Below are positions 1 to 54,508 of a DNA stretch of 54,508 nucleotides, piece by piece. The stretch's first letter is position 1. Every line of letters begins with the position of its first letter. Origin of the DNA: Anaerolineales bacterium (GTDB lineage: Bacteria; Chloroflexota; Anaerolineae; Anaerolineales; UBA11579); NCBI GenBank assembly GCA_046716985.1, contig JBKJWG010000315.1, forward strand, positions 1 through 54,508, given 5' to 3'. The notes beneath the pieces were generated by a model. The model ran no database searches. It saw nothing but the letters and a program-made list of their open reading frames with translations, and was not told where the DNA came from. Position numbers and translations under genes: made by a program.

Positions 1-621
1 GCGCTGCGCTTCTTGTTTCGGCTGGACGCAGCGTTGTACGCGCTGCAAGGCCCGCTGGCGGTTGCCTACAACGGAGGCGTGCATACCAAGCATCGCCATA
101 CCGCTTATCACGATTTCTTTGTCGAACGCATTAAAAAAGGCGAGCGAGTTCTCGATATTGGTTGCGGCATTGGCGCGGTGGCATACGATTTGGCCGAGCG
201 CGCGGGTGCCATCGTAGATGGGATCGATCTCAACGAGACAAGCATCGCTGAGGCCAAGCGGCGATTTGTCCATCCAAACTTGCACTTTGCTGTGCAAGAC
301 GCATTGAAGCTGGATGTGAAGCAAGCCTACGATGTTGTGCTGCTCTCCAATGTACTGGAACACCTGAATGGCCGTCCGGAGTTCCTGAGGCGGGTGCAAC
401 AGCTGACCGGTGCCAAACGATTGTTCGTGCGCGTGCCGCTCTTCGAGCGCGATTGGCGCGTGCCGCTGAAGAAGGAACTGGGCGTGGAATGGCGGCTGGA
501 CCTGGATCACAAAACCGAATACACGCTGGATAGCTTTACCCAAGATGTTAAAGACGCCGGGCTACAAGTTAAGCATTTGGAAGTTCGTTGGGGCGAGATC
601 TGGTCGGAGTTGCAAGCCTGA
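1..621 (+). CDS. class I SAM-dependent methyltransferase (5' end probably cut by window edge)
   Basis: The frame is open from base 1, and the track start at 13 is a TTG inside that open frame. Motif I 'VLDIGCGIGAVAYDLA' and 'VVLLSNVLEHL' are typical of Rossmann-fold Methyltransf_11/25 enzymes. Stop TGA 619-621 shares one base with the next ATG. Confidence 0.8.
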   Translation, partial: ALRFLFRLDAALYALQGPLAVAYNGGVHTKHRHTAYHDFFVERIKKGERVLDIGCGIGAVAYDLAERAGAIVDGIDLNETSIAEAKRRFVHPNLHFAVQDALKLDVKQAYDVVLLSNVLEHLNGRPEFLRRVQQLTGAKRLFVRVPLFERDWRVPLKKELGVEWRLDLDHKTEYTLDSFTQDVKDAGLQVKHLEVRWGEIWSELQA

Positions 622-1322
622 TGGAAACTTTGCCTTTCGATCAGCAGCTATCTTATTCACTGCGCCGTCAGCATGTGGATGATTTTCTTACGCGCACTAT
701 CGTAGAGGAAGAAGCGCGGCAATCTCTACTGGATGTAGGCGGAGTTAAAGATCAGCAGCGCGGTAAATTCAGCGTGCCACAATCGGGCTTCAATGTAATC
801 ACAGTCAATATCTCAACGGAAAAGAATATAGACGTGCGCGCGGACGCTGCCCGGCTGCCTGTTCGGCCTAATAGTTTCGAGTGGGTGCTGTGTTCTGAAG
901 TACTTGAACATGTGGAGGAACCCCTGCGTGTGGTGGCGGAAATCTTTCGCGTCCTGCGCCCAGGCGGTAACGCGGTCATTACTGTGCCATTTCTTTTCCG
1001 ATTACACGCTGATCCGGTTGATATTGGTCGTTACACGCATTGGTTTTGGCGGCAACAGCTTGAAAAGATCGGCTTTCGCCAAATAACAATTGAGAAACAG
1101 GACTTGTTTTGGTCAGTCATGGTCGACATGCTGCGGGAGTGGTTTCGATACCTGGTAGTAAGCGAGCGCTTTAAGAGCAGGCTGGCAATCAACGTTTTCT
1201 CGCGCTTGATCCGCCGCTTTCGAAAGGCCGCAACCGCATTTGATGCGAAGCCTGCACATCAGGAACACGACTTTTTCGGCCGATACACCAGCGGATTTGG
1301 TATCGTGGCCACTAAGCCTTAG
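621..1322 (+). CDS. class I SAM-dependent methyltransferase
   Basis: Track ORF 588-1322 begins at a TTG. The in-frame ATG at 621 abuts the upstream stop (TGATG) and is the likelier start. Motifs 'LLDVGGV', 'VLCSEVLEHVEEP' and 'LRPGGNAVITVP' form a methyltransferase core. Confidence 0.75.
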   Translation: METLPFDQQLSYSLRRQHVDDFLTRTIVEEEARQSLLDVGGVKDQQRGKFSVPQSGFNVITVNISTEKNIDVRADAARLPVRPNSFEWVLCSEVLEHVEEPLRVVAEIFRVLRPGGNAVITVPFLFRLHADPVDIGRYTHWFWRQQLEKIGFRQITIEKQDLFWSVMVDMLREWFRYLVVSERFKSRLAINVFSRLIRRFRKAATAFDAKPAHQEHDFFGRYTSGFGIVATKP

Positions 1323-1333
1323 CGACCGAATCA

Positions 1334-2449
1334 ATGACAAAACCGCGCGTTGCCTATTTGTTGCAAATGTTTGGGATCGGGGGCATGCCCAAATGGCTCT
1401 ATCATCTTGCCGGCCAATTGCGGTCAGAATTCGAGTTTACGTTCATTGCAACGCACTCGAGGTATGTGATCCCAGAATATCGAGATGTGGCGCGCGTGGT
1501 GGTGCTGCCTTTCAACAAATGGGCGCTGGCCGCTTATTTGTTTGCCAATCGCATCGACATTGCTCAAGTAGCCAACCTGCGCACGTATGTGGACGCGGCG
1601 CGGCTGGCGCGTGTGCCCGTGATCATCGAGCGTGTAGACGGAATGCGCCGTGGCGCGGCGCTAGGTGCAAAAGATGGCCTGGACGCGGTGATCGCCTCGA
1701 CCAATGGGATCGTTCCGGAACTAAAGAAATTGACCTCGCCCGAGAAAATAAAGCTCATCTACAACGGAGTTGATCTGAAATCGTACGCGCACGCCAGTCC
1801 TGAGCGCTTTGGTTTTGGCGAGCAGGATGTGATCATTGGCAGAACCTCGCGCTTGTCGGGCGGCAAGAATATTTCTCTGCTTATTCAAGCAGTTATTGAA
1901 TTGCGCAAAGAGAAAAAGTACAGCCATGTGCGTTTAGTGATCTGCGGCGGAGATACAACCCAGCCCGGGGCGGCGCCAATGCTCGAAACCTTGAGGCGAG
2001 AAGCTGGCCCGCTGGGCGAGAACGTCGTTTTCACCGGCGAAGTTTTGAATACAGTCGCTATTACCTGTGGGTACGATATCGCCACTTGCACCTCTAGACC
2101 CAACAATGAGGGCATCCCCAATTCATTGATCGAGGCAATGGCAGCGGGCAAGCCGGTGGTCGCTAGCGAGGTGGATGACATTCCGGAGCTGGTGGAGGAT
2201 AGGCGCACGGGACTGTTGTTCCCATCAGACGATCTGGCCCAATTGGGGCAAACGTTGAAAAAACTTGTTGATGATGAAGGTCTGCGAAAACAGATGGGCG
2301 CAACAGGCAAAAAGCGCGTTGCCGCGGATTTTGATCTTGAAAAACAGACTCGCAAATATGCACAACTCTACGCCGAGTTGCTGACACAAAAGGGAAGACA
2401 CCCAATGAATCGGACGCGTGCAGCCAGTGAGAAGGCGTTAATCTTATGA
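1334..2449 (+). CDS. GT4-family (GT-B) glycosyltransferase
   Basis: 371 aa with an ATG start. Carries the C-terminal Glycos_transf_1 signature 'NNEGIPNSLIEAMAAGKPVVASEVDDIPELVEDRRTGLLF'. Confidence 0.8.
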   Translation: MTKPRVAYLLQMFGIGGMPKWLYHLAGQLRSEFEFTFIATHSRYVIPEYRDVARVVVLPFNKWALAAYLFANRIDIAQVANLRTYVDAARLARVPVIIERVDGMRRGAALGAKDGLDAVIASTNGIVPELKKLTSPEKIKLIYNGVDLKSYAHASPERFGFGEQDVIIGRTSRLSGGKNISLLIQAVIELRKEKKYSHVRLVICGGDTTQPGAAPMLETLRREAGPLGENVVFTGEVLNTVAITCGYDIATCTSRPNNEGIPNSLIEAMAAGKPVVASEVDDIPELVEDRRTGLLFPSDDLAQLGQTLKKLVDDEGLRKQMGATGKKRVAADFDLEKQTRKYAQLYAELLTQKGRHPMNRTRAASEKALIL

Positions 2450-3540
2450 GCATCCCGCGCGGCGCCCGATCATTGTTTTCGCTCACGCGTCGAAGGTTGA
2501 ACCCGAGTACGCAACCGGCCCTTTATTACGTCGTGCCCGGCGTGAATTGGGTGCTCGATTGGGTGGGCCACTATGTAACCCAGGGCGTGCAAGACCAATT
2601 CGGTCTTGATGCGCACGTGGTGCAATCGGCGCGCGGGTTATCGAGGCAGATCGTGCACTATGGCTCACTGTGGGACATCCTCGCTAATTTGGAGGCGCGC
2701 CACACGGTGCGCAATCTAAGTGTAGGCACCATCTTCCACGGGCAAAAAGACAGCCCGGAATTCGAAGATGCGCTTGGCAGGGTTCTGGCCAAGGTACAGT
2801 CCTTTGCCAAGCTGCATACCGCTAGCTTAATCATGGAGCAGCGTTTGTTGGATTGGGGCGTCCCCGCCAACAAGCTAGCCTGCATCCCACTCGGAGTGGA
2901 TCTGCAACGCTTTCGCCCTGCCACCGCAGCTGAGCGCAGTGAGCGGCGTAAAGAGTTGGGCATATCCGATGATGCATTTTGCATCGGGTCGTTCCATAAG
3001 GATGGTCAGGGCATGGGCCAGGGTGATGTGCCGAAATTGATCAAGGGCCCCGATGTGCTTGTGGAGGTAATCGGCAAACTAGCTAAGCGGCAAAAGGTTT
3101 TTATTTTGCTGAGTGCGCCGGCACGCGGCTATGTGAAGAAAGGGCTGGATGCGCTTGGCGTTTCTTATCGTCACGTGGTCGAGGAAGACTACCACCGCAT
3201 CCCGCGTCTTTATCACGCGCTCGATCTTTACTTGCTGACTTCGCGCGAGGAAGGTGGCCCCAAAGGCGTGCTGGAGGCGCTGGCCTCCGGTGTGCCTTTC
3301 GTTGGCACGCGGGTTGGCTTGGTGCCCGATGTGATTAGGTCAGAGAAGCAAGGCTTTCTGGCAGATAGTGAGGATGTGCCAACCTTGACCGCCCACGTCG
3401 AGCGCTTGATCGAAGATCCCCAATTGCGAGCGAGCTTTTCGGCCGATGGTTTAAAAGCCATTCAGGCCTACGACTGGCCGATCATTGCTGCACGCTATTA
3501 CCGCGAAATTTATGAGCCTTTGTTACCCATCGCCAAATGA
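2446..3540 (+). CDS. GT4-family (GT-B) glycosyltransferase
   Basis: ATGA overlap with the upstream stop. Signature 'REEGGPKGVLEALASGVPFVGTRVGLVPDVI' is followed by 'GFLADSEDV'. Confidence 0.75.
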   Translation: MSIPRGARSLFSLTRRRLNPSTQPALYYVVPGVNWVLDWVGHYVTQGVQDQFGLDAHVVQSARGLSRQIVHYGSLWDILANLEARHTVRNLSVGTIFHGQKDSPEFEDALGRVLAKVQSFAKLHTASLIMEQRLLDWGVPANKLACIPLGVDLQRFRPATAAERSERRKELGISDDAFCIGSFHKDGQGMGQGDVPKLIKGPDVLVEVIGKLAKRQKVFILLSAPARGYVKKGLDALGVSYRHVVEEDYHRIPRLYHALDLYLLTSREEGGPKGVLEALASGVPFVGTRVGLVPDVIRSEKQGFLADSEDVPTLTAHVERLIEDPQLRASFSADGLKAIQAYDWPIIAARYYREIYEPLLPIAK

Positions 3541-4637
3541 AGCTGACCCTGTTTTTTACGGAAGGTGTGTCGCTGCAAACCTGGAACGAAGTAGGCATGC
3601 TAGATCGGGAGTTGGCCATTTATAAAGCCTTGCAAAAACGCGGCGTTAAGGTCGGCTTCGTTACGTATGGAAACAGTCGGGATCTGCAATTCGCCTCGCG
3701 GCTGCCTGGTATTGCGTTGCGCGCGAATGATTTAGGCTTGCCCATCTCTAAATATAAACGCGCTCTGCAAACAGAGCCGCCCATGGGCGATATATTCAAG
3801 AGCAATCAAGTGGCGGGGGCGGAAGTGGCGTTGAGCGCGGCGCGACAGGCGAAAACCAAATTCGTGGCGCGTTGCGGATATCTGTTATCGGAATTTCAAG
3901 AGCAGCGCTATGGGACCAAGTCCGGCGAGGCCAAGGCCGCTCGGGACTTAGAACGCGAAGTCTTCCTCGGCGCGGACGCGGTTGTCGTAACCACTGACGC
4001 GATGGCTAACTCGATCAAGGAACGCTACTCGGTTCAAGATAGCGTTATTCGAGTGATCCCAAATTATGTTGAAACCGACCGATTTGCTCCTTTAAGACGG
4101 GATCCCAATCAAAAGTTTCGTATTGCATTTGTCGGGCGCCTGGATAAACAAAAGAACTTATTTGCGTTTGTGGAGGCTGTCGCGCCATTGGATGTCGAAG
4201 TATGGCTGATTGGTTACGGTCCGCAGCGCGCCGAATTGGAGAAGAAGGGGCGGGGTTCAAAGGCAGACTTCCGCTTTGTAGGCAACGTTCCCAATGTGGA
4301 ATTGCCGGGCTTGTTGAATAGCTGCGATATTTTCGTGCTGCCGTCCCTTTATGAAGGCCACCCGAAGGCATTGCTGGAAGCGATGGCGTGCGGGCTGCCC
4401 GTCATCGGCACCAGGGTAGCGGGAACCCGCGAGCTGATTCAAGATGGTGAAAACGGGGTCGTGTGTGAAACGAACGCCGCAAGCATTCGCTCGGCGATCG
4501 AGCGACTGGTCAACGATGCTGCTTTGCGCAAAAGATTAGGGAAGGCAGCGCGGTCTTTTATCGAGAAACGATTTGCTCTAGATCGCGTAGTTGAGCTCGA
4601 AATGAGCTTGCTAAATGAGTTGGTGGATCAGAAATAA
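3537..4637 (+). CDS. GT4-family (GT-B) glycosyltransferase
   Basis: ATGA overlap with the upstream stop. Signature 'YEGHPKALLEAMACGLPVIGTRVAGTRELIQDGENGVV'. Confidence 0.8.
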   Translation: MKLTLFFTEGVSLQTWNEVGMLDRELAIYKALQKRGVKVGFVTYGNSRDLQFASRLPGIALRANDLGLPISKYKRALQTEPPMGDIFKSNQVAGAEVALSAARQAKTKFVARCGYLLSEFQEQRYGTKSGEAKAARDLEREVFLGADAVVVTTDAMANSIKERYSVQDSVIRVIPNYVETDRFAPLRRDPNQKFRIAFVGRLDKQKNLFAFVEAVAPLDVEVWLIGYGPQRAELEKKGRGSKADFRFVGNVPNVELPGLLNSCDIFVLPSLYEGHPKALLEAMACGLPVIGTRVAGTRELIQDGENGVVCETNAASIRSAIERLVNDAALRKRLGKAARSFIEKRFALDRVVELEMSLLNELVDQK

Positions 4638-5653
4638 TGCCAAAGATATCGGTTGTAATGGCCGTCCGCAACGGGATGCCTTTTCTGTCTGAGACCGTCC
4701 AGAGCATTTTGGATCAGAGCTTTCGCGATTTCGAGTTCATCGTGATCGATGATGCCTCGTCGGACGGTAGTTCAAAGGTCTTGCATGAGATCAAAGATGA
4801 CCGAGTACAGATGATTACGAATAAAAAACAATTAGGTCTATCTCGCAGCCTGAACAAGGGCTTGGCGGCAGCCAAGGGCAAATACATCGCCCGTATGGAT
4901 CATGACGACATAAGCTTGCCAGGCCGGCTGGCTGCCCAGTCTGATTATTTGGAATCTAATCCAAGAATTGATGTAGTGGGCACCTGGGCGCGCACCCTTG
5001 GTTTGCACCGCGAACAAACCTGGAATTATCCGACCACCGACGAAGAGATACGCGCTGAAATGCTGTTTAGCTCGGTTCTGGTGCATTCTTCTGTCCTGCT
5101 CAGGCGTTCAACTTTTGCGAAATACAAATTGCGCTATGATCCCGAGGTGACTCGCGCCCAGGATTACGAGCTCTGGACGCGGGGAGCTAAGCACCTTCGC
5201 TTTGCCAATCTAGGCAAAGTCTTGCTGCGCTATCGCATCCACCCGCAGCAAGTTGGCCGAAACCACGGTAATCAGCAGCAAGCGGTGGCTGCTAAGATAC
5301 GAGCCAGGCAACTTAGAGCATTAGGCTGGCGACCCAGCCAAAGTCAGCTTAACCTTCATAATTTGATCAGTCAATGGAGTTTTCCGGCTTCACGCGCTGG
5401 ATTGTTGGAGGTCGAGAGCTGGCTTCTGGCGATCCGTTTCGCTAATGAACAAACTCGGGGCTACGATCCAAAAGGGTTGGATGCCGTTTTGGAGCGGCGC
5501 TGGTGGGCGGCATGCCGAGCTGCGATCAATTTAGGCAAGCCGGCATGGGCCTTATACAAAGGTTCAAACCTGGCGAGCCAAAGCAATCGCTCGGCAACCG
5601 ACAAGGCTGTTTTTTGGTCTAAGGCTTTGCTGCGAGAAGGCCGCCAACGATGA
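4637..5653 (+). CDS. GT2-family (GT-A) glycosyltransferase
   Basis: TAATG junction with the upstream gene. N-terminal 'ISVVMAVRNGMPFLSETVQSILDQSFRDFEFIVIDDASSDGS' and DxD-type 'ARMDHDDIS' match the classic Glycos_transf_2 layout. Confidence 0.85.
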   Translation: MPKISVVMAVRNGMPFLSETVQSILDQSFRDFEFIVIDDASSDGSSKVLHEIKDDRVQMITNKKQLGLSRSLNKGLAAAKGKYIARMDHDDISLPGRLAAQSDYLESNPRIDVVGTWARTLGLHREQTWNYPTTDEEIRAEMLFSSVLVHSSVLLRRSTFAKYKLRYDPEVTRAQDYELWTRGAKHLRFANLGKVLLRYRIHPQQVGRNHGNQQQAVAAKIRARQLRALGWRPSQSQLNLHNLISQWSFPASRAGLLEVESWLLAIRFANEQTRGYDPKGLDAVLERRWWAACRAAINLGKPAWALYKGSNLASQSNRSATDKAVFWSKALLREGRQR

Positions 5654-6870
5654 AATTTGCCTCGCCACTGAAGATCGCCATTGTTGCCGCGTCGGCGCCC
5701 CCTCACAGCTCGGGAGGGGTTGCCAGCGCGCACTACAACCTTTTCTGTGCGCTAAAAGATAAAGGGCTTTCGGTAAAACTATTCACTTTTTTCGATAACG
5801 GGATTTTGGAAAACCGTGGCGGCTCCATTGTTCGGCGCGGCGCTTCGGCGCGGCTGGTAAAGGCGATCTATTGGCTGGCGCAACTGCCGTTTCGGATCAT
5901 TCAACCTGGCAAATTGGCATATCAAAGCGCGGTAATTTTTAGATCATCCATCGGCGCGTTCAAAATGGGGCGCGCCGTGGTCCAGTTTGATCCAGATATC
6001 GTCATTCTTTCCGATCATGGAGCTCCCGGGTTGTTCGTCCAAAAAAGAGCCGGGCAAAGATTCGTGTTGATCTCTCACCATAACCCCGCCCGCTTTGCGA
6101 AGGAACCATTGCTGGGTGATTATTCCGCACTGGATGCCAGGCTAGCGATCAAGCTCGAAGAAATAGTCTTGAAGAAAGTTGACCAAGTGATTTGCCCTTC
6201 GCGCTACATCTCAAAATGGTTCCACAAAACCTACTCTTTTGAGGGCCCGGTAAGCGTTTTGCCAAATTTGATCGACCTTAGATTGATCGATTCGATAAAG
6301 CCTGCTGCTGCGCGCAAACAAATGAAGCTGCCTAAAGAGGCGATATTGATCTACTTGCCATCCGCCGGCACGCGTATCAAAGGCTCTCATTTTCTTGTGG
6401 CGATCATTGACGGACTATTCAAGACGACGAAGAAAAAAATCGGACTATATATTCCTGGCTATGTGGACGAGGATATGAAAAACCAGTTGAAGGCTGACCG
6501 ACGAGCCGATTCCCTTTATATGCCAGGGCAACTTAATTACAAGGAACATGTGGCAATCGTCAAGGTTTGCAGTTTCGGCATCACCCCGGCAGTAATGGAA
6601 AATTTCAGCATGGCCATCCTTGAAGCCACCTATTCGGGGGTGCCGATGCTTGCATTCCAGCGGGGCGGCAACGAAGATATTATCGAGAACGGCAAGAACG
6701 GCTACTTATTTCCCGCCTTCAATGTGAAAAAAATGCTCGAAGTGGCAAATCATCTAATGGGCAACGAGCGAATTAATGCTTTCAAGAAGCGAACAAAGAG
6801 TTTTACGCGCAAAAAATTCAATTCAGAATTAATCCTAGAACAGTATTTGCAAGTACTGGGCATTGGTTAA
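5650..6870 (+). CDS. GT4-family (GT-B) glycosyltransferase
   Basis: ATGA overlap with the upstream stop. Signature 'MENFSMAILEATYSGVPMLAFQRGGNEDIIENGKNGYLF'. The gene lies in a visibly AT-richer stretch. Confidence 0.75.
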   Translation: MKFASPLKIAIVAASAPPHSSGGVASAHYNLFCALKDKGLSVKLFTFFDNGILENRGGSIVRRGASARLVKAIYWLAQLPFRIIQPGKLAYQSAVIFRSSIGAFKMGRAVVQFDPDIVILSDHGAPGLFVQKRAGQRFVLISHHNPARFAKEPLLGDYSALDARLAIKLEEIVLKKVDQVICPSRYISKWFHKTYSFEGPVSVLPNLIDLRLIDSIKPAAARKQMKLPKEAILIYLPSAGTRIKGSHFLVAIIDGLFKTTKKKIGLYIPGYVDEDMKNQLKADRRADSLYMPGQLNYKEHVAIVKVCSFGITPAVMENFSMAILEATYSGVPMLAFQRGGNEDIIENGKNGYLFPAFNVKKMLEVANHLMGNERINAFKKRTKSFTRKKFNSELILEQYLQVLGIG

Positions 6871-6887
6871 GCGGAATTGGACAAGCT

Positions 6888-7802
6888 ATGAAAAACAAAG
6901 ATTTTGCTGAACAGAGCTATAGCCACCATGAAAAGCATTATGAGGAATATAGCCAGAGCGATGAAAAAAAACGCCGGGCGCGCAGTTGGCAGCAGACCGA
7001 CACGGTGGATGCCTGGTGCCGGCAGCGCCTAATTGGGGCAATCGACCCGATCTTGCAAGCATTTCCTGATGCGCGCTGGCTAACAGTGGGCGACGGCAGA
7101 TATGGCTGCGATGCTCACTATATTGAGAGCCAAGGTTCTAACGCGCTTGCTACGGATATTTCCGATGTGCTGCTAAAGCAAGCCGTGAAGGAAGGTTACA
7201 TCAAGGCCGGTCGCAAAGAAAACGCCGAGGCGCTTTCTTTCAAACAGAGTGAATTTGACTTTGCGCTCTGCAAAGACTCGCTGCACCATTTCCCTCGGCC
7301 ACCCCTTGCTATTTATGAAATGTTGCGGGTGGCCGAAAAAGGGATCGTGTTGATCGAACCTAATGACGAATTTATTCTTTCGGAATTGCTCGAACATATT
7401 TATCGCGCACTAAAAGATTTTTTCTTCGCAGTCTTTCTGCGGCGGGCAAAGAAAAAATATCAATACGAAGAAGTCGGAAACTTTATATATGGAATTTCAC
7501 TAAGAGAAATTGAAAAAATGGCCCTGGCTCTAAATTATGAAGCGGTTGCCTTTAAGGGTATTAATAACTACTACATTGATGGCATAGAAGACGAAAAGCT
7601 AAGTGAAAACGGGCCGCTACAAAAGAAAGTGCGTTTCATGATCACCTGGCGGAATTTATTAAGTAGGTTAGGACTAAAACCAGCCGGTGTGTTGGCGGCT
7701 GTAATTTTCAAAATACCAGTGAGCGAATTGCTCGGTAAACAACTCTCGGCCGCCGGGTATAAAACAATTCGGCTGCCGCGCAACCCCTACTTGGCTGGCT
7801 GA
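6888..7802 (+). CDS. putative SAM-dependent methyltransferase
   Basis: 304 aa. 'WLTVGDGRYGCDAHYI' is a degenerate motif I. '...ATDISD...' and 'FDFALCKDSLHHFPRPPLAIYEMLRVAEKGIVLIEPND' resemble the class I MTase core. The match is weaker than for the other MTases. Confidence 0.55.
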   Translation: MKNKDFAEQSYSHHEKHYEEYSQSDEKKRRARSWQQTDTVDAWCRQRLIGAIDPILQAFPDARWLTVGDGRYGCDAHYIESQGSNALATDISDVLLKQAVKEGYIKAGRKENAEALSFKQSEFDFALCKDSLHHFPRPPLAIYEMLRVAEKGIVLIEPNDEFILSELLEHIYRALKDFFFAVFLRRAKKKYQYEEVGNFIYGISLREIEKMALALNYEAVAFKGINNYYIDGIEDEKLSENGPLQKKVRFMITWRNLLSRLGLKPAGVLAAVIFKIPVSELLGKQLSAAGYKTIRLPRNPYLAG

Positions 7803-7817
7803 TTCCCCGGAAACAAA

Positions 7818-8849
7818 TTGGCAAAAATTACGTTTGGCATCCTTGCACTTAATGCTCAGCCGCTGCTGGAATATAACCTGCGCGCGTTGTATCCCTTTGC
7901 GCACGAGATCATAGTTGTCGAGGGCGCCACGCGTCCCGCGGCTACATTGGCTGGAACGGATGGCCACTCCAGCGACGATACATTGAAGATGCTCGAACTA
8001 TTCAAGAAAACCTCAGACCTCGAAAACAAACTCCACCTTGTTTCCGCCGCAGACGAGGGACATTCGGATGGATTGTGGCCAGAGAAAGATGAGATGTCGC
8101 AAGCCTTTGCCAAACGGGCTGGCGGTGATTGGCTCTGGCAAATCGACAGTGATGAGTTTTATCGCGCCGAGGACATTGAAAAAGTAATCCGATTGCTCGA
8201 TGAACAACCGGATATTTCAGGAATTTCATTTCCCTTCTATGAATTCTGGGGGGGCTTCGACTATTTCACAACTGGTACCTGGTACCTATATGAATTCACT
8301 GAAGTCCGCCGCCTCTTTCGTTGGCGACGCGGATATTCTTATAGCAGCCATCGCCCACCAACTGTGCTGGATCGAGATGGACACAACTTGGATTTGTCGA
8401 GATGGGTTAGCGGAAGGCAAATGCGCGTACAGGGCATCTTTATGTACCACTATTCTTATGTCTTTCCAAAGCAAGCTCAGCAAAAAGTTGGCTACTACTC
8501 CAACGTGGATTGGACAGATGTGTTTCGGGAAAATTCTCGTTGGCTAGATAATAGCTATGTGCAACTCAAACACCCTATGTTTTTGGGCGACCGCGGACCG
8601 GAGTTGCAATGGCTAGAACGCTTTAAGGGCGAACACCCTAAAGCCATCCAGCAATTGCAACGTGATTTGTCCTCAGGCAAGATGAACGAACCTTTGCGCT
8701 TGACAGAAGATATTGAGCGGCTGCTAGCCTCGCCGATCTATTATTTTGAGCGAATGCTGGCGCGCATATTTTTGGTGATTTTTTGGCCGCTGCGCGGGAT
8801 ATGGAAGAAGCTGCGTTATGGGTTGGTGGGCACCGGGAGGGCAGCCTGA
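7818..8849 (+). CDS. GT2-like (GT-A fold) glycosyltransferase
   Basis: Only a TTG start is available at 7818. 'KITFGILALNAQPLLEYNLRALYPFAHEIIVVEGA' and the DxD-like 'WQIDSDEFY' suggest a GT-A fold. The family assignment is tentative. Confidence 0.55.
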   Translation: MAKITFGILALNAQPLLEYNLRALYPFAHEIIVVEGATRPAATLAGTDGHSSDDTLKMLELFKKTSDLENKLHLVSAADEGHSDGLWPEKDEMSQAFAKRAGGDWLWQIDSDEFYRAEDIEKVIRLLDEQPDISGISFPFYEFWGGFDYFTTGTWYLYEFTEVRRLFRWRRGYSYSSHRPPTVLDRDGHNLDLSRWVSGRQMRVQGIFMYHYSYVFPKQAQQKVGYYSNVDWTDVFRENSRWLDNSYVQLKHPMFLGDRGPELQWLERFKGEHPKAIQQLQRDLSSGKMNEPLRLTEDIERLLASPIYYFERMLARIFLVIFWPLRGIWKKLRYGLVGTGRAA

Positions 8850-8900
8850 AATGCTACAGGCAACGGGTGCGCACCATATAATTTCCCTTTGGGAGAGCGA

Positions 8901-9314
8901 ATGAGCGTCGAAATTGTAGAACACGGCGGAAAAAAATATGCCGAGATCATTTGGGGAAAGGAGCGGGTGGATATAACCACGTTTTATTCGCCAGCTGTAT
9001 CTTCGTTTCAGTTCGGGCTTCTGGCGCACAAGGCTGGCTTTGCTGAGCCGCCGCATTATCACAAGCCTGTAACAAGGACGATCAGCGACCTGCAGCAAAT
9101 GTTCGTCGTGCAGCGCGGCGTAATTGCCGTGGAGCTATACGATGATGACGGCAACTTGCTGCGGGAGATCGAAATGCACGCAGGCGACGCCATTGTGTTG
9201 ATCCACGGCGTGCATGCGATCCGCGTGATCGAAGATATGCAATGCATCAGTGTGAAACAAGGTCCCTATCTCGGTGAAGAAGAAGACAAGGTCTTTGTGG
9301 ATGTGAAAAAGTGA
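8901..9314 (+). CDS. small cupin-fold protein (WbuC-like?)
   Basis: The track start at 8889 is a TTG. The ATG at 8901 is preceded by GGGAGAG. About 137 aa with His-containing beta-barrel motifs 'PPHYHKPV' and 'HGVHAIRV'. It sits immediately upstream of the sugar aminotransferase. Confidence 0.5.
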   Translation: MSVEIVEHGGKKYAEIIWGKERVDITTFYSPAVSSFQFGLLAHKAGFAEPPHYHKPVTRTISDLQQMFVVQRGVIAVELYDDDGNLLREIEMHAGDAIVLIHGVHAIRVIEDMQCISVKQGPYLGEEEDKVFVDVKK

Positions 9315-10426
9315 TCCCGGTTTTCGAACCCATTATTGCCGAGGACGAGATCGCCGCGGTGGTGGATGCTTTGCGCACGGGCCAAGTGTCCGGCACTTTC
9401 GGTCATTACATCAAGGATTTTGAGAATGAATTCGCTCATTACGTTGGCTGTAAATATGGGGTGGTGGTCAATAGCGGCAGCTCGGCGTTGCACCTTGCCG
9501 TAGCCGCGCTTGACCTTAAACGCGGCAGCGAGGTGCTGGTGAGCGCCAGCACGAACATTGCTACGGCTCTTGCAGCCCTTCACAACGGTCTCGTTCCTGT
9601 GCCAGTTGACTCCGAAGCTGTTACCTGGAACCTGGATCTTGATCTGACGGAAAAACTGATCACGCCCAAAACAAAGGCGATCATCCCCGTGCATCTTTAT
9701 GGCCACCCGGTAGATATGGATCGGTTGATGAAGATCGCCAATAAGCACAACCTGATCATGATCGAAGATTGCGCCGAATCGCATGGCGCCACTGTGCGCG
9801 GCCGCATGACCGGCAGCTTTGGCCAGATGGCTTGCTTCAGTTTCTATGCCAACAAAGTGATCACCACCGGGGAGGGCGGCATGATCACGACCAATGATGA
9901 GAAGTATGCCGAGCGCCTGCGTTTGCTGCGCAACCTGGCTTTCACGGAACCGCGTTTTCGGCATGAGTTGGCTGGTTTCAATTTTCGCATGCCCGGTTTC
10001 GTGGCGGCGCTTGGCCTAGCTCAGTTCCGCAAGATCGACAAGATCGTGGAAGAGAAACGACGAGTGGCGCACAGCTATTCAGAAAAACTGAAAGATATAC
10101 CGGGCTTACAGCTGCCTGCAGAAATGGAATGGGCCAAAAATGTGTATTGGATGTATGGCATTGTTGTGAAGCCTGAGTTCGGGATCAGCCGGGACAAATT
10201 GATCGAAGCTTTGGAGGAACGTGGCGTTGAATCGCGTACATTCTTCTGCCCAATGAACCAGCAACCGGTGTTGAGGAAAATGGAAGGCTTCCGAGAAGTT
10301 CCCTGCCCGGTAGCCGACTCTCTATGGGAAACAGGCTTATACCTGCCCTCTGCGTGGAACTTGAGCGAAGAAAATATTACTTTCATCTGTGATGCCATTC
10401 GCCAAGCGCCGCACTGGGAAGGCTAA
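9311..10426 (+). CDS. DegT/DnrJ/EryC1/StrS-family PLP-dependent sugar aminotransferase
   Basis: GTG start in a GTGA overlap. 'VNSGSSALHLA' and the PLP-lysine region 'FSFYANKVITTGEGGMITTND' are characteristic of the family. Confidence 0.85.
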   Translation: MIPVFEPIIAEDEIAAVVDALRTGQVSGTFGHYIKDFENEFAHYVGCKYGVVVNSGSSALHLAVAALDLKRGSEVLVSASTNIATALAALHNGLVPVPVDSEAVTWNLDLDLTEKLITPKTKAIIPVHLYGHPVDMDRLMKIANKHNLIMIEDCAESHGATVRGRMTGSFGQMACFSFYANKVITTGEGGMITTNDEKYAERLRLLRNLAFTEPRFRHELAGFNFRMPGFVAALGLAQFRKIDKIVEEKRRVAHSYSEKLKDIPGLQLPAEMEWAKNVYWMYGIVVKPEFGISRDKLIEALEERGVESRTFFCPMNQQPVLRKMEGFREVPCPVADSLWETGLYLPSAWNLSEENITFICDAIRQAPHWEG

Positions 10427-10434
10427 CCTAGCGA

Positions 10435-11202
10435 ATGAGTTCCTATGTTGGCAAGCATGCCCAGTACTATGACACAATCTATGCCGAAAAACTGTATGCT
10501 CAAGAAGCGGCGGTGGTGGATGCTTGCTTGCAAAAACACGCCAGTGGAAAAATCACACGCCTCCTAGAGCTCGCCTGCGGCACCGGTCGGCATGCTTTCG
10601 AGCTGGAAAAATTAGGTTATCAGATCATGGCGACTGATTACTCCAAAGATCTGTTGGCCTTAGCTGAGCGCAACGCGAAAGAACAGAAATCAAAAGTGGA
10701 TTTTCGATATCAGGACATGCGCGAGCTTTCGTTGCCTGACCAGCCCTTCGATGCGGCCTATTGCCTTTTTGACTCGATCGGTTACGTGCAGAGCAATGAG
10801 GCGATACAGAAGGTCTTGGCTGGAGTACATCGCCATCTTCGGAAGGACGGGTTATTTATTTTTGAGTTCTGGCACGCGGCGGCTATGTTGAGGAACTACG
10901 AACCGCGCCGCGAACGCCGCTGGAAAACGAAATTCGGCGAGTTGGTGCGCGTCTCGTCCACTCGACTGGACGTTCCCAAACAGTTAGCTGAAGTCGCATA
11001 CGAGTTTCAAGAATTAGGGGCAGATGGTCACAAAGAAACCTTTAGCGAAACGCAGGTTAATCGTTATTTTCTTGTGCAGGAAATGACTCTTTTTCTGCAG
11101 AGCACAGAGTTCGAACCGTTGGATTGGTTGACGGCTTATCAACCGAAACAACCAATCACCGAAGACACCTGGCATATTTTGGCTATCGCCAGGCGGAATT
11201 AG
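10435..11202 (+). CDS. class I SAM-dependent methyltransferase
   Basis: Motif I 'LLELACGTGRHAFELEKLGYQIMATDYSKDLL', then 'FDAAYCLFDSIGY' and 'LRKDGLFIFEF'. Confidence 0.8.
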   Translation: MSSYVGKHAQYYDTIYAEKLYAQEAAVVDACLQKHASGKITRLLELACGTGRHAFELEKLGYQIMATDYSKDLLALAERNAKEQKSKVDFRYQDMRELSLPDQPFDAAYCLFDSIGYVQSNEAIQKVLAGVHRHLRKDGLFIFEFWHAAAMLRNYEPRRERRWKTKFGELVRVSSTRLDVPKQLAEVAYEFQELGADGHKETFSETQVNRYFLVQEMTLFLQSTEFEPLDWLTAYQPKQPITEDTWHILAIARRN

Positions 11203-11204
11203 AT

Positions 11205-12389
11205 ATGAAAGTCGGTGTCTATCTCGATGATTATGTCCCTCAAGATGGAGGCGGGTACACCTTCCAGGCAGAGGTCTTTGCGACATTAAGCAAACTGGCT
11301 GGCGAAAGCCGCCATCAATTTGTAGTCATTTCCACTTCCAACAAGGAAGTCGAAGCCCGGCTCAAGGGCACAAATTTGCAATGGTTGCCCTATCCGCCCA
11401 TCGGGCTGGCGGAAAAGATGCGCGCGTGGTTTGCTCGCAATTGGCCCGGTGGGCGCGGGAGTTGGCAATCTTCACTTGAACGCCGCGCCCGGCGAGCTGG
11501 CGTTGAATTCATGTGGTTTCTCAGTCCGCGGCCGAAAGCCGTTGACCTACCCTACATGACTATCGTGCTGGATCTGCAGCACCGGCTGCAACCCTGGTTC
11601 CCCGAGGTGAGCGCGAAAGGGGAATGGCAGGTGCGCGAACGTCATTACGAAGAGCTGCTGCCACGGGCGAGCGCCATTATCGCGGGGACGCAGGCGGGCA
11701 AGCAAGAGATCATTCGATTCTACGGAGTGCTTGAAGAGCGCATTCATATCTTGCCGCATCCCACGCCCGGCTATGCGCTGGCCGCAAAAGCTGGCGATGA
11801 CGAAGAGGTCCTCGCCCGCCATGGATTGAAGCGCGGTTATTTGTTTTACCCCGCCCAATTTTGGGCCCACAAAAACCATGTCAATTTGCTGCTAGCCCTG
11901 AGGCAATTGCGAGAAAGCGGTTTGAAAATCCCCCTCGTGCTTTCGGGCGCAGACTTCGGTAACCAGGCTTACGTCGAAGATCAGATTCGGCAGTTGGGGC
12001 TTGAAGATCAAGTACGCCTTTTGGGCTTTGTCCCTCAGAACGAGTTGCCCGAGCTTTATCGCGGCGCATTGGCGCTTACCTACGTCAGTTTTTTCGGGCC
12101 CGAGAACATGCCACCGCTTGAAGCGTTCGCGCTTGGTTGCCCGGTGATCGCTGCCAACGTGAGTGGCGCCGAGGAACAAATGGACGGGGCCGCGCTGCTA
12201 GTTAATCCCGCCGATCCAGCTGACATTGGCGCAGCCATTGGCAAGCTGGTTGGCGACAGCGAGTTGCGCGAACGGCTGGTTGCCAGCGGCCGCAAGCGCG
12301 CGGCGCGCTGGACGACAGATGATTTCATGCGCGGCGCCTTCGGCGTTCTTGATTCTTTTGAAAATATTCGCAAGACTTGGAAAAACTAA
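11205..12389 (+). CDS. GT4-family (GT-B) glycosyltransferase
   Basis: Track ORF 11124-12389 would overlap the upstream MTase by 79 nt. The in-frame ATG at 11205 lies 3 nt after the upstream TAG, giving 'MKVGVYLDDY'. Signature 'FFGPENMPPLEAFALGCPVIAANVSGAEEQMDGAALLV'. Confidence 0.75.
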   Translation: MKVGVYLDDYVPQDGGGYTFQAEVFATLSKLAGESRHQFVVISTSNKEVEARLKGTNLQWLPYPPIGLAEKMRAWFARNWPGGRGSWQSSLERRARRAGVEFMWFLSPRPKAVDLPYMTIVLDLQHRLQPWFPEVSAKGEWQVRERHYEELLPRASAIIAGTQAGKQEIIRFYGVLEERIHILPHPTPGYALAAKAGDDEEVLARHGLKRGYLFYPAQFWAHKNHVNLLLALRQLRESGLKIPLVLSGADFGNQAYVEDQIRQLGLEDQVRLLGFVPQNELPELYRGALALTYVSFFGPENMPPLEAFALGCPVIAANVSGAEEQMDGAALLVNPADPADIGAAIGKLVGDSELRERLVASGRKRAARWTTDDFMRGAFGVLDSFENIRKTWKN

Positions 12390-12429
12390 GACCGTGTTGC
12401 TCAATCGAGCAAGCACGCTCGTATAAGTT

Positions 12430-13380
12430 ATGACCTTTATCCCCGCATTGAGTGTACTGTCCTCTGTATATAAGGGAGCGACGTTTCTTCCCGGATTCCT
12501 CGAGAACCTGCGCGCCCAGACGCTGTTTCCTGAGCTCGAGCTTGTCATCGTTTTAAATGAACCAGATTCGGTTGAAGAGCAAATGGTAAAAGATTTCAGC
12601 AGTAAATATCCTCAGCAGGTTCAAGCCCTGCGCGTGGATAAAGTGGAAACCTTGGGCGCTTCGTGGAACCGCGGATGGGCCGCGGCGCGGGCCCCCTATT
12701 TGGCGATCTGGAATATAGACGACCGGCGTGTTCCTGATTCACTGGGCCGCCAATTGACCGAGCTGGAACAAAACTCTGATTGGGTCTTGTGTTACGGCGA
12801 TTATTTGACAGTTTCGGCTTACGGCAAGGAAGGCGGAGCGCTGCGTAGAACCCCAGCTTATAGTTCCTCCCATTTCAGCCGCGCCTTTGCCCAAGGCGGC
12901 GCCTTTTGGGTTTTCCGCCGTGAGCTGGCGAAACATACAGGTTACTTCGACGAGCAATTTGAGGTGGCGGCCGACATGGATTTATCGCTGCGCATGGCGG
13001 CTAAGGGATTGCAGATGGGGCGCGCTGATGATGTGCTGGGCTACTTTACCGATGCCGCGCAAGGGCTGAGTACACGCGAAGGCGCTAAGCGAGCCAGGAT
13101 CGAGCGCACCGCTGTTCAACTGCGCTATGCGGTCTTCGATAAAGTTGATCCCCCGCTGCAACTAGAAGCATTGGGTTATCGCTTGGATGCGATAAGGAGT
13201 TTCGGCGAATGGCACGCCATTCGCGAATATCTTCCAAATTACGAAAATTTTGTGCGTGTGCGCCAGCCGCTGCGACTGCTGGGCGGTCTGAGGTTTGAGT
13301 TGCGAGTCATTTTCAACAGGTTGGGACTGCTGAAATTGATTTACTGGGTGCAAGACAGAGTCTGGAAGCGCGAGGTCTAA
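12430..13380 (+). CDS. GT2-like (GT-A fold) glycosyltransferase
   Basis: 'LSVLSSVYKGATFLPGFLENLRAQTLFPELELVIVLNEPDS' and the DxD-like 'AIWNIDDRRVPD' fit a divergent Glycos_transf_2 layout. Confidence 0.6.
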   Translation: MTFIPALSVLSSVYKGATFLPGFLENLRAQTLFPELELVIVLNEPDSVEEQMVKDFSSKYPQQVQALRVDKVETLGASWNRGWAAARAPYLAIWNIDDRRVPDSLGRQLTELEQNSDWVLCYGDYLTVSAYGKEGGALRRTPAYSSSHFSRAFAQGGAFWVFRRELAKHTGYFDEQFEVAADMDLSLRMAAKGLQMGRADDVLGYFTDAAQGLSTREGAKRARIERTAVQLRYAVFDKVDPPLQLEALGYRLDAIRSFGEWHAIREYLPNYENFVRVRQPLRLLGGLRFELRVIFNRLGLLKLIYWVQDRVWKREV

Positions 13381-14330
13381 TGGCTGATCCGTTAGTTAGT
13401 GTTGTCATTCCTGCACGCAACCGCGGCCAGTATATTTTGCAGGCGCTGGATAGCGTGTTTGCGCAGACATTTACTGATTACGAAATTATTGTGGTCGACG
13501 ATGGTTCCACCGACAACACGAGGGAATTGCTTACCCCATTAATTCAAAAAGGTGCGGTTCGCTATGAGCGGCAGGAGGCAAAGGGTGTTTCGGCTGCGCG
13601 AAATCATGGTATTCGCTTGGCCCACGCGCCTTATATCGCTTTCCTCGATTCGGACGATTTGTTCCTGCCGACGAAACTGGAAAAACAACTAGGGGTCTTT
13701 TCATCCGAAAAAGATCTTGGATTCGTACATTGCAGCTTTTCCAAGTTTGATGATGAAGGTCGAAACCTGGGCCTGCGTGATACCTCGCGCTTTCAAGGTC
13801 AGATTTACCCAGATATGCTGCTCGAGTGGTCTGTTTTGATGGCCATGCCTTGCATGTTGATGCGCGCTGAAGTACTAAAGGAAGTGGGTGGCTTCGACGA
13901 GCAGATGACTTGGGCCGAGGATCTGGATCTTTGGCGGCGCATTGCCCGCCGCTATCGGGTTGGTGTTGTCCCCGAAGCTTTAGTGAAAGTGCGCGTGCAC
14001 GCGACCAGCACCAGCTATGACAAAACGCGCGGCAGTCACGGTTTTGAGCGTTATCTTGAGAAGGCTTTCGCCGAAGATTCTAACTTGAGCGAAGATTTCC
14101 GCAAGCGGGCTACGGCCAAGATGTACGCAAAACTCGCGCAAAACTTGCTGGGCGAAGGCGGCGCTGACCAAATGAAGCAAGCCCGCCAGCACGCCCGGCG
14201 GGCATTGGCCGCCAGGCCGCTGCAGTTGAGCGCACTGGCGACTTGGCTGGCGAGTCTTCTGCCAAAGAGTGTGCGGCTTGCCATCGCCTCGGGGTTGCGC
14301 TCGGTTCGTTACCCTGCTGCCAAAGCCTGA
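13380..14330 (+). CDS. GT2-family (GT-A) glycosyltransferase
   Basis: TAATG junction. 'VSVVIPARNRGQYILQALDSVFAQTFTDYEIIVVDDGSTDNT' and 'AFLDSDDLF'. Confidence 0.85.
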   Translation: MADPLVSVVIPARNRGQYILQALDSVFAQTFTDYEIIVVDDGSTDNTRELLTPLIQKGAVRYERQEAKGVSAARNHGIRLAHAPYIAFLDSDDLFLPTKLEKQLGVFSSEKDLGFVHCSFSKFDDEGRNLGLRDTSRFQGQIYPDMLLEWSVLMAMPCMLMRAEVLKEVGGFDEQMTWAEDLDLWRRIARRYRVGVVPEALVKVRVHATSTSYDKTRGSHGFERYLEKAFAEDSNLSEDFRKRATAKMYAKLAQNLLGEGGADQMKQARQHARRALAARPLQLSALATWLASLLPKSVRLAIASGLRSVRYPAAKA

Positions 14331-14357
14331 GTCGCTATAATCGCTTCTTCGGATTGA

Positions 14358-15518
14358 ATGCCAGCCACTCAAGATAAATTTCCAATTCTTTTCCTCGGCA
14401 CGCAAATGGAAGTGGCCGGCGCGCAGCGCGTGCTGCTTTCACAAGCACGCTGGTTTCATGAGCGTGGCTACCCCGTGCAGGCCGTCTTTTTTTATGACAA
14501 GCAAGGTCTTGCTCAAACTTGGCAGTCCCAGTTTGATTTCCCCGTCATCTCTCTAAACGCTTGGAAACCGAAGAGCCTTCCAGTTTTCAATCTACTCGCT
14601 GGATTGTTGCGGTTATTCCGTTTGGTGCGCAGGCAGGTAAAAGCCATCGTTACATTCACCCCGCACAGTAATCTACTGGGTTTGCCCCTTGCCTGGCTGG
14701 CCGGCGTGCCGGTGCGGGTTGGCTCTCACCATGGCTACATCGAAGGGTCGTCAACTTGGTTGGCTTGGCTGCACGGGCGGCTGACCAATTCGTGGTTGTG
14801 CAGCGCCATGGTGGCCGTATCAGAGCAGGTGCGCGGTTATGCCATAGCTCGCGAAGGAGCCAAGGCAACTAAACTCGTTGTTATTGAAAATGGAATTGAA
14901 CCGCTGCGCGTCGATAAATTAAGTGAGAGCCGCCGAAATGCTTTGCGTGCTGAAATAGGCATACCCGACGGGACGGTATTATTGCTGACCGTCGGCCGGC
15001 TGACTGTGCAAAAGGGACACACCGTGCTGCTGGATGCGATCGCTCAACTGAAAAAAAGCGAACCACCGCCCGTTTTTGTTTTTGCGGGCGATGGGCCGTT
15101 GCGAGCCGAACTAGAGCAAAAGACGCAGCAACTCGGAATTACGCAGCAAGTGCGGTTCCTGGGCGTACGTGCCGATATAAACGAGTTACTCTTGGCTGCT
15201 GATATCTTTGTGCAACCTTCGCTTTGGGAAGGTCTTTCGCTGGCGCTGTTGGAAGCATTGCTGTCTGGCGTGCCGGTGCTGGCAACTCAGGTCGAGGGCG
15301 TAGTTGATGTGGTCGAAGATGGCGATTCGGCTTTGCTGGTGCGGCCCAAGGATGCAGCCGCGTTGGCTGCCGCAATTGAGCTCATGCTAAAAGACGAGGA
15401 TCTGCGCAACCGCTTAAGTCGTGCAGGACAGCAACGCGCCAAAACCCACTATAGCGTTGATCTGATGTGTCAATCTTATGAGGATTTGTTGCACAAACCT
15501 GTAAAAAATGAGTCCTAA
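14358..15518 (+). CDS. GT4-family (GT-B) glycosyltransferase
   Basis: Signature 'LWEGLSLALLEALLSGVPVLATQVEGVVDVVEDGDSALLV'. Confidence 0.8.
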   Translation: MPATQDKFPILFLGTQMEVAGAQRVLLSQARWFHERGYPVQAVFFYDKQGLAQTWQSQFDFPVISLNAWKPKSLPVFNLLAGLLRLFRLVRRQVKAIVTFTPHSNLLGLPLAWLAGVPVRVGSHHGYIEGSSTWLAWLHGRLTNSWLCSAMVAVSEQVRGYAIAREGAKATKLVVIENGIEPLRVDKLSESRRNALRAEIGIPDGTVLLLTVGRLTVQKGHTVLLDAIAQLKKSEPPPVFVFAGDGPLRAELEQKTQQLGITQQVRFLGVRADINELLLAADIFVQPSLWEGLSLALLEALLSGVPVLATQVEGVVDVVEDGDSALLVRPKDAAALAAAIELMLKDEDLRNRLSRAGQQRAKTHYSVDLMCQSYEDLLHKPVKNES

Positions 15519-17589
15519 GAAAACGCGCGAACGATCATCTCTAACCATTTGGCTTAAACCCCTCATTCTTTTTGCTGGTGTGCTGTTGCTTTTAATGACC
15601 GGGTCCGAGATGCTTAATCTCGCCTGGGGGTCCGGACATTTATTGGGTGAACTTTCCGGGAAGTGGGCAGCCACTCTCTTATCCTATTTATTTCTTGCAG
15701 CAGCCCTTTTTGTCCTTTTATTCCGCAGCCTCTATGCACCTAGAAGGCTGAACATCTTACGCGGAAGGCTTTTGGCTTTACGCGAAAAATTAGGCAAGTG
15801 GCGTGGGCTGGTTGCTTTTCTTGTCGCAGCCTTCCCAGCCTATTTTGTTTTCTATTTCCCTTGGGGTGGTCTCTTCGTTGGCTTTTTCACGCGACTGCTT
15901 GTGTTCATCCTTGCGATTTCAGGCACCACAATTCTGATCGCATCAAAAAAGGAAGGTTTATTCTCTTGGCGCGCTCTGCTATTGGCAGGCTTATTTACGG
16001 GCACTCTTCTTGTACTCGCTGAATCTTTTGCGTTGGTTAGCAATTATCCATTTGCGTTGCATTGGTCCGAAGGCAATCGCCTGTGGGATTATTCTGTACT
16101 ATTCGGCCGCGCCCGTTACAACTATCCTGCTAGCGAGCCGGTCTTCGCTTGGATCGATCCGGCCCGCCAAGCTTTGTGGGGACTTCCTTTCCTGATGCCT
16201 TCTCTTCCAATTTGGGCCGCGCGTTTGTGGGGCGCGTTCCTTACAACAATTCCTTATGCACTTTTGGGTTGGTTCGCCTTCCGACCACTAAAAGAAGCCC
16301 GTGGACAATGGGTGGCCGGAGGCATCTGGGCGTTGATCTTCTTGAACCAGGGACCGATCTACACACCCCTGATCTTCAGTGCGATCCTGGTTGCAGCTAC
16401 CAGGCGCAGGCCGATGTGGCTGGCGTTGCCGCTAGTCTACGTTGCGGGCCTGTACGCGGGTAGCAGCCGCTTCACTTGGGCGTTCGCACCTGCAATATGG
16501 GCGGCGCTGCTTGCTCTAAGCGATGGTGTGTTACTCCATACGAAACTGACTACTAGGGACTGGCTGCGGGCTGCGGCGTTGGGCTTGGCAGGGCTTTGGA
16601 CAAAAGGCTTGCCCATCTTATTGGGTATATTGGCTGGACTATTGCCGATTTCGTCGTCTGTGGTTGCGACACCAGCACCAAGCGGCATGCCAGGCGAGCA
16701 AGGTATAGACACCATACAGAACTTGCAAGCCACGGCGACCGGGCAGCCCTTTATTTGGTATCGCCTCTTCCCTAACGATGTTTATCCTCCGGGAATTTTG
16801 CTTGGGCTGGCTTTAGCCGCCCTGCCCTTAATTCTGCTGCTTTGGTATTTAGCCCACCGTGGATTCTGGAAAACTGTTCTTTGGCAGCGCATTGCCCTGT
16901 TGCTCGGCTGCGGGTCGTTCCTGGTGGTTGGCGTGATCGCCAGCGTTAAGGTGGGCGGTGGCGCCGACTTGCACAACTTGGATATGTTCCTGGTCAGCCT
17001 GGTGCTGCTTGCAGGCATTGCATGGGAAGCCGGATTTTATAAACGCCTGACTAACTTCTTGCAAGAAAATTCGCGCGTGCGCTGGCTGCTGGCTGCCATG
17101 ATCCTGATCCCAGCGTTCACGCCGATGGCGAGCGGAAAGCCCTTGGTGTTGCCCACGGCAGAACGCACACAGTTTGTGCTTGAGCGCATCCAAGATAAGA
17201 TGACGTGCGCGCGGGAATTTGGCGAAGTGCTTTTTATGGACCAACGCCAGTTGATCACTTTTGGTCAAATGGGTGACCTGCCCTTGATTGTTGATTACGA
17301 AAAGAAATTTGTGATGGACCAGGCTCTGGCCGGCAATGAGGCTTATTTTGCACCGTTCCGTGCGCATCTGGCTGCCGGCCGATTCGCGCTAATCGTCAGC
17401 GAACGCGAAGGAACACTATACAAAGATCTCGATCAAGAGAGCGTTGGCGATAGCCTGGTCGAAGAAAATAATGCCTGGGTGCGCTGGGTGAGCACGCCGC
17501 TGCTGCAGTATTATGAGTCGGTGGGAAATTTCAAGGATGCGGCAGTAGAATTATTCATGCCCATCGAGCGCAACTTTGACTGCCCCTAA
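15508..17589 (+). CDS. polytopic integral membrane protein of unknown function with a C-terminal soluble domain
   Basis: 693 aa. The ATG overlaps the upstream gene by 11 nt. A basic N-terminus 'MSPKKTRERSS' is followed by more than 10 hydrophobic segments. The last ~170 aa are hydrophilic ('FMDQRQLITFGQMGDLPLIVDYEKKFVMDQ'). I recognise no family motif. Confidence 0.6.
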   Translation: MSPKKTRERSSLTIWLKPLILFAGVLLLLMTGSEMLNLAWGSGHLLGELSGKWAATLLSYLFLAAALFVLLFRSLYAPRRLNILRGRLLALREKLGKWRGLVAFLVAAFPAYFVFYFPWGGLFVGFFTRLLVFILAISGTTILIASKKEGLFSWRALLLAGLFTGTLLVLAESFALVSNYPFALHWSEGNRLWDYSVLFGRARYNYPASEPVFAWIDPARQALWGLPFLMPSLPIWAARLWGAFLTTIPYALLGWFAFRPLKEARGQWVAGGIWALIFLNQGPIYTPLIFSAILVAATRRRPMWLALPLVYVAGLYAGSSRFTWAFAPAIWAALLALSDGVLLHTKLTTRDWLRAAALGLAGLWTKGLPILLGILAGLLPISSSVVATPAPSGMPGEQGIDTIQNLQATATGQPFIWYRLFPNDVYPPGILLGLALAALPLILLLWYLAHRGFWKTVLWQRIALLLGCGSFLVVGVIASVKVGGGADLHNLDMFLVSLVLLAGIAWEAGFYKRLTNFLQENSRVRWLLAAMILIPAFTPMASGKPLVLPTAERTQFVLERIQDKMTCAREFGEVLFMDQRQLITFGQMGDLPLIVDYEKKFVMDQALAGNEAYFAPFRAHLAAGRFALIVSEREGTLYKDLDQESVGDSLVEENNAWVRWVSTPLLQYYESVGNFKDAAVELFMPIERNFDCP

Positions 17590-20224
17590 AAAAAGGTCCA
17601 GACCCGACACAAATGAATTGAACCAGCGCCGCCCCTTGCGGCTCTATTTTTTGCTGCCAGCGCTCGGCGCGCTGGCAGCCTTGGCGGCGGTCTTTGCTAC
17701 CCCCAGCGAGGGTAGCAATTCCTGGCTGCTCGGCCTCTCCAAAACGCGCTGGCTGTTGGTGGCCGGATTGTTTATTGCGGCCTTGGTCTTCAGCGCAGCG
17801 TTTTGGACCAATTGGCGCAATACAAAAACCTGGCGTGGGCTTCAAAAGAAAATATCAATCGTTTTCGAAAATCGAATTGTTTACATTGTTTTGTTGGTGC
17901 TTAGCATAGGGGGGATAGTGTTATTTTTTTATCTAATCCTGCTGACATTTAAATTCACGGACGATTTAATTCAAGCGCGACTGTTGCGCTTGCTGCCCTT
18001 TTTGCTTTGGCTGCTTTTGCTCAGCGCGCAAACTGTGGTTGCTTTGCCTTTGTTGCGCTATGGCAAGGTCTCGCGGCTGCGAGTTCTGCCGTGGCGCAAA
18101 ATCCTGTTGCCCGCTGTAGTCGCCTTCGGCTTGCTTGGGCTGGTCGGGCTACTCATTTCCACGACACGTCTGGGTCTGCAGCCCGACCGCACCGGGTGGG
18201 ATATCCCTGGCGTTCCGCTGATGGCAACCCAGATCTTGTTGGCTTGGCTGGGCGCGCTACTGGTTTACGGGGTCCTTCGCTGGATTGAAAAAAGAACTGG
18301 ATGGAAGCTCTCGCGAATGGACTTATTGGCTTGCTTGTCGCTATGGCTGCTTGCTATCTTTCTGTGGCAATCGCAACCATTGACGCCCACTTTTTTCGCG
18401 CCCACCCCGCAACCGCCCAACTATGAATACTATCCATACTCAGATGCGGCTTCTCACGACTTGGTTGCCCAAAACCTTTTGATCGGCGAAAGCTTCGGTC
18501 AAGCGGCCGAAAAACCCCTTTACAGTTTTTTTCTATCTATCTTGCATACATTGGTCGGCCAGAATTATTTGAATGTGGCTGCCGCGCAAGTTGTCGTGTT
18601 GGCTTTGCTGCCGGCGGTGCTGTATTTGCTGGCCAGTCAAATGCAGCATCGTTTCTCAGGAGCGCTGCTTGCCTTAGCCGTGATTTTGCGCGAGCGCAAT
18701 ACGATTGCGCTGTCCGGCCAGATCGACGTTTCGCATTCCAAACTATTGATGACCGATCTGCCCACCGCGCTGGTGCTGGCATTATTCACGCTCCTTTTGT
18801 TTCGCTGGCTCAAAGCCGATCGGCGCGCTTTGCACTGGCCGCTGCTGGTGGGCGGCGCACTGGGCGGACTGCTGCTACTGCGTTCGCAAACTTTGATCTT
18901 GCTACCGCTAATAGTTTTGTTGGCCTTGTGGCGCGCAGGGATGGGATGGCGCATTCGCAGCGTGTACGCAGGCGTGCTCTTGCTGGGCTTTGCTCTGGTG
19001 GCGATGCCTTGGATGCTGCGCAACGCTGCCCGCACGGGGCAGTTCGGCTTTTCGCAACCTTTACAAGCTTTGTATTTGGCGAAGCAATACAGCCTGACAC
19101 CGGAAATTAGCGACCCGGGCTTTCCACCAGACACACCTCTTTCGGATTATGTCTCATTAGGTTTTGCACACGTGGCTGATTTCGTAAGCACGCATCCGGG
19201 CGAGGTAGCGCGTTTTATTACGGCCCATTTCCTTCACAACGAGGTTTCTTCGTTTCTAGCCTTACCGATGCGCTTTGATCTAACCGACAAGATCGTCACC
19301 TTCTATAACCTGCGCCCCTATTGGATCGGCGCGGAAGACCGCTTATGGAGCGAGTGTTGCTCATTGAACGCCCACATCGCAAAAAACCCTTATTGGGATA
19401 AATGGAATGGCGTTTTTCCGCCGGAAGCCCGTTTGCCTATTGCCTTCAATCTAGCCATGCTGGCTTTGGGCCTTGGCGCGGCCTGGCAGCGTAATCGTTG
19501 GCTGGGTCTGCTACCTGCCGGCTTACACGTGATCTACAACTTAAGCACCGCCGTGGCGCGCGTTTCCGGCTGGCGCCTGAACCTACCAGTCGATTGGGTG
19601 CTCTTGCTGTATTACTGTTTGGGCATCGGGCAGCTTACTTTGTGGGGCTGGGCCTATATTTCTGCTTCCCCACAAGTTGCTGCGCTCAAAGAAAAGAAAA
19701 ACAAACCAGTTTTCGGTTGGAGAAGAGAAAAGCTGACCCAATCGGCGGCGCTGATGCTGGTAGGGGCACTTCTCCTGCCCTTATCCGAAATCCTCATCCC
19801 CGCTCGATATCAACCAATTGACCGTGCCGCAGCAGTTGTCCAATGGCAAGCATCAAAGCTCGCCGCGCACACCTCGTTGGATATAGACGTCTTCCTAGAA
19901 CAACCCAACGCGGTAATACTGACCGGCCGCGCCCTGTGGCCGCGTTATTACGGCGCAGGCGCGGGCGAGCCGGGCGACCAGTGGCCGGCTTTCAACCCCC
20001 TGCCATTTGCCCGCCTCGGATTTGTGCTGATCGGGCAGCAAGTAGACCAGGTGGTGCTGGCATTGCGGGCCGCGCCGCCAGCTTTTCCGATGGCGAGCGA
20101 CGTAGTTGTCTTCGCTTGCGAGGAAGACAACTATTTGCGCGCCATGGCCGTCATCTTCCCGCAGGGCGAAGCAGCCGCCCTGCTTACCGATTTCGGTACG
20201 TTTTCCTGTTCAGCGTCGCCCTAA
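17576..20224 (+). CDS. large GT-C-like (ArnT/PMT_2-like) membrane glycosyltransferase, paralog A
   Basis: 882 aa with a TTG start overlapping the upstream gene by 14 nt. It has many TM segments and an acidic first-loop block 'YPYSDAASHDLVAQNLLIGESFG'. Long conserved blocks are shared with 25787-28390 ('SHSKLLMTDLPTAL', 'LLLRSQTL', 'ARVSGWRLNLPVDWVLLLYYCLGIGQL'). The C-terminal ~150 aa are soluble. Confidence 0.6.
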   Translation: MTAPKKRSRPDTNELNQRRPLRLYFLLPALGALAALAAVFATPSEGSNSWLLGLSKTRWLLVAGLFIAALVFSAAFWTNWRNTKTWRGLQKKISIVFENRIVYIVLLVLSIGGIVLFFYLILLTFKFTDDLIQARLLRLLPFLLWLLLLSAQTVVALPLLRYGKVSRLRVLPWRKILLPAVVAFGLLGLVGLLISTTRLGLQPDRTGWDIPGVPLMATQILLAWLGALLVYGVLRWIEKRTGWKLSRMDLLACLSLWLLAIFLWQSQPLTPTFFAPTPQPPNYEYYPYSDAASHDLVAQNLLIGESFGQAAEKPLYSFFLSILHTLVGQNYLNVAAAQVVVLALLPAVLYLLASQMQHRFSGALLALAVILRERNTIALSGQIDVSHSKLLMTDLPTALVLALFTLLLFRWLKADRRALHWPLLVGGALGGLLLLRSQTLILLPLIVLLALWRAGMGWRIRSVYAGVLLLGFALVAMPWMLRNAARTGQFGFSQPLQALYLAKQYSLTPEISDPGFPPDTPLSDYVSLGFAHVADFVSTHPGEVARFITAHFLHNEVSSFLALPMRFDLTDKIVTFYNLRPYWIGAEDRLWSECCSLNAHIAKNPYWDKWNGVFPPEARLPIAFNLAMLALGLGAAWQRNRWLGLLPAGLHVIYNLSTAVARVSGWRLNLPVDWVLLLYYCLGIGQLTLWGWAYISASPQVAALKEKKNKPVFGWRREKLTQSAALMLVGALLLPLSEILIPARYQPIDRAAAVVQWQASKLAAHTSLDIDVFLEQPNAVILTGRALWPRYYGAGAGEPGDQWPAFNPLPFARLGFVLIGQQVDQVVLALRAAPPAFPMASDVVVFACEEDNYLRAMAVIFPQGEAAALLTDFGTFSCSASP

Positions 20225-20257
20225 GGGCCCCATCTTCAAAACGGTATAATCTTCGCG

Positions 20258-20279
20258 GCGCCTCTTTCGAGGCGCTTTT
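20258..20279 (+). terminator. short GC hairpin plus T-tract (weak terminator or SD-sequestering structure)
   Basis: GCGCCTC (20258-20264) pairs with GAGGCGC (20269-20275) across loop TTTC, followed by TTTT (20276-20279). A TATAAT hexamer lies at 20245-20250. The right arm holds the only GAGG upstream of the ATG at 20283. Confidence 0.35.
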
Positions 20280-20282
20280 ACT

Positions 20283-21767
20283 ATGACCATTGCCCTGATC
20301 AATACCAATTTTGTGGTGCAGCGCAATGACCCGCTCACGACGGGCATTGTGTATATGCCGATCAGCCTGGCTTACCTGGCCGCCGCCCTGCGCGCCGCCA
20401 AGTACTCTGTCAAGGTGATCGACGCTTACGCGGCCGCCCCGCGTCGTAACCGGCGGGAGGGTAACTTCCTCTTTTTCGGCTTGGGTGAAAAAGAATTACT
20501 GGCTGAGCTGCCTCAAGACTTGGGCGCTGTTTTTGTTTATGCCATCAATCTCACCAATCACATATCCACCATTGAGATTGTTCGGGCTGTGAAACGCGCC
20601 CATCCTAAGGTTCCCGTGATCGTGCTGGAGAACACGCAAGCGGTAACCGCCTACGCACTGTCTTTAGTTGCCGCCGAGTTCTACGCAGTGGGCGCGGATT
20701 ACATCTTGACTGGCGAAGCCGAGCGCCGCGCCCCGCAGCTGCTGGCCGCGCTCGAGAAAGGTGCTGACGAAAAGGCACTGCGCGTTATCGACGGGCTTGG
20801 CACGCCGAATTTTTACAGCTCGCCCATCGGTTTCTTGCTGGATAAAAACTTGGATCAACTGCCCTTCCCGGCATGGGATCTCTTTCCGCTCGAAAACTAT
20901 TGGTCGCTGCGTTTCGCCCATGGGCCGCTTTCTGCCCGCCGCTACCTGCCGCTGCTTACTTCGCGCGGCTGCCCATATCCATGTGGGTTTTGCGTGGTAC
21001 CTGCCACCAATAATCAAAAGTGGCGCCCGCGCTCGGCCGCCAATGTGGTCGACGAAATCGAACACTTTGCAAAGACTCTCGGTGTGCGCGAGTTCCACAT
21101 CGAAGATTTGGATCCCACGATTTCCGATCCGCGTATCCGCGAAACCTGCGCAGAAATTATTCGCCGCAATTTAAAGATAACTTGGAAGATTGCGGCAGGC
21201 ACCAAAGTGGAAACGATGCGCGATGAAGAAACCATCGACCTGATGGCTGAGGCGGGCTGTCGCTATATCTCGATTTCGCCCGAGACCGGCTCGCCGCGTC
21301 TGCTTAAGCTGATGCGCAAGCCGTTCGATCTCGAGCATGCCGTGCGCATTGTCAAACGCATGAACCAGGCAGACATCCGCTCGCAGGCTTGTTTCGTGCT
21401 TGGCTACCCAGGCGAGACCGAAGAAGATCTGCAAATGACTTGGGAACTTGTGCGTGAGCTGACGCGCGTTGGGGTCGATGAGATCGCCCTGTTCATCATC
21501 ACACCCGTGCCGGGCTCCTCGATCCACGAACAATTCTCTGGCTACGCCAGTCTGTCTGAGCTCAACTTCAGCCCAACCTGGCGCAGCGATTATCCAACGC
21601 TCAATCGTTTTCGCCTTCGTCTATACGCCCATTTTTTGTGGTGGAAATTGCGTTATCATCCGCTCAAGTTGCTGCGTCAACCATTCAATTTTCTGCTTCG
21701 CCGCTTTGAGACCAAGATGGAAATGGTTCCGTACCGAGCCTTGGTGCTGCGCTGGCTGGCGCGATGA
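20283..21767 (+). CDS. B12-binding-domain radical SAM enzyme (COG1032 type)
   Basis: 494 aa. The N-terminal region 'PISLAYLAAALRAAKYSVKVIDAY' looks like a cobalamin-binding Rossmann domain. The radical SAM cluster motif is 'LLTSRGCPYPCGFCVVP' (CX3CX2C). The downstream TIM-barrel region contains 'GYPGETEEDL'. Confidence 0.8.
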   Translation: MTIALINTNFVVQRNDPLTTGIVYMPISLAYLAAALRAAKYSVKVIDAYAAAPRRNRREGNFLFFGLGEKELLAELPQDLGAVFVYAINLTNHISTIEIVRAVKRAHPKVPVIVLENTQAVTAYALSLVAAEFYAVGADYILTGEAERRAPQLLAALEKGADEKALRVIDGLGTPNFYSSPIGFLLDKNLDQLPFPAWDLFPLENYWSLRFAHGPLSARRYLPLLTSRGCPYPCGFCVVPATNNQKWRPRSAANVVDEIEHFAKTLGVREFHIEDLDPTISDPRIRETCAEIIRRNLKITWKIAAGTKVETMRDEETIDLMAEAGCRYISISPETGSPRLLKLMRKPFDLEHAVRIVKRMNQADIRSQACFVLGYPGETEEDLQMTWELVRELTRVGVDEIALFIITPVPGSSIHEQFSGYASLSELNFSPTWRSDYPTLNRFRLRLYAHFLWWKLRYHPLKLLRQPFNFLLRRFETKMEMVPYRALVLRWLAR

Positions 21768-22396
21768 TGGCAAAAAACCCGACAATAGACAAGCGCAAAG
21801 TTTCTTACGGCGAGGAACGTACTTTTCGTGGCCTTGAAGATATAGCTATCCAGCGGCGTCTGATCAAAGCCCGCAGGCTGCTTGAGATCCTGCTGTACGA
21901 AAACCCAGAAAAGGAACTGCACATCATCGAACTCGGTTGCGGTTTTTGGGCGCGAAATCTGCAAATGTTGAGCGAAGATTTTGCCGGAGTGCAATTCAGC
22001 GGCCTAGACCTCACCGTTACGAAGGAAAAGATTGGTTCGGTCAACTTAATTCAAACCGATCTAACCAAATGGGAGCCAGATCGAACGTACGGCGGCGTGC
22101 TTTCCCTGGCCGTGCTTGAGCACCTGCTTGACCCGCAGCAACATTTTGAGGTGATCGCAACTTGTCTCATGAAGGGCGGCCTGGCTGGCCTCACCACACC
22201 GACCCCACCGGCGCATTTCATTTTGGAGCGATTGGCGCGCTTGGGAATCTTTGATCGAGCCGAGATCAAAGATCACAAAATGTATTTCACCGAAAATGGG
22301 CTGACCAGCTTAGCCAAGGGGGCAGGCTTGGTTGTGGAAGAATATAGGGAAATGTCGCTAGGCATGAATCAATGGATGCTCTTACGCAAGCAGTGA
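21764..22396 (+). CDS. class I SAM-dependent methyltransferase
   Basis: ATGA overlap with the radical SAM gene. 'IIELGCGFWARNL', 'LSLAVLEHLLDPQQ' and 'LMKGGLAGLTTP'. Confidence 0.65.
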   Translation: MMAKNPTIDKRKVSYGEERTFRGLEDIAIQRRLIKARRLLEILLYENPEKELHIIELGCGFWARNLQMLSEDFAGVQFSGLDLTVTKEKIGSVNLIQTDLTKWEPDRTYGGVLSLAVLEHLLDPQQHFEVIATCLMKGGLAGLTTPTPPAHFILERLARLGIFDRAEIKDHKMYFTENGLTSLAKGAGLVVEEYREMSLGMNQWMLLRKQ

Positions 22397-22400
22397 CAAT

Positions 22401-23345
22401 ATGCCGCAGCTAAGCTCGCCCCGCAAAGGAACCACGGCAACCCGCATCGCAGTGGCTATCCCGTGCTACAACGAGGCTGCCACGATCACCAAGGTTGTGC
22501 GCGACTTTCGCAAAGCGTTGCCGCGCGCTAAGGTCTATGTCTACGACAACAATTCCACGGATAGCACCGCGGCCCTGGCGCAGAAAGCCGGCGCCCAAGT
22601 CCGGCGCGTCACGGCGCAGGGCAAAGGCCACGTGCTGCGAGCCATCTTCGATCAACTCAAAGAAGATGTGATCGTGCTAGTGGATGGCGACGATACCTAT
22701 CCCGCCAACGAGGTCAACAAGCTGCTCGCGCCCGTCTTGGCCGACGCAGCTGACATGGTAGTCGGCGAGCGCATGGCCGGGGCGGACGATCAGAATATGA
22801 AACCGTTGCACCAATTCGGCAATCGCTTTTTTGTTTCCACATTGAATTGGCTTTTCGGAGTGCGCTATGTGGATGTGCTCTCCGGTTATCGCGTGTTCAA
22901 TCGCCGCTTCGTCGAAAGTGTGCCGGTGCTAACCGGTGGCTTTGAAGTGGAGACCGAGATCACCTTGCAGGCGCTTGCCGAAGGCTTGCGTGTGATCGAA
23001 GTGCCCATTCGCTACCGCAGCCGCCCGCAAGACAGCCAATCCAAGCTACGCCCTTTTGCGGATGGCTACCGCATCGTGCTGACCACTGCCATCCTGTTGC
23101 GTGACCATCATCCGCTGCGCTTGTTTGGGTGGGTGGCCGGCGCTTTCTGGCTGGTGGCGCTGGTGGCCGGTATTTTTCGACTATTTAGTTTCTTCGGGCG
23201 CGGCAGCCTGCCTGATAGCATCCTCGGCGGCCTTGTGCTGCTCGCTGTGCCCACCGGCATGATCGCGCTGGGCATCGGCCTTTCACTCAATGCGATCAAT
23301 ACGCGCTTCCAAGAGATCAAAAATTTCCTTCGCCGCACCCGCTAA
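22401..23345 (+). CDS. polyprenyl-phosphate glycosyltransferase (GtrB/ArnC/DPM1-like GT2 with C-terminal TM hairpin)
   Basis: 'IAVAIPCYNEAATI', 'VYVYDNNSTDSTA', 'VLVDGDDTYP' and 'FGNRFF...DVLSGYRVFNRRF' match the family. Two C-terminal hydrophobic helices follow ('LFGWVAGAFWLVALVAGIF', 'LGGLVLLAVPTGMIALGIGL'). Confidence 0.75.
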   Translation: MPQLSSPRKGTTATRIAVAIPCYNEAATITKVVRDFRKALPRAKVYVYDNNSTDSTAALAQKAGAQVRRVTAQGKGHVLRAIFDQLKEDVIVLVDGDDTYPANEVNKLLAPVLADAADMVVGERMAGADDQNMKPLHQFGNRFFVSTLNWLFGVRYVDVLSGYRVFNRRFVESVPVLTGGFEVETEITLQALAEGLRVIEVPIRYRSRPQDSQSKLRPFADGYRIVLTTAILLRDHHPLRLFGWVAGAFWLVALVAGIFRLFSFFGRGSLPDSILGGLVLLAVPTGMIALGIGLSLNAINTRFQEIKNFLRRTR

Positions 23346-23348
23346 CTG

Positions 23349-24281
23349 ATGGACGAGCGCAGCCAAAAATACAATGCTCTTCTAGAGCGCGCCCCTTGCA
23401 ATTTGTGCGGGTCGGATGATTTCGAGGTCGTGTATCCGCCGCGCTACGAGCAAGCCAAACCGGATGAGATCCTCAACACCTTCCGTTCTTCGGGCGACGA
23501 AGTTTTGCTGGATCAACTGGTGCGCTGCAAAAATTGCGGCTTGCAATATCTGAATCCGCGGCTCAAAGCAGATGTGGTGCTGGAAGGTTATGGCGCCGGC
23601 AGCGATGAGACCTTTATCTCACAAGCCGCCGGCCGCGAACGCACGTTTGCGAAGTCACTGAAATTTATTGAAAAGTTTCGCTCTCAGCGGGGTCGCTTGC
23701 TGGATGTGGGCACGGCGGGAGGCTCGTTCCTAGCGGTGGCCAAGCAAACCGGCTGGGAAGCGGCCGGCTGCGAGCCCAACCGATGGCTGTGCGAATGGGG
23801 CAACAAGCAATATGGCTTGAAGATCGTGCCTGGCACGATCTTCGATATGAAGCTGCCGGACGCCGCCTTCGATGTGGTCACTCTATGGGATGTGCTCGAA
23901 CACACCCCCGATCCCAAGGCGGTGCTCAAAGAATGCGCTCGCGTGCTAAAACCAGGCGGCTTGCTGGTGGTCAACTATCCCGACATTTATTCCTCCATTG
24001 CGCGCCTAATGGGCCGCCGCTGGGTCTTCTTACTTTCGGTCCATCTTTATTATTTCACCAGCGAAACGCTAAAAGCTATGCTGAGCCAGGTTGGCTTTCG
24101 TCAGCTAGCACGCCGCACGCACTGGCAAACGCTCGAGCTCGGTTACATTCTCTTCCGCATGGGAACCTATTTGGGGGGCTTGGCTCGCCTGCTAGGCCGT
24201 GTAGTCAAAGCACTGCGCTTGTCCACGTTGCAAATTCCATACTGGATGGGCCAAATGCTGGTCATCGCCGAAAAGATTTAA
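23349..24281 (+). CDS. class I SAM-dependent methyltransferase with N-terminal Cys4 zinc-ribbon-like element
   Basis: 'CNLCGS...CKNCG' precedes motif I 'LLDVGTAGGSFLAVAKQTG'. 'FDVVTLWDVLEHTPDP' and 'LKPGGLLVVNYPD' complete the core. Confidence 0.8.
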   Translation: MDERSQKYNALLERAPCNLCGSDDFEVVYPPRYEQAKPDEILNTFRSSGDEVLLDQLVRCKNCGLQYLNPRLKADVVLEGYGAGSDETFISQAAGRERTFAKSLKFIEKFRSQRGRLLDVGTAGGSFLAVAKQTGWEAAGCEPNRWLCEWGNKQYGLKIVPGTIFDMKLPDAAFDVVTLWDVLEHTPDPKAVLKECARVLKPGGLLVVNYPDIYSSIARLMGRRWVFLLSVHLYYFTSETLKAMLSQVGFRQLARRTHWQTLELGYILFRMGTYLGGLARLLGRVVKALRLSTLQIPYWMGQMLVIAEKI

Positions 24282-24338
24282 TTCCAGTTATCATTTCATA
24301 AGCAGGGAAGATCGGGGCGGCTATCAGCCGTCCTCTGT

Positions 24339-25772
24339 TTGGAGCGCATATTGGCTGATAAGCAAAAAATCGTGGTCCTTGGTGCCGGGGTGGGCGGCTT
24401 GGCCGCTGGCTATTTCTTGGCGCGCACCGGCAAATATGATGTGACAGTCCTGGAAAAAGAGGCGGTCATCGGCGGCCTGTGCGGCAGCTTCGAGCACGAT
24501 GGCTTTGTGCTCGACTATGGCGCCCACAAACTCTATTCGGTGATCCCCGGTGTGTTGGATGAGATCCGCAACCTGATGGGGCCGCGGCTATTGCAACTTC
24601 CGAAAAAGAATCGCCTGTTTCTTGAAGGTCATTTGGTGGACTATCCCTTGCAACTCGGGAACCTGGCTCGTGTGCTCGGACCAGTACGCTTTTTCAAACT
24701 AGGGTTTGGTTATGTGCTCGAAATCGTCAAGGGCCTTTTTCAGCGACAACAGCCGCGCTCGTATGAGGAATACATCGTCAAGCGCTTTGGGCGCCCGACT
24801 TATGAATTGGTATTCGAACCGCTGGCTGACAAGGTGTGGGGCGATCCGTCAACACTCCATCCCGAAATGGCGCGCACGCGCCTGCCCGCCTCGGGCGGAG
24901 CAGAGGTGATTCTTAAACTTCTTGGACTTAAAAAGGAAAGCGCCGAGACCAACGCCGAATTTTTCTACTACCCGCGCGCCGGCTTCGGCGACTGGCCGCA
25001 GGCTTTGGCCGAAGGCATCCGCGCCCATGACGGCGTGGTGCTCACCGGCGTGGATGTGCAATCGCTCGAAATGAAGAATGGCCGTGCGCGCGGCGTGCGC
25101 ACGCAGATTGTCGGTCAGCCGAAGCAATTCGATTGTGATTATTTGGTGTCGTCGCTGCCCTTACCTATGCTTGGGCGCATGATCTTCGGCAACACTGATC
25201 CCGAATTCAACAAGGCCGCCGAAGGTTTGCAATTTCGTCATCTGGTCTTGGTTTATATCTTTCTGAAGCGCCCGCGCGTTTTCGAGGACCAATGGATCTT
25301 TTTCCCGCAGCGTAACGTGGTCTTCAGCCGCCTCTTTGAGCAAAAGCAGATGAATCCAGAGTTGGGCCCGGCCGATCGCACCGCTATCACGGCCGACTTT
25401 ACTGCCTCCGAGGGCAGCGACTTGTGGAAGGCTAGTGACGAAGACCTGGCTCAACGCGTCGTGGATGGGTTAGTGCAAACCGGTTTCGTCAAACCCGATG
25501 AGGTGCAAAGCCATTTAGTGGTTCGCAAGAGAAATTTCTATCCGCGCTACGACTTGGAATATGCGGACAAGATGAAATTGGTCAGCGACAAGCTGCGCGG
25601 GGTACCTAATTTGCTCACCACCGGCCGCATTGGCATGTATAACTACAACAATTCGGACCACTGCGCCGATATGGGCCGTTTCATTGCCGAACACCTGGCC
25701 GCAGGCGAGGCGCCTGCGCAGATCTGGCAGCAACTTGAGCGCCGCGTGGCTGAATACAAGATCGTAGACTAA
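24339..25772 (+). CDS. FAD-dependent Rossmann flavoenzyme, UDP-galactopyranose-mutase-like
   Basis: TTG start, with an alternative TTG at 24351. Dinucleotide fold 'KIVVLGAGVGGLAAGYFLA...VLEKEAVIGG'. 'DYGAHKLYS' and the C-terminal 'TTGRIGMYNYNNSDH' resemble the 'YGAHIFHT' and 'GGRLAEYKYYDM' blocks of bacterial Glf as I recall them. The generic flavoenzyme call is solid. The mutase call is tentative. Confidence 0.55.
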   Translation: MERILADKQKIVVLGAGVGGLAAGYFLARTGKYDVTVLEKEAVIGGLCGSFEHDGFVLDYGAHKLYSVIPGVLDEIRNLMGPRLLQLPKKNRLFLEGHLVDYPLQLGNLARVLGPVRFFKLGFGYVLEIVKGLFQRQQPRSYEEYIVKRFGRPTYELVFEPLADKVWGDPSTLHPEMARTRLPASGGAEVILKLLGLKKESAETNAEFFYYPRAGFGDWPQALAEGIRAHDGVVLTGVDVQSLEMKNGRARGVRTQIVGQPKQFDCDYLVSSLPLPMLGRMIFGNTDPEFNKAAEGLQFRHLVLVYIFLKRPRVFEDQWIFFPQRNVVFSRLFEQKQMNPELGPADRTAITADFTASEGSDLWKASDEDLAQRVVDGLVQTGFVKPDEVQSHLVVRKRNFYPRYDLEYADKMKLVSDKLRGVPNLLTTGRIGMYNYNNSDHCADMGRFIAEHLAAGEAPAQIWQQLERRVAEYKIVD

Positions 25773-25786
25773 TAAGCAAACCTGAA

Positions 25787-28390
25787 ATGCCGAGCAAGCC
25801 TTCAAAGAATTTGAATGCTTTTTGGCGAGTGAGCCTAATCCTACTCGCCATTAGCGCCTGGGTAGCGCTTGCTTGGCTGCTGGCCGCTCCCAGTGAAGCC
25901 GGCGCGGCTGTTTTCTTGGGCTACTCAGCCGAGCGCCTGGCACTGGCCGCGGCCGCACTGCTGCCCGCTTTGCTTTTTTCTTGGCTGGCCTGGCGCGCGT
26001 GGAAAAGTCCTTCCTGGCTGGAGAAAACTACTGCAAGAATACAAGCAGCGCTTAAACCTGTTTCTCGCTTTTGGCTTGCACTTGTTTTATCACTGTTGCT
26101 GTTCCTGGTTAGCTGGGTGCTTTTCTTTTTACCTGCTGAGCGAGTTGCAAGTTTTATCGGCGCTTACTCGCTTTATCTCGCTAGGTTAAAGCCCTTACTT
26201 TTCTTTGGCATTTTGCTCGGGGCCATATCAGCCGGTTGGTTAACCTTTCAACACTATGGTTTGAACGCTAAGACTTTGCGCGGTGAAAGCAAGATTTTGC
26301 GCCCGGCGCTGCTCATCTTTGTTCTTCTATTGTTGGTCTGGGGACTGCTTGCCGCCATAGGTCTAGGCCTGGGCTTCGACGCCACCATCTGGAACGCACC
26401 AGGAGCGCCAATTCTCAGTAGTCAGGTCTTCTTATCTCTGCTATTCGCCCTGTTAATTTTGGTCGCCGCCCTTACTCTACGCAAAAGATTTCCAAAAGCT
26501 TTTTTATTTAAGCGACTCGATCTAACCCTGGCCGCACTGGTCTGGATCCTGGCGGCGGTTCTGTGGCTGCGCCAACCCGCTCAGCCCACCTATTACAGTG
26601 CGGAGCCGCGACCGCCCAACTTCGAAAGTTATCCAGTCTCAGATGCCTTCAACCATGATGCCATCGCCAACAATGTCTTGATCGGGCAGGGTTTTCACTT
26701 CGGCGGCTTGGTTGCCATTCGCCGCCCGCTGTATGTAATGTTTCTGGCCGGGCTTGAGGCTCTGCTGGGTCCCAATTACGACGCGGTCGTATCGGCGCAG
26801 GTGGTTGTCCTCGCCCTATTCCCCGCCCTACTTTATTTATTGGGCAGCAAATTGCACAATCGTTTGTCCGGATTGTTGCTAGCCGGCCTGATCACATTTC
26901 GAGAAGCCAACTCGATCGCGCTGGGTCACGTGGCCAATATGTCGCATGCCAAATTGCTCATGGCCGATTTGCCTACCGCGCTCAGCATGGCCGCCTTGGG
27001 CCTGGCTGCGGTAGTCTGGCTGCGCGGCTCGCCGCGCAATGGGGTGGCGGGCTTAATGACCGGCGGGCTGCTGGGCGCCTTTATTTTGCTGCGCTCGCAA
27101 ACGCTCACACTAATCCCCTTCTTTGTTGTGTTGGCTGTTTTGGTGTGGGGCTGGCGAGTGGCGTGGAAGCAGGCCTTGCTGTTTGTCGTCGGCGTCGCGT
27201 TAATTGCAAGTCCGTGGATCATTCGCAATCGAGTGCAAATGGGTCAGTGGGCGATCGAGGATTCTGTGGTCTCCGGCTTTCTGGCCAATCGTTACCGCAT
27301 TGAGCCCGGCACCTTTGGTTTGCCTTTCCTGGCCGGCGAAAGCGAGGGCGAGTACTATTCTCGCCAGATGGCTTCGGTGCGCCAGTTCGCCGTGCAAAAC
27401 CCAGGTTACGTCGCCGGTTTTGTCGCCGACAACTTCGTGCGCAACGAACTGCTCAATTTCATGGCCATGCCGGTCTCGCTGCAATTGCGCGACCTGGAAT
27501 CGCATGTGCGCGAGCTGCCTTATTGGCCCAGCTGGGATGGCCACCTGGCTGCCGAGAGCGCGCTGCCCATGCTGGCCAATTTATTTTTGGTCGGGCTGGG
27601 CCTCGTGGTAGCCTGGCAGCAGGCGCGCTGGGTCGGCCTGGTGCCATTGTTCATCAATATCGGCTTCACCATGAATTTGGCTCTGGCGCGCGTTTCGGGC
27701 TGGCGCTACAACCTGCCTGTCGATTGGACCGTGTTGCTGTATTACGCCTTGGGCATTGGGCAATTGCTTTTGTGGAGCATGTTTTTGCTGCAAGGCAATT
27801 CAAGGATAAAGAAATTCATTCCGAATTTGTCGATCATCGAAAAAACCAAAAATAAAAAAACCGGCTGGCCCACTAGAGCTCAATGGGCAGCGGCGACGCT
27901 CGCGCTTTTGTTGCTCGGCAATTCATTTCTGATCATCGAAGCACTCTCGCAGCCGCGCTATCATAAATTGTCGGCCCAGGAGGCGAGCGCGATTTTGGGT
28001 CCTGCAGAAACGCAAATTGGCGAGGAAACTCAAAAGGCACAGCTGGAAGAAATGGTGGCTCAAGGCCAACTCGATATATTGAATGGTCGTGCTTTGTACC
28101 CGAGCTTTTATCGCGCCGGAGAGGGCGTGGCCGAAAGCGATTTTGCTTTGACCATGCCGCTCGATTTCAAGCGTGTGACCTTTTATCTGGTCGGGCCCGA
28201 AGCCGCCTCAGTGATATTGCGCGTCGATAGCCAGCAGCTTGAATTCCCGGCTGGCAGCGACGTGCTCGTTCTGCGTTGCGGCACCAACGCGCTGGAGGCA
28301 TTGGCCATAGTGGTGACGTACGCGGATCAACGAAATGAATTGATAATCTCGTCTGATTTGGCCGCAGCCTGCCCGACTTTGAGTTCTTGA
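25787..28390 (+). CDS. large GT-C-like (ArnT/PMT_2-like) membrane glycosyltransferase, paralog B
   Basis: 867 aa. First-loop block 'YPVSDAFNHDAIANNVLIGQGFH'. 'SHAKLLMADLPTAL', 'ILLRSQTL' and 'ARVSGWRYNLPVDWTVLLYYALGIGQL' are collinear with 17576-20224. Confidence 0.6.
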   Translation: MPSKPSKNLNAFWRVSLILLAISAWVALAWLLAAPSEAGAAVFLGYSAERLALAAAALLPALLFSWLAWRAWKSPSWLEKTTARIQAALKPVSRFWLALVLSLLLFLVSWVLFFLPAERVASFIGAYSLYLARLKPLLFFGILLGAISAGWLTFQHYGLNAKTLRGESKILRPALLIFVLLLLVWGLLAAIGLGLGFDATIWNAPGAPILSSQVFLSLLFALLILVAALTLRKRFPKAFLFKRLDLTLAALVWILAAVLWLRQPAQPTYYSAEPRPPNFESYPVSDAFNHDAIANNVLIGQGFHFGGLVAIRRPLYVMFLAGLEALLGPNYDAVVSAQVVVLALFPALLYLLGSKLHNRLSGLLLAGLITFREANSIALGHVANMSHAKLLMADLPTALSMAALGLAAVVWLRGSPRNGVAGLMTGGLLGAFILLRSQTLTLIPFFVVLAVLVWGWRVAWKQALLFVVGVALIASPWIIRNRVQMGQWAIEDSVVSGFLANRYRIEPGTFGLPFLAGESEGEYYSRQMASVRQFAVQNPGYVAGFVADNFVRNELLNFMAMPVSLQLRDLESHVRELPYWPSWDGHLAAESALPMLANLFLVGLGLVVAWQQARWVGLVPLFINIGFTMNLALARVSGWRYNLPVDWTVLLYYALGIGQLLLWSMFLLQGNSRIKKFIPNLSIIEKTKNKKTGWPTRAQWAAATLALLLLGNSFLIIEALSQPRYHKLSAQEASAILGPAETQIGEETQKAQLEEMVAQGQLDILNGRALYPSFYRAGEGVAESDFALTMPLDFKRVTFYLVGPEAASVILRVDSQQLEFPAGSDVLVLRCGTNALEALAIVVTYADQRNELIISSDLAAACPTLSS

Positions 28391-28391
28391 C

Positions 28392-29945
28392 ATGGCCAAG
28401 TCGAAGAAATCTACTCGGCAACCCTCGCGAAATTTCGTGCCGGGTCTTTGGGTTCTCGGTTCGCTATTAGCCTTGTCTTTTATCTCGGCTTGGGTTTCCA
28501 GTTCATTCAAGTCAATATCAAGCTGGCCCTCTTTTGCCGCTGTACTCATGTTTTGTGCTCTGATTTTCTGGTTGACCTGGCGCGCCCTCCAACAAGAAAA
28601 GCCACCCCGTTGGCTGCTGTATTTGACTATTGGTGCGGCAGTATTCCGACTGGCGCTCGGGGTGCTCTGGTCCGTAGCGCTACCCGCCGGCGGCTACGAC
28701 ACCGAGGTGCAGAATGCCGGCTACGTGATGGAAGATGCCTTCAACCGCGACCGCGCCGGGTGGGAGTTAGCTCAATCTGGGCAGCCACTAATCGACGCTT
28801 TTCGCGGTTACAGCGTCACCGATCAATATGGCGGCTTACTCTTCTTGAGCGCAGGTATCTATCGATATTTAGGGAGCACGGAACACCAGCCTTTGTTGGT
28901 GCTTACACTGGCGGCAGCCGTCTCTGGGCTGGCAGTAGCCTTCACCTGGGCCTTCGCTCGCCGCGCTTGGGGTGAGCGAGTGGCCCTGCTGGCGGCATGG
29001 GGGTTGGCTCTTTATCCTGAGGCCGCGCTTTTGGGTTCTTCGCAAATGCGTGAGGCTTTCACAGTTTGCCTTGTTCCCGTGGCTTTGTTTGGCCTTCAGC
29101 GCGTGATGAAGAAAATCGACAGAACTGGCATCCTGCTTTTGGCTATTCCAATGGCCGCGGCCACTTTGCTTACGCGGCCGTTTGTGTTCTCTTTGGTTTT
29201 GCTTTTAGCTTTGGCGTATCTAGCTCTTGATAAATGGCGTTTGCTGCGCGACCGTAGGCTGTGGTTTGCAGCAGGTTTGGCTGCCGTGATTGGGTTGGCT
29301 TACCTTGTTTTTTCCGCTGACCTTGCCCAGCTGTGGCTGGTGCAGTCTGCGCGCTGGCAGGCCTACGTCAGCGCCAACGCTTCTGGGTGGGTGGCGCGTG
29401 AATTTGAGCGCATGCCACTCTGGCAGCAGCTGCCTGCGTTGATGATCTACGGGATTTTCCGGCCGCTGCTGCCGGCAGCGCTCACCGCCGGCGGCCCGCC
29501 CATCTGGGTTGCTATCGGCATCTGGCGTTCGGTGGGCTGGACAATCTTGCTGTCACTTCTTGTTTACGCTACTTATTTAGTTTTGCGTTCGCCAGCTTGG
29601 AAACAGTTGCCCGGCGCTTTGCTTCTCTCCAGCTGGATCGTTAGCCTGACAGCTTCTTATCGCGGCGGCGGCGATCTGTGGGACAACCCGCGCTACCGCA
29701 GCGCCTTCGCAGCCGTGCAAGTGGCCCTCGCGGCTTGGGCCTGGGTGCGCCACACGGAGACCAAAGATCCCTGGCTGCGGCGCGCCTTTGGCTCCGGCAT
29801 GCAGATGATGGCCTGGTTCATTCCCTGGTATCTGCGCCGTTATGTGGGTTTGCCCTGGTGGCCAATAGTTGAGCTTTATCAAGTCATCGGCCTTGGTTTG
29901 GCCAGCGCAGCCCTTTACGTGATCTGGGATTGGACCGGCTCTTGA
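28392..29945 (+). CDS. polytopic membrane protein, possible GT-C-type glycosyltransferase
   Basis: 517 aa. The ATG follows the upstream stop after 1 nt. There are more than 10 hydrophobic segments and an acidic loop after TM2, 'GYVMEDAFNRDRAGWELA'. The family is not recognised with certainty. Confidence 0.45.
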   Translation: MAKSKKSTRQPSRNFVPGLWVLGSLLALSFISAWVSSSFKSISSWPSFAAVLMFCALIFWLTWRALQQEKPPRWLLYLTIGAAVFRLALGVLWSVALPAGGYDTEVQNAGYVMEDAFNRDRAGWELAQSGQPLIDAFRGYSVTDQYGGLLFLSAGIYRYLGSTEHQPLLVLTLAAAVSGLAVAFTWAFARRAWGERVALLAAWGLALYPEAALLGSSQMREAFTVCLVPVALFGLQRVMKKIDRTGILLLAIPMAAATLLTRPFVFSLVLLLALAYLALDKWRLLRDRRLWFAAGLAAVIGLAYLVFSADLAQLWLVQSARWQAYVSANASGWVAREFERMPLWQQLPALMIYGIFRPLLPAALTAGGPPIWVAIGIWRSVGWTILLSLLVYATYLVLRSPAWKQLPGALLLSSWIVSLTASYRGGGDLWDNPRYRSAFAAVQVALAAWAWVRHTETKDPWLRRAFGSGMQMMAWFIPWYLRRYVGLPWWPIVELYQVIGLGLASAALYVIWDWTGS

Positions 29946-29969
29946 CCTTTGCTTTCCGTTTGTTATAAT
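29942..29969 (+). promoter_or_regulatory. sigma70-type promoter (TTGACC - 16 nt - TGtTATAAT)
   Basis: The -35 TTGACC lies at 29942-29947. The extended -10 TGTTATAAT lies at 29961-29969, with TATAAT at 29964-29969. The start codon of the regulator gene at 29996 is 27 nt downstream. Confidence 0.55.
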
Positions 29970-29995
29970 TCAACGTCTGAATTTTAGACACCTGT

Positions 29996-30508
29996 ATGAC
30001 CGAACAAAGCGCTGATACCGGCCGCGATATGCTGCTTTTGGAGCAGATCGAGACTGACCCGGATGTGACCCAGGCGTCCCTCGCAGGGCAGTTGGGCGTT
30101 GCCGTGGGCACCGTCAATTGGCACCTTAAGCGCCTAGTGGCCAAAGGCTATGTAAAGGTCACCCGCGCCCGCCGCCGAAAGCTGCGCTATATCATCACCC
30201 CGCAAGGCATTACCTTACGCGCCAAGCTCACCGTGGATTATGTGGAGCGCTCTATGCGCCTTTATCGCAAAACCCGCCGCCAGGTGCAGACTCTACTGGC
30301 TGAGGTGCGCGCGGCCGGGTACCAAACTGTGCGGGTCGAAAAGGCTGCCGGCAGCCCGGACGACATCGTAGATATCTGCCGCTTGACTTGCTTAGAGCAG
30401 GGCATGCAAGTTTCAAAAGAAAATGAGTCCGTTCCGACATTGCGCGTGATTGGGCAAAAGGTCCATTTAGAAATGATGGGAGAGCATGAGCCCCAAGCAG
30501 CTGCCTAA
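29996..30508 (+). CDS. winged-helix MarR-family EPS-associated transcriptional regulator with C-terminal extension
   Basis: 'LLLEQIETDPDVTQASLAGQLGVAVGTVNWHLKRLVAKGYVKVTRARRRKLRYIITPQGITLRAKLTVDYVERSM' follows the wHTH pattern of EPS-locus MarR regulators. About 60 extra C-terminal residues follow. The 3' end overlaps the next gene by 23 nt. Confidence 0.7.
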   Translation: MTEQSADTGRDMLLLEQIETDPDVTQASLAGQLGVAVGTVNWHLKRLVAKGYVKVTRARRRKLRYIITPQGITLRAKLTVDYVERSMRLYRKTRRQVQTLLAEVRAAGYQTVRVEKAAGSPDDIVDICRLTCLEQGMQVSKENESVPTLRVIGQKVHLEMMGEHEPQAAA

Positions 30509-31523
30509 GAAAAGCAAAGCCAAACACGTAGTGGTCACCGGTGGCGCGGGCTACATTGGATCGCTGCTGGTTGGCGAGCTGTTGCGCAACGGCTACCGCG
30601 TCTCTGTGCTCGACAAACTGCTCTTTGGCGGCGACTCGCTGGTCGGCTACCTGGCGCATCCCAATTTCAATTTCGTCAAAGCCGATGTGTGGGAGCCGCG
30701 CGCGTTGCGCGAAGTGCTCAAGACCTCGACCGGCAAGCCGGACGCGGTTGTGCACCTGGCAGCCATCGTCGGCTTTCCCGCCTGCCAGGCCGTGGGCCGC
30801 GCTGTGGCGTGGCGCTATAACGTGGAGGCTACCCAGCGCGTCTTCGAGCAAGCAGCAGACTTGGGTGTGAAGCGTTTTATTTTCAGTTCAACCTATAGCA
30901 ATTATGGCCAGTCGCCCGAAGGCAAACTGGTCACGGAAGAATCTCCGCTCAACCCGCAATCACTTTACGCAGAGACCAAGATCGCAGCAGAAGAATTCTT
31001 GCTAAAGCAAAACGGCGCCGGCTGTGCACCGCTTATTTTCCGTTTCGCAACGCTTTACGGCATTTCGCCACGTACTCGCTTCGATCTGATCGTCAATCAG
31101 TTCGTTTTAGATGCTTACACCAAGCGTGAGCTACTTATCTACCAGCGCGGTTACTCGCGCTCGTTCGTGCACGTGCGCGATATTGTGGCCGGCATTCTGT
31201 TGGGCCTCGAAGCGCCCGAAAAGAAAGTGCGCGGCGAGATCTTCAACCTCGGCGCTGAAAGCGGCAACTACCGCAAGGATCAGATCGTAGAATTTATCCT
31301 CAAACGCCTGCCCGAGATCACTGTGCGCTATAAAGACCTGACCTTCGGCGGCGACATGCGCGACATCAGTGTTTCCTTCGAGAAGGTGCGCCGCGTGCTG
31401 GGTTTTAAGACCAGCCTGACGGTGGATGACGGCGTGCGCGAAGTGCTGCACGCTTTGCAAGAAGGTTTGATCAAAGATCCCCAAGACGAGCGTTTCCGCA
31501 ATGCTCAATTCATTGTGCAGTAG
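30486..31523 (+). CDS. NAD-dependent nucleotide-sugar epimerase/dehydratase (extended SDR)
   Basis: 'VVVTGGAGYIGSLLVGELL' is the GxxGxxG motif. The catalytic motif is 'YAETK'. About 345 aa. Substrate is unknown. Confidence 0.8.
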   Translation: MSPKQLPKKSKAKHVVVTGGAGYIGSLLVGELLRNGYRVSVLDKLLFGGDSLVGYLAHPNFNFVKADVWEPRALREVLKTSTGKPDAVVHLAAIVGFPACQAVGRAVAWRYNVEATQRVFEQAADLGVKRFIFSSTYSNYGQSPEGKLVTEESPLNPQSLYAETKIAAEEFLLKQNGAGCAPLIFRFATLYGISPRTRFDLIVNQFVLDAYTKRELLIYQRGYSRSFVHVRDIVAGILLGLEAPEKKVRGEIFNLGAESGNYRKDQIVEFILKRLPEITVRYKDLTFGGDMRDISVSFEKVRRVLGFKTSLTVDDGVREVLHALQEGLIKDPQDERFRNAQFIVQ

Positions 31524-33352
<1,829 letters not shown>

Positions 33353-34636
33353 ATGAGCGACTACGCTATTCAAGTCGTTGGCCTGGGGAAGCAATATCAA
33401 CTGGGCGGTGATTCCTCTAGCTATCGCACACTGCGCGACACAATCAGCGACACGCTCACTTGGCCGGTGCGCTTGCTGCGCGGCCAGTTGCGCCACCGCG
33501 CTGAAAAGATCTGGGCGCTGCGCGACATTTCTTTCGAAGTAAAGCCCGGCCATGTGTTGGGCGTCATCGGCCGCAACGGCGCCGGCAAAAGCACGCTGCT
33601 GAAGATCCTTTCGCGCGTCACTGAGCCCAGCGCTGGCTACGCTGAGATACGCGGCCGGGTCGGCTCGCTGCTCGAAGTCGGCACCGGCTTTCATCCCGAG
33701 CTCAGCGGCCGCGAGAACATTTACCTGAACGGCGCCGTGTTAGGCATGAAGCGCCGCGAGATCGCCAAAAAATTCGACGAAATCGTCGAGTTCTCCGGCG
33801 TATCGAAATTCATCGATACGGCTGTCAAGCATTATTCCAGCGGTATGTATCTGCGCCTGGCCTTCTCCGTGGCGGCGCACCTGGAGCCAGAGATCCTCGT
33901 CGTGGACGAGGTGCTGGCAGTGGGTGACGCTGAATTCCAGCGCAAGTGCCTGGGTAAGATGAGCGACGTGGCCGAGGCGGGCCGTACCGTTCTTTTCGTC
34001 AGCCACAACATGTCGGCTATTCTGCGTCTCACGGAAGAATCGATCGTGCTGGACCGCGGCCAGTTGGTTTACCGCGCGCCCACCCGACAGGCTGTGGACT
34101 ATTACATGTCTTCGGGCCTTTCGCAGAGTGGCGAGCGCATCTGGTCGGATGATGAAGTGCCGGCGGACGCAGCACCCTTCAAGCCCATTTCGATGCGCGT
34201 GCGTGATCCAAAAGGCAACGTCGCTGAAACGGTGCAATCGCGCCAGCCACTTGAGATCGAAATTGAATATGAACTAGCGCAGCCCATTCAAGGTTTGCGC
34301 GTGGGGCTCTATTTGCAAAGTTTGCGCGGCGAAGTGATCCTAACTTCATTCGATACCGACGAGCCCAAGCAATACGATAAATACGGCACGCGCGCCGCAG
34401 GCCACTATGTGAGCCGCGCCGCATTGCCCGCCAATCTCCTGAATGAGGGCCAATACCTACTCGGCATCAACGCCAGCTCGTTCCGCGTGCGCCGTTATTT
34501 CTCCGACGAACGCGCCCTGGCCTTCACAGTGGATGCCATGGGCGCCCCTGGTATGCAATGGCCCGAGCCGCGTCAGGGTTTCGTGCGCCCGCAACTCGAT
34601 TGGAAGATCGAACAGCTCGAAAAGGTGACCGCATGA
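33353..34636 (+). CDS. wzt: ABC polysaccharide export ATPase with ~180-aa C-terminal extension (Wzt_C-like)
   Basis: Walker A 'GVIGRNGAGKSTLLKIL', signature 'YSSGMYLRLAFSVA' and Walker B 'ILVVDEVLAVGD'. The NBD ends near residue ~245. A further beta-rich domain follows ('PLEIEIEYELAQPIQGLRVGLYLQS...YLLGINASS'). Confidence 0.85.
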   Translation: MSDYAIQVVGLGKQYQLGGDSSSYRTLRDTISDTLTWPVRLLRGQLRHRAEKIWALRDISFEVKPGHVLGVIGRNGAGKSTLLKILSRVTEPSAGYAEIRGRVGSLLEVGTGFHPELSGRENIYLNGAVLGMKRREIAKKFDEIVEFSGVSKFIDTAVKHYSSGMYLRLAFSVAAHLEPEILVVDEVLAVGDAEFQRKCLGKMSDVAEAGRTVLFVSHNMSAILRLTEESIVLDRGQLVYRAPTRQAVDYYMSSGLSQSGERIWSDDEVPADAAPFKPISMRVRDPKGNVAETVQSRQPLEIEIEYELAQPIQGLRVGLYLQSLRGEVILTSFDTDEPKQYDKYGTRAAGHYVSRAALPANLLNEGQYLLGINASSFRVRRYFSDERALAFTVDAMGAPGMQWPEPRQGFVRPQLDWKIEQLEKVTA

Positions 34637-36222
34637 CCTTGCCAGCCACCAAACTCAAACGCATCTTAGGTGAATTGCCGCTCGCAGCCGAGCTCGATTG
34701 GGCGCTGCGCGGCCGACGCGCCCCTATGGATGGCTTTAAGCTTGAAGAGCTTAAGTCCGCCTTACCCAATTGGGTTGAGCAGGTAAAAAATTCTCCGCTG
34801 CGCAATCAGACCGGCAAGAAGGTGCTGGTCTTCGCCACGCTGCATTATTGGATTAGCCATGCAACCTTGCTCTCACTTGCGTTGGCAGGCATGGGACACA
34901 AGGTTACGTTCAGCTATTTGCCATACTCAAATTGGAAAAAACCGCTCAGCAAATTCGATCTGCGCCGCCGCGAGGCTTACGCCCGCAGTGTGTTCAAGCC
35001 AGCCGAACTTGTAATTGCAATCAATTCATTTGCGCAGAGCACTGCTGTTTCGCTACCCGACTCTTTGGCAGAAGCCATCGAGCAAGTTGCGATTATGGAT
35101 GCGCAGTACACACTCCAAATGGAAGAAGTGGATAAAAGCAGCGAATTGTTTCAACTGCGCTTGCAGCGCAATCAAGCTGCCGCAGCCGGTGCGCTGGCTT
35201 GGGTGCAAGCCGAGCAACCGGATGTTGTCATTTTGCCCAATGGGCTCATTCTTGAATTTGGCGCGGTATTACAGGCTGCTCGCCATTTGAATATCCCAGT
35301 GGTGAGCTATGAATTCGGCGAACAGCGCGGCCGCATTTGGTTGGCGCGCAATACGTCCGTGATGCTGCAGGAAACCGACGCGCTCTGGCGCGCTAAGAGG
35401 GATGAATCCTTTAGCGATGCGCAGCGAGCCGAAGTGGAGGAACTCTTCGCCACGCGCCAAGCTGCAGGCTTGTTCCGTCATTTCTATCGCCGCTGGCAAG
35501 ATGTGCCTGCTGAGGGCGCTGCACAAGTGCGCGTTAAACTCAATCTAGATGCGCGCCCTATTGTTCTCTTGGCCGCCAACGTGATCGGCGACAGCCTCAC
35601 TCTAGGCCGCGCCGCTTTCACCGGAGATATGAGCACCTGGCTGCGCCGCACCCTGGCGTATTTCGCCAAGCGTCCTGATTTGCAATTCGTGCTGCGCGTG
35701 CACCCAGGCGAGCGCAATCTGGGCGGTCCCTCCGTTGCCGACCTCGTGCGCGCCGAACTGCCGCAGCTGCCCGCCCACATGCGCATCGTGGCCGCCAGCG
35801 ACCCGATCAACACTTATGACTTGGTCGCCACGGCCGATTTGGGCCTGGTTTACACCACCACTGTCGGCTTGGAGATGGCCATGAGCGGCCTGCCTGTCAT
35901 CGTGGCCGGACGCACTCACTATCGCGGCAAAGGTTTCACTTTTGACCCGACTAGCTGGGAGGATTATTTCGCAAACGTAGAAAAGATCCTCGCCGATTTA
36001 CCGGCCTCCCGTCTAACTAAAGAACAGGTCGATAAGGCTTGGCACTATGCCTACAGCTTCTTCTTCGACTACCCGCAACCCTTTCCGTGGCACCTGCTGC
36101 ATTTTGAAAAAGATTTAGAGAATACGTCGTTGGCAGAAGTATTTACGCAACAGGCACAAGAAACCTACCGCCGCACATTTGACTATTTGTTAGGAGAACC
36201 CTTTGACTGGGATGCCGACTGA
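34633..36222 (+). CDS. KpsS/KpsC-like (Capsule_synth family) glycosyltransferase candidate
   Basis: The track start at 34558 lies inside wzt. The in-frame ATG at 34633 forms an ATGA overlap with the wzt stop. 'LRVHPGERNLGG' has its HP codons at 35701-35706. 'LVYTTTVGLEMAMSGLPVIVAGRTHYRGKGFT' parallels, from memory, E. coli KpsS 'HHPMDRG' and 'VVTINSTAGISAL...GNALYDIKGLT'. Confidence 0.5.
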   Translation: MTLPATKLKRILGELPLAAELDWALRGRRAPMDGFKLEELKSALPNWVEQVKNSPLRNQTGKKVLVFATLHYWISHATLLSLALAGMGHKVTFSYLPYSNWKKPLSKFDLRRREAYARSVFKPAELVIAINSFAQSTAVSLPDSLAEAIEQVAIMDAQYTLQMEEVDKSSELFQLRLQRNQAAAAGALAWVQAEQPDVVILPNGLILEFGAVLQAARHLNIPVVSYEFGEQRGRIWLARNTSVMLQETDALWRAKRDESFSDAQRAEVEELFATRQAAGLFRHFYRRWQDVPAEGAAQVRVKLNLDARPIVLLAANVIGDSLTLGRAAFTGDMSTWLRRTLAYFAKRPDLQFVLRVHPGERNLGGPSVADLVRAELPQLPAHMRIVAASDPINTYDLVATADLGLVYTTTVGLEMAMSGLPVIVAGRTHYRGKGFTFDPTSWEDYFANVEKILADLPASRLTKEQVDKAWHYAYSFFFDYPQPFPWHLLHFEKDLENTSLAEVFTQQAQETYRRTFDYLLGEPFDWDAD

Positions 36223-45239: not shown

Positions 45240-46258
45240 GCAACCGCATCAGCCAGGTGCTGCGCCTGTTGCTCACCGGCAAAGTGCAGCAAAGCGAGCA
45301 GCGCGAAATTCCGCAGATCAGTATCGAGGACTTGGCCGAGATCAAAGAATTTTTCCCCATGCCGAAATTCTTCGTTTTCGGCCATGCTCGCTCTGGCACG
45401 ACGTTGCTGGCTCGCTTGATTCGTCTCCATCCCGATATTCATTGCAACTGGCAGGCTCACTTTTTCACTCGTCCTCCGCTGCTGAGTGGCGTCCTGGCTG
45501 ACCAAAAATTTGAAGCCTGGCTGGCGCGCCCCAGCAACCGCTGGAACCGCGGTCGTGATCTTTCTCCGGTGGCGCTGCGCGCCATGAGCGATTACATCCT
45601 CGAGCGCGACGCGCTTAAAGAAGGCAAATCCATCGTGGGCGACAAGAGCCCCAACGTGCTGCTCGGCGGCGGAGCCGTGCGCGAGATGCAGCGTATTTAT
45701 CCGGACGGCTCGCTGATCTACATTGTCCGCGACGGGCGCGACACGCTCATCTCGCATCGATTCCAGAATTTCATCGATGGCAGCCAATTCCTGACCCGCG
45801 CCGATCTGACGTTGCGGGATGCCTTTGCCAAAGATTCCGAACCCTTCTTTGCCGGCAAACGCTCCGTGTTCACGCCTCAGGCGCTCAAGAGCATGGCCAA
45901 GAGCTGGGCCGACAATGTAGTCGAAACCGATCGCCTCGGGCACCAGCTTTACGGCGATCGTTATTTTTCGTTGCGCTACGAAGATCTGCTGGCGCGACCA
46001 TTCGAAATGCTCACCAAGACCTGGGCTTTTTTGAGCGCCAACTCTGAAGGACTTGAGAATAAAGTCAACGCAGAAATGGCGCAAAACCCGGATGCGGTCT
46101 ACCAAAAAGAAAAAGCCCCCGACCTCGCCGCGGCGCTGGAAAAAGGCAAGCGCGGTTCCTGGAAACAACTCTTCACGCAGGGCGACAAAAATCTCTTTAA
46201 AGAAACCGCCGGCGAGGTTTTGCTTACCTGGGGCTATGAGCAAAGCGCGGATTGGTAG
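45236..46258 (+). CDS. PAPS-dependent sulfotransferase
   Basis: ATG at 45236 in an ATGA overlap (track start 45164). 'FVFGHARSGTTLLARLI' is a 5'-PSB-type loop. 'YIVRDGRDTLISH' is a 3'-PB-type motif. Confidence 0.75.
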   Translation: MSNRISQVLRLLLTGKVQQSEQREIPQISIEDLAEIKEFFPMPKFFVFGHARSGTTLLARLIRLHPDIHCNWQAHFFTRPPLLSGVLADQKFEAWLARPSNRWNRGRDLSPVALRAMSDYILERDALKEGKSIVGDKSPNVLLGGGAVREMQRIYPDGSLIYIVRDGRDTLISHRFQNFIDGSQFLTRADLTLRDAFAKDSEPFFAGKRSVFTPQALKSMAKSWADNVVETDRLGHQLYGDRYFSLRYEDLLARPFEMLTKTWAFLSANSEGLENKVNAEMAQNPDAVYQKEKAPDLAAALEKGKRGSWKQLFTQGDKNLFKETAGEVLLTWGYEQSADW

Positions 46259-47251
46259 ATGAAATTCCTGATCGCCGGCTTTGGCTCTATCGGCCGTCGC
46301 CACTTTCGTAATCTCAAGGCGCTGGGCGAAAAAGATGTTCTCTTTTATCGCAGCGGCAAAAGCCAACTTGAAGACAAAGAATTGTCCGGTCATGTGATTG
46401 AGCGCGATCTGAAATCTGCCCTCGCGCACGAACCCAATGCGGTCGTTGTTGCGAATCCGACCGCATTGCATCTCGACGTTGCTGTTCCGGCTGCGCAAGC
46501 CGGGTGCCATATCCTGCTCGAGAAACCCATTTCCAACAATATAGACCGCGTTGATGCGCTGGCCGCGGCTGCAAAAAAAAGTGGCAGCCGTATCCTGATG
46601 GGTTTCCAATATCGTTTCCACCCCGGTTTGCAAAAGGCTGCCGAGATCTTGCGCTCAGGCGAGCTGGGTAAACCCCTTTCGGCTCGCGCACACTGGGGCG
46701 AATATCTTCCCGATTGGCATCCCAATGAGGACTATCGCCAAGGCTACAGCGCCCGAGCGGATCTGGGCGGCGGCGTGGTGCTCACGTTGTCTCACCCGTT
46801 TGACTATTTGCGCTGGCTGCTGGGTGAGGTCCAAGAGGTTTGGGGAAATGTGAAGCGCAGCGGCCAACTGGAAATCGATGTGGAAGATGAAGCCGAGGCT
46901 GGCTTGGAATTTGCCAGTGGTGCGCTCGCCAGTATCCACCTGGATTATTTACAGCGCCCCCCCGCCCATTGGCTGGAGATCGTCTGCGCGGCTGGCTTGT
47001 TGCATTGGGACGCGGACAGCGGACAGCTGGGCGTGCACCGCGCTGCGGACGGCAGCGAGCAGGAGTTCCTGCCGCCGGCGGGATTCGAACGCGATGAACT
47101 GTTTTTAGCCCAGATGCGCCATTTTATTGCGGTGGTGAAGGGCGAGGCCGCCCCGCAATGCACTTTGGAGGATGGTCGCCGCGCTTTGGAGATCGCCCTA
47201 GCTGTGCACAAATCTGCGGCAGAAGGCAAGGGCATTAGATTAGGCCGCTAA
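46259..47251 (+). CDS. Gfo/Idh/MocA-family NAD(P)-dependent sugar oxidoreductase
   Basis: N-terminal Rossmann 'MKFLIAGFGSIGRRHFRNL' and the family 'LLEKPIS' motif. The stop overlaps the stop of the convergent minus-strand gene. Confidence 0.8.
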   Translation: MKFLIAGFGSIGRRHFRNLKALGEKDVLFYRSGKSQLEDKELSGHVIERDLKSALAHEPNAVVVANPTALHLDVAVPAAQAGCHILLEKPISNNIDRVDALAAAAKKSGSRILMGFQYRFHPGLQKAAEILRSGELGKPLSARAHWGEYLPDWHPNEDYRQGYSARADLGGGVVLTLSHPFDYLRWLLGEVQEVWGNVKRSGQLEIDVEDEAEAGLEFASGALASIHLDYLQRPPAHWLEIVCAAGLLHWDADSGQLGVHRAADGSEQEFLPPAGFERDELFLAQMRHFIAVVKGEAAPQCTLEDGRRALEIALAVHKSAAEGKGIRLGR

Positions 47252-48843
47252 TCCTGGGGCGGAATCAAGTCCCAGAGAATATAAGGGGAATCTTCGCGGA
47301 AGTAATAAGGAATTCCATCGATCACGGAAAGCTCATAGTTGACTAAATAGGGCTCGACCTCTTCGTCGGTGCCTTCCCATATCTGGGCGACCACATCAGG
47401 TTGCAGCTGACCGATGGAGTAGGCGTAATTCCATTTGTTGTGGCCGGGACGGTAGTTGCCGGGCTCGAACAGGCTGGAATTGATGCGTGCTAGCCCCCGG
47501 GCGATAATCGGGTTGTTCTTGCCAAGCAGGTCTACGCAAGTTCGTTCGGAAAAATAAGGGATGTTGCCGGCGGTCACCACCGCGATCACGGCCTCGGGTG
47601 TGGTGACTCGGCGCAACGCCAGGCCCATGCTGGCATAGCGTTCCACGCTTTCGGTGAAGACCGGCTTATCGCGAAGTGTCCATTTGGCGATGGGGTTCTG
47701 CACCAGCAAATTGTTTAGACTAAATAAGCTGAATCCGGCGAATAGTGCCAGAAAAATATTGCTGGCTGGCCTAGCCCACTTTGCTTTAAATTTAGCTGCT
47801 TGCAAAGTAAGTTCTTGTAACGAGCCGAGCGTGTGAGCCAGCAAGATGAAGAAAATTGGCATGACCGCGGCGATAAAGCGGTTGGCGCCGCCGTCGTGCT
47901 CCCAGGCGTCGCCGCCCACATAAATGCTGTAGCCAACTTGAGCGATAAAGAGCGCATAGAACGGCCAAAGAATTTTGCGTTTGTCCAATGCGAAAAGAGA
48001 TAGCGGCAGAATGAAGAGCACCCAGTTCGAGTTCCACACGAAATCCCAAAATCGGCGCAGGCCGATGCTGATGCGCAGGATTGTGGACATGCCACCCAAT
48101 TTCAAATAGTAAGTGTTGGGTAGCCAGGCGCCGTAGTAAGCTACACGAAAAACCGTCAGCGCCAACAGTGTTCCGCCGATAGCGCCCAAACCCCAGAACA
48201 AATGCTGCTTGCGGCGCTTTTCATCCAGCCAGGCGAAAGCCGCGGTAGCTGCCAGGGCCGGCGCGGCCGCGTCCATGCGCAGCAAGACGGCCACGGCGAA
48301 GAGCGCGTAAGGCCAGGGCGAGAATTTCTTATGCGTGAGCGCGAGCAGCCCAAGCAGCAAGGCGGCATTAAGCAGCAGAGCTTCAAAGCCGACCTCCATG
48401 CCTTGCAAGCTCCAGTTGTTGAGCGGGAAATAAAAAGCAGTGAGGAAAACCGCCAGCAGCGGCACTAAGGGATTTTTGCTGATCTGTTCAGCGAGTTTTT
48501 TCACTACGACTAAGTTCAATATTAAGAAAAATAAACTCAGCAACTTCACGTACAAACTGGTTTCGGTGAGTGCGATCGGCAGCAAATGAATGCCCGCCAT
48601 GAGCAACACCCATAAGGGATTGCTATAGCCTTCCACGCGCTCACCGCCTGCGTTCCACACCAAACCGTCGCCGTGCGCCAAGTTCTTGGCATATTGCATC
48701 GAGATCATGGCGTCGTCGAACAGGGCGTGCATCTTTTGCCCATCGACCGTGATGGCTGTGCGTTGAATAAATTGCCAACCGTAAATTGCAAATGCACACA
48801 GAAGCGCAATGAAAGCAAATTGATAAACTCGTTTGGAATTCAT
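47248..48843 (-). CDS. GT-C-like polytopic membrane protein with conserved C-terminal extracytoplasmic domain (paralog 2 of tandem pair)
   Basis: 531 aa. After TM1 comes 'FDDAMISMQYAKNLAHGDGLVWNAGGERVEGYSNPLW'. About 10 TM segments follow, then 'YVGGDAWEHDGGANRF'. The soluble C-terminus has 'VVTAGNIPYF' and 'RPGHNKWNY...LQPDVVAQIW'. Confidence 0.55.
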   Translation of the reverse strand: MNSKRVYQFAFIALLCAFAIYGWQFIQRTAITVDGQKMHALFDDAMISMQYAKNLAHGDGLVWNAGGERVEGYSNPLWVLLMAGIHLLPIALTETSLYVKLLSLFFLILNLVVVKKLAEQISKNPLVPLLAVFLTAFYFPLNNWSLQGMEVGFEALLLNAALLLGLLALTHKKFSPWPYALFAVAVLLRMDAAAPALAATAAFAWLDEKRRKQHLFWGLGAIGGTLLALTVFRVAYYGAWLPNTYYLKLGGMSTILRISIGLRRFWDFVWNSNWVLFILPLSLFALDKRKILWPFYALFIAQVGYSIYVGGDAWEHDGGANRFIAAVMPIFFILLAHTLGSLQELTLQAAKFKAKWARPASNIFLALFAGFSLFSLNNLLVQNPIAKWTLRDKPVFTESVERYASMGLALRRVTTPEAVIAVVTAGNIPYFSERTCVDLLGKNNPIIARGLARINSSLFEPGNYRPGHNKWNYAYSIGQLQPDVVAQIWEGTDEEVEPYLVNYELSVIDGIPYYFREDSPYILWDLIPPQD

Positions 48844-48846
48844 CGC

Positions 48847-50478
48847 CTACTGTTCTATTCGACTATTCACAAGGTCCCACAAAATATACGGTGAATCGGT
48901 GCGGATAAACAAAGGGAAGCCATCCACCAGGAAATATTCGTACCCGCCTGCTTCGAGGTAAGGCTGCATCTCTGTAGTGCTGCCCCAGATCTGCGCAACG
49001 ATATCGGGCTGCAGGTCCACAATGGAGTGCTGGTAATCCCACTTGTTGTGGCCGGGACGAAAGATATCGTCGACGTTGTCGAACACGCCGCCGTTGTCGT
49101 GCGGCTGGCTGTGGGCGATGACGCGATCACTTTTGCCAAGCATGTCGATGCCGGCGCGCTCGGCAAAATAAATGATATTGCCAGCGGTCACCACGGCGAT
49201 CTTGGCTTGGGGATCAGTGATCTCGTTTATTAGCAGGCCGAGGGTTACGTAGCGCTGCGTGCCGGCCACGAAGATCGGGCGCTTGATCAATGCCCATTTT
49301 TCGAATGGATCATTCTCGTTGATCACGTTGAAGCTAAATAAGCTGGCCGCTACAAAACCTGCCAGCAAAATCTGGCTGATAGGTTTCGTCCAACTCCCCT
49401 TGCGCAAACTGAGCAAGGCGCGGCGGATCTTATCCAGCGTCTGCACAAAGAGGATGAAAAATAACGGCATAGCGATGGCGATAAAGCGGTTTGCGCCGCC
49501 CTTGTGCTCCCAGGCGTCGCCACCTACATAAATGCTGTAGATGATCTGCCCCAGCAGCAGGCTGAACAGCAAAAGGGCGGGCGGCTCGGGCCAAAGCAGA
49601 AGCAGCAGAACCGGAATCATCATTAGGAACCAGCCTGAGCCCCACACGAAACCCCAAAAAACCGACCAGCCGCGCTGCGCTCGGTCTAGCAGCGAAACAC
49701 CGACGACTTTTAGATAGTAAGTGTTTGGGAGCCAGTCCCCGTAATACAAGCGGCGAGCGATGGTTTGCACAAGCAGCGAACCCGCAAACAGCCCGAGGCC
49801 CCAGCTGAGATGCTGCTTGCGATGCTTGCGATCCTTCCAGGCGAAGAAGGCTGTGAGCATCACAAGCGGCACGACCATGTCCACGCGCACAAAAGTGCCA
49901 AGGGTAAGCAAAGCGTAGGGCCAAATCGAGAATCGTTTGGCTTTGAAATTGCGCAGGGCTAGCAACGTAGCGGCGCTAAGCAACAACACAAGCGCGCTGA
50001 CTTCCATGCCCTGCAGGCTCCAATTGTTCAGATGAAAATAAAATGCGGTCAGAAAGACCGCAAGCAGCGGCGCTAGAGCGCCCTCCAGCACCTCATCGGC
50101 GATCTTCTTGACAACGATCAGATTGGCGAACAGCAGCACCGCCCCGCTGACCTGGATCGGCAAGCTAACCTCGTTGCTGGGGATCTGAAAGAGATGCCAG
50201 AAGGCCATGTAGAAGACCCACAAGGGATTGCTAAAGCCCTCCACGCGTTCGCCGCCGGCGTTCCACACCAGGCCATGGCCTTGCGCCAGATTTCGGGCAT
50301 ATTGCATGGAGATCATTGCGTCGTCGAAGAGGGCGAAGTAGCGCTGGCCGTTGATCTCGAAGCTGGTGCGTTCGATGAAGCGGGCGGCGTAGACCGAAAA
50401 AGCCAGCAGGATGAGCAGGGAAGCGGCCAGCGCCAGGCGTTTGGCTTGTGTCTTCGAGACCTTGGGTGGATTGAGCAT
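48847..50478 (-). CDS. GT-C-like polytopic membrane protein with conserved C-terminal extracytoplasmic domain (paralog 1 of tandem pair)
   Basis: 543 aa and collinear with 47248-48843. 'FDDAMISMQYARNLAQGHGLVWNAGGERVEGFSNPLW', 'YVGGDAWEHKGGANRF', 'VVTAGNIIYF' and 'RPGHNKWDY...LQPDIVAQIW'. A 3-nt gap separates it from the downstream paralog. Confidence 0.55.
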   Translation of the reverse strand: MLNPPKVSKTQAKRLALAASLLILLAFSVYAARFIERTSFEINGQRYFALFDDAMISMQYARNLAQGHGLVWNAGGERVEGFSNPLWVFYMAFWHLFQIPSNEVSLPIQVSGAVLLFANLIVVKKIADEVLEGALAPLLAVFLTAFYFHLNNWSLQGMEVSALVLLLSAATLLALRNFKAKRFSIWPYALLTLGTFVRVDMVVPLVMLTAFFAWKDRKHRKQHLSWGLGLFAGSLLVQTIARRLYYGDWLPNTYYLKVVGVSLLDRAQRGWSVFWGFVWGSGWFLMMIPVLLLLLWPEPPALLLFSLLLGQIIYSIYVGGDAWEHKGGANRFIAIAMPLFFILFVQTLDKIRRALLSLRKGSWTKPISQILLAGFVAASLFSFNVINENDPFEKWALIKRPIFVAGTQRYVTLGLLINEITDPQAKIAVVTAGNIIYFAERAGIDMLGKSDRVIAHSQPHDNGGVFDNVDDIFRPGHNKWDYQHSIVDLQPDIVAQIWGSTTEMQPYLEAGGYEYFLVDGFPLFIRTDSPYILWDLVNSRIEQ

Positions 50479-50508
50479 TGGGATGCGCCTTGACGGAGGC
50501 GCGGTGGC

Positions 50509-50514
50509 ATTATA
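50509..50514 (-). promoter_or_regulatory. candidate -10 box (TATAAT) for the minus-strand GT-C pair
   Basis: The plus-strand ATTATA at 50509-50514 reads TATAAT on the minus strand. It lies 31-36 nt upstream of the ATG at 50478. I found no good -35. A GCGCCT/AGGCGC hairpin (50485-50502) would sit in the short leader. Confidence 0.3.
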
Positions 50515-50752
50515 ACCATCCAGACGAGTGAGGAAAGTTTTAATTATTATCAGTCTGAGGCAGGGGATGTTCGTTAATAGTTAATACTTGCCCTGAACGG
50601 AGCTGGCGATACGCAAAAGATATTATTCCGCGAGGATCGGGGGTGGGGATCGGTAATAAGTTGTCAAGTGGTAACAACTTCATGAGGCTTGACAAGAGAA
50701 AACTCGTTTTTCATGAAATAGTCTCCCAGGTTGCACGGTCACATTATTAACA

Positions 50753-50791
50753 TGAATGTCAGGGGGCGGAGGGAAATTCGGCTGAATGTCA
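50753..50791. repeat. direct repeat TGAATGTCA x2, 30-nt periodicity
   Basis: TGAATGTCA occurs at 50753-50761 and again at 50783-50791, in the divergent intergenic region. Confidence 0.5.
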
Positions 50792-50805
50792 AGGCATTGA
50801 CGGTG

Positions 50806-50869
50806 GGCGCACTGCGGTGCGCCTCTTACGCGGTGAAGGTTGCAGAACGGGCGGGTCTCAGACCCGCCC
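50806..50869. repeat. two GC-rich perfect hairpins (REP-like)
   Basis: GGCGCAC (50806-50812) pairs with GTGCGCC (50817-50823) across loop TGCG. GGGCGGGTC (50849-50857) pairs with GACCCGCCC (50861-50869) across loop TCA. The flanking GGTTGCAG and CTACAACC can extend the second stem imperfectly. Confidence 0.6.
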
Positions 50870-50922
50870 TACAACCCCGTCTGCGGTTTGGAAGCTACAC
50901 AAAACGGTGAGTTCGGTGGATT

Positions 50923-50976
50923 CTTCGCGGAGTTTACACTGAGCACTTCGCTCTGCTCAGTGTAAACTCCGCGAAG
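50923..50976. repeat. perfect 23-bp-arm palindrome (REP/MITE-like element or protein-binding site)
   Basis: CTTCGCGGAGTTTACACTGAGCA (50923-50945) pairs with TGCTCAGTGTAAACTCCGCGAAG (50954-50976) across loop CTTCGCTC (50946-50953). I checked the arms base by base. GAGCACTTCG (50941-50950) can alternatively pair with CGAAGTGCTC (50972-50981). Confidence 0.8.
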
Positions 50977-51047
50977 TGCTCAGAATGACAAGGGCGGCCT
51001 CATCAACTCAATTTCCTTCATGGTATCATTTTACTGTTGCCCGCTTG

Positions 51048-51078
51048 ACAGCCTGCTTTGACAAGCAGGCTGTTTTTT
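51048..51078 (+). terminator. intrinsic-terminator-like hairpin plus T5-6 tract, 33 nt upstream of the sat-cysC start
   Basis: ACAGCCTGCT (51048-51057) pairs perfectly with AGCAGGCTGT (51064-51073) across loop TTGACA, followed by TTTTT (51074-51078). No plus-strand gene lies upstream for it to terminate. The minus-strand reading has no T-tract. Confidence 0.5.
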
Positions 51079-51080
51079 AG

Positions 51081-52871
<1,791 letters not shown>

Positions 52872-52889
52872 CGAGTCCGCAGCACGCGA

Positions 52890-53702
52890 ATGTCACAAAT
52901 TCAACAAGCGTTCGATCTGAGTGGCCGCGTTGCACTGGTGACAGGCGGCGCGGGCCTGCTCGGGCAACAATTTTGCCGAACGCTGGTTCAGGCGGGCGCC
53001 TCGGTAGTGGTGGCAGACTTGAATGAGAAAGCTGCCAGCGAACTTGCCAACAAGCTGGGCGCTAAGGCAAAAGCCGCCGGGTGCGATGTAGGCGATAAAG
53101 CATCGGTGCAGGCGGCGGTGGATGCCGCCGTGAAAAGTTTCGGGCGGCTGGATATTTTGGTGAACAGCGCCGCGCTGGATCCGAAGTTCGATGCAACCGA
53201 GGCGGGCAAGCACAGCAGTTCGTTCGAAGACTATTCGTTGGAAGATTGGGAAAAAGCGCTGCGAGTCAACCTGACCGGCGCTTTTCTTTTTTCCCAAGCT
53301 GCGCTGAGGGAAATGTTGAAGCAAAAGAGCGGAGTGATCATCAATATCTGCTCGACCTATGGTTTGGGCGGCCCGGACCAACGCATCTATCAGAAAAAAG
53401 GTAAGCCCCCAGCTTATAAACCGGTTGATTACACAGTCACCAAGGCCGGCATTCTGGGTCTTACAAAATACCTGGCCACTTATTACGGCGATAAAAATAT
53501 TCGCGTCAATGCACTCACGCCAGGCGGCGTGCAGAACACGCAAGACGAAGAATTGGTACAGGCTTACTCGGCGCGCACGGTGCTGGGGCGCATGGCGCGA
53601 CCGGACGAAATGAACGGGGCGCTACTATTTTTGGCTTCGGACGCGTCCAGTTACATGACCGGCGCCAACCTGGTGGTCGATGGGGGCTGGACGGCGTGGT
53701 GA
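52890..53702 (+). CDS. classical short-chain dehydrogenase/reductase (SDR)
   Basis: 'VALVTGGAGLLGQQF', 'LVNSAAL' and the catalytic 'YTVTKAGILGL' (YxxxK). 270 aa. Confidence 0.85.
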   Translation: MSQIQQAFDLSGRVALVTGGAGLLGQQFCRTLVQAGASVVVADLNEKAASELANKLGAKAKAAGCDVGDKASVQAAVDAAVKSFGRLDILVNSAALDPKFDATEAGKHSSSFEDYSLEDWEKALRVNLTGAFLFSQAALREMLKQKSGVIINICSTYGLGGPDQRIYQKKGKPPAYKPVDYTVTKAGILGLTKYLATYYGDKNIRVNALTPGGVQNTQDEELVQAYSARTVLGRMARPDEMNGALLFLASDASSYMTGANLVVDGGWTAW

Positions 53703-54508
53703 GCCCCAAGAAGCGGCCCGAAGTGCTGGCAATCATTCCGGCGCGCGGAGGCTCGAAGAGCATCCCGCGCAAGAACGCGCAGCTGTTCGCCGGGCACCCA
53801 CTGCTGGCCTTTAGTGTTGCAGCGGGGCTGCGTGCTAAGAGCGTGACGCGGGTCATCATTTCGACGGATGACGAAGCCATGGCCGAGATGGCGCGGCAGC
53901 TGGGGGCTGAGGCGCCGTTCCTGCGCCCCAGCCAACTGGCGCAAGACGACACGCTCGACCTGCCAGTTTTTCAGCACGCGCTCAATTGGCTGGCTAAGGA
54001 AGAAGTCTACAAGCCCGACATTGTGGTCCAGCTTCGCCCGACTTCGCCGCTGCGCCCACCCGATCTGGTGGACCGCGCGGTCAAGGCCTTGCTCGAGCAT
54101 GCAAAGGCGGACTCGGCGCGCGGCGTGGTGCCGGCCGGGCAAAATCCGTACAAGATGTGGTCAATTGGCGCGAGCGGCGCGCTGCAGCCTTTGCTTAAGC
54201 TCAAGGGCGTGGCTGAGCCCTATAACGCGCTGCGCCAAAAGCTGCCGCCTGTTTATTGGCAGACCGGGCACGTTGACGCGATCCGCATTGCGACAATTTT
54301 GAAAAAAGAGAGCATGAGCGGAGAAGTGATCTGGCCGGTTGTGATCGACGCGCGTTACACCGTGGACATCCACCCCCCCAACGTTTGGCGCCGCGCCGTG
54401 GGGCTCGCCACCGGGGGCGAGCTGTATCTGATTGGGCCGGCCAAGGCGCCGCGGCCGTTCCCCAAACAAGTCAAAATGCTGGTGATGGATTTCGATGGCG
54501 TGCTCAGC
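53699..54508 (+). CDS. CMP-N-acylneuraminate/NulO cytidylyltransferase (NeuA-like) fused to the start of a HAD phosphatase domain, 3'-truncated by window edge
   Basis: This ORF is not in the track. A GTG at 53699 forms a GTGA overlap with the SDR stop and opens a frame that runs stop-free for 270 codons to the window end. My translation gives 'VLAIIPARGGSKSIPRKN', 'VIISTDDEAMAEMARQLGAEAPFLRP' and 'VVQLRPTSPLR' (CTP_transf_3). It ends 'KMLVMDFDGVLS', which is HAD motif I (DxDG). Confidence 0.8.
   Translation, partial: MSPKKRPEVLAIIPARGGSKSIPRKNAQLFAGHPLLAFSVAAGLRAKSVTRVIISTDDEAMAEMARQLGAEAPFLRPSQLAQDDTLDLPVFQHALNWLAKEEVYKPDIVVQLRPTSPLRPPDLVDRAVKALLEHAKADSARGVVPAGQNPYKMWSIGASGALQPLLKLKGVAEPYNALRQKLPPVYWQTGHVDAIRIATILKKESMSGEVIWPVVIDARYTVDIHPPNVWRRAVGLATGGELYLIGPAKAPRPFPKQVKMLVMDFDGVLS

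Follow-up and report, generated by a model that had tools for sequence, protein, structure and literature searches.

A modular Anaerolineales locus predicted to assemble a cell-surface heteropolysaccharide in two compartments

Overview of the locus

We consider, with moderate confidence, that a contig from an uncultured Anaerolineales bacterium (Chloroflexota; metagenome-assembled genome) is a single modular locus for a cell-envelope heteropolysaccharide assembled in two compartments. The window, that is the whole 54,508-nt contig, is filled by 47 tightly packed open reading frames (ORFs), counted from the ORF list together with two extra ORFs (8889-9314, and one open at its 3' end from 53702) and the 5'-open first ORF. 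Forty-five of the 47 genes lie on the plus strand. Neighboring genes overlap at 23 of the 46 junctions, with a median gap of -0.5 nt, and only one gap is large, at 632 nt (50479-51110). The original prediction of 47 tightly coupled genes is thereby confirmed, and this operon-like packing was counted in favor of one locus. The sections below document gene families, folds of GT-C type, conservation of active sites, synteny and modularity; from these we infer all substrates, the step order and the service of all enzymes to one polymer. The strategy is already known, and is found here in an unusually elaborate, unstudied form. Novel features are its scale, the lineage that carries it, the GT-C family of g16, which lacks annotation, and a cassette suggestive of tailored lipid-linked donors.

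Cytoplasmic glycosyltransferases

About 22 glycosyltransferases had been predicted; we count 21, namely 15 soluble or peripheral enzymes of GT-A or GT-B type and six polytopic GT-C enzymes. Pfam searches of the window ORFs place seven of the former in GT4 (g03, g04, g05, g07, g12, g15, g35) and six in GT2 (g06, g09 weakly, g13, g14, g20, g38), the others being one Capsule_synth protein (g30) and one Glyphos_transf/BFO_1060-like protein (g39). The 13 GT4 and GT2 enzymes, with g30 and g39, would assemble a lipid-linked glycan in the cytoplasm.

1334-2449 (+): g03, GT4 (GT-B) glycosyltransferase (Glyco_trans_1_4, 3.8e-28)
2446-3540 (+): g04, GT4 glycosyltransferase (Glycos_transf_1, 1.2e-18)
3537-4637 (+): g05, GT4 glycosyltransferase (Glycos_transf_1, 1.8e-35)
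4637-5653 (+): g06, GT2 (GT-A) glycosyltransferase (Glycos_transf_2, 7.5e-29)
5650-6870 (+): g07, GT4 glycosyltransferase (Glycos_transf_1, 1.7e-16)
7818-8849 (+): g09, weak GT2-like protein, kept in relatives (Glycos_transf_2, 24.7 bits, cutoff 23.3)
11124-12389 (+): g12, GT4 glycosyltransferase, start probably further downstream (Glycos_transf_1, 7.2e-26; ortholog 392 aa)
12430-13380 (+): g13, GT2 glycosyltransferase (Glycos_transf_2, 5.3e-10)
13380-14330 (+): g14, GT2 glycosyltransferase (Glycos_transf_2, 9.6e-37)
14358-15518 (+): g15, GT4 glycosyltransferase, conserved partner of g16, 11-nt overlap (Glycos_transf_1, 6.1e-44)
40090-41160 (+): g35, GT4 glycosyltransferase (Glycos_transf_1, 6.7e-30)
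41816-42823 (+): g37, conserved protein, family unassigned (60% identical to its ortholog in relative locus L002)
42823-43797 (+): g38, GT2 glycosyltransferase (Glycos_transf_2, 7.3e-12)
43716-45239 (+): g39, Glyphos_transf/BFO_1060-like putative transferase (Glyphos_transf, 23 bits)

The match of g39 to NF046086 (3.7e-10) is far under cutoff, and a PDB search with g39 gave no match; Pfam and NCBIfam searches with g37 gave none either. Longest-ORF starts probably overshoot in six ORFs (g12, g30, g36, g37, g39, g40), since the orthologs in one relative are 23 to 34 aa shorter.

Sugar supply and modification

Methylation, sulfation and ulosonic acids had been proposed, and the corresponding genes are present: seven SAM methyltransferases, a B12-radical-SAM enzyme (g18), and sulfation and nonulosonic-acid genes.

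1-621 (+): g01, class-I SAM methyltransferase, 5' end open at the contig edge (Methyltransf_25, 5e-16)
588-1322 (+): g02, SAM methyltransferase (Methyltransf_11, 2.5e-13)
6888-7802 (+): g08, SAM methyltransferase in a low-GC patch (Methyltransf_11, 9e-11)
8889-9314 (+): g09b, small cupin-like protein, weakly WbuC-like (TIGR04366, 27.8 bits, cutoff 42)
9311-10426 (+): g10, PLP sugar aminotransferase, DegT, LegC/PseC-like (DegT_DnrJ_EryC1, 1.8e-113)
10435-11202 (+): g11, SAM methyltransferase (Methyltransf_25, 1.9e-20)
30486-31523 (+): g26, NAD-dependent sugar epimerase/dehydratase (Epimerase, 1.8e-44)
31530-32489 (+): g27, GDP-L-fucose-synthase-like reductase/epimerase (Epimerase, 2.2e-57)
37071-38078 (+): g32, PseB, inverting UDP-GlcNAc 4,6-dehydratase (TIGR03589, 485 bits, cutoff 407.75)
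38075-39007 (+): g33, RmlD-like 4-reductase (RmlD_sub_bind, 3e-59)
39010-40074 (+): g34, NeuB-family nonulosonic acid synthase (NeuB, 6.2e-65, plus SAF)
41091-41918 (+): g36, CMP-ulosonic-acid cytidylyltransferase (CTP_transf_3, 1.4e-37)
45164-46258 (+): g40, sulfotransferase (Sulfotransfer_3, 1.1e-20)
46259-47251 (+): g41, GFO/IDH/MocA oxidoreductase (Pfam, 4.7e-22)
51111-52871 (+): g44, bifunctional ATP sulfurylase/APS kinase, PAPS supply (ATP-sulfurylase, 1.4e-84; APS_kinase, 1.2e-63)
52890-53702 (+): g45, short-chain dehydrogenase (adh_short_C2, 2e-54)
53702-54508 (+): g46, second cytidylyltransferase, 3' end cut by the contig edge (CTP_transf_3, 4.2e-19)

Sugars predicted to be made in situ are a GDP-6-deoxyhexose (g26/g27; g27 matches NF047922 at 9.3e-94, under cutoff), an amino sugar (g09b/g10) and a Pse/Leg-type nonulosonic acid (g32-g34, g36). 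Matches of g10 to LegC (6e-91) and PseC (1.8e-84) are each under the equivalog cutoff; g09b has no Pfam match and is 72 to 84% identical in relatives. The patch carrying g08 has a GC content of 0.43 to 0.48, and this gene varies among relatives, with an ortholog in locus L017 only. The SAM methyltransferases and the PAPS-dependent sulfotransferase g40, supplied by g44, would modify the glycan; the predicted product is probably a methylated, sulfated, acidic cell-surface polysaccharide.

Export, capping and initiation

An ABC exporter had been placed at 32486-34636, and the domains of g28 and g29 bear this out.

29996-30508 (+): g25, winged-helix (MarR-like) regulator, first gene of a conserved export block (HTH_24, 3.3e-12)
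32486-33352 (+): g28, Wzm, ABC-2 permease (ABC2_membrane, 2e-19)
33353-34636 (+): g29, Wzt, ATPase with a C-terminal carbohydrate-binding domain (ABC_tran, 4.8e-19; Wzt_C, 36.1 bits, cutoff 30.4)
34558-36222 (+): g30, KpsS/KpsC-type putative ulosonic-acid transferase (Capsule_synth, 34.2 bits, cutoff 20)
36203-37057 (+): g31, SAM methyltransferase adjoining Wzt and g30, candidate chain-end capper (Methyltransf_11, 5.3e-16)

In 22 of 47 loci g25 is followed by g26-g29, and the order g28-g31 is kept in loci L031, L043 and L051. The chain end would be capped by g30 and/or g31, and the cap read by the C-terminal domain of Wzt before export by Wzm/Wzt. Recognition of a chemically modified chain end by the carbohydrate-binding domain of Wzt is established (PMC9445017); the WbbB beta-Kdo cap is a known modification of this kind (PMC9587256).

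A Pfam scan of all window ORFs (E<=1e-3) agrees with the original prediction that an initiating phosphoglycosyltransferase, Wzx, Wzy and ligase are missing: it gave no match to phosphoglycosyltransferase, Wzx, Wzy/WaaL, LCP or GtrA families, nor a flippase of GtrA, Wzx or MATE type. Absence of Wzx and Wzy is expected in an ABC pathway. Initiation and anchoring had been thought to be either encoded elsewhere or unconventional. We retain the former: phosphoglycosyltransferase, flippase and ligase are usually encoded elsewhere in ABC-exported precedents (TagO, CflA, LcpA; PMC9574508), and their absence is therefore no evidence for unconventional initiation, although it was counted among the points against two-compartment assembly. 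Initiation, donor flipping and final anchoring would be encoded outside the window, as in known ABC-dependent systems.

GT-C enzymes and lipid-linked donors

The polytopic intervals listed as GT-C-like, including the merely possible 15508-17589, all prove polytopic and test as GT-C. The interval 47248-50478 was rejected as a single gene, and consists of two minus-strand paralogs.

15508-17589 (+): g16, GT-C-fold enzyme, 693 aa (AlphaFold2 and Foldseek)
17576-20224 (+): g17, predicted GT-C, 882 aa, heading the g17-g22 cassette (AlphaFold2 and Foldseek; PMT_2, 22 bits, under cutoff)
20283-21767 (+): g18, B12-binding radical-SAM (methyl)transferase (Radical_SAM, 8.2e-24, plus B12-binding)
21764-22396 (+): g19, SAM methyltransferase (Methyltransf_23, 1.4e-10)
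22401-23345 (+): g20, polyprenyl-phosphate-sugar synthase, GT2 with a C-terminal TM anchor (Glycos_transf_2, 4.6e-20)
23349-24281 (+): g21, SAM methyltransferase (Methyltransf_23, 2.9e-27)
24339-25772 (+): g22, FAD enzyme, UDP-galactopyranose-mutase-like (Amino_oxidase, 3.4e-17; weak GLF)
25787-28390 (+): g23, predicted GT-C, g17 paralog (37% identity over 867 columns, 1e-133)
28392-29945 (+): g24, predicted GT-C of the PMT_2 family (29.1 bits, cutoff 26.1)
47248-48843 (-): g42, AftB-like predicted GT-C (51.5% identical to g43; row of the g42/g43-family alignment)
48847-50478 (-): g43, AftB-like predicted GT-C (family profile against PDB: AftB 9dlf, 1.1e-5)

Pfam and NCBIfam searches with g16 gave no match. 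Its AlphaFold2 model (pLDDT 85.4) has STT3, PglB and ArnT as its twelve top Foldseek matches (probability 0.90-1.00, ten at 1.00; best E-value 4.4e-4), against at most 0.12 for transporters. E188, invariant in the family, sits where the first loop helix begins. By its model, g16 tests as a GT-C fold, representing an Anaerolineales-wide unannotated family and a core marker of the locus. The model of g17 (pLDDT 86.9) shows an extra N-terminal helix bundle and a C-terminal beta-sandwich, and matches STT3A, AglB, PglB and ArnT with probability 0.96-1.00, at weak E-values of about 0.02 to 0.2 (at least 0.017). For g16 and g17 alike, GT-C enzymes are the only matches of high Foldseek probability, and TM-scores are about 0.2 to 0.4. 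Homologs of g17 carry PF13231, and D290 is invariant in the family; g23, assigned by paralogy, has the invariant columns. In g24, a loop motif E114-D115-A, read from the translation, lies past the third hydrophobic segment. Residues D53, E159 and R198 of g43 align with D62, E172 and R221 of AftB, which are catalytic and substrate-binding (PMC12041299), including the catalytic DD motif; g42 shares the invariant D-D, E and R columns. By model, paralogy or profile, the membrane proteins match GT-C enzymes, and neither transporters nor Wzy-type polymerases, although the weak g17 E-values, the TM-scores and the weak profile-profile links between the GT-C families count against our preferred reading.

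The polyprenyl-phosphate-sugar synthase predicted at 22401-23345 is upheld by the GT2 domain of g20, about two C-terminal TM helices (about 241-300) and an AglJ-like profile (TIGR04182, 5.7e-65, under the equivalog cutoff); matches to Dol-P-hexose transferase (8.4e-29) and PpgS (2.1e-18) are lower, and g20 most resembles Dol-P/polyprenyl-P-sugar synthases of the AglJ/dolichyl-P-hexose kind. It would load a sugar onto polyprenyl phosphate. The cassette donor would probably be tailored beforehand in the cytoplasm by the mutase-like g22 (best PDB relatives: full-length eukaryote-type UGMs, 1.5e-11), the methyltransferases g19 and g21, and g18, whose nearest NCBIfam families are P- and C-methyltransferases, each under cutoff. 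After flipping by a flippase encoded outside the window, g16, g17, g23, g24, g42 and g43 would extend the exported polymer or furnish it with side branches. A lone synthase beside six GT-C enzymes means that donors are shared or come from elsewhere, a point against our preferred reading.

The two-stage pathway originally proposed is thus supported by gene content, predicted folds and synteny; that GT-C enzymes act on the ABC-exported polymer we still infer. Mycobacterial arabinogalactan had been offered as best precedent, but closer parallels are rhamnans and O antigens that ABC transporters export and GtrB-like/GT-C systems decorate (PMC9574508, PMC8035078, PMC11127046). Experiments have established the same two-stage logic, multi-component transmembrane glycosylation, for rhamnose cell-wall polysaccharides and O antigens (PMC9574508, PMC11127046).

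Synteny and modularity

Nearly the whole order g09b-g46 is collinear on one contig of GCA_040902205.1, and g09-g25 are common to about a dozen species (50 to 88% identity). The block is thus conserved in related species, rather than formed of independently distributed loci that happen to be adjacent. A more distant genome repeats the theme: GT4, g16, PMT-type GT-C, methyltransferases, GT2, regulator and Wzm/Wzt. The recurrent core comprises g16 with its GT4 partner, and the block of regulator, Wzm and Wzt. The g17-g22 cassette occurs either whole or not at all (10/10 loci having it, 0/37 without it) and g23-g24 form another optional unit; the locus is therefore modular, and its extracytoplasmic stage largely accessory to the core.

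A GT4 gene adjoins g16 upstream in 43 of 60 loci. Wzm/Wzt lies within 10 kb of g16 in 20 of 44 full-length loci; in a further eight, the long cassette displaces the exporter past the fetched flank. The remaining 16 have no exporter within 10 kb and no long cassette as explanation, which counts against two-compartment assembly.

Alternative scenarios

Three other scenarios are considered. In the first, which we hold unlikely, the contig is a supercluster for at least two glycoconjugates: the Wzm/Wzt polymer is finished in the cytoplasm, while g20 and some or all GT-C enzymes (PMT_2/GT39-like, AftB-like) serve surface or S-layer proteins or a separate lipoglycan, co-located for co-regulation only. 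The acceptors of PMT-type GT-C enzymes can be proteins instead of polysaccharides, as with actinobacterial Pmt/Ppm1, which weighs against our preferred reading. The PMT_2 assignment of g24 fits this scenario, as does a GT-C beside g16 in L050 that matches the protein-O-mannosyltransferase family PF02366 (56.6 bits). GT-C modules are also gained and lost independently of the exporter block, and g42/g43 are oriented convergently with the remaining genes and belong to a far larger family than g17 (2626 against 144 matches). However, the modules are always inserted at one site, between g16 and the regulator/exporter block, and the AftB-like active site suggests a polysaccharide acceptor. Moreover, the g17 beta-sandwich, with its conserved cysteines, resembles glycan-binding modules described in polysaccharide GT-C enzymes (GT136/Emb; PMC11127046).

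Distinctly less likely is that g16 acts as an STT3/PglB-like transferase or ligase, transferring the exported polymer whole from the lipid carrier onto a protein, peptidoglycan or another glycan. O-oligosaccharyltransferases for S-layer glycans exist in ABC-dependent Gram-positive pathways, and no gene of the locus is conserved more widely than g16, which has 490 genomic relatives and occurs without another nearby GT-C in L038, L043, L048 and L059. Its best structural matches are oligosaccharyltransferases (nearly full-length alignment, TM 0.36-0.43), its model has a C-terminal soluble alpha/beta domain, and the locus lacks an LCP or WaaL ligase; a GT-C moving whole glycans is known in Lactococcus (WpsJ, PMC9574508). 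Yet donor type cannot be told from fold alone: Foldseek also returns the monosaccharide transferases ArnT and PimE (probability 0.8-1.0), and the invariant residues of the family show no WWDYG-type motif. In many genomes, moreover, an opposite-strand GT2 weakly similar to g20 (20 to 27%) lies near g16; in L050, the single case inspected, this GT2 is fused to a methyltransferase.

Finally, capsule-like initiation, in which g30 and a second Capsule_synth gene would, in the manner of KpsS/KpsC, build a ulosonic-acid linker on a glycerophospholipid, giving a membrane-anchored lipoglycan that needs no phosphoglycosyltransferase, would agree with the Capsule_synth domain of g30, the two cytidylyltransferases, the lack of a phosphoglycosyltransferase in the window and, in a relative, a second Capsule_synth protein beside a NeuB-like synthase and a cytidylyltransferase-HAD fusion, but is very improbable, given that g30 does not match KpsC structures significantly (best E 0.29), that phosphoglycosyltransferases encoded elsewhere are the norm in ABC-dependent systems (PMC9574508) and that the Wzt carbohydrate-binding module is typical of O-polysaccharide-type exporters reading a terminal cap (PMC9445017). 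The ortholog of g46 is such a fusion with a HAD phosphatase, 415 aa long (Hydrolase_3). In relatives, the second Capsule_synth gene occupies a position just past the end of this contig.

Gene content and organization

The 47 genes comprise a mechanical ORF list, supplemented with a 141-aa ORF at 8889-9314 and an open-ended ORF starting at 53702. They are tightly packed: 45 of them lie on the plus strand, neighbours overlap at 23 of the 46 junctions, and the median gap is -0.5 nt. The sole true intergenic gap, of 632 nt (50479-51110), separates the divergent genes g43 and g44. Scans of the window for tRNAs and Rfam families gave no match, the 632-nt gap included. The window is a complete contig (54,508 bp) of an Anaerolineales (Chloroflexota) metagenome-assembled genome. 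Its terminal ORFs are both cut by the contig ends, and the locus is therefore larger than the window. Families were assigned by Pfam and NCBIfam scans of every window ORF.

Gene families in the locus (genes numbered along the plus strand; plus strand unless indicated)

g03, g04, g05, g07, g12, g15, g35: seven GT4 glycosyltransferases (Pfam)
g06, g09 (marginal), g13, g14, g20, g38: six GT2 glycosyltransferases (Pfam)
g30: Capsule_synth (KpsS/KpsC-type) protein, Pfam-level assignment only
g39: Glyphos_transf/BFO_1060-like protein
15508-17589, g16: GT-C candidate
17576-20224, g17: GT-C candidate
25787-28390, g23: GT-C candidate
28392-29945, g24: GT-C candidate
47248-48843 (minus strand), g42: GT-C candidate
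48847-50478 (minus strand), g43: GT-C candidate
g28: Wzm (ABC2_membrane 2e-19, 70.4 bits)
g29: Wzt (ABC_tran 69.8 bits; Wzt_C 36.1 bits, cutoff 30.4)
g01, g02, g08, g11, g19, g21, g31: seven class-I SAM methyltransferases
20283-21767, g18: B12-binding radical-SAM enzyme
g40: sulfotransferase
g44: fused ATP-sulfurylase/APS-kinase (PAPS synthase)
g32: PseB (485 bits, equivalog cutoff 407.75)
g33: RmlD-like reductase
g34: NeuB-family synthase
g36, g46: cytidylyltransferases
g10: DegT aminotransferase
g26, g27: NAD-dependent sugar epimerase/reductases, g27 being GDP-fucose-synthase-like
g22: UDP-galactopyranose-mutase (UGM)-like flavoenzyme (best PDB relatives full-length UGMs, 1.5e-11)
g25: winged-helix regulator

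The Pfam/NCBIfam scans and the GT-C tests described below give 15 soluble glycosyltransferases and 21 in total, within one gene of the 'about 22' of the original prediction. A PDB search with g39 gave nothing. The Wzm/Wzt exporter that had been predicted is borne out by its ABC2_membrane and ABC_tran domains and by a Wzt_C domain that scores above cutoff. The polyprenyl-P-sugar synthase was likewise correctly recognized: g20 is an AglJ/Dol-P-hexose/PpgS-like GT2 with C-terminal TM helices (AglJ 5.7e-65, dolichyl-P-hexose 8.4e-29, polyprenyl-P-GalNAc synthase 2.1e-18, all below equivalog cutoffs). This one co-located gene suggests that a lipid-phosphate sugar donor may be supplied to GT-Cs at the outer face.

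The Pse/Leg-type gene set includes a PseB above cutoff, and an aminotransferase, a synthase and a cytidylyltransferase at the family level only. PseH and PseG were not found among the window ORFs by Pfam/NCBIfam, and an RmlD-like reductase is present instead. Judging from these families, the nonulosonic acid is likely to be a variant sugar.

TTG and GTG often serve as start codons in the mechanically listed ORFs. For g12 (11124), g30 (34558), g36 (41091), g37 (41816), g39 (43716) and g40 (45164), the longest-ORF start overlaps the preceding gene by 70 to 103 nt, and the orthologs in a relative are 23 to 34 aa shorter, which places the true starts of these six genes probably downstream. Inside the 632-nt gap, at 51047-51074 (plus strand), lies a hairpin whose 12-bp stem (GACAGCCTGCTT/AAGCAGGCTGTT) is perfect and encloses a 4-nt loop, accompanied by a T-run. 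It sits 37 nt upstream of the PAPS synthase gene g44, and could be a terminator or attenuator in its leader.

Six membrane proteins with GT-C features

GT-C enzymes are the most plausible assignment for all six large membrane proteins, with the firmest support for g16, g17/g23 and g42/g43 and family-level support for g24. A hydropathy scan found 7 to 16 hydrophobic segments in each. With PMT_2 (PF13231; GT39/GT83-like; gathering threshold 26.1 bits), g24 scores above threshold (29.1) and g17 below (22), while Pfam/NCBIfam gave no such match for g16, g23, g42 and g43; precomputed PF13231 matches exist on some homologs of g17 and g43. In g24, inspection by eye points to an E114-D115 loop motif. 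Single-sequence searches of the PDB with g16, g17, g24 and g43 returned nothing meaningful, and profile searches with the g17 and g16 families returned nothing; among the family profiles run on the PDB, only that of g43 reached AftB.

The region 47248-50478 had been described as one GT-C-like protein. The GT-C assignment holds, and the region consists of two minus-strand genes, g42 and g43, whose products are 51.5% identical. Their family profile (36 sequences) matches Mycobacterium chubuense AftB (9dlf, chain C) with an E of 1.1e-5, over AftB residues 60-319 only, a stretch that ends short of R372, and profile residues ~47-292. In this alignment AftB D61-D62, E172 and R221 face g43 D52-D53, E159 and R198, and these columns are invariant in the family alignment, g42 included. 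In AftB the DD motif is catalytic, E172 binds the C5-OH of arabinofuranose, and R221 is essential (PMC12041299). We therefore describe g42 and g43 as AftB-like in their predicted active site, yet do not file them as arabinosyltransferases, because no family for decaprenyl-P-arabinose supply (UbiA-type DPPR synthase, DprE1/DprE2) occurs among the 47 ORFs.

For g16 and g17, AF2 models were compared with known structures by Foldseek; both are helical bundles. The g17 model (40-sequence family alignment, pLDDT 86.9, pTM 0.88) matches STT3A (probability 1.00), AglB (0.99), PglB (0.96-0.99), ArnT (0.97) and DPY19 (0.72); all its high-probability matches are GT-C, albeit with E values of only 0.017-0.2 and TM-scores of 0.2-0.3, and transporters and complex-I subunits stay at or below 0.2. 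The paralog g23 is 37% identical to g17 (1e-133). For g16 (37 sequences, pLDDT 85.4, pTM 0.86), the top twelve matches are yeast/human STT3, PglB and ArnT, with probabilities of 0.90-1.00 (ten at 1.00), E values from 4.4e-4 and TM-scores of 0.28-0.43; PimE (0.80), EmbB (0.44) and transporters (at most 0.12) come lower. The predicted GT-C fold is thus what Foldseek recovers for the two modelled proteins, and not a transporter or polymerase fold. In both models an invariant acidic residue (E188 in g16, D290 in g17/g23) is the first residue of a short post-TM helix; the catalytic carboxylate of GT-C_A enzymes sits at this position, on the tip of juxtamembrane helix 1 within the first outer loop (PMC12041299).

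The alternative that the big membrane proteins are transporters or Wzy/WaaL-type polymerases is rejected, as those folds reach a probability of at most 0.2 against the g16 and g17 models.

Comparison of family profiles with hhalign gave a weak link between g42/g43 and g17 (E 0.003, probability 10%), a match restricted to the N-terminal 70 residues between g16 and g17, and nothing between g16 and g42/g43 or between g24 and g42/g43. The six GT-Cs therefore cannot be joined by sequence alone.

Both models begin with an additional bundle of helices that precedes the canonical first TM helix and outer loop, of about 4-5 helices in g16 (residues 1-174, window 15508-16030) and about 8 in g17/g23 (g17 residues 1-265, window 17576-18370). 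Over the first ~100 residues, hhalign finds a faint similarity between the g16 and g17 families (E 0.0014, probability 18%). This bundle may be a fused accessory or flippase-like module. In the protein collection, g16 and g17 have matches at 100% identity, and the best match of g43 among those listed is at 90%, which probably reflects a different start codon in the database entry, or else the limited number of matches listed.

A conserved core with accessory modules

Conservation of the whole block across related genomes had been named as a test of the original prediction, and tblastn mapping of the window proteins onto the loci of g16 relatives supports it, with the addition that the locus is modular. 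On contig JBBDXR010000008.1 of GCA_040902205.1, the order g09b-g25 recurs with 58-86% protein identity and the order g33-g46 with 57-84%, the two blocks being ~8 kb apart; by NCBI locus tags, the orthologs of g16 and g42 show the same 26-gene spacing as the window genes. Two parts form the core: a GT4 gene (g15) followed by g16, with GT4 upstream of g16 in 43 of 60 loci, and the block g25-g26-g27-Wzm-Wzt-g30(-g31-g32-g33).

Between them, the optional module g17-g18-(g19)-g20-g21-g22 behaves as all-or-none. Among the 47 loci with sufficient flank, g18 is present in ten; all ten also have a g17/g23-type GT-C, g20 and g21, and eight have g22, the other two being cut by the flank. None of the 37 loci without g18 has orthologs of g20, g21 or g22. 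Five genomes proceed from g16 to g23-g24 and then to g25 with no cassette, and four directly from g16 to g25. In the more distant genome L050 (a 4.9-Mb contig), the genes after g16 encode an unrelated PMT/PMT_2 GT-C, a methyltransferase and a methyltransferase-GT2 fusion, and the regulator/Wzm/Wzt block comes next. No similarity could be detected between g24 and that PMT-type GT-C. From gene order we conclude that the block is no chance juxtaposition: the locus is modular, and its GT-C modules are accessory insertions at a fixed site. The possibility of unrelated adjacent loci is rejected, since order and insertion site are kept across species.

Upstream of g09b the content varies, with methyltransferases and a GT2 in one relative and amidotransferase-type genes in another, so that this region resembles a serotype-variable one. 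A low-GC patch at 6100-7900 (0.43-0.48, against 0.52-0.57 elsewhere) covers the methyltransferase gene g08 together with the 3' end of g07, and a g08 ortholog was seen in one related locus only. This patch suggests a recently acquired or serotype-variable segment.

g16 itself has no Pfam or NCBIfam model. Its family counts 1136 representatives at 50% identity clustering (680 with E<=1e-30), and a scan of species-representative genomes yielded 490 relatives, the best 80 of which belong without exception to Chloroflexota MAGs, in most cases under the label Anaerolineales, Anaerolineae or Anaerolineaceae. The named homologs of g16 and g17 all come from Anaerolineales, Anaerolineae or Chloroflexi MAGs. 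Pfam found no informative fused domain in ten longer family members, and the matches listed in an exhaustive representative search were strong g16-family members only, with no bridge to a known family. The most conserved gene of the locus, g16, appears to found a GT-C family so far without annotation. In many genomes a GT2 gene with weak similarity to g20 (20-27%) lies near g16 on the opposite strand. In L050 it is the methyltransferase-GT2 fusion (477 aa, 14426-15859, minus strand), beside the PMT-type GT-C; the arrangement is reminiscent of the bifunctional methyl-glycosyltransferases acting as chain terminators in ABC-dependent pathways.

A putative two-compartment pathway

We consider it reasonably probable that the locus directs a two-compartment glycan assembly, for which all substrates are predictions. 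The GT4/GT2 set would build a lipid-linked glycan in the cytoplasm from locally made precursors. O-methylation and sulfation would also be cytoplasmic, because SAM and PAPS are cytoplasmic cofactors. The growing end would then be capped by g30 and/or g31, which directly follow wzt in a conserved order and are candidate terminators by family and position. The C-terminal domain of Wzt may read this cap, as in cap-dependent O-antigen exporters (PMC9445017, PMC9587256), before export of the chain by Wzm/Wzt. Outside, the GT-Cs would add branches or extensions from polyprenyl-phosphate sugars.

The question arises as to how the chain is initiated and anchored. Pfam detects no Wzx or Wzy in any window ORF, no phosphoglycosyltransferase or ligase is found in the window, and no GtrA/Wzx/MATE flippase in the window or in the scanned parts of related loci. 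The absence of initiation and anchoring genes from the window, as first noted, is thus upheld. It had been taken to leave room for unconventional initiation, a suggestion that we do not retain: in Lactococcus, TagO, the flippase CflA and LcpA are encoded outside the polysaccharide locus (PMC9574508), and given that the best-studied precedents encode these functions elsewhere, their absence is not evidence for an unconventional mechanism.

Some of the GT-Cs may instead glycosylate proteins or a second glycoconjugate, a reading favoured by the presence of families of the PMT type, by modules that are distributed independently and by the fact that g42/g43 are convergently oriented. Alternatively, g16 may be an en-bloc transferase or ligase. 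Its conservation, its C-terminal soluble domain and the oligosaccharyltransferases among its best structural matches point that way; ArnT and PimE match too, however, no WWDYG-like motif is evident, and the fold alone cannot tell the donor type. A KpsS/KpsC-type ulosonic-acid linker, built on a glycerolipid by g30 and a second Capsule_synth gene past the contig end to give a lipoglycan, fits poorly with the CBM carried by Wzt and with a g30 that has no significant similarity to KpsC structures (its only PDB match, to KpsC, is insignificant, E 0.29).

Within the two-compartment scheme, the g17-g22 cassette looks like a self-contained branch-adding unit, made of the synthase g20, the GT-C g17 and four tailoring enzymes. 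The AF2 model and the alignment give g17 a C-terminal beta-sandwich with conserved cysteines. Methylation cannot take place outside the cell, and g18, g19 and g21 would therefore have to act on a nucleotide sugar or on a lipid-linked donor before flipping. The GT136 system, in which undecaprenyl-P-ribofuranose is epimerised in the cytoplasm, is a precedent for such donor tailoring (PMC11127046). The curated families nearest to g18, all below cutoff, are P-methyltransferases (Sden_1168 family 1.4e-42, PhpK family 1.2e-28) and C-methyltransferases; its place inside a decoration cassette suggests a C-methyl or otherwise unusually methylated sugar. More speculatively, the UGM-like g22 and the AftB-like g42/g43 may point to furanose residues.

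With its UGM-like mutase, its pair of SAM methyltransferases and its B12-radical-SAM enzyme, the cassette could yield as donor a polyprenyl-phosphate hexofuranose, O- and/or C-methylated in the cytoplasm before flipping. As a ligase, g16 could join the polymer exported by the ABC transporter to the wall, or to proteins on the surface, of these monoderm-like bacteria. That g16 is the missing ligase/oligosaccharyltransferase, and/or that g17-g22 makes a new type of GT-C donor, seems to us improbable on present data. Either would nevertheless represent a new reaction type in extracytoplasmic glycan assembly, and offer molecular access to the outer envelope layers of Chloroflexota, which are chemically undefined.

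Comparison with known systems

The two-compartment logic itself is established in Firmicutes rhamnans, in GtrABC/GT136 O antigens and in mycobacterial arabinogalactan. In the streptococcal, lactococcal and enterococcal rhamnose polysaccharides (rgp/gac/cwps/epa), a backbone made on a lipid carrier is exported by an ABC-2 transporter and decorated outside by GT-Cs (CsdB, GacL, WpsJ type) fed by a GT-A polyprenyl-P-sugar synthase; the genes for TagO, CflA and the LCP ligase often lie outside the locus, which itself has a conserved portion and a variable one (PMC9574508, PMC8035078). Our locus shares ABC export, GT-C and synthase genes, a presumably off-locus phosphoglycosyltransferase, flippase and ligase, and conserved and variable parts. 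It differs in its Chloroflexota host, its six GT-C genes in one locus, its Wzt with a putatively cap-reading CBM, and, in the window, by the lack of dTDP-rhamnose genes and by an abundance of methyltransferases, a sulfotransferase plus PAPS synthase, and genes for nonulosonic acids. Its GT-C families presumably also lack recognizable sequence similarity to the Firmicutes enzymes.

In the GtrABC type and in the GT136 system of Citrobacter youngae O1/O2, a GT-C attaches side chains from a lipid-monophosphate sugar donor once the polymer has been made and exported; the donor can be tailored by auxiliary enzymes in the cytoplasm, and the GT-C may bear a C-terminal glycan-binding module (PMC11127046). 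The window likewise has a synthase, a GT-C with a C-terminal beta-sandwich and candidate tailoring enzymes. In contrast, it has no GtrA, MATE or Wzx flippase, g20 is GtrB/AglJ-like and not of the PRPP-dependent UbiA type, and a tailoring set of UGM-like mutase, two methyltransferases and B12-radical-SAM enzyme is not described in the surveyed literature on such systems.

In mycobacterial arabinogalactan, galactan is exported by Wzm-Wzt and then extended by AftA/Emb/AftB/AftD. This was the precedent named in the original prediction, and it receives unexpected direct support from g42/g43, detectable AftB homologs that keep the DD/E172/R221 equivalents. The ABC export gene set, the several GT-Cs and the furanose-forming mutase homolog are further shared features. 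It is not, however, the closest one: g20 is a nucleotide-sugar-dependent GT2, the DPPR synthase and DprE1/DprE2 are missing from the window, as are Emb- or AftD-size enzymes, and the AftB homology is partial. In its predicted donor chemistry the locus is nearer to the Gtr/Csd type. The two-compartment interpretation as a whole is partly supported, by the fold (g16, g17) and synteny tests, with a modular locus and another nearest precedent.

The Wzm/Wzt O-polysaccharides of E. coli O9a and Klebsiella O12/Raoultella WbbB have chain-terminating caps, and their Wzt a C-terminal CBM (PMC9445017, PMC9587256). The CBM is also found here, with a methyltransferase gene and an ulosonic-acid-transferase-like gene directly downstream of wzt; unlike in these systems, the host probably has a monoderm envelope that lacks LPS (PMC13319060), and the terminators are putative, g30 being assigned at the Pfam level only.

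What distinguishes the locus from its precedents is the lineage, six GT-Cs of four unrelated families around one exporter, the widespread g16 family without annotation, the tailoring-rich cassette, and the combination of methylation, sulfation and ulosonic acids. Its scale is larger, with six GT-C genes and eight methylating enzymes. A literature search found no description of such a locus in Anaerolineae. Anaerolineales are abundant in sediments, groundwater and activated sludge. Chloroflexota stain Gram-negative, lack LPS and BAM genes, and have a multilayered envelope whose composition is described as unclear (PMC13319060). The locus is an order-wide candidate for a major Anaerolineales envelope glycan, and offers defined targets: the g16 GT-C family, the g17-g22 donor-tailoring cassette, and AftB-like enzymes beyond Actinobacteria. 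As judged from gene families and models, the strategy of ABC export followed by GT-C finishing, known from Firmicutes, Proteobacteria and mycobacteria, would extend to a deep-branching phylum. A glycan that is methylated, sulfated and acidic, as predicted, would influence the charge and hydrophobicity of the surface, phage recognition and floc/filament behaviour.

Additional genes in related loci

Some Anaerolineales genomes (L024, L031, L036, L040 and L041) have, on the upstream side of their g14-g15-g16 orthologs, another Wzm/Wzt pair that shares 43-46% identity with g28/g29 and is followed by NeuB-like and cytidylyltransferase genes; in L031 and L040, g16 has an exporter on either side. In the GCA_040902205.1 locus, the region past the g46 equivalent (L002 1-5619) adds a 290-aa NeuB-like synthase, a 536-aa second Capsule_synth protein and an 85-aa PP-binding acyl-carrier protein, along with a 394-aa protein with a faint class-II aminoacyl-tRNA-synthetase match and an acetyltransferase. 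These genes hint at a second (Kdn/Kdo-like) ulosonic acid and at an aminoacyl or acyl decoration.

What the first reader, a model, noticed from the sequence alone, without database searches (positions are those of the whole stretch)
17576..29945. GT-C paralog pair bracketing a candidate 'lipid-linked donor tailoring' cassette (radical SAM, MTase, polyprenyl-P GT2, MTase, UGM-like flavoenzyme)
Seen: two ~870-aa paralogs share the collinear blocks 'SH[SA]KLLM[TA]DLPTAL', 'LLRSQTL' and 'ARVSGWR.NLPVDW..LLYY.LGIGQL'. They flank five enzymes spaced by 0-60 nt. A third 517-aa polytopic protein follows after a 1-nt gap.

Established: GtrB/ArnC/DPM1-type GT2 enzymes with a C-terminal TM hairpin make polyprenyl-P-monosaccharides. 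GT-C transferases consume these donors outside the membrane (Gtr glucosylation, ArnC/ArnT, Ppm1/PMT, DPA/Emb).

Inference: the interposed B12-radical SAM enzyme, two SAM MTases and the flavoenzyme tailor that donor sugar before GT-C transfer. Possible chemistry is C- or O-methylation, furanose formation, ring rearrangement or oxidation. I do not know this gene combination from any characterised system.
Basis: partly seen in the sequence, partly recalled or inferred. Interest (0 to 1): 0.8.

Follow-up and report, generated by a model that had tools for sequence, protein, structure and literature searches.

The report
Portable side-chain sugar glycosylation cassette
An uncultured Anaerolineales (Chloroflexota) bacterium carries a portable five-to-six-gene cassette that pairs a lipid-linked-sugar synthase and its membrane transferase with a radical SAM enzyme, methyltransferase(s) and a galactopyranose-mutase-like flavoenzyme, which most likely make an unusual, still unknown, modified sugar for the cell surface.

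Summary
The GT2 has the predicted C-terminal two-helix membrane anchor and resembles polyprenyl-phosphate hexose synthases (AglJ, DPMS, ArnC).

The evolutionary unit is not the bracketed 8-gene block. It is a cassette: [A-type GT-C]-rSAM-(optional 210-aa MTase)-GT2-MTase-flavoenzyme. Every Anaerolineae locus with an rSAM ortholog and enough contig to judge carries the whole quartet (16 of 19 rSAM-positive loci, out of 75 scanned). The cassette is inserted into the Wzm/Wzt glycan cluster, placed after paralog B, or standing alone among housekeeping genes. Other metagenomic lineages keep the four enzymes in other orders, beside non-orthologous GT-Cs (PMT_2, GT87).

Paralog B and the 517-aa protein belong to the flanking core cluster.

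The flavoenzyme keeps every sugar, β-phosphate and flavin contact of UDP-galactopyranose mutase. It has invariantly lost the α-phosphate and ribose contacts.

Verdict: a new variant of the known three-component (synthase/flippase/GT-C) extracytoplasmic glycosylation systems, with unprecedented donor-tailoring enzymes. The chemistry, and whether tailoring happens on the nucleotide sugar or on the lipid-linked sugar, are unresolved.

The parts
17576..20224 (+). A-type GT-C-like polytopic transferase (882 aa), the cassette's cognate transferase
   Evidence: PMT_2 E 2e-4, below the Pfam threshold. It is a paralog of the modelled B protein, whose Foldseek top 15 hits are all GT-C enzymes. In 17 loci the GT-C directly upstream of the rSAM scores higher against A than against B.
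20283..21767 (+). Class-B-type (B12-domain) radical SAM enzyme, 494 aa
   Evidence: Radical_SAM E 8e-24 and B12-binding at 23.5 bits. The CX3CX2C motif at C230/C234/C237 is invariant. Foldseek finds TsrM at 5e-16, then AprD4, MgmA, OxsB and TokK. Orthologs are 57-94% identical across lineages.
21764..22396 (+). Optional 210-aa class I SAM methyltransferase
   Evidence: Methyltransf_23 E 1e-10. It is present in some cassettes only, for example L003, L014, L021, L028, L031, L078 and L082, and absent in L001, L004, L009, L038, L043 and L053.
22401..23345 (+). Polyprenyl-phosphate hexose synthase-type GT2 with a C-terminal TM hairpin (314 aa)
   Evidence: Glycos_transf_2 E 5e-20. NCBIfam AglJ 219.6 bits, plus Dol-P-hexose transferase, PpgS and ArnC. 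PDB hits are DPMS 5mlz and ArnC. TM helices at 238-266 and 272-299. It is the only GT2 in the window with TM helices.
23349..24281 (+). 310-aa SAM methyltransferase with an N-terminal CxxC...CxxC zinc-ribbon-like region, a core cassette member
   Evidence: Methyltransf_23 E 3e-27. Sequence read directly. It co-occurs with the rSAM even in the flavoenzyme-less class II modules, at 35-44% identity.
24339..25772 (+). UDP-galactopyranose-mutase-like FAD enzyme (PRK07208 type), about 473-477 aa
   Evidence: Best PDB matches are eukaryote-type UGMs aligned nearly full length, E 1.5e-11. The UGM catalytic set is conserved in 29 of 29 orthologs, while Y162L, N163A and Y317F are invariant.
25787..28390 (+). 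B-type GT-C-like paralog (867 aa), part of the flanking core cluster and not of the cassette
   Evidence: AF2 model pLDDT 87. Foldseek top hits are STT3, AglB, PglB, ALG3, AftA, ArnT and Pmt1. Clear B orthologs are followed by the 517-aa gene, and they occur without the cassette in L005-L008 and L011.
28392..29945 (+). 517-aa PMT_2-family GT-C, core cluster
   Evidence: PMT_2 E 1.4e-6, 29.1 bits, above the 26.1-bit threshold. It is syntenic with paralog B in all core clusters.
15508..17589 (+). 693-aa polytopic membrane protein of unknown family. It forms the upstream core boundary of the insertion site
   Evidence: No Pfam or NCBIfam hit. Many TM segments. It directly abuts paralog B in cassette-less clusters.
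29996..34636 (+). Core context: MarR_EPS regulator, two SDR epimerase/dehydratases, and the Wzm/Wzt ABC exporter (Wzt with a Wzt_C domain)
   Evidence: The synteny is conserved in L001-L011, L079, L085 and L158.

Best explanation
The region holds a self-contained accessory cassette: A-type GT-C, B12-type radical SAM enzyme, optional MTase, GtrB/AglJ-type GT2, MTase and a UGM-like flavoenzyme. It is inserted into the core of a Wzm/Wzt (ABC-transporter-dependent) cell-surface glycan cluster of an Anaerolineales bacterium.

Proposed mechanism:
1. The GT2 loads a hexose from a nucleotide sugar onto polyprenyl phosphate at the cytoplasmic face.
2. The flavoenzyme contracts the pyranose ring to a furanose by UGM chemistry.
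3. The radical SAM enzyme, most likely a C-methylase, and the SAM MTase(s), most likely O-methylases, decorate that sugar. This has to happen in the cytoplasm, where SAM, reductant and cobalamin are available, so it happens before flipping.
4. An unidentified flippase exports the lipid-linked donor.
5. The A-type GT-C transfers the tailored sugar onto the exported glycan or another envelope acceptor.

Shown here: the gene content, the family-level assignments and the conserved co-occurrence. Inferred: the order of the steps, the substrate stage (nucleotide sugar or lipid-linked sugar), the identity of the sugar and the acceptor.
For: 1. Module integrity.
- Among 75 Anaerolineae loci fetched through the GT-C, 19 have an rSAM ortholog. 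The three that lack a full quartet (L010, L013, L036) end at a contig edge. The other 16 all carry GT2, the 310-aa MTase and the flavoenzyme.
- In 17 of these loci an A-type GT-C lies directly upstream of the rSAM.

2. Portability.
- The cassette lies between the 693-aa gene and paralog B (window, L001, L003, L004, L009, L021, L028, L031, L079, L080).
- It replaces paralog B in L014, and follows a B-position GT-C in L010, L015 and L023.
- It stands alone between LysM and NUDIX/Rho/M23 genes in L038, L043 and L053. The main clusters of those same MAGs (L006, L005, L007) lack it.

3. Non-orthologous GT-C partners and shuffled order elsewhere.
- L076: rSAM-GT2-MT-FAD-PMT_2 GT-C.
- L077: rSAM-FAD-GT2-MT-PMT_2 GT-C.
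- L083: a GT-C related to L077's (56% identity), carrying a CBM_4_9 domain.
- L084 and L096: PMT_2 proteins. L115: a GT87 protein about 1.2 kb upstream.

4. The GT2 is synthase-type and has a TM hairpin. It is the only such GT2 in the 54-kb window.

5. The flavoenzyme keeps H63, Y104, W167, R182, W315, R327, Y419, R447, Y453 and N457 of A. fumigatus UGM in 29 of 29 orthologs. Residue roles are taken from PMC3322874.

6. The GT-C fold of the paralog family is supported by a pLDDT-87 model whose top 15 PDB hits are all GT-C enzymes. D286 is invariant in the first loop of the GT-C core.

7. Precedent exists for auxiliary enzymes that edit lipid-linked donors in three-component systems: the ORF13 epimerase and DprE1/E2 (PMC11127046).
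Against: - No flippase (GtrA/SMR, MATE or Wzx) is encoded in the cassette or in the stand-alone loci. Only L095 has a Wzx-like gene next to it.
- GT-C fold support is weak numerically (Foldseek E 2e-3, TM 0.27-0.45). A sequence profile of the family finds nothing in the PDB.
- The rSAM chemistry is open. Its structural neighbours include the sugar diol-dehydratase AprD4 and the ring-contracting OxsB as well as methylases. The rSAM model is only pLDDT 70, and poor around the Fe-S loop.
- rSAM homologs at 44-55% identity sit in a different module: MT, nucleotidyltransferase, soluble GT2, rSAM and a CofD::GT2 fusion, with no flavoenzyme. The rSAM/MT pair is therefore not intrinsically tied to lipid-linked sugars.
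- No glycan structure, biochemistry or cultured host is available. All close homologs come from MAGs or metagenomes.
Confidence: 0.6

Rival explanations
1. Nucleotide-sugar-level tailoring only. The flavoenzyme is an ordinary NDP-hexopyranose mutase, and the rSAM and MTases act on the NDP-sugar. The GT2 then simply loads the finished sugar onto polyprenyl phosphate, and nothing is edited on the lipid.
For: All characterised UGM-family enzymes use nucleotide sugars. The uracil-stacking residues Y104 and W167 are conserved. Class II relatives of the rSAM/MT pair sit next to a nucleotidyltransferase, which suggests nucleotide-activated substrates. No TM segment is predicted in the rSAM, MTases or flavoenzyme beyond borderline windows over Rossmann-type N-terminal regions.
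Against: Y162, N163 and Y317 contact the diphosphate, the ribose O2/O3 and the α-phosphate in AfUGM (PMC3322874). They are invariantly L, A and F in 29 of 29 cassette orthologs. An unlinked paralog (L083_FAD2) keeps Y, T and Y. The Pfam GLF and TIGR00031 thresholds are not reached.
Confidence: 0.3
2. The radical SAM enzyme is not a methylase. It performs a deoxygenation or dehydration (AprD4-like) or a ring rearrangement or contraction (OxsB/HpnJ-like) on the sugar, and the SAM MTases supply the only methyl groups.
For: AprD4 is the best PDB sequence hit (E 1.4e-16) and the fifth-ranked structural hit, with OxsB ninth. HpnJ scores 102 bits in NCBIfam. The Pfam B12-binding hit is below threshold (23.5 against 32.1 bits).
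Against: The top structural hit is TsrM. MgmA and TokK, which are cobalamin methylases, also rank high. The best NCBIfam hits are P- and C-methyltransferases. Many orthologs carry a precomputed PF02310 hit.
Confidence: 0.3
3. The rSAM and flavoenzyme modify the polyprenyl lipid carrier, not the sugar. This would be methylation or saturation of isoprene units, as hopanoid methylases and CrtI/RetSat-type enzymes do.
For: The flavoenzyme belongs to the amine-oxidase/CrtI superfamily, with weak hits to HpnE and CrtI. The rSAM has weak hits to HpnR, HpnJ and the ladderane-lipid rSAM.
Against: Those hits cover only the N-terminal dinucleotide-binding motif (residues 11-87). The UGM alignment spans nearly the full length and preserves the sugar-binding and catalytic residues.
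Confidence: 0.05
4. The enzymes are neighbours of convenience. The rSAM, MTases and flavoenzyme act on the main-chain polymer or on unrelated metabolites, and are merely embedded in a large glycan cluster.
For: The window holds many other MTases, GT2/GT4 enzymes and sugar-modifying enzymes.
Against: The five genes stay together when moved out of the glycan cluster into a housekeeping context (L038, L043, L053). They also stay together across gene-order shuffles and GT-C replacement.
Confidence: 0.05

Closest known systems
Three-component extracytoplasmic glycosylation systems (GtrB-type polyprenyl-P-sugar synthase, flippase and GT-C), such as Gtr in Shigella/Salmonella, GacI/GacL, CsbB/YfhO and ArnC/ArnT
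   Same: A TM-anchored GT2 synthase is encoded next to a polytopic GT-C. The association is with an ABC-transporter-exported polymer that would be decorated after export. The unit is modular and horizontally portable.
   Different: No dedicated flippase gene. Three or four extra cytoplasmic enzymes (class-B rSAM, one or two MTases, a UGM-like flavoenzyme) are fixed members. The GT-C is a new ~870-aa family with an extra N-terminal 6-7-TM bundle, and it does not reach the threshold of any Pfam GT-C model.
Pentofuranose three-component systems with auxiliary epimerases (Citrobacter youngae O1/O2 ORF12-15, GT136; mycobacterial DPPRS/DprE1/DprE2/Emb-Aft) - PMC11127046
   Same: The donor sugar is edited after or around its attachment to polyprenyl phosphate and before GT-C transfer. 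Furanose side chains result. An accessory enzyme decides the sugar's identity. The GT-C carries an extra extracytoplasmic β-domain.
   Different: Those systems start from PRPP with a UbiA-type synthase and use SDR or DprE1/E2 epimerases. Here the synthase is a GT2, and the editing enzymes are a UGM-like flavoenzyme, a radical SAM enzyme and SAM MTases.
UDP-galactopyranose mutase (Glf/UGM), especially the eukaryote-type enzymes (A. fumigatus, T. cruzi)
   Same: Near-full-length alignment. H63, R182, R327, Y419, R447, Y453, N457, W315 and W167 are conserved, which is the catalytic, sugar-binding and β-phosphate-binding set.
   Different: About 20% identity. The scores are below the GLF and TIGR00031 thresholds. 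The α-phosphate and ribose contacts are invariantly replaced by hydrophobic residues (Y162L, N163A, Y317F). The protein belongs to the uncharacterised PRK07208 group.
Class B (cobalamin-dependent) radical SAM enzymes acting on sugars or phosphodiesters (GenK, GenD1, Fom3, the AprD4 diol-dehydratase, OxsB)
   Same: An N-terminal Rossmann-like domain followed by a CX3CX2C radical SAM barrel. Structural neighbours are TsrM, AprD4, MgmA, OxsB and TokK.
   Different: No family-level match; the best NCBIfam score is 146 bits against a 575-bit cut-off. A conserved ~60-residue basic, aromatic C-terminal extension is present. The genomic partner set (GT2, GT-C, UGM-like enzyme) is not described for any of these enzymes. 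Listing GenK, GenD1 and Fom3 as precedents rests on my own knowledge.

Membership tests
Three-component (synthase/flippase/GT-C) glycosylation system | GT2 polyprenyl-phosphate sugar synthase with a C-terminal TM anchor | tested here: met
   AglJ 219.6 bits, plus Dol-P-hexose transferase, PpgS and ArnC hits. PDB hits DPMS 5mlz and ArnC. Two TM helices at 238-299. Orthologs have 2-3 TM helices.
Three-component (synthase/flippase/GT-C) glycosylation system | GT-C-fold polytopic transferase encoded with the synthase | tested here: met
   AF2 model of the paralog, pLDDT 87. The top 15 Foldseek PDB hits are all GT-C enzymes, though weak (E 2e-3, TM 0.27-0.45). PMT_2 is sub-threshold in paralog A. 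In other lineages the partner is a bona fide PMT_2 or GT87 protein.
Three-component (synthase/flippase/GT-C) glycosylation system | Dedicated small flippase (GtrA/SMR, MATE or Wzx) in the unit | tested here: not met
   No such gene lies in the cassette, in the window next to it, or in the stand-alone loci L038, L043 and L053. A Wzx-like gene follows the flavoenzyme only in L095.
Three-component (synthase/flippase/GT-C) glycosylation system | Formation of a polyprenyl-P-monosaccharide and its transfer outside the membrane | not testable with these tools
   Needs membrane assays, LC-MS and glycan analysis.
UDP-galactopyranose mutase (PF03275 GLF / TIGR00031) | Score above the curated family thresholds | tested here: not met
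   GLF 23.4 bits against 26.3. TIGR00031 28 bits against 303.75. The best NCBIfam hit is PRK07208.1-4 at 263 bits against 389.
UDP-galactopyranose mutase (PF03275 GLF / TIGR00031) | Catalytic, flavin-, sugar- and β-phosphate-binding residues (H63, R182, R327, Y419, R447, Y453; AfUGM numbering) | tested here: met
   All are conserved in the window protein and in 29 of 29 cassette orthologs. The residue list comes from Table 2 of PMC3322874.
UDP-galactopyranose mutase (PF03275 GLF / TIGR00031) | Nucleotide contacts: Y162 (diphosphate), N163/T (ribose), Y317 or its prokaryotic equivalent (α-phosphate) | tested here: not met
   L, A and F in 29 of 29 orthologs. Roles come from PMC3322874. E373 could not be aligned.
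Class B cobalamin-dependent radical SAM enzymes | CX3CX2C cluster motif in a radical SAM barrel | tested here: met
   C230-P-Y-P-C234-G-F-C237, invariant in alignment A2. PF04055 E 8e-24.
Class B cobalamin-dependent radical SAM enzymes | N-terminal Rossmann-like cobalamin-binding domain | tested here: inconclusive
   PF02310 scores 23.5 bits against 32.1. Many orthologs do carry PF02310. The long alignments to TsrM, MgmA, OxsB and TokK also include AprD4, which has the domain but acts as a diol-dehydratase. The model is pLDDT 70.
Class B cobalamin-dependent radical SAM enzymes | Cobalamin-dependent methyl transfer | not testable with these tools
   Needs reconstitution. No cobalamin riboswitch was found in the window.
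AglJ (TIGR04182) equivalog | Score above the equivalog cut-off | tested here: not met
   219.6 bits against a 325-bit cut-off. It is related to AglJ but not an ortholog.
Pfam PMT_2 / GT39-GT83-type GT-C families | Family HMM above the gathering threshold | tested here: not met
   Paralog A scores 22 bits against 26.1, and paralog B has no hit. A profile of 21 family members finds nothing in PDB sequences. hhalign against the 517-aa PMT_2 protein finds nothing.

The most novel reading that the evidence does not exclude
The UGM-like flavoenzyme, and probably the radical SAM enzyme and MTase as well, act on the polyprenyl-phosphate-linked hexose, not on a nucleotide sugar. The invariant hydrophobic replacement of exactly the α-phosphate and ribose contacts (Y162L, N163A, Y317F), with every sugar and β-phosphate contact retained, would then mark a mutase adapted to a sugar-1-phosphate carrying a lipid in place of UMP. 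That would be the first pyranose-furanose mutase and the first radical SAM enzyme known to work on a lipid-linked monosaccharide donor. It would yield C- and O-methylated hexofuranose side chains on Chloroflexota envelope glycans.
Probability: 0.25. Interest if true: 0.85.

Novelty: new variant of a known kind. Interest (0 to 1): 0.62.

Why it matters
Extracytoplasmic glycosylation through polyprenyl-P-sugars is a general route to antigenic and structural diversity. The known ways of editing such donors are deacylation and epimerisation.

A widespread, portable module adds ring contraction, radical SAM chemistry and methylation to that route.

The module would enlarge the known chemistry of lipid-linked donors. 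It predicts unknown sugars in the poorly characterised envelopes of Anaerolineae, which are abundant in sediments, wastewater and the subsurface. It also assigns a testable function to the uncharacterised PRK07208 flavoenzyme group and to a new rSAM clade.

It separately defines a new ~870-aa GT-C family.

Tried and rejected
- Exact look-up of paralog B in the assembly index found nothing on record.
- A sequence-profile search of the GT-C family against the PDB gave no hits. Profile comparison with the 517-aa and 693-aa membrane proteins showed no relationship, and BLASTP did not either.
- I considered the basic, aromatic C-terminal tail of the rSAM as a membrane-binding amphipathic anchor, which would have argued for a lipid-linked substrate. 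I rejected it. The tail is conserved residue by residue and is equally present in class II homologs that sit next to a nucleotidyltransferase.
- Rfam and tRNA scans of the window found nothing, including no cobalamin or SAM riboswitch.
- Literature searches for the gene combination, for PRK07208 and for radical-SAM-made C-methyl furanoses in O-antigens returned nothing relevant.
- I considered 'paralog pair = recent tandem duplication around an insert' and rejected it. Each paralog has its own orthologs at 50-60% identity in other genomes, while the two are only 37% identical to each other.
- The flavoenzyme homolog search was meant to find a cultured host. It returned only MAG and metagenome proteins.
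- The search of protein representatives was not used, because it gives no genomic context.

Full report
**Observation**

The window is a 54.5-kb contig of an uncultured Anaerolineales bacterium. Its proteins recur at 100% identity in an NCBI record of exactly that length, and all relatives are Anaerolineae MAGs.

Almost the whole contig is one + strand glycan-biosynthesis cluster:
- Many GT4 and GT2 glycosyltransferases and several methyltransferases.
- A DegT aminotransferase and SDR epimerases.
- NeuB, a sulfotransferase and a PAPS-synthesis fusion.
- A MarR_EPS regulator and a Wzm/Wzt ABC exporter whose Wzt carries a Wzt_C domain.

The two ~870-aa proteins are full-length paralogs (37% identity, E 5e-135) and contain the quoted motifs.

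- Radical_SAM plus a weak B12-binding domain.
- Two class I MTases.
- A GT2 whose best family match is the dolichyl-phosphate hexose transferase AglJ (220 bits, below the equivalog cut-off).
- An amine-oxidase-fold flavoprotein of the uncharacterised PRK07208 group with a faint GLF hit.
- PMT_2 in the 517-aa protein.

The GT2 ends in two hydrophobic helices (238-266 and 272-299). Its best solved relatives are the Pyrococcus Dol-P-Man synthase and ArnC. It is the only GT2 in the whole window with TM helices.

**What the unit really is**

I fetched 75 genomic loci through the GT-C family and mapped the window's proteins onto them.

The rSAM, GT2, 310-aa MTase and flavoenzyme behave as an all-or-none quartet. 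Nineteen loci have an rSAM ortholog. Three of them (L010, L013, L036) run off a contig edge before the quartet could be completed, and the other 16 have all four genes.

In 17 loci the gene immediately upstream of the rSAM is a GT-C that scores much higher against paralog A than against paralog B.

Clear paralog B orthologs are instead followed by the 517-aa PMT_2 gene, MarR, two epimerases and Wzm/Wzt. That core exists without any cassette in L005-L008 and L011, where the 693-aa membrane protein directly abuts paralog B.

The cassette occurs in four settings:
- Between the 693-aa gene and paralog B, as in the window (also L001, L003, L004, L009, L021, L028, L031, and later L079 and L080).
- In place of paralog B (L014).
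- Downstream of a B-position GT-C (L010, L015, L023).
- Alone between a LysM gene and NUDIX/Rho/M23-peptidase genes (L038, L043, L053; Pfam). Those three loci come from the same MAGs whose main clusters (L006, L005, L007) lack it.

The 210-aa MTase is present in only some cassettes. 'Bracketing by a paralog pair' is therefore an accident of the insertion site. The functional unit is [A-type GT-C]-rSAM-(MTase)-GT2-MTase-flavoenzyme.

**Beyond Anaerolineae**

The rSAM is strikingly conserved. More than 120 clusters are at least 68% identical.

Context look-ups and a metagenome scan seeded with the rSAM show the same four enzymes in other orders, beside non-orthologous GT-Cs:
- L076: rSAM-GT2-MT-FAD, then a 648-aa PMT_2/PMT protein.
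- L077: rSAM-FAD-GT2-MT, then a 771-aa PMT_2 protein. Here the partners have diverged to 25-42% identity while the rSAM stays at 72%.
- L083: a GT-C related to L077's (56% identity) that carries a CBM_4_9 domain.
- L084: a PMT_2 protein inserted between the rSAM and the GT2, plus an unrelated extra MTase.
- L096: a PMT_2 protein. L115: a GT87 protein about 1.2 kb upstream of the rSAM.
- L095: a Wzx-like protein after the flavoenzyme.

Of the 14 loci with an rSAM at least 56% identical and at least 5 kb of downstream sequence, 12 carry the quartet composition (counting L095, which has a more divergent MTase, and the diverged L077).

Keeping the four enzyme types while the GT-C is replaced by members of other GT-C families is the strongest evidence here that they jointly produce a donor for a GT-C.

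More distant rSAMs (44-55% identity, mostly marine) sit in a different conserved module: an MT310-like MTase, an IspD/MobA-like nucleotidyltransferase, a soluble GT2, the rSAM and a CofD::GT2 fusion, with no flavoenzyme. The rSAM/MTase pair is therefore the older association. It is not by itself diagnostic of lipid-linked substrates.

**The individual enzymes**

*Flavoenzyme.* Its best solved relatives are eukaryote-type UDP-galactopyranose mutases, aligned over nearly the full length (E 1.5e-11). I rebuilt the A. fumigatus numbering from that alignment. All 20 residues of Table 2 in PMC3322874 checked out. I then aligned 29 cassette orthologs.
- Conserved in 29 of 29: H63, Y104, W167, R182, W315, R327, Y419, R447, Y453 and N457. 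These are the flavin-loop histidine, the two essential arginines and the sugar and β-phosphate contacts.
- Invariantly replaced by L, A and F: Y162 (diphosphate), N163 (ribose O2/O3) and Y317 (α-phosphate). F158 is likewise V.
- An unlinked paralog in L083 keeps Y, T and Y at those three positions.

UGM-type ring contraction is therefore plausible. The part of the pocket that holds the nucleotide has changed in a consistent, hydrophobic direction.

This fits a non-UDP aglycone, possibly the polyprenyl chain. It rests on an alignment at about 20% identity and is an inference.

*Radical SAM enzyme.* It has a canonical, invariant CX3CX2C motif. A moderate-confidence model (pLDDT 70) has as nearest structures TsrM, AprD4, MgmA, MiaB, OxsB and TokK. 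That is the two-domain class B architecture. The set includes methylases, a sugar diol-dehydratase and a ring-contracting enzyme, so C-methylation is the most likely chemistry but not the only one.

*GT-C paralogs.* They hit no Pfam model above threshold, and a profile of the family finds nothing in PDB sequences. A pLDDT-87 model of paralog B retrieves only GT-C enzymes in its top 15: STT3, AglB, PglB, ALG3, AftA, ArnT, Pmt1 and DPY19. The scores are weak (E at best 2e-3, TM 0.2-0.45).

The family has an invariant Asp (D286 in 'YPxSDAxxHD') at the start of the first loop helix of the core. It also has an extra N-terminal bundle of 6-7 TM helices and a C-terminal β-sandwich that may bind the acceptor glycan.

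**Mechanism**

SAM, reduced flavin, the Fe-S reductant and cobalamin are cytoplasmic, while GT-C transfer is extracytoplasmic. Any tailoring of the transferred sugar must therefore come before flipping. This follows from established knowledge of these systems.

The most economical model has these steps:
1. A hexose is loaded onto polyprenyl phosphate by the GT2.
2. The UGM-like enzyme contracts its ring.
3. The rSAM and the MTase(s) modify it.
4. It is flipped by an unidentified transporter.
5. The A-type GT-C transfers it, most likely onto the Wzm/Wzt-exported polymer of the cluster into which the cassette is usually inserted.

The order of steps 1-3 and the substrate stage are not resolved. 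The acceptor could also be a protein or another polymer, because the cassette also works from a stand-alone locus.

**Comparison with known systems**

This works like the three-component systems (Gtr, GacI/L, ArnC/T and others). It resembles most closely the recently described pentofuranose systems, in which an auxiliary epimerase edits the Und-P-linked donor (PMC11127046). Those authors state that they know of no other epimerase examples in O-polysaccharide side-chain systems.

The cassette differs in three ways:
- It lacks a dedicated flippase.
- Its transferase belongs to a new GT-C family.
- It fixes a class B radical SAM enzyme, a UGM-like flavoenzyme with altered nucleotide contacts and one or two MTases as obligatory partners.

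I found no description of this combination in the searchable literature. All close homologs carry only generic annotations such as 'FAD-dependent oxidoreductase', 'protoporphyrinogen oxidase' or 'anaerobic Mg-protoporphyrin cyclase'.

**Verdict**

This is a new variant of a known kind of system, defined more sharply than in the finding as a portable 5-6-gene cassette, not a bracketed 8-gene block. The most novel reading still allowed is ring contraction and radical SAM chemistry on the lipid-linked sugar itself, at roughly one chance in four.

Noticed in passing
window 47248-48843 (-) and 48847-50478 (-): A second tandem paralog pair (52% identity, E 4e-177) of ~530-540-aa hydrophobic proteins with no Pfam hit. 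They share an N-terminal 'FDDAMISMQYA.NLA.G.GLVWNAGGERVEG.SNPLW' motif that looks like a GT-C first-loop acidic motif.
   Followed up: partly
window 1-54508: Only one GT2 with TM helices is present (22401-23345). At least four polytopic GT-C-like or unknown membrane proteins lie nearby (693 aa, A, B, 517 aa), plus the minus-strand pair. The lipid-linked donors for paralog B and the 517-aa PMT_2 protein must therefore come from this GT2 or from genes elsewhere.
   Followed up: partly
window 45164-46258 and 51111-52871: A sulfotransferase and an ATP-sulfurylase/APS-kinase (PAPS synthesis) fusion lie in the same cluster, so the glycan is probably sulfated as well as heavily methylated.
   Followed up: no
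window 34558-40074: Downstream of Wzm/Wzt lie a KpsC/S-like Capsule_synth protein, an MTase, a PseB/CapD-like dehydratase, an RmlD-like reductase and a NeuB-type nonulosonic acid synthase. This suggests a nonulosonic acid and a capsule-like lipid-linker chemistry in a Chloroflexota glycan.
   Followed up: no
L127 7642-13415 (also L117-L119, L122, L123, L126, L130-L133, L143, L148, L153, L155): A distinct conserved marine 'class II' module built around a 44-55% identical rSAM: MT310-like MTase, IspD/MobA-like nucleotidyltransferase, soluble GT2, rSAM and a CofD-like::GT2 fusion. It is surrounded by 10-TM proteins, is uncharacterised, and is reminiscent of Fom1/Fom3-type logic.
   Followed up: partly
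L071 14188-15085; L158 7128-8052: The cassette's GT2 is split into two ORFs in two independent assemblies. This is either a frameshift pseudogene or a sequencing error.
   Followed up: no
window 25787-28390 (model residues 1-240 and 762-854): The ~870-aa GT-C family carries an extra N-terminal bundle of 6-7 TM helices ahead of the GT-C core, and a C-terminal β-sandwich. No flippase is encoded in the cassette, so the extra bundle is a candidate for donor handling. This was not tested.
   Followed up: no
window 24339: The flavoenzyme's TTG start is probably a few codons too far upstream. Orthologs are almost uniformly 473 aa, and the 477-aa translation itself was not returned at 100% identity by the homolog search.
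   Followed up: no
L024 2072-5828; L066: A cassette variant in which a 666-aa unknown protein (minus strand) and a 576-aa sulfatase-like protein are inserted between the rSAM and the MTase-GT2-MTase-FAD genes. A B-like GT-C lies downstream (adjacent in L066, after another 453-aa ORF in L024) in place of an upstream A-type one.
   Followed up: partly

What the first reader, a model, noticed from the sequence alone, without database searches (positions are those of the whole stretch)
33353..34636. Wzt ATPase carries a ~180-aa C-terminal domain, implying export gated by a chain-terminal cap
Seen: the NBD motifs end around residue ~245 of 427. The remainder is a beta-rich domain.

Established: in E. 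coli O8/O9a and Klebsiella O12/Raoultella systems, a C-terminal carbohydrate-binding module on Wzt recognises the non-reducing terminal modification added by a dedicated terminator. That modification is a methyl, methyl-phosphate or beta-Kdo group, and it couples chain-length control to export.

Inference: the same logic applies here. The genes translationally coupled immediately downstream are obvious terminator candidates: the KpsS/KpsC-like transferase (34633-36222) and a SAM MTase (36212-37057).
Basis: partly seen in the sequence, partly recalled or inferred. Interest (0 to 1): 0.65.

Follow-up and report, generated by a model that had tools for sequence, protein, structure and literature searches.

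The report
Cap-reading glycan exporter in Anaerolineae
The ATPase of a sugar-chain export pump in a Chloroflexota bacterium carries an extra domain of the kind that checks for a finished-chain cap before export, and it always sits next to a probable cap-adding enzyme and the genes for an unusual sialic-acid-like sugar; this extends a mechanism known from gut bacteria to a phylum that lacks their outer-membrane lipid.

Summary
ORF 33353-34636 encodes a 427-aa Wzt. Its ABC motifs end at residue 219, and residues ~256-427 form a beta-rich domain. Pfam Wzt_C matches above threshold (36.1 vs 30.4 bits). The 17 best PDB matches of the AlphaFold model are all Wzt carbohydrate-binding domains (5HNO, 2R5O, 6O14, 8DKU). 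The downstream genes overlap as claimed (ATGA; 11 nt).

The organism is an Anaerolineales (Chloroflexota) bacterium. That phylum lacks LPS genes, so the cargo is not an O-antigen.

In 80 species-level genomes, a Wzt with this same domain lies directly upstream of the KpsC/S-like gene in 74/76 loci, and the methyltransferase directly downstream in 69/75. A PseB / reductase / NeuB / cytidylyltransferase set is present in 43-44 of 44 full loci.

The KpsC/S-like enzyme keeps the catalytic Asp and the HP motif but has NxxxD instead of QxxxD, so it belongs to a sister family.

Best reading: export gated by a cap, probably a cassette-made nonulosonic acid added by this enzyme and possibly methylated. 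The cap's identity is inferred, not shown. No coiled-coil ruler was found in the KpsC/S-like model.

Verdict: a known mechanism in a new variant; moderate interest.

The parts
29996..30508 (+). MarR/winged-helix regulator at the head of the conserved cassette
   Evidence: Pfam HTH_24 46 bits, MarR_2; present in 43/44 full-flank loci
30486..31523 (+). NAD-dependent sugar epimerase/dehydratase (Epi1)
   Evidence: Pfam Epimerase 152 bits, GDP_Man_Dehyd 95 bits; in 35/44 loci
31530..32489 (+). GDP-L-fucose-synthase-like reductase/epimerase
   Evidence: NCBIfam GDPFucSynFcl 314 bits, below its 500-bit cutoff; in 43/44 loci
32486..33352 (+). Wzm, ABC-2 permease of the exporter
   Evidence: Pfam ABC2_membrane 70 bits; its stop directly abuts the wzt ATG; 44/44 loci
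33353..34087 (+). Wzt nucleotide-binding domain (residues 1-245)
   Evidence: ABC_tran 69.8 bits; motif positions; E=3e-65 to A. aeolicus Wzt 8DKU/7K2T
34118..34633 (+). Wzt C-terminal carbohydrate-binding domain (residues ~256-427; Pfam match 280-394)
   Evidence: PF14524 36.1 bits vs cutoff 30.4; AF2 model pLDDT 72.5; Foldseek top 17 hits all Wzt CBDs, TMt 0.53-0.60 for the isolated-CBD entries; 41 invariant positions across species
34633..36222 (+). KpsC/KpsS-like GT-B transferase; candidate cap-adding (terminating) CMP-ulosonic-acid transferase
   Evidence: Capsule_synth 34.4 bits; AF2 pLDDT 93; best TM/rmsd to KpsC 6MGB/8FUX/8FUW; N316-x3-D320 and H357-P358 align to KpsC QxxxD and HP, invariant in the family; directly follows the CBD-Wzt in 74/76 loci
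36212..37057 (+). SAM-dependent methyltransferase; candidate modifier of the cap or of the nonulosonic acid
   Evidence: Methyltransf_11 59.5 bits; directly follows the KpsC/S-like gene in 69/75 loci; fused to it in L014 and P0241
37071..38078 (+). PseB, UDP-GlcNAc 4,6-dehydratase (inverting)
   Evidence: NCBIfam TIGR03589 equivalog 485 bits vs cutoff 407.75; 43/44 loci
38075..39007 (+). RmlD-like 4-keto-sugar reductase
   Evidence: RmlD_sub_bind 201 bits; TIGR01214 186 bits, below cutoff 224; 44/44 loci
39010..40074 (+). NeuB-family nonulosonic acid synthase
   Evidence: Pfam NeuB 219.5 bits + SAF; below both the NeuB and PseI equivalog cutoffs; 44/44 loci
40090..41160 (+). GT4-type glycosyltransferase
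   Evidence: Glycos_transf_1 104 bits; 44/44 loci
41154..41918 (+). CMP-sugar cytidylyltransferase (KdsB/NeuA superfamily)
   Evidence: CTP_transf_3 130 bits; KdsB-type and PseF models all below cutoff; 44/44 loci
41915..42823 (+). conserved protein of unknown function (302 aa)
   Evidence: no Pfam or NCBIfam hit; 41/44 loci
42823..43797 (+). GT2 glycosyltransferase
   Evidence: Glycos_transf_2 46 bits; 37/44 loci
43749..45239 (+). TagB/BFO_1060-like transferase with an HP motif; second candidate nonulosonic-acid transferase (variable part of the cluster)
   Evidence: NCBIfam BFO_1060 family 39.5 bits, below cutoff 200; Glyphos_transf 23 bits; RLHPNH motif; only 23/44 loci
45164..46258 (+). 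sulfotransferase; alternative cap or decoration enzyme
   Evidence: Sulfotransfer_3 75 bits; 16/44 loci; in L070 a sulfotransferase takes the methyltransferase's place

Best explanation
This is the export-and-termination module of an ABC-transporter-dependent pathway for a cell-envelope glycan in an Anaerolineales (Chloroflexota) bacterium. Wzm (permease) and Wzt (ATPase) move a lipid-linked polysaccharide across the cytoplasmic membrane. Wzt's C-terminal ~170 residues form a Wzt_C jelly-roll carbohydrate-binding domain. [quoted passage not shown]

The cap is most likely an ulosonic acid. It would be made by the PseB / RmlD-like reductase / NeuB-family synthase / cytidylyltransferase genes of the same operon and transferred from its CMP-activated form by the KpsC/KpsS-like GT-B enzyme encoded directly after wzt. 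That enzyme probably uses the retaining, covalent Asp-adduct mechanism of beta-Kdo transferases (D320 as nucleophile, H357 of the HP motif acting on the CMP phosphate). The adjacent SAM methyltransferase probably methylates the cap sugar, or its CMP-activated precursor.

Shown: the domain family and fold, the motifs, the gene overlaps, and class-wide synteny. Inferred: cap binding, cap-dependent export, the identity of the cap and donor, and the role of the methyltransferase.
For: CBD identity:
- PF14524 above its gathering score.
- Full-length alignment to A. aeolicus Wzt extends into its CBD.
- Foldseek top 17 PDB hits are all Wzt CBDs, including the Kdo-cap binder 5HNO and the methyl-phosphate-cap binder 2R5O.
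- Known CBDs bind the cap and are required for export (PMC9445017, PMC11231755).

Conserved ligand implied: 41 CBD positions are invariant across ~75 species at a median 59% identity.

Link to the KpsC/S-like enzyme:
- ATGA overlap with wzt.
- A Wzt with this same CBD is the immediate upstream gene in 74/76 loci.

Enzyme chemistry:
- Capsule_synth hit.
- Best TM-score and rmsd to KpsC beta-Kdo transferases.
- D320 and H357-P358 align to KpsC's nucleophile Asp and HP motif. They are conserved in 116/123 and 122/124 diverse representatives.
- Roles of these residues are taken from PMC10148158.

Donor:
- NeuB, the cytidylyltransferase and the RmlD-like reductase are in 44/44 full loci, and PseB in 43/44.
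- The other HP-motif transferase is in only 23/44.
- Chloroflexota are reported to lack LPS pathway genes (PMC7332563).

Precedent: a retaining beta-Kdo GT (WbbB) is the terminator read by the O12 Wzt CBD (PMC11231755, PMC9587256).

Methyltransferase coupling:
- 11-nt overlap.
- Immediately downstream in 69/75 loci.
- Fused with the GT in L014 (807 aa) and P0241 (893 aa).

Methyl group probably not the primary determinant: three loci without the adjacent MTase keep 39-41 of the 41 invariant CBD positions.
Against: - No binding or export experiment exists for this protein or any close relative.
- The CBD model is only moderately confident (pLDDT 72.5). Its most conserved stretch, residues ~379-404, is modelled at pLDDT about 30. 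TM-scores to known CBDs are 0.5-0.6.
- The isolated domain finds no PDB relative by sequence.
- The only A. aeolicus methyl-pocket residue that can be aligned (Leu300) corresponds to an invariant Tyr here, so ligand specificity cannot be read off.
- The transferase lacks the invariant Gln of QxxxD. Its sequence link to KpsC in the PDB is weak (E 0.06-0.4).
- Its model has no long coiled coil of the kind characterised terminators have (PMC11231755).
- Synteny across one bacterial class can be vertical inheritance of an operon. It shows functional linkage but not which gene makes the cap.
- KpsC/KpsS themselves build a lipid-proximal linker, not a cap.
- The window contains other possible cap enzymes: six further methyltransferases, a sulfotransferase with a PAPS synthase, and a BFO_1060-like transferase.
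- Absence of a Kdo pathway in this genome was not checked directly.
Confidence: 0.55

Rival explanations
1. The cap is an O-methyl group placed on the terminal sugar of the polymer by the adjacent methyltransferase (36212-37057), as in E. coli O8, A. aeolicus and the G. stearothermophilus S-layer glycan. The KpsC/S-like enzyme does something else, for example adding an internal or adaptor ulosonic-acid residue.
For: Methyl caps are the commonest documented kind and are read by Wzt CBDs (PMC9445017; PMC2943079, where wzm, wzt and the cap-forming wsaE have overlapping stop and start codons, as the genes do here). The MTase is immediately downstream of the GT in 69/75 loci and within 43/44 full loci. 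It is translationally coupled.
Against: Three loci lack the homologous MTase within 10 kb (one has a sulfotransferase in its place), yet their CBDs keep 39-41 of 41 invariant positions. The residue aligned to A. aeolicus methyl-pocket Leu300 is an invariant Tyr. Fusion of the MTase to the GT suggests it acts on the GT's sugar or product. In Legionella, methyltransferases in nonulosonic-acid clusters modify the sugar's N-substituent rather than cap a chain (PMC3766260).
Confidence: 0.2
2. The KpsC/S-like enzyme is an initiator, linker-builder or polymerase, as KpsS/KpsC are in group 2 capsules or as would be needed for a Legionella-type poly-nonulosonic-acid chain. The CBD then reads a cap made by another enzyme (sulfotransferase, BFO_1060-like transferase, an upstream methyltransferase), or it reads the polymer itself.
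For: The closest structural relatives, KpsC modules, extend a lipid-linked poly-Kdo linker rather than terminate chains (PMC10148158). The conserved cassette holds few glycosyltransferases (KpsC/S-like, GT4, GT2, one unknown), so the KpsC/S-like enzyme may be needed for chain building. Legionella exports a polylegionaminic-acid O-antigen through Wzm/Wzt (PMC3766260). A sulfotransferase and a PAPS synthase lie in the cluster.
Against: The sulfotransferase (16/44) and the BFO_1060-like gene (23/44) are not consistently present, while the CBD core is invariant. The tight wzt / KpsC-like adjacency and overlap mirror the transporter-terminator arrangement in the S-layer cluster (PMC2943079). A Capsule_synth-superfamily GT acting as terminator has a direct precedent in WbbB (PMC11231755).
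Confidence: 0.17
3. The C-terminal domain has the Wzt_C fold but no longer reads a cap. It serves only dimerisation or ATPase regulation, and export is coupled to elongation as in CBD-less systems such as K. pneumoniae O2a.
For: No binding data exist. The ligand pocket cannot be mapped from sequence. CBDs also modulate ATP hydrolysis (PMC9445017).
Against: A domain kept only as a scaffold would not be expected to retain 41 invariant positions, including six Arg and three Trp, across a bacterial class. All characterised Wzt_C domains bind a terminal cap (PMC9445017, PMC11231755).
Confidence: 0.06

Closest known systems
Klebsiella pneumoniae O12 / Raoultella terrigena Wzm-Wzt with WbbB (GT99 beta-Kdo terminator); CBD structures 5HNO/5HNP
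   Same: Wzt NBD fused to a Wzt_C jelly-roll CBD (top Foldseek hit). The candidate terminator is a GT-B enzyme of the Capsule_synth superfamily with a catalytic Asp and an HP motif, using a CMP-activated ulosonic acid. The cap would be an acidic keto-sugar.
   Different: Here the transferase is a stand-alone 529-aa protein with no polymerase modules and no coiled-coil ruler. It has NxxxD rather than QxxxD. The donor is probably a nonulosonic acid made by the operon rather than Kdo. A methyltransferase is coupled to it. The host lacks LPS, so the glycan is not an O-antigen.
Aquifex aeolicus WzmWzt (7K2T, 8DKU, 6O14, 8DKY), 3-O-methyl-Man/Rha cap
   Same: Closest solved relative by sequence (E=3e-65; the alignment runs from the NBD into the CBD). 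Same overall architecture. The lowest-rmsd CBD match (2.5-2.6 A).
   Different: The alignable methyl-pocket residue differs (Leu300 vs an invariant Tyr). The trap loop and Trp362 cannot be aligned by sequence. The gene context here points to an ulosonic-acid cap.
E. coli O9a/O8 Wzt with WbdD (kinase-methyltransferase or methyltransferase terminator); CBD 2R5O
   Same: The CBD fold matches. The principle of coupling termination to export. A methyltransferase is encoded with the transporter.
   Different: WbdD is a coiled-coil ruler protein that modifies the terminal mannose. No kinase or ruler is seen here. The MTase here is paired, and sometimes fused, with a glycosyltransferase.
Geobacillus stearothermophilus NRS 2004/3a S-layer glycan cluster (wzm-wzt-wsaE), PMC2943079
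   Same: A non-LPS glycan in a bacterium without a classical outer membrane. The wzm, wzt and cap-forming genes have overlapping stop and start codons. The methyltransferase is fused to glycosyltransferase modules. Wzt is predicted to bind the capped chain.
   Different: The cap there is 2-O-methyl-rhamnose on a rhamnan. There is no ulosonic-acid pathway and no KpsC-like enzyme. The final acceptor and ligase (WsaB, Wzy_C type) are known there; here only PMT_2-like membrane proteins are seen nearby.
KpsC/KpsS (GT107) retaining beta-Kdo transferases of group 2 capsules
   Same: Pfam Capsule_synth. Best structural match (TMt 0.50-0.54). Aligned Asp nucleophile and HP motif.
   Different: Sequence similarity is marginal (E 0.06-0.4). 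Asn replaces the invariant Gln. About 200 extra residues. KpsC/S build a lipid-proximal linker for KpsMT export, not a cap for a Wzt CBD.
Tannerella forsythia Tanf_01245 / BFO_1060 Pse/Leg-derivative transferases (PMC5420450)
   Same: They transfer a CMP-nonulosonic acid to the terminal position of a surface glycan. HP motif. Weak NCBIfam matches for both the KpsC/S-like protein (26.9 bits) and ORF 43749-45239 (39.5 bits).
   Different: Both scores are far below the 200-bit family cutoff. The T. forsythia system is a Wzx-type protein O-glycosylation pathway with no CBD checkpoint.

Membership tests
Wzt with C-terminal carbohydrate-binding domain (PF14524; cap-dependent O-PS/S-layer glycan ABC exporters) | N-terminal ABC nucleotide-binding domain of the Wzt/TagH type | tested here: met
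   ABC_tran 69.8 bits; all five motifs located; E=3e-65 to A. aeolicus Wzt
Wzt with C-terminal carbohydrate-binding domain (PF14524; cap-dependent O-PS/S-layer glycan ABC exporters) | C-terminal domain matching the Wzt_C profile above the curated threshold | tested here: met
   36.1 bits vs gathering score 30.4, residues 280-394; PF14524 precomputed for 118 of the 120 listed homologs
Wzt with C-terminal carbohydrate-binding domain (PF14524; cap-dependent O-PS/S-layer glycan ABC exporters) | Beta-sandwich/jelly-roll fold like 2R5O, 5HNO, 6O14 | tested here: met
   Foldseek top 17 PDB hits are all Wzt CBDs, E 1e-4 to 2e-3, TMt 0.53-0.60 for the isolated-CBD entries; the model is moderate, pLDDT 72.5
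Wzt with C-terminal carbohydrate-binding domain (PF14524; cap-dependent O-PS/S-layer glycan ABC exporters) | CBD dimer stabilised by mutual exchange of strands | not tested
   Only a monomer was modelled. The low-confidence stretch at residues ~379-404 is compatible with an exchanged segment, but this is conjecture.
Wzt with C-terminal carbohydrate-binding domain (PF14524; cap-dependent O-PS/S-layer glycan ABC exporters) | Partner Wzm ABC-2 permease encoded alongside | tested here: met
   ABC2_membrane 70 bits; stop abuts the wzt start; 44/44 loci
Wzt with C-terminal carbohydrate-binding domain (PF14524; cap-dependent O-PS/S-layer glycan ABC exporters) | CBD binds the non-reducing terminal cap, and export requires it | not testable with these tools
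   Needs binding and export assays
Wzt with C-terminal carbohydrate-binding domain (PF14524; cap-dependent O-PS/S-layer glycan ABC exporters) | Dedicated terminator containing a coiled-coil molecular ruler (PMC11231755) | tested here: not met
   The longest helix in the high-confidence model of the KpsC/S-like protein is 24 residues. The methyltransferase was not modelled.
Retaining beta-Kdo glycosyltransferases GT99/GT107 (WbbB, KpsC, KpsS) | Match to the Capsule_synth (PF05159) profile | tested here: met
   34.4 bits vs cutoff 20, residues 282-440
Retaining beta-Kdo glycosyltransferases GT99/GT107 (WbbB, KpsC, KpsS) | Modified GT-B architecture resembling KpsC/WbbB | tested here: inconclusive
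   KpsC entries give the best TM (0.50-0.54) and rmsd (~6 A), against ~0.3 and 13-16 A for ordinary GT-B proteins. A TM of 0.5 over ~320 of 529 residues is only partial.
Retaining beta-Kdo glycosyltransferases GT99/GT107 (WbbB, KpsC, KpsS) | Invariant QXXXD motif with the Asp nucleophile (PMC10148158) | tested here: not met
   The aligned motif is N316-V-I-G-D320. Across 150 diverse representatives N is in 111/123 and D in 116/123, and Q is not among the five commonest residues listed at position 316. The Asp is kept; the Gln is not.
Retaining beta-Kdo glycosyltransferases GT99/GT107 (WbbB, KpsC, KpsS) | HP motif whose His acts on the CMP phosphate | tested here: met
   H357-P358 align to KpsC's HP; 122/124 representatives
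Retaining beta-Kdo glycosyltransferases GT99/GT107 (WbbB, KpsC, KpsS) | Glu general base in the N-terminal domain | tested here: inconclusive
   Several invariant Glu residues exist (E208, E227, E230), but none could be assigned without model coordinates
Retaining beta-Kdo glycosyltransferases GT99/GT107 (WbbB, KpsC, KpsS) | CMP-Kdo as donor | not testable with these tools
   The gene context (NeuB and cytidylyltransferase in 44/44 loci) points instead to a CMP-nonulosonic acid
BFO_1060/Tanf_01245 nonulosonic-acid transferases | Match to NCBIfam NF046086 above its cutoff | tested here: not met
   KpsC/S-like 26.9 bits and ORF 43749-45239 39.5 bits, against a cutoff of 200
Canonical pseudaminic acid pathway (PseB-C-H-G-I-F) | PseB dehydratase | tested here: met
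   TIGR03589 485 bits vs 407.75
Canonical pseudaminic acid pathway (PseB-C-H-G-I-F) | PseC aminotransferase (and PseH, PseG) encoded with it; PseI and PseF at equivalog level | tested here: not met
   No DegT homolog within +-10 kb in 45 full loci. An RmlD-like reductase follows PseB instead. PseI scores 241 against a cutoff of 340, and PseF 34 against 206.

The most novel reading that the evidence does not exclude
Across the class Anaerolineae (at least 590 species-level genomes), a conserved cassette makes a previously undescribed nonulosonic acid by a short route: PseB, then a 4-keto reductase, then a NeuB-type synthase, then CMP activation, with no amination step. That route would give a mono-acetamido 9-deoxy sugar. 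A new NxxxD/RxHPxE family of retaining ulosonic-acid transferases, working with a partner methyltransferase, installs it as the chain-terminating cap that a dedicated Wzt carbohydrate-binding domain reads before export. This would be the first nonulosonic-acid cap checkpoint, and a defining envelope glycan of an LPS-less phylum.
Probability: 0.2. Interest if true: 0.7.

Novelty: new variant of a known kind. Interest (0 to 1): 0.45.

Why it matters
The cap-and-check mechanism that couples glycan completion to export has been worked out in a few Proteobacteria and in Aquifex, with methyl, methyl-phosphate and Kdo caps.

Here the same machinery is conserved across a whole class of Chloroflexota, a phylum whose envelope is poorly understood and which lacks LPS. 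It sits next to a large, uncharacterised sister family of the beta-Kdo transferases (5,956 cluster representatives) and a non-canonical nonulosonic-acid pathway.

If the inferred cap is right, three things follow:
- The known cap chemistries extend to nonulosonic acids.
- A big family of hypothetical proteins gets a function.
- The module becomes a handle on a class-wide surface glycan of abundant soil, sediment and wastewater bacteria.

If the cap turns out to be a plain methyl group, this is simply another member of a known system.

Tried and rejected
- Sequence search of the isolated C-terminal domain against the PDB found nothing meaningful. Only the Pfam profile and the fold comparison place it.
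- Single-sequence and profile searches of the KpsC/S-like protein against the PDB gave only marginal KpsC hits, mixed with chance beta-lactamase hits. The link rests on Pfam, the fold search and the motifs.
- PHROGs gave no hit for the KpsC/S-like protein, so there is no phage connection.
- A search for sequencing runs found only DNA metagenomes (freshwater sediment, soil, groundwater) and no RNA, so co-transcription could not be checked.
- The key survey of CBM-linked transporters and terminators (Mann, Kimber & Whitfield 2019, Glycobiology 29:822) is not in the held library. I cannot say whether this Chloroflexota cassette or a nonulosonic-acid terminator was already catalogued there.
- I considered the sulfotransferase and the BFO_1060-like transferase as the main cap enzyme. 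I ranked them lower because they are present in only 16/44 and 23/44 loci while the CBD core is invariant.
- I considered that the L014 GT-MTase fusion might be a MAG frameshift. A second, differently sized fusion (P0241) makes a real fusion more likely, but both could belong to one lineage.
- The TPR-fused distant relatives recalled FlmG, a TPR + GT-B pseudaminic-acid transferase (PMC7591256). I had no FlmG sequence to compare, so this stays a lead.
- Mapping the A. aeolicus cap-pocket residues onto this CBD failed beyond one position, because the sequence alignment ends before the trap loop.
Full report
**1.

The window has an ATG-initiated ORF at 33353..34636 on the + strand encoding 427 residues. 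Its ABC motifs lie in the first half: Walker A 73-80, Q-loop 107-113, signature YSSGM 161-165, Walker B 181-186 and H-loop 216-219. Pfam ABC_tran covers residues 56-187. About 180 residues follow.

An AlphaFold2 model of residues 241-427, built on 31 homologs, shows eight strands and two short helices. The tail is conserved. It has 73% mean identity among 119 homologs, against 84% for the NBD. Across ~75 species-level genomes at a median 59% identity, 41 of its positions are invariant.

**2. The domain is a Wzt carbohydrate-binding domain**

- Pfam PF14524 (Wzt_C) matches residues 280-394 at 36.1 bits, above the 30.4-bit gathering score.
- The best solved relative of the full protein is A. aeolicus Wzt (8DKU/7K2T, E=3e-65). 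That alignment continues past the NBD into the carbohydrate-binding domain (query 51-370).
- The isolated domain finds nothing in the PDB by sequence, so it is divergent.
- The 17 best Foldseek matches of the model are all Wzt CBDs. They are the Kdo-cap binder of R. terrigena/K. pneumoniae O12 (5HNO/5HNP), the E. coli O9a domain (2R5O) and the A. aeolicus domain alone or in the full transporter (6O14, 8DKY, 8DKU, 8DL0, 8DNE, 7K2T). The isolated-CBD entries give TMt 0.53-0.60.
- The next matches are unrelated lipid-binding beta-sandwiches at E-values roughly ten-fold weaker or more.

One caveat: the model is only moderately confident (pLDDT 72.5), and its most conserved stretch, residues ~379-404, is modelled poorly. 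Known CBDs are dimers stabilised by mutual strand exchange (PMC9445017). That may explain why a monomer model fails in this stretch, but I did not test it.

**3. Organism and cargo**

Homologs at 70-98% identity come from Anaerolineales/Chloroflexota metagenome-assembled genomes. Near-identical DNA occurs in freshwater-sediment, soil and groundwater metagenomes.

Crucial LPS-biosynthesis genes are reported absent from Chloroflexota (PMC7332563). The cargo is therefore not an LPS O-antigen. It is some other envelope glycan. The closest documented analogy is S-layer glycan export in Geobacillus stearothermophilus. There, wzm, wzt and the cap-forming wsaE also have overlapping stop and start codons, and Wzt is predicted to bind a 2-O-methyl-capped chain (PMC2943079).

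The window as a whole is one large glycan cluster, almost entirely on the + strand:
- at least twelve glycosyltransferases;
- seven methyltransferase-domain ORFs;
- a B12/radical-SAM enzyme;
- a DegT aminotransferase;
- four large polytopic membrane proteins, two with PMT_2 matches;
- a sulfotransferase and a PAPS synthase.

**4. The downstream genes**

The wzm TAA abuts the wzt ATG. The wzt TGA overlaps the next ATG as ATGA. The methyltransferase ATG at 36212 lies 11 nt inside the preceding gene.

*The 529-aa product of 34633-36222.*
- It matches Pfam Capsule_synth (34.4 bits, cutoff 20).
- Sequence searches against the PDB give only marginal KpsC hits.
- Its AlphaFold model is excellent (pLDDT 93).
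- By TM-score and rmsd the model is closest to KpsC beta-Kdo transferases (6MGB, 8FUX, 8FUW, 6MGD: TMt 0.50-0.54, rmsd ~6 A). Ordinary GT-B proteins score ~0.3 and 13-16 A.

*Catalytic motifs.* Retaining beta-Kdo transferases are defined by an invariant QXXXD motif carrying the Asp nucleophile, an HP motif whose His acts on the CMP phosphate, and a Glu base (PMC10148158). In the alignment to KpsC, the query's N316-V-I-G-D320 sits on QXXXD and H357-P358 sits on HP. All four residues are invariant in a 42-member family alignment.

The family is large. An exhaustive profile search found 5,956 cluster representatives. In the best 150 of them the signature is NxxxD(S/T) (N 111/123, D 116/123) and RxHPxE (H and P each 122/124).

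So this is a large sister family of GT99/GT107. It keeps the nucleophile and the CMP-binding motif but consistently replaces the Gln. It probably works like a retaining CMP-ulosonic-acid transferase. It should not be filed as KpsC or KpsS.

**5. Which sugar**

Directly downstream lie:
- PseB, at equivalog level (485 bits vs 407.75);
- an RmlD-like reductase;
- a NeuB-family synthase, below both the NeuB and PseI cutoffs;
- a GT4 glycosyltransferase;
- a KdsB/NeuA-type cytidylyltransferase, below all specific cutoffs.

This looks like a nonulosonic-acid pathway, but not the canonical pseudaminic or legionaminic route. No DegT-type aminotransferase lies within 10 kb of the cassette in any of 45 full loci. 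The window's only one (9311-10426) is outside the conserved part.

A second HP-motif enzyme (43749-45239, RLHPNH) weakly matches the BFO_1060 family. That family consists of the genetically validated Pse/Leg-derivative transferases of Tannerella forsythia (PMC5420450).

**6. Comparative evidence**

A scan of species-representative genomes with the KpsC/S-like alignment found at least 591 genomes with a relative. The best 80 are all Anaerolineae/Chloroflexota, including the cultured Thermanaerothrix solaris.

| Gene or relation | Count |
|---|---|
| Wzt with NBD and this CBD immediately upstream of the KpsC/S-like gene | 74/76 loci |
| Methyltransferase immediately downstream | 69/75 loci |
| Wzm, Wzt NBD+CBD, KpsC/S-like, RmlD-like, NeuB, GT4, cytidylyltransferase | 44/44 full-flank loci |
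| Methyltransferase, PseB, MarR, Fcl-like | 43/44 |
| Unknown 302-aa protein | 41/44 |
| GT2 | 37/44 |
| Epi1 | 35/44 |
| BFO_1060-like gene | 23/44 |
| Sulfotransferase | 16/44 |

The KpsC/S-like enzyme is thus the only candidate CMP-ulosonic-acid transferase that always accompanies both the sugar pathway and the CBD.

The exceptions are informative:
- In L014 the transferase and methyltransferase form one 807-aa ORF. P0241 is a second such fusion of 893 aa. This argues that the two act on the same sugar or product.
- In L070 a sulfotransferase occupies the methyltransferase's position. In L023 and L077 unknown proteins do.
- In those three loci the CBD keeps 39-41 of its 41 invariant positions. 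This is weak evidence (n=3, and a methyltransferase could lie elsewhere in the genome) that the methyl group is not the CBD's main determinant.

**7. Most likely mechanism**

Glycosyltransferases of the cluster build a polyprenol-linked glycan on the cytoplasmic face. The KpsC/S-like enzyme then transfers one cassette-made ulosonic acid from its CMP derivative to the non-reducing end, probably through a covalent Asp320 adduct. This blocks further extension. The partner methyltransferase decorates that sugar. The Wzt CBD binds the cap and licenses export through Wzm/Wzt.

What is shown: domain families, folds, motifs, gene overlaps and class-wide linkage.

What is inferred: cap binding, cap-dependence of export, the identity of the cap and donor, and the order of events.

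The main precedent is the O12 system, where the retaining beta-Kdo transferase module of WbbB is the terminator read by the Wzt CBD (PMC11231755, PMC9587256).

Points against the analogy:
- Characterised terminators carry a coiled-coil ruler (PMC11231755). The longest helix in this transferase's model is 24 residues, so how chain length would be set is open.
- KpsC/KpsS themselves build a lipid-proximal linker rather than a cap.
- In Legionella, methyltransferases in nonulosonic-acid clusters modify the sugar's N-substituent rather than cap a chain (PMC3766260).

**8. Rivals**

- A plain O-methyl cap made by the adjacent methyltransferase (0.2).
- The KpsC/S-like enzyme as initiator, linker-builder or polymerase, with the cap made by another enzyme (0.17).
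- A CBD retained only for dimerisation or ATPase regulation (0.06).

**9. Novelty and score**

A Wzt with a Wzt_C domain is a known kind, and Pfam flags it automatically in nearly all homologs.

What is new:
- the setting, a conserved cassette across a class of an LPS-less phylum;
- the stand-alone, ruler-less, NxxxD-type transferase family;
- the probable nonulosonic-acid cap made by a non-canonical pathway.

The published survey of CBM-linked transporters and terminators (Mann et al. 2019) could not be read, so prior description of similar cassettes cannot be excluded.

I rate this a new variant of a known kind, of moderate interest (0.45). The most novel reading not excluded by the evidence is a first nonulosonic-acid cap checkpoint involving a previously undescribed sugar. 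I give that about 0.2 probability and 0.7 interest if true.

Noticed in passing
window 45164-46258 and 51111-52871; L070:11647-12687: A sulfotransferase and a bifunctional ATP-sulfurylase/APS-kinase (PAPS synthase) lie in the cluster, so the glycan is probably sulfated. In one relative (L070) a sulfotransferase sits directly after the KpsC/S-like gene where the methyltransferase normally is.
   Followed up: partly
window 37071-41918 (PseB, RmlD-like, NeuB, GT4, cytidylyltransferase): The conserved nonulosonic-acid gene set has an equivalog-level PseB followed by a 4-keto-reductase-like gene. No aminotransferase lies within 10 kb in 45/45 related loci. This suggests a non-canonical, possibly mono-amino 9-deoxy nonulosonic acid. 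The GT4 gene between NeuB and the cytidylyltransferase sits where, as I recall, Pse clusters place the nucleotide-sugar hydrolase PseG, but no PseG model was among its 25 best NCBIfam matches.
   Followed up: partly
window 43749-45239: A second HP-motif GT-B enzyme (RLHPNH) with weak matches to the Tannerella BFO_1060 Pse/Leg-transferase family and to TagB/TagF. It is present in only about half of related loci. It may add a further nonulosonic-acid residue.
   Followed up: partly
L014:9998-12421; protein P0241: Natural fusions of the KpsC/S-like transferase with the Methyltransf_11 domain (807 and 893 aa). More distant family members (P0308, P0326, P0368, P0386, P0350, P0380) are fused to TPR repeats. 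That architecture recalls the flagellin pseudaminic-acid transferase FlmG, but homology to FlmG was not tested.
   Followed up: partly
window 15508-17589, 17576-20224, 25787-28390, 28392-29945: Four large polytopic membrane proteins (517-882 aa). One has a PMT_2 match above threshold and one a match below it; the other two have no Pfam hit. They are candidate GT-C enzymes or ligases that would act on the exported glycan outside the membrane. Their presence varies among related loci (12-20 of 45).
   Followed up: partly
window 13-621, 588-1322, 6888-7802, 10435-11202, 21764-22396, 23349-24281, 36212-37057; 20283-21767: Seven methyltransferase-domain ORFs and a B12-binding radical-SAM enzyme in one glycan cluster imply a heavily methylated product. 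A methyltransferase near wzt is therefore weak evidence by itself for a methyl cap.
   Followed up: no
window 29996-30508: A MarR/winged-helix regulator heads the conserved cassette in 43/44 related loci and overlaps the next gene by 23 nt. This suggests dedicated transcriptional control of the export/termination module.
   Followed up: no
window 47248-48843 and 48847-50478 (minus strand): Two adjacent 531- and 543-aa ORFs on the opposite strand with no Pfam match mark the end of the + strand cluster.
   Followed up: no
window 45107-46633 (minus strand): A 508-aa ORF antisense to the sulfotransferase gene has no Pfam match. It is probably a spurious reading frame in this ~55% G+C sequence.
   Followed up: no
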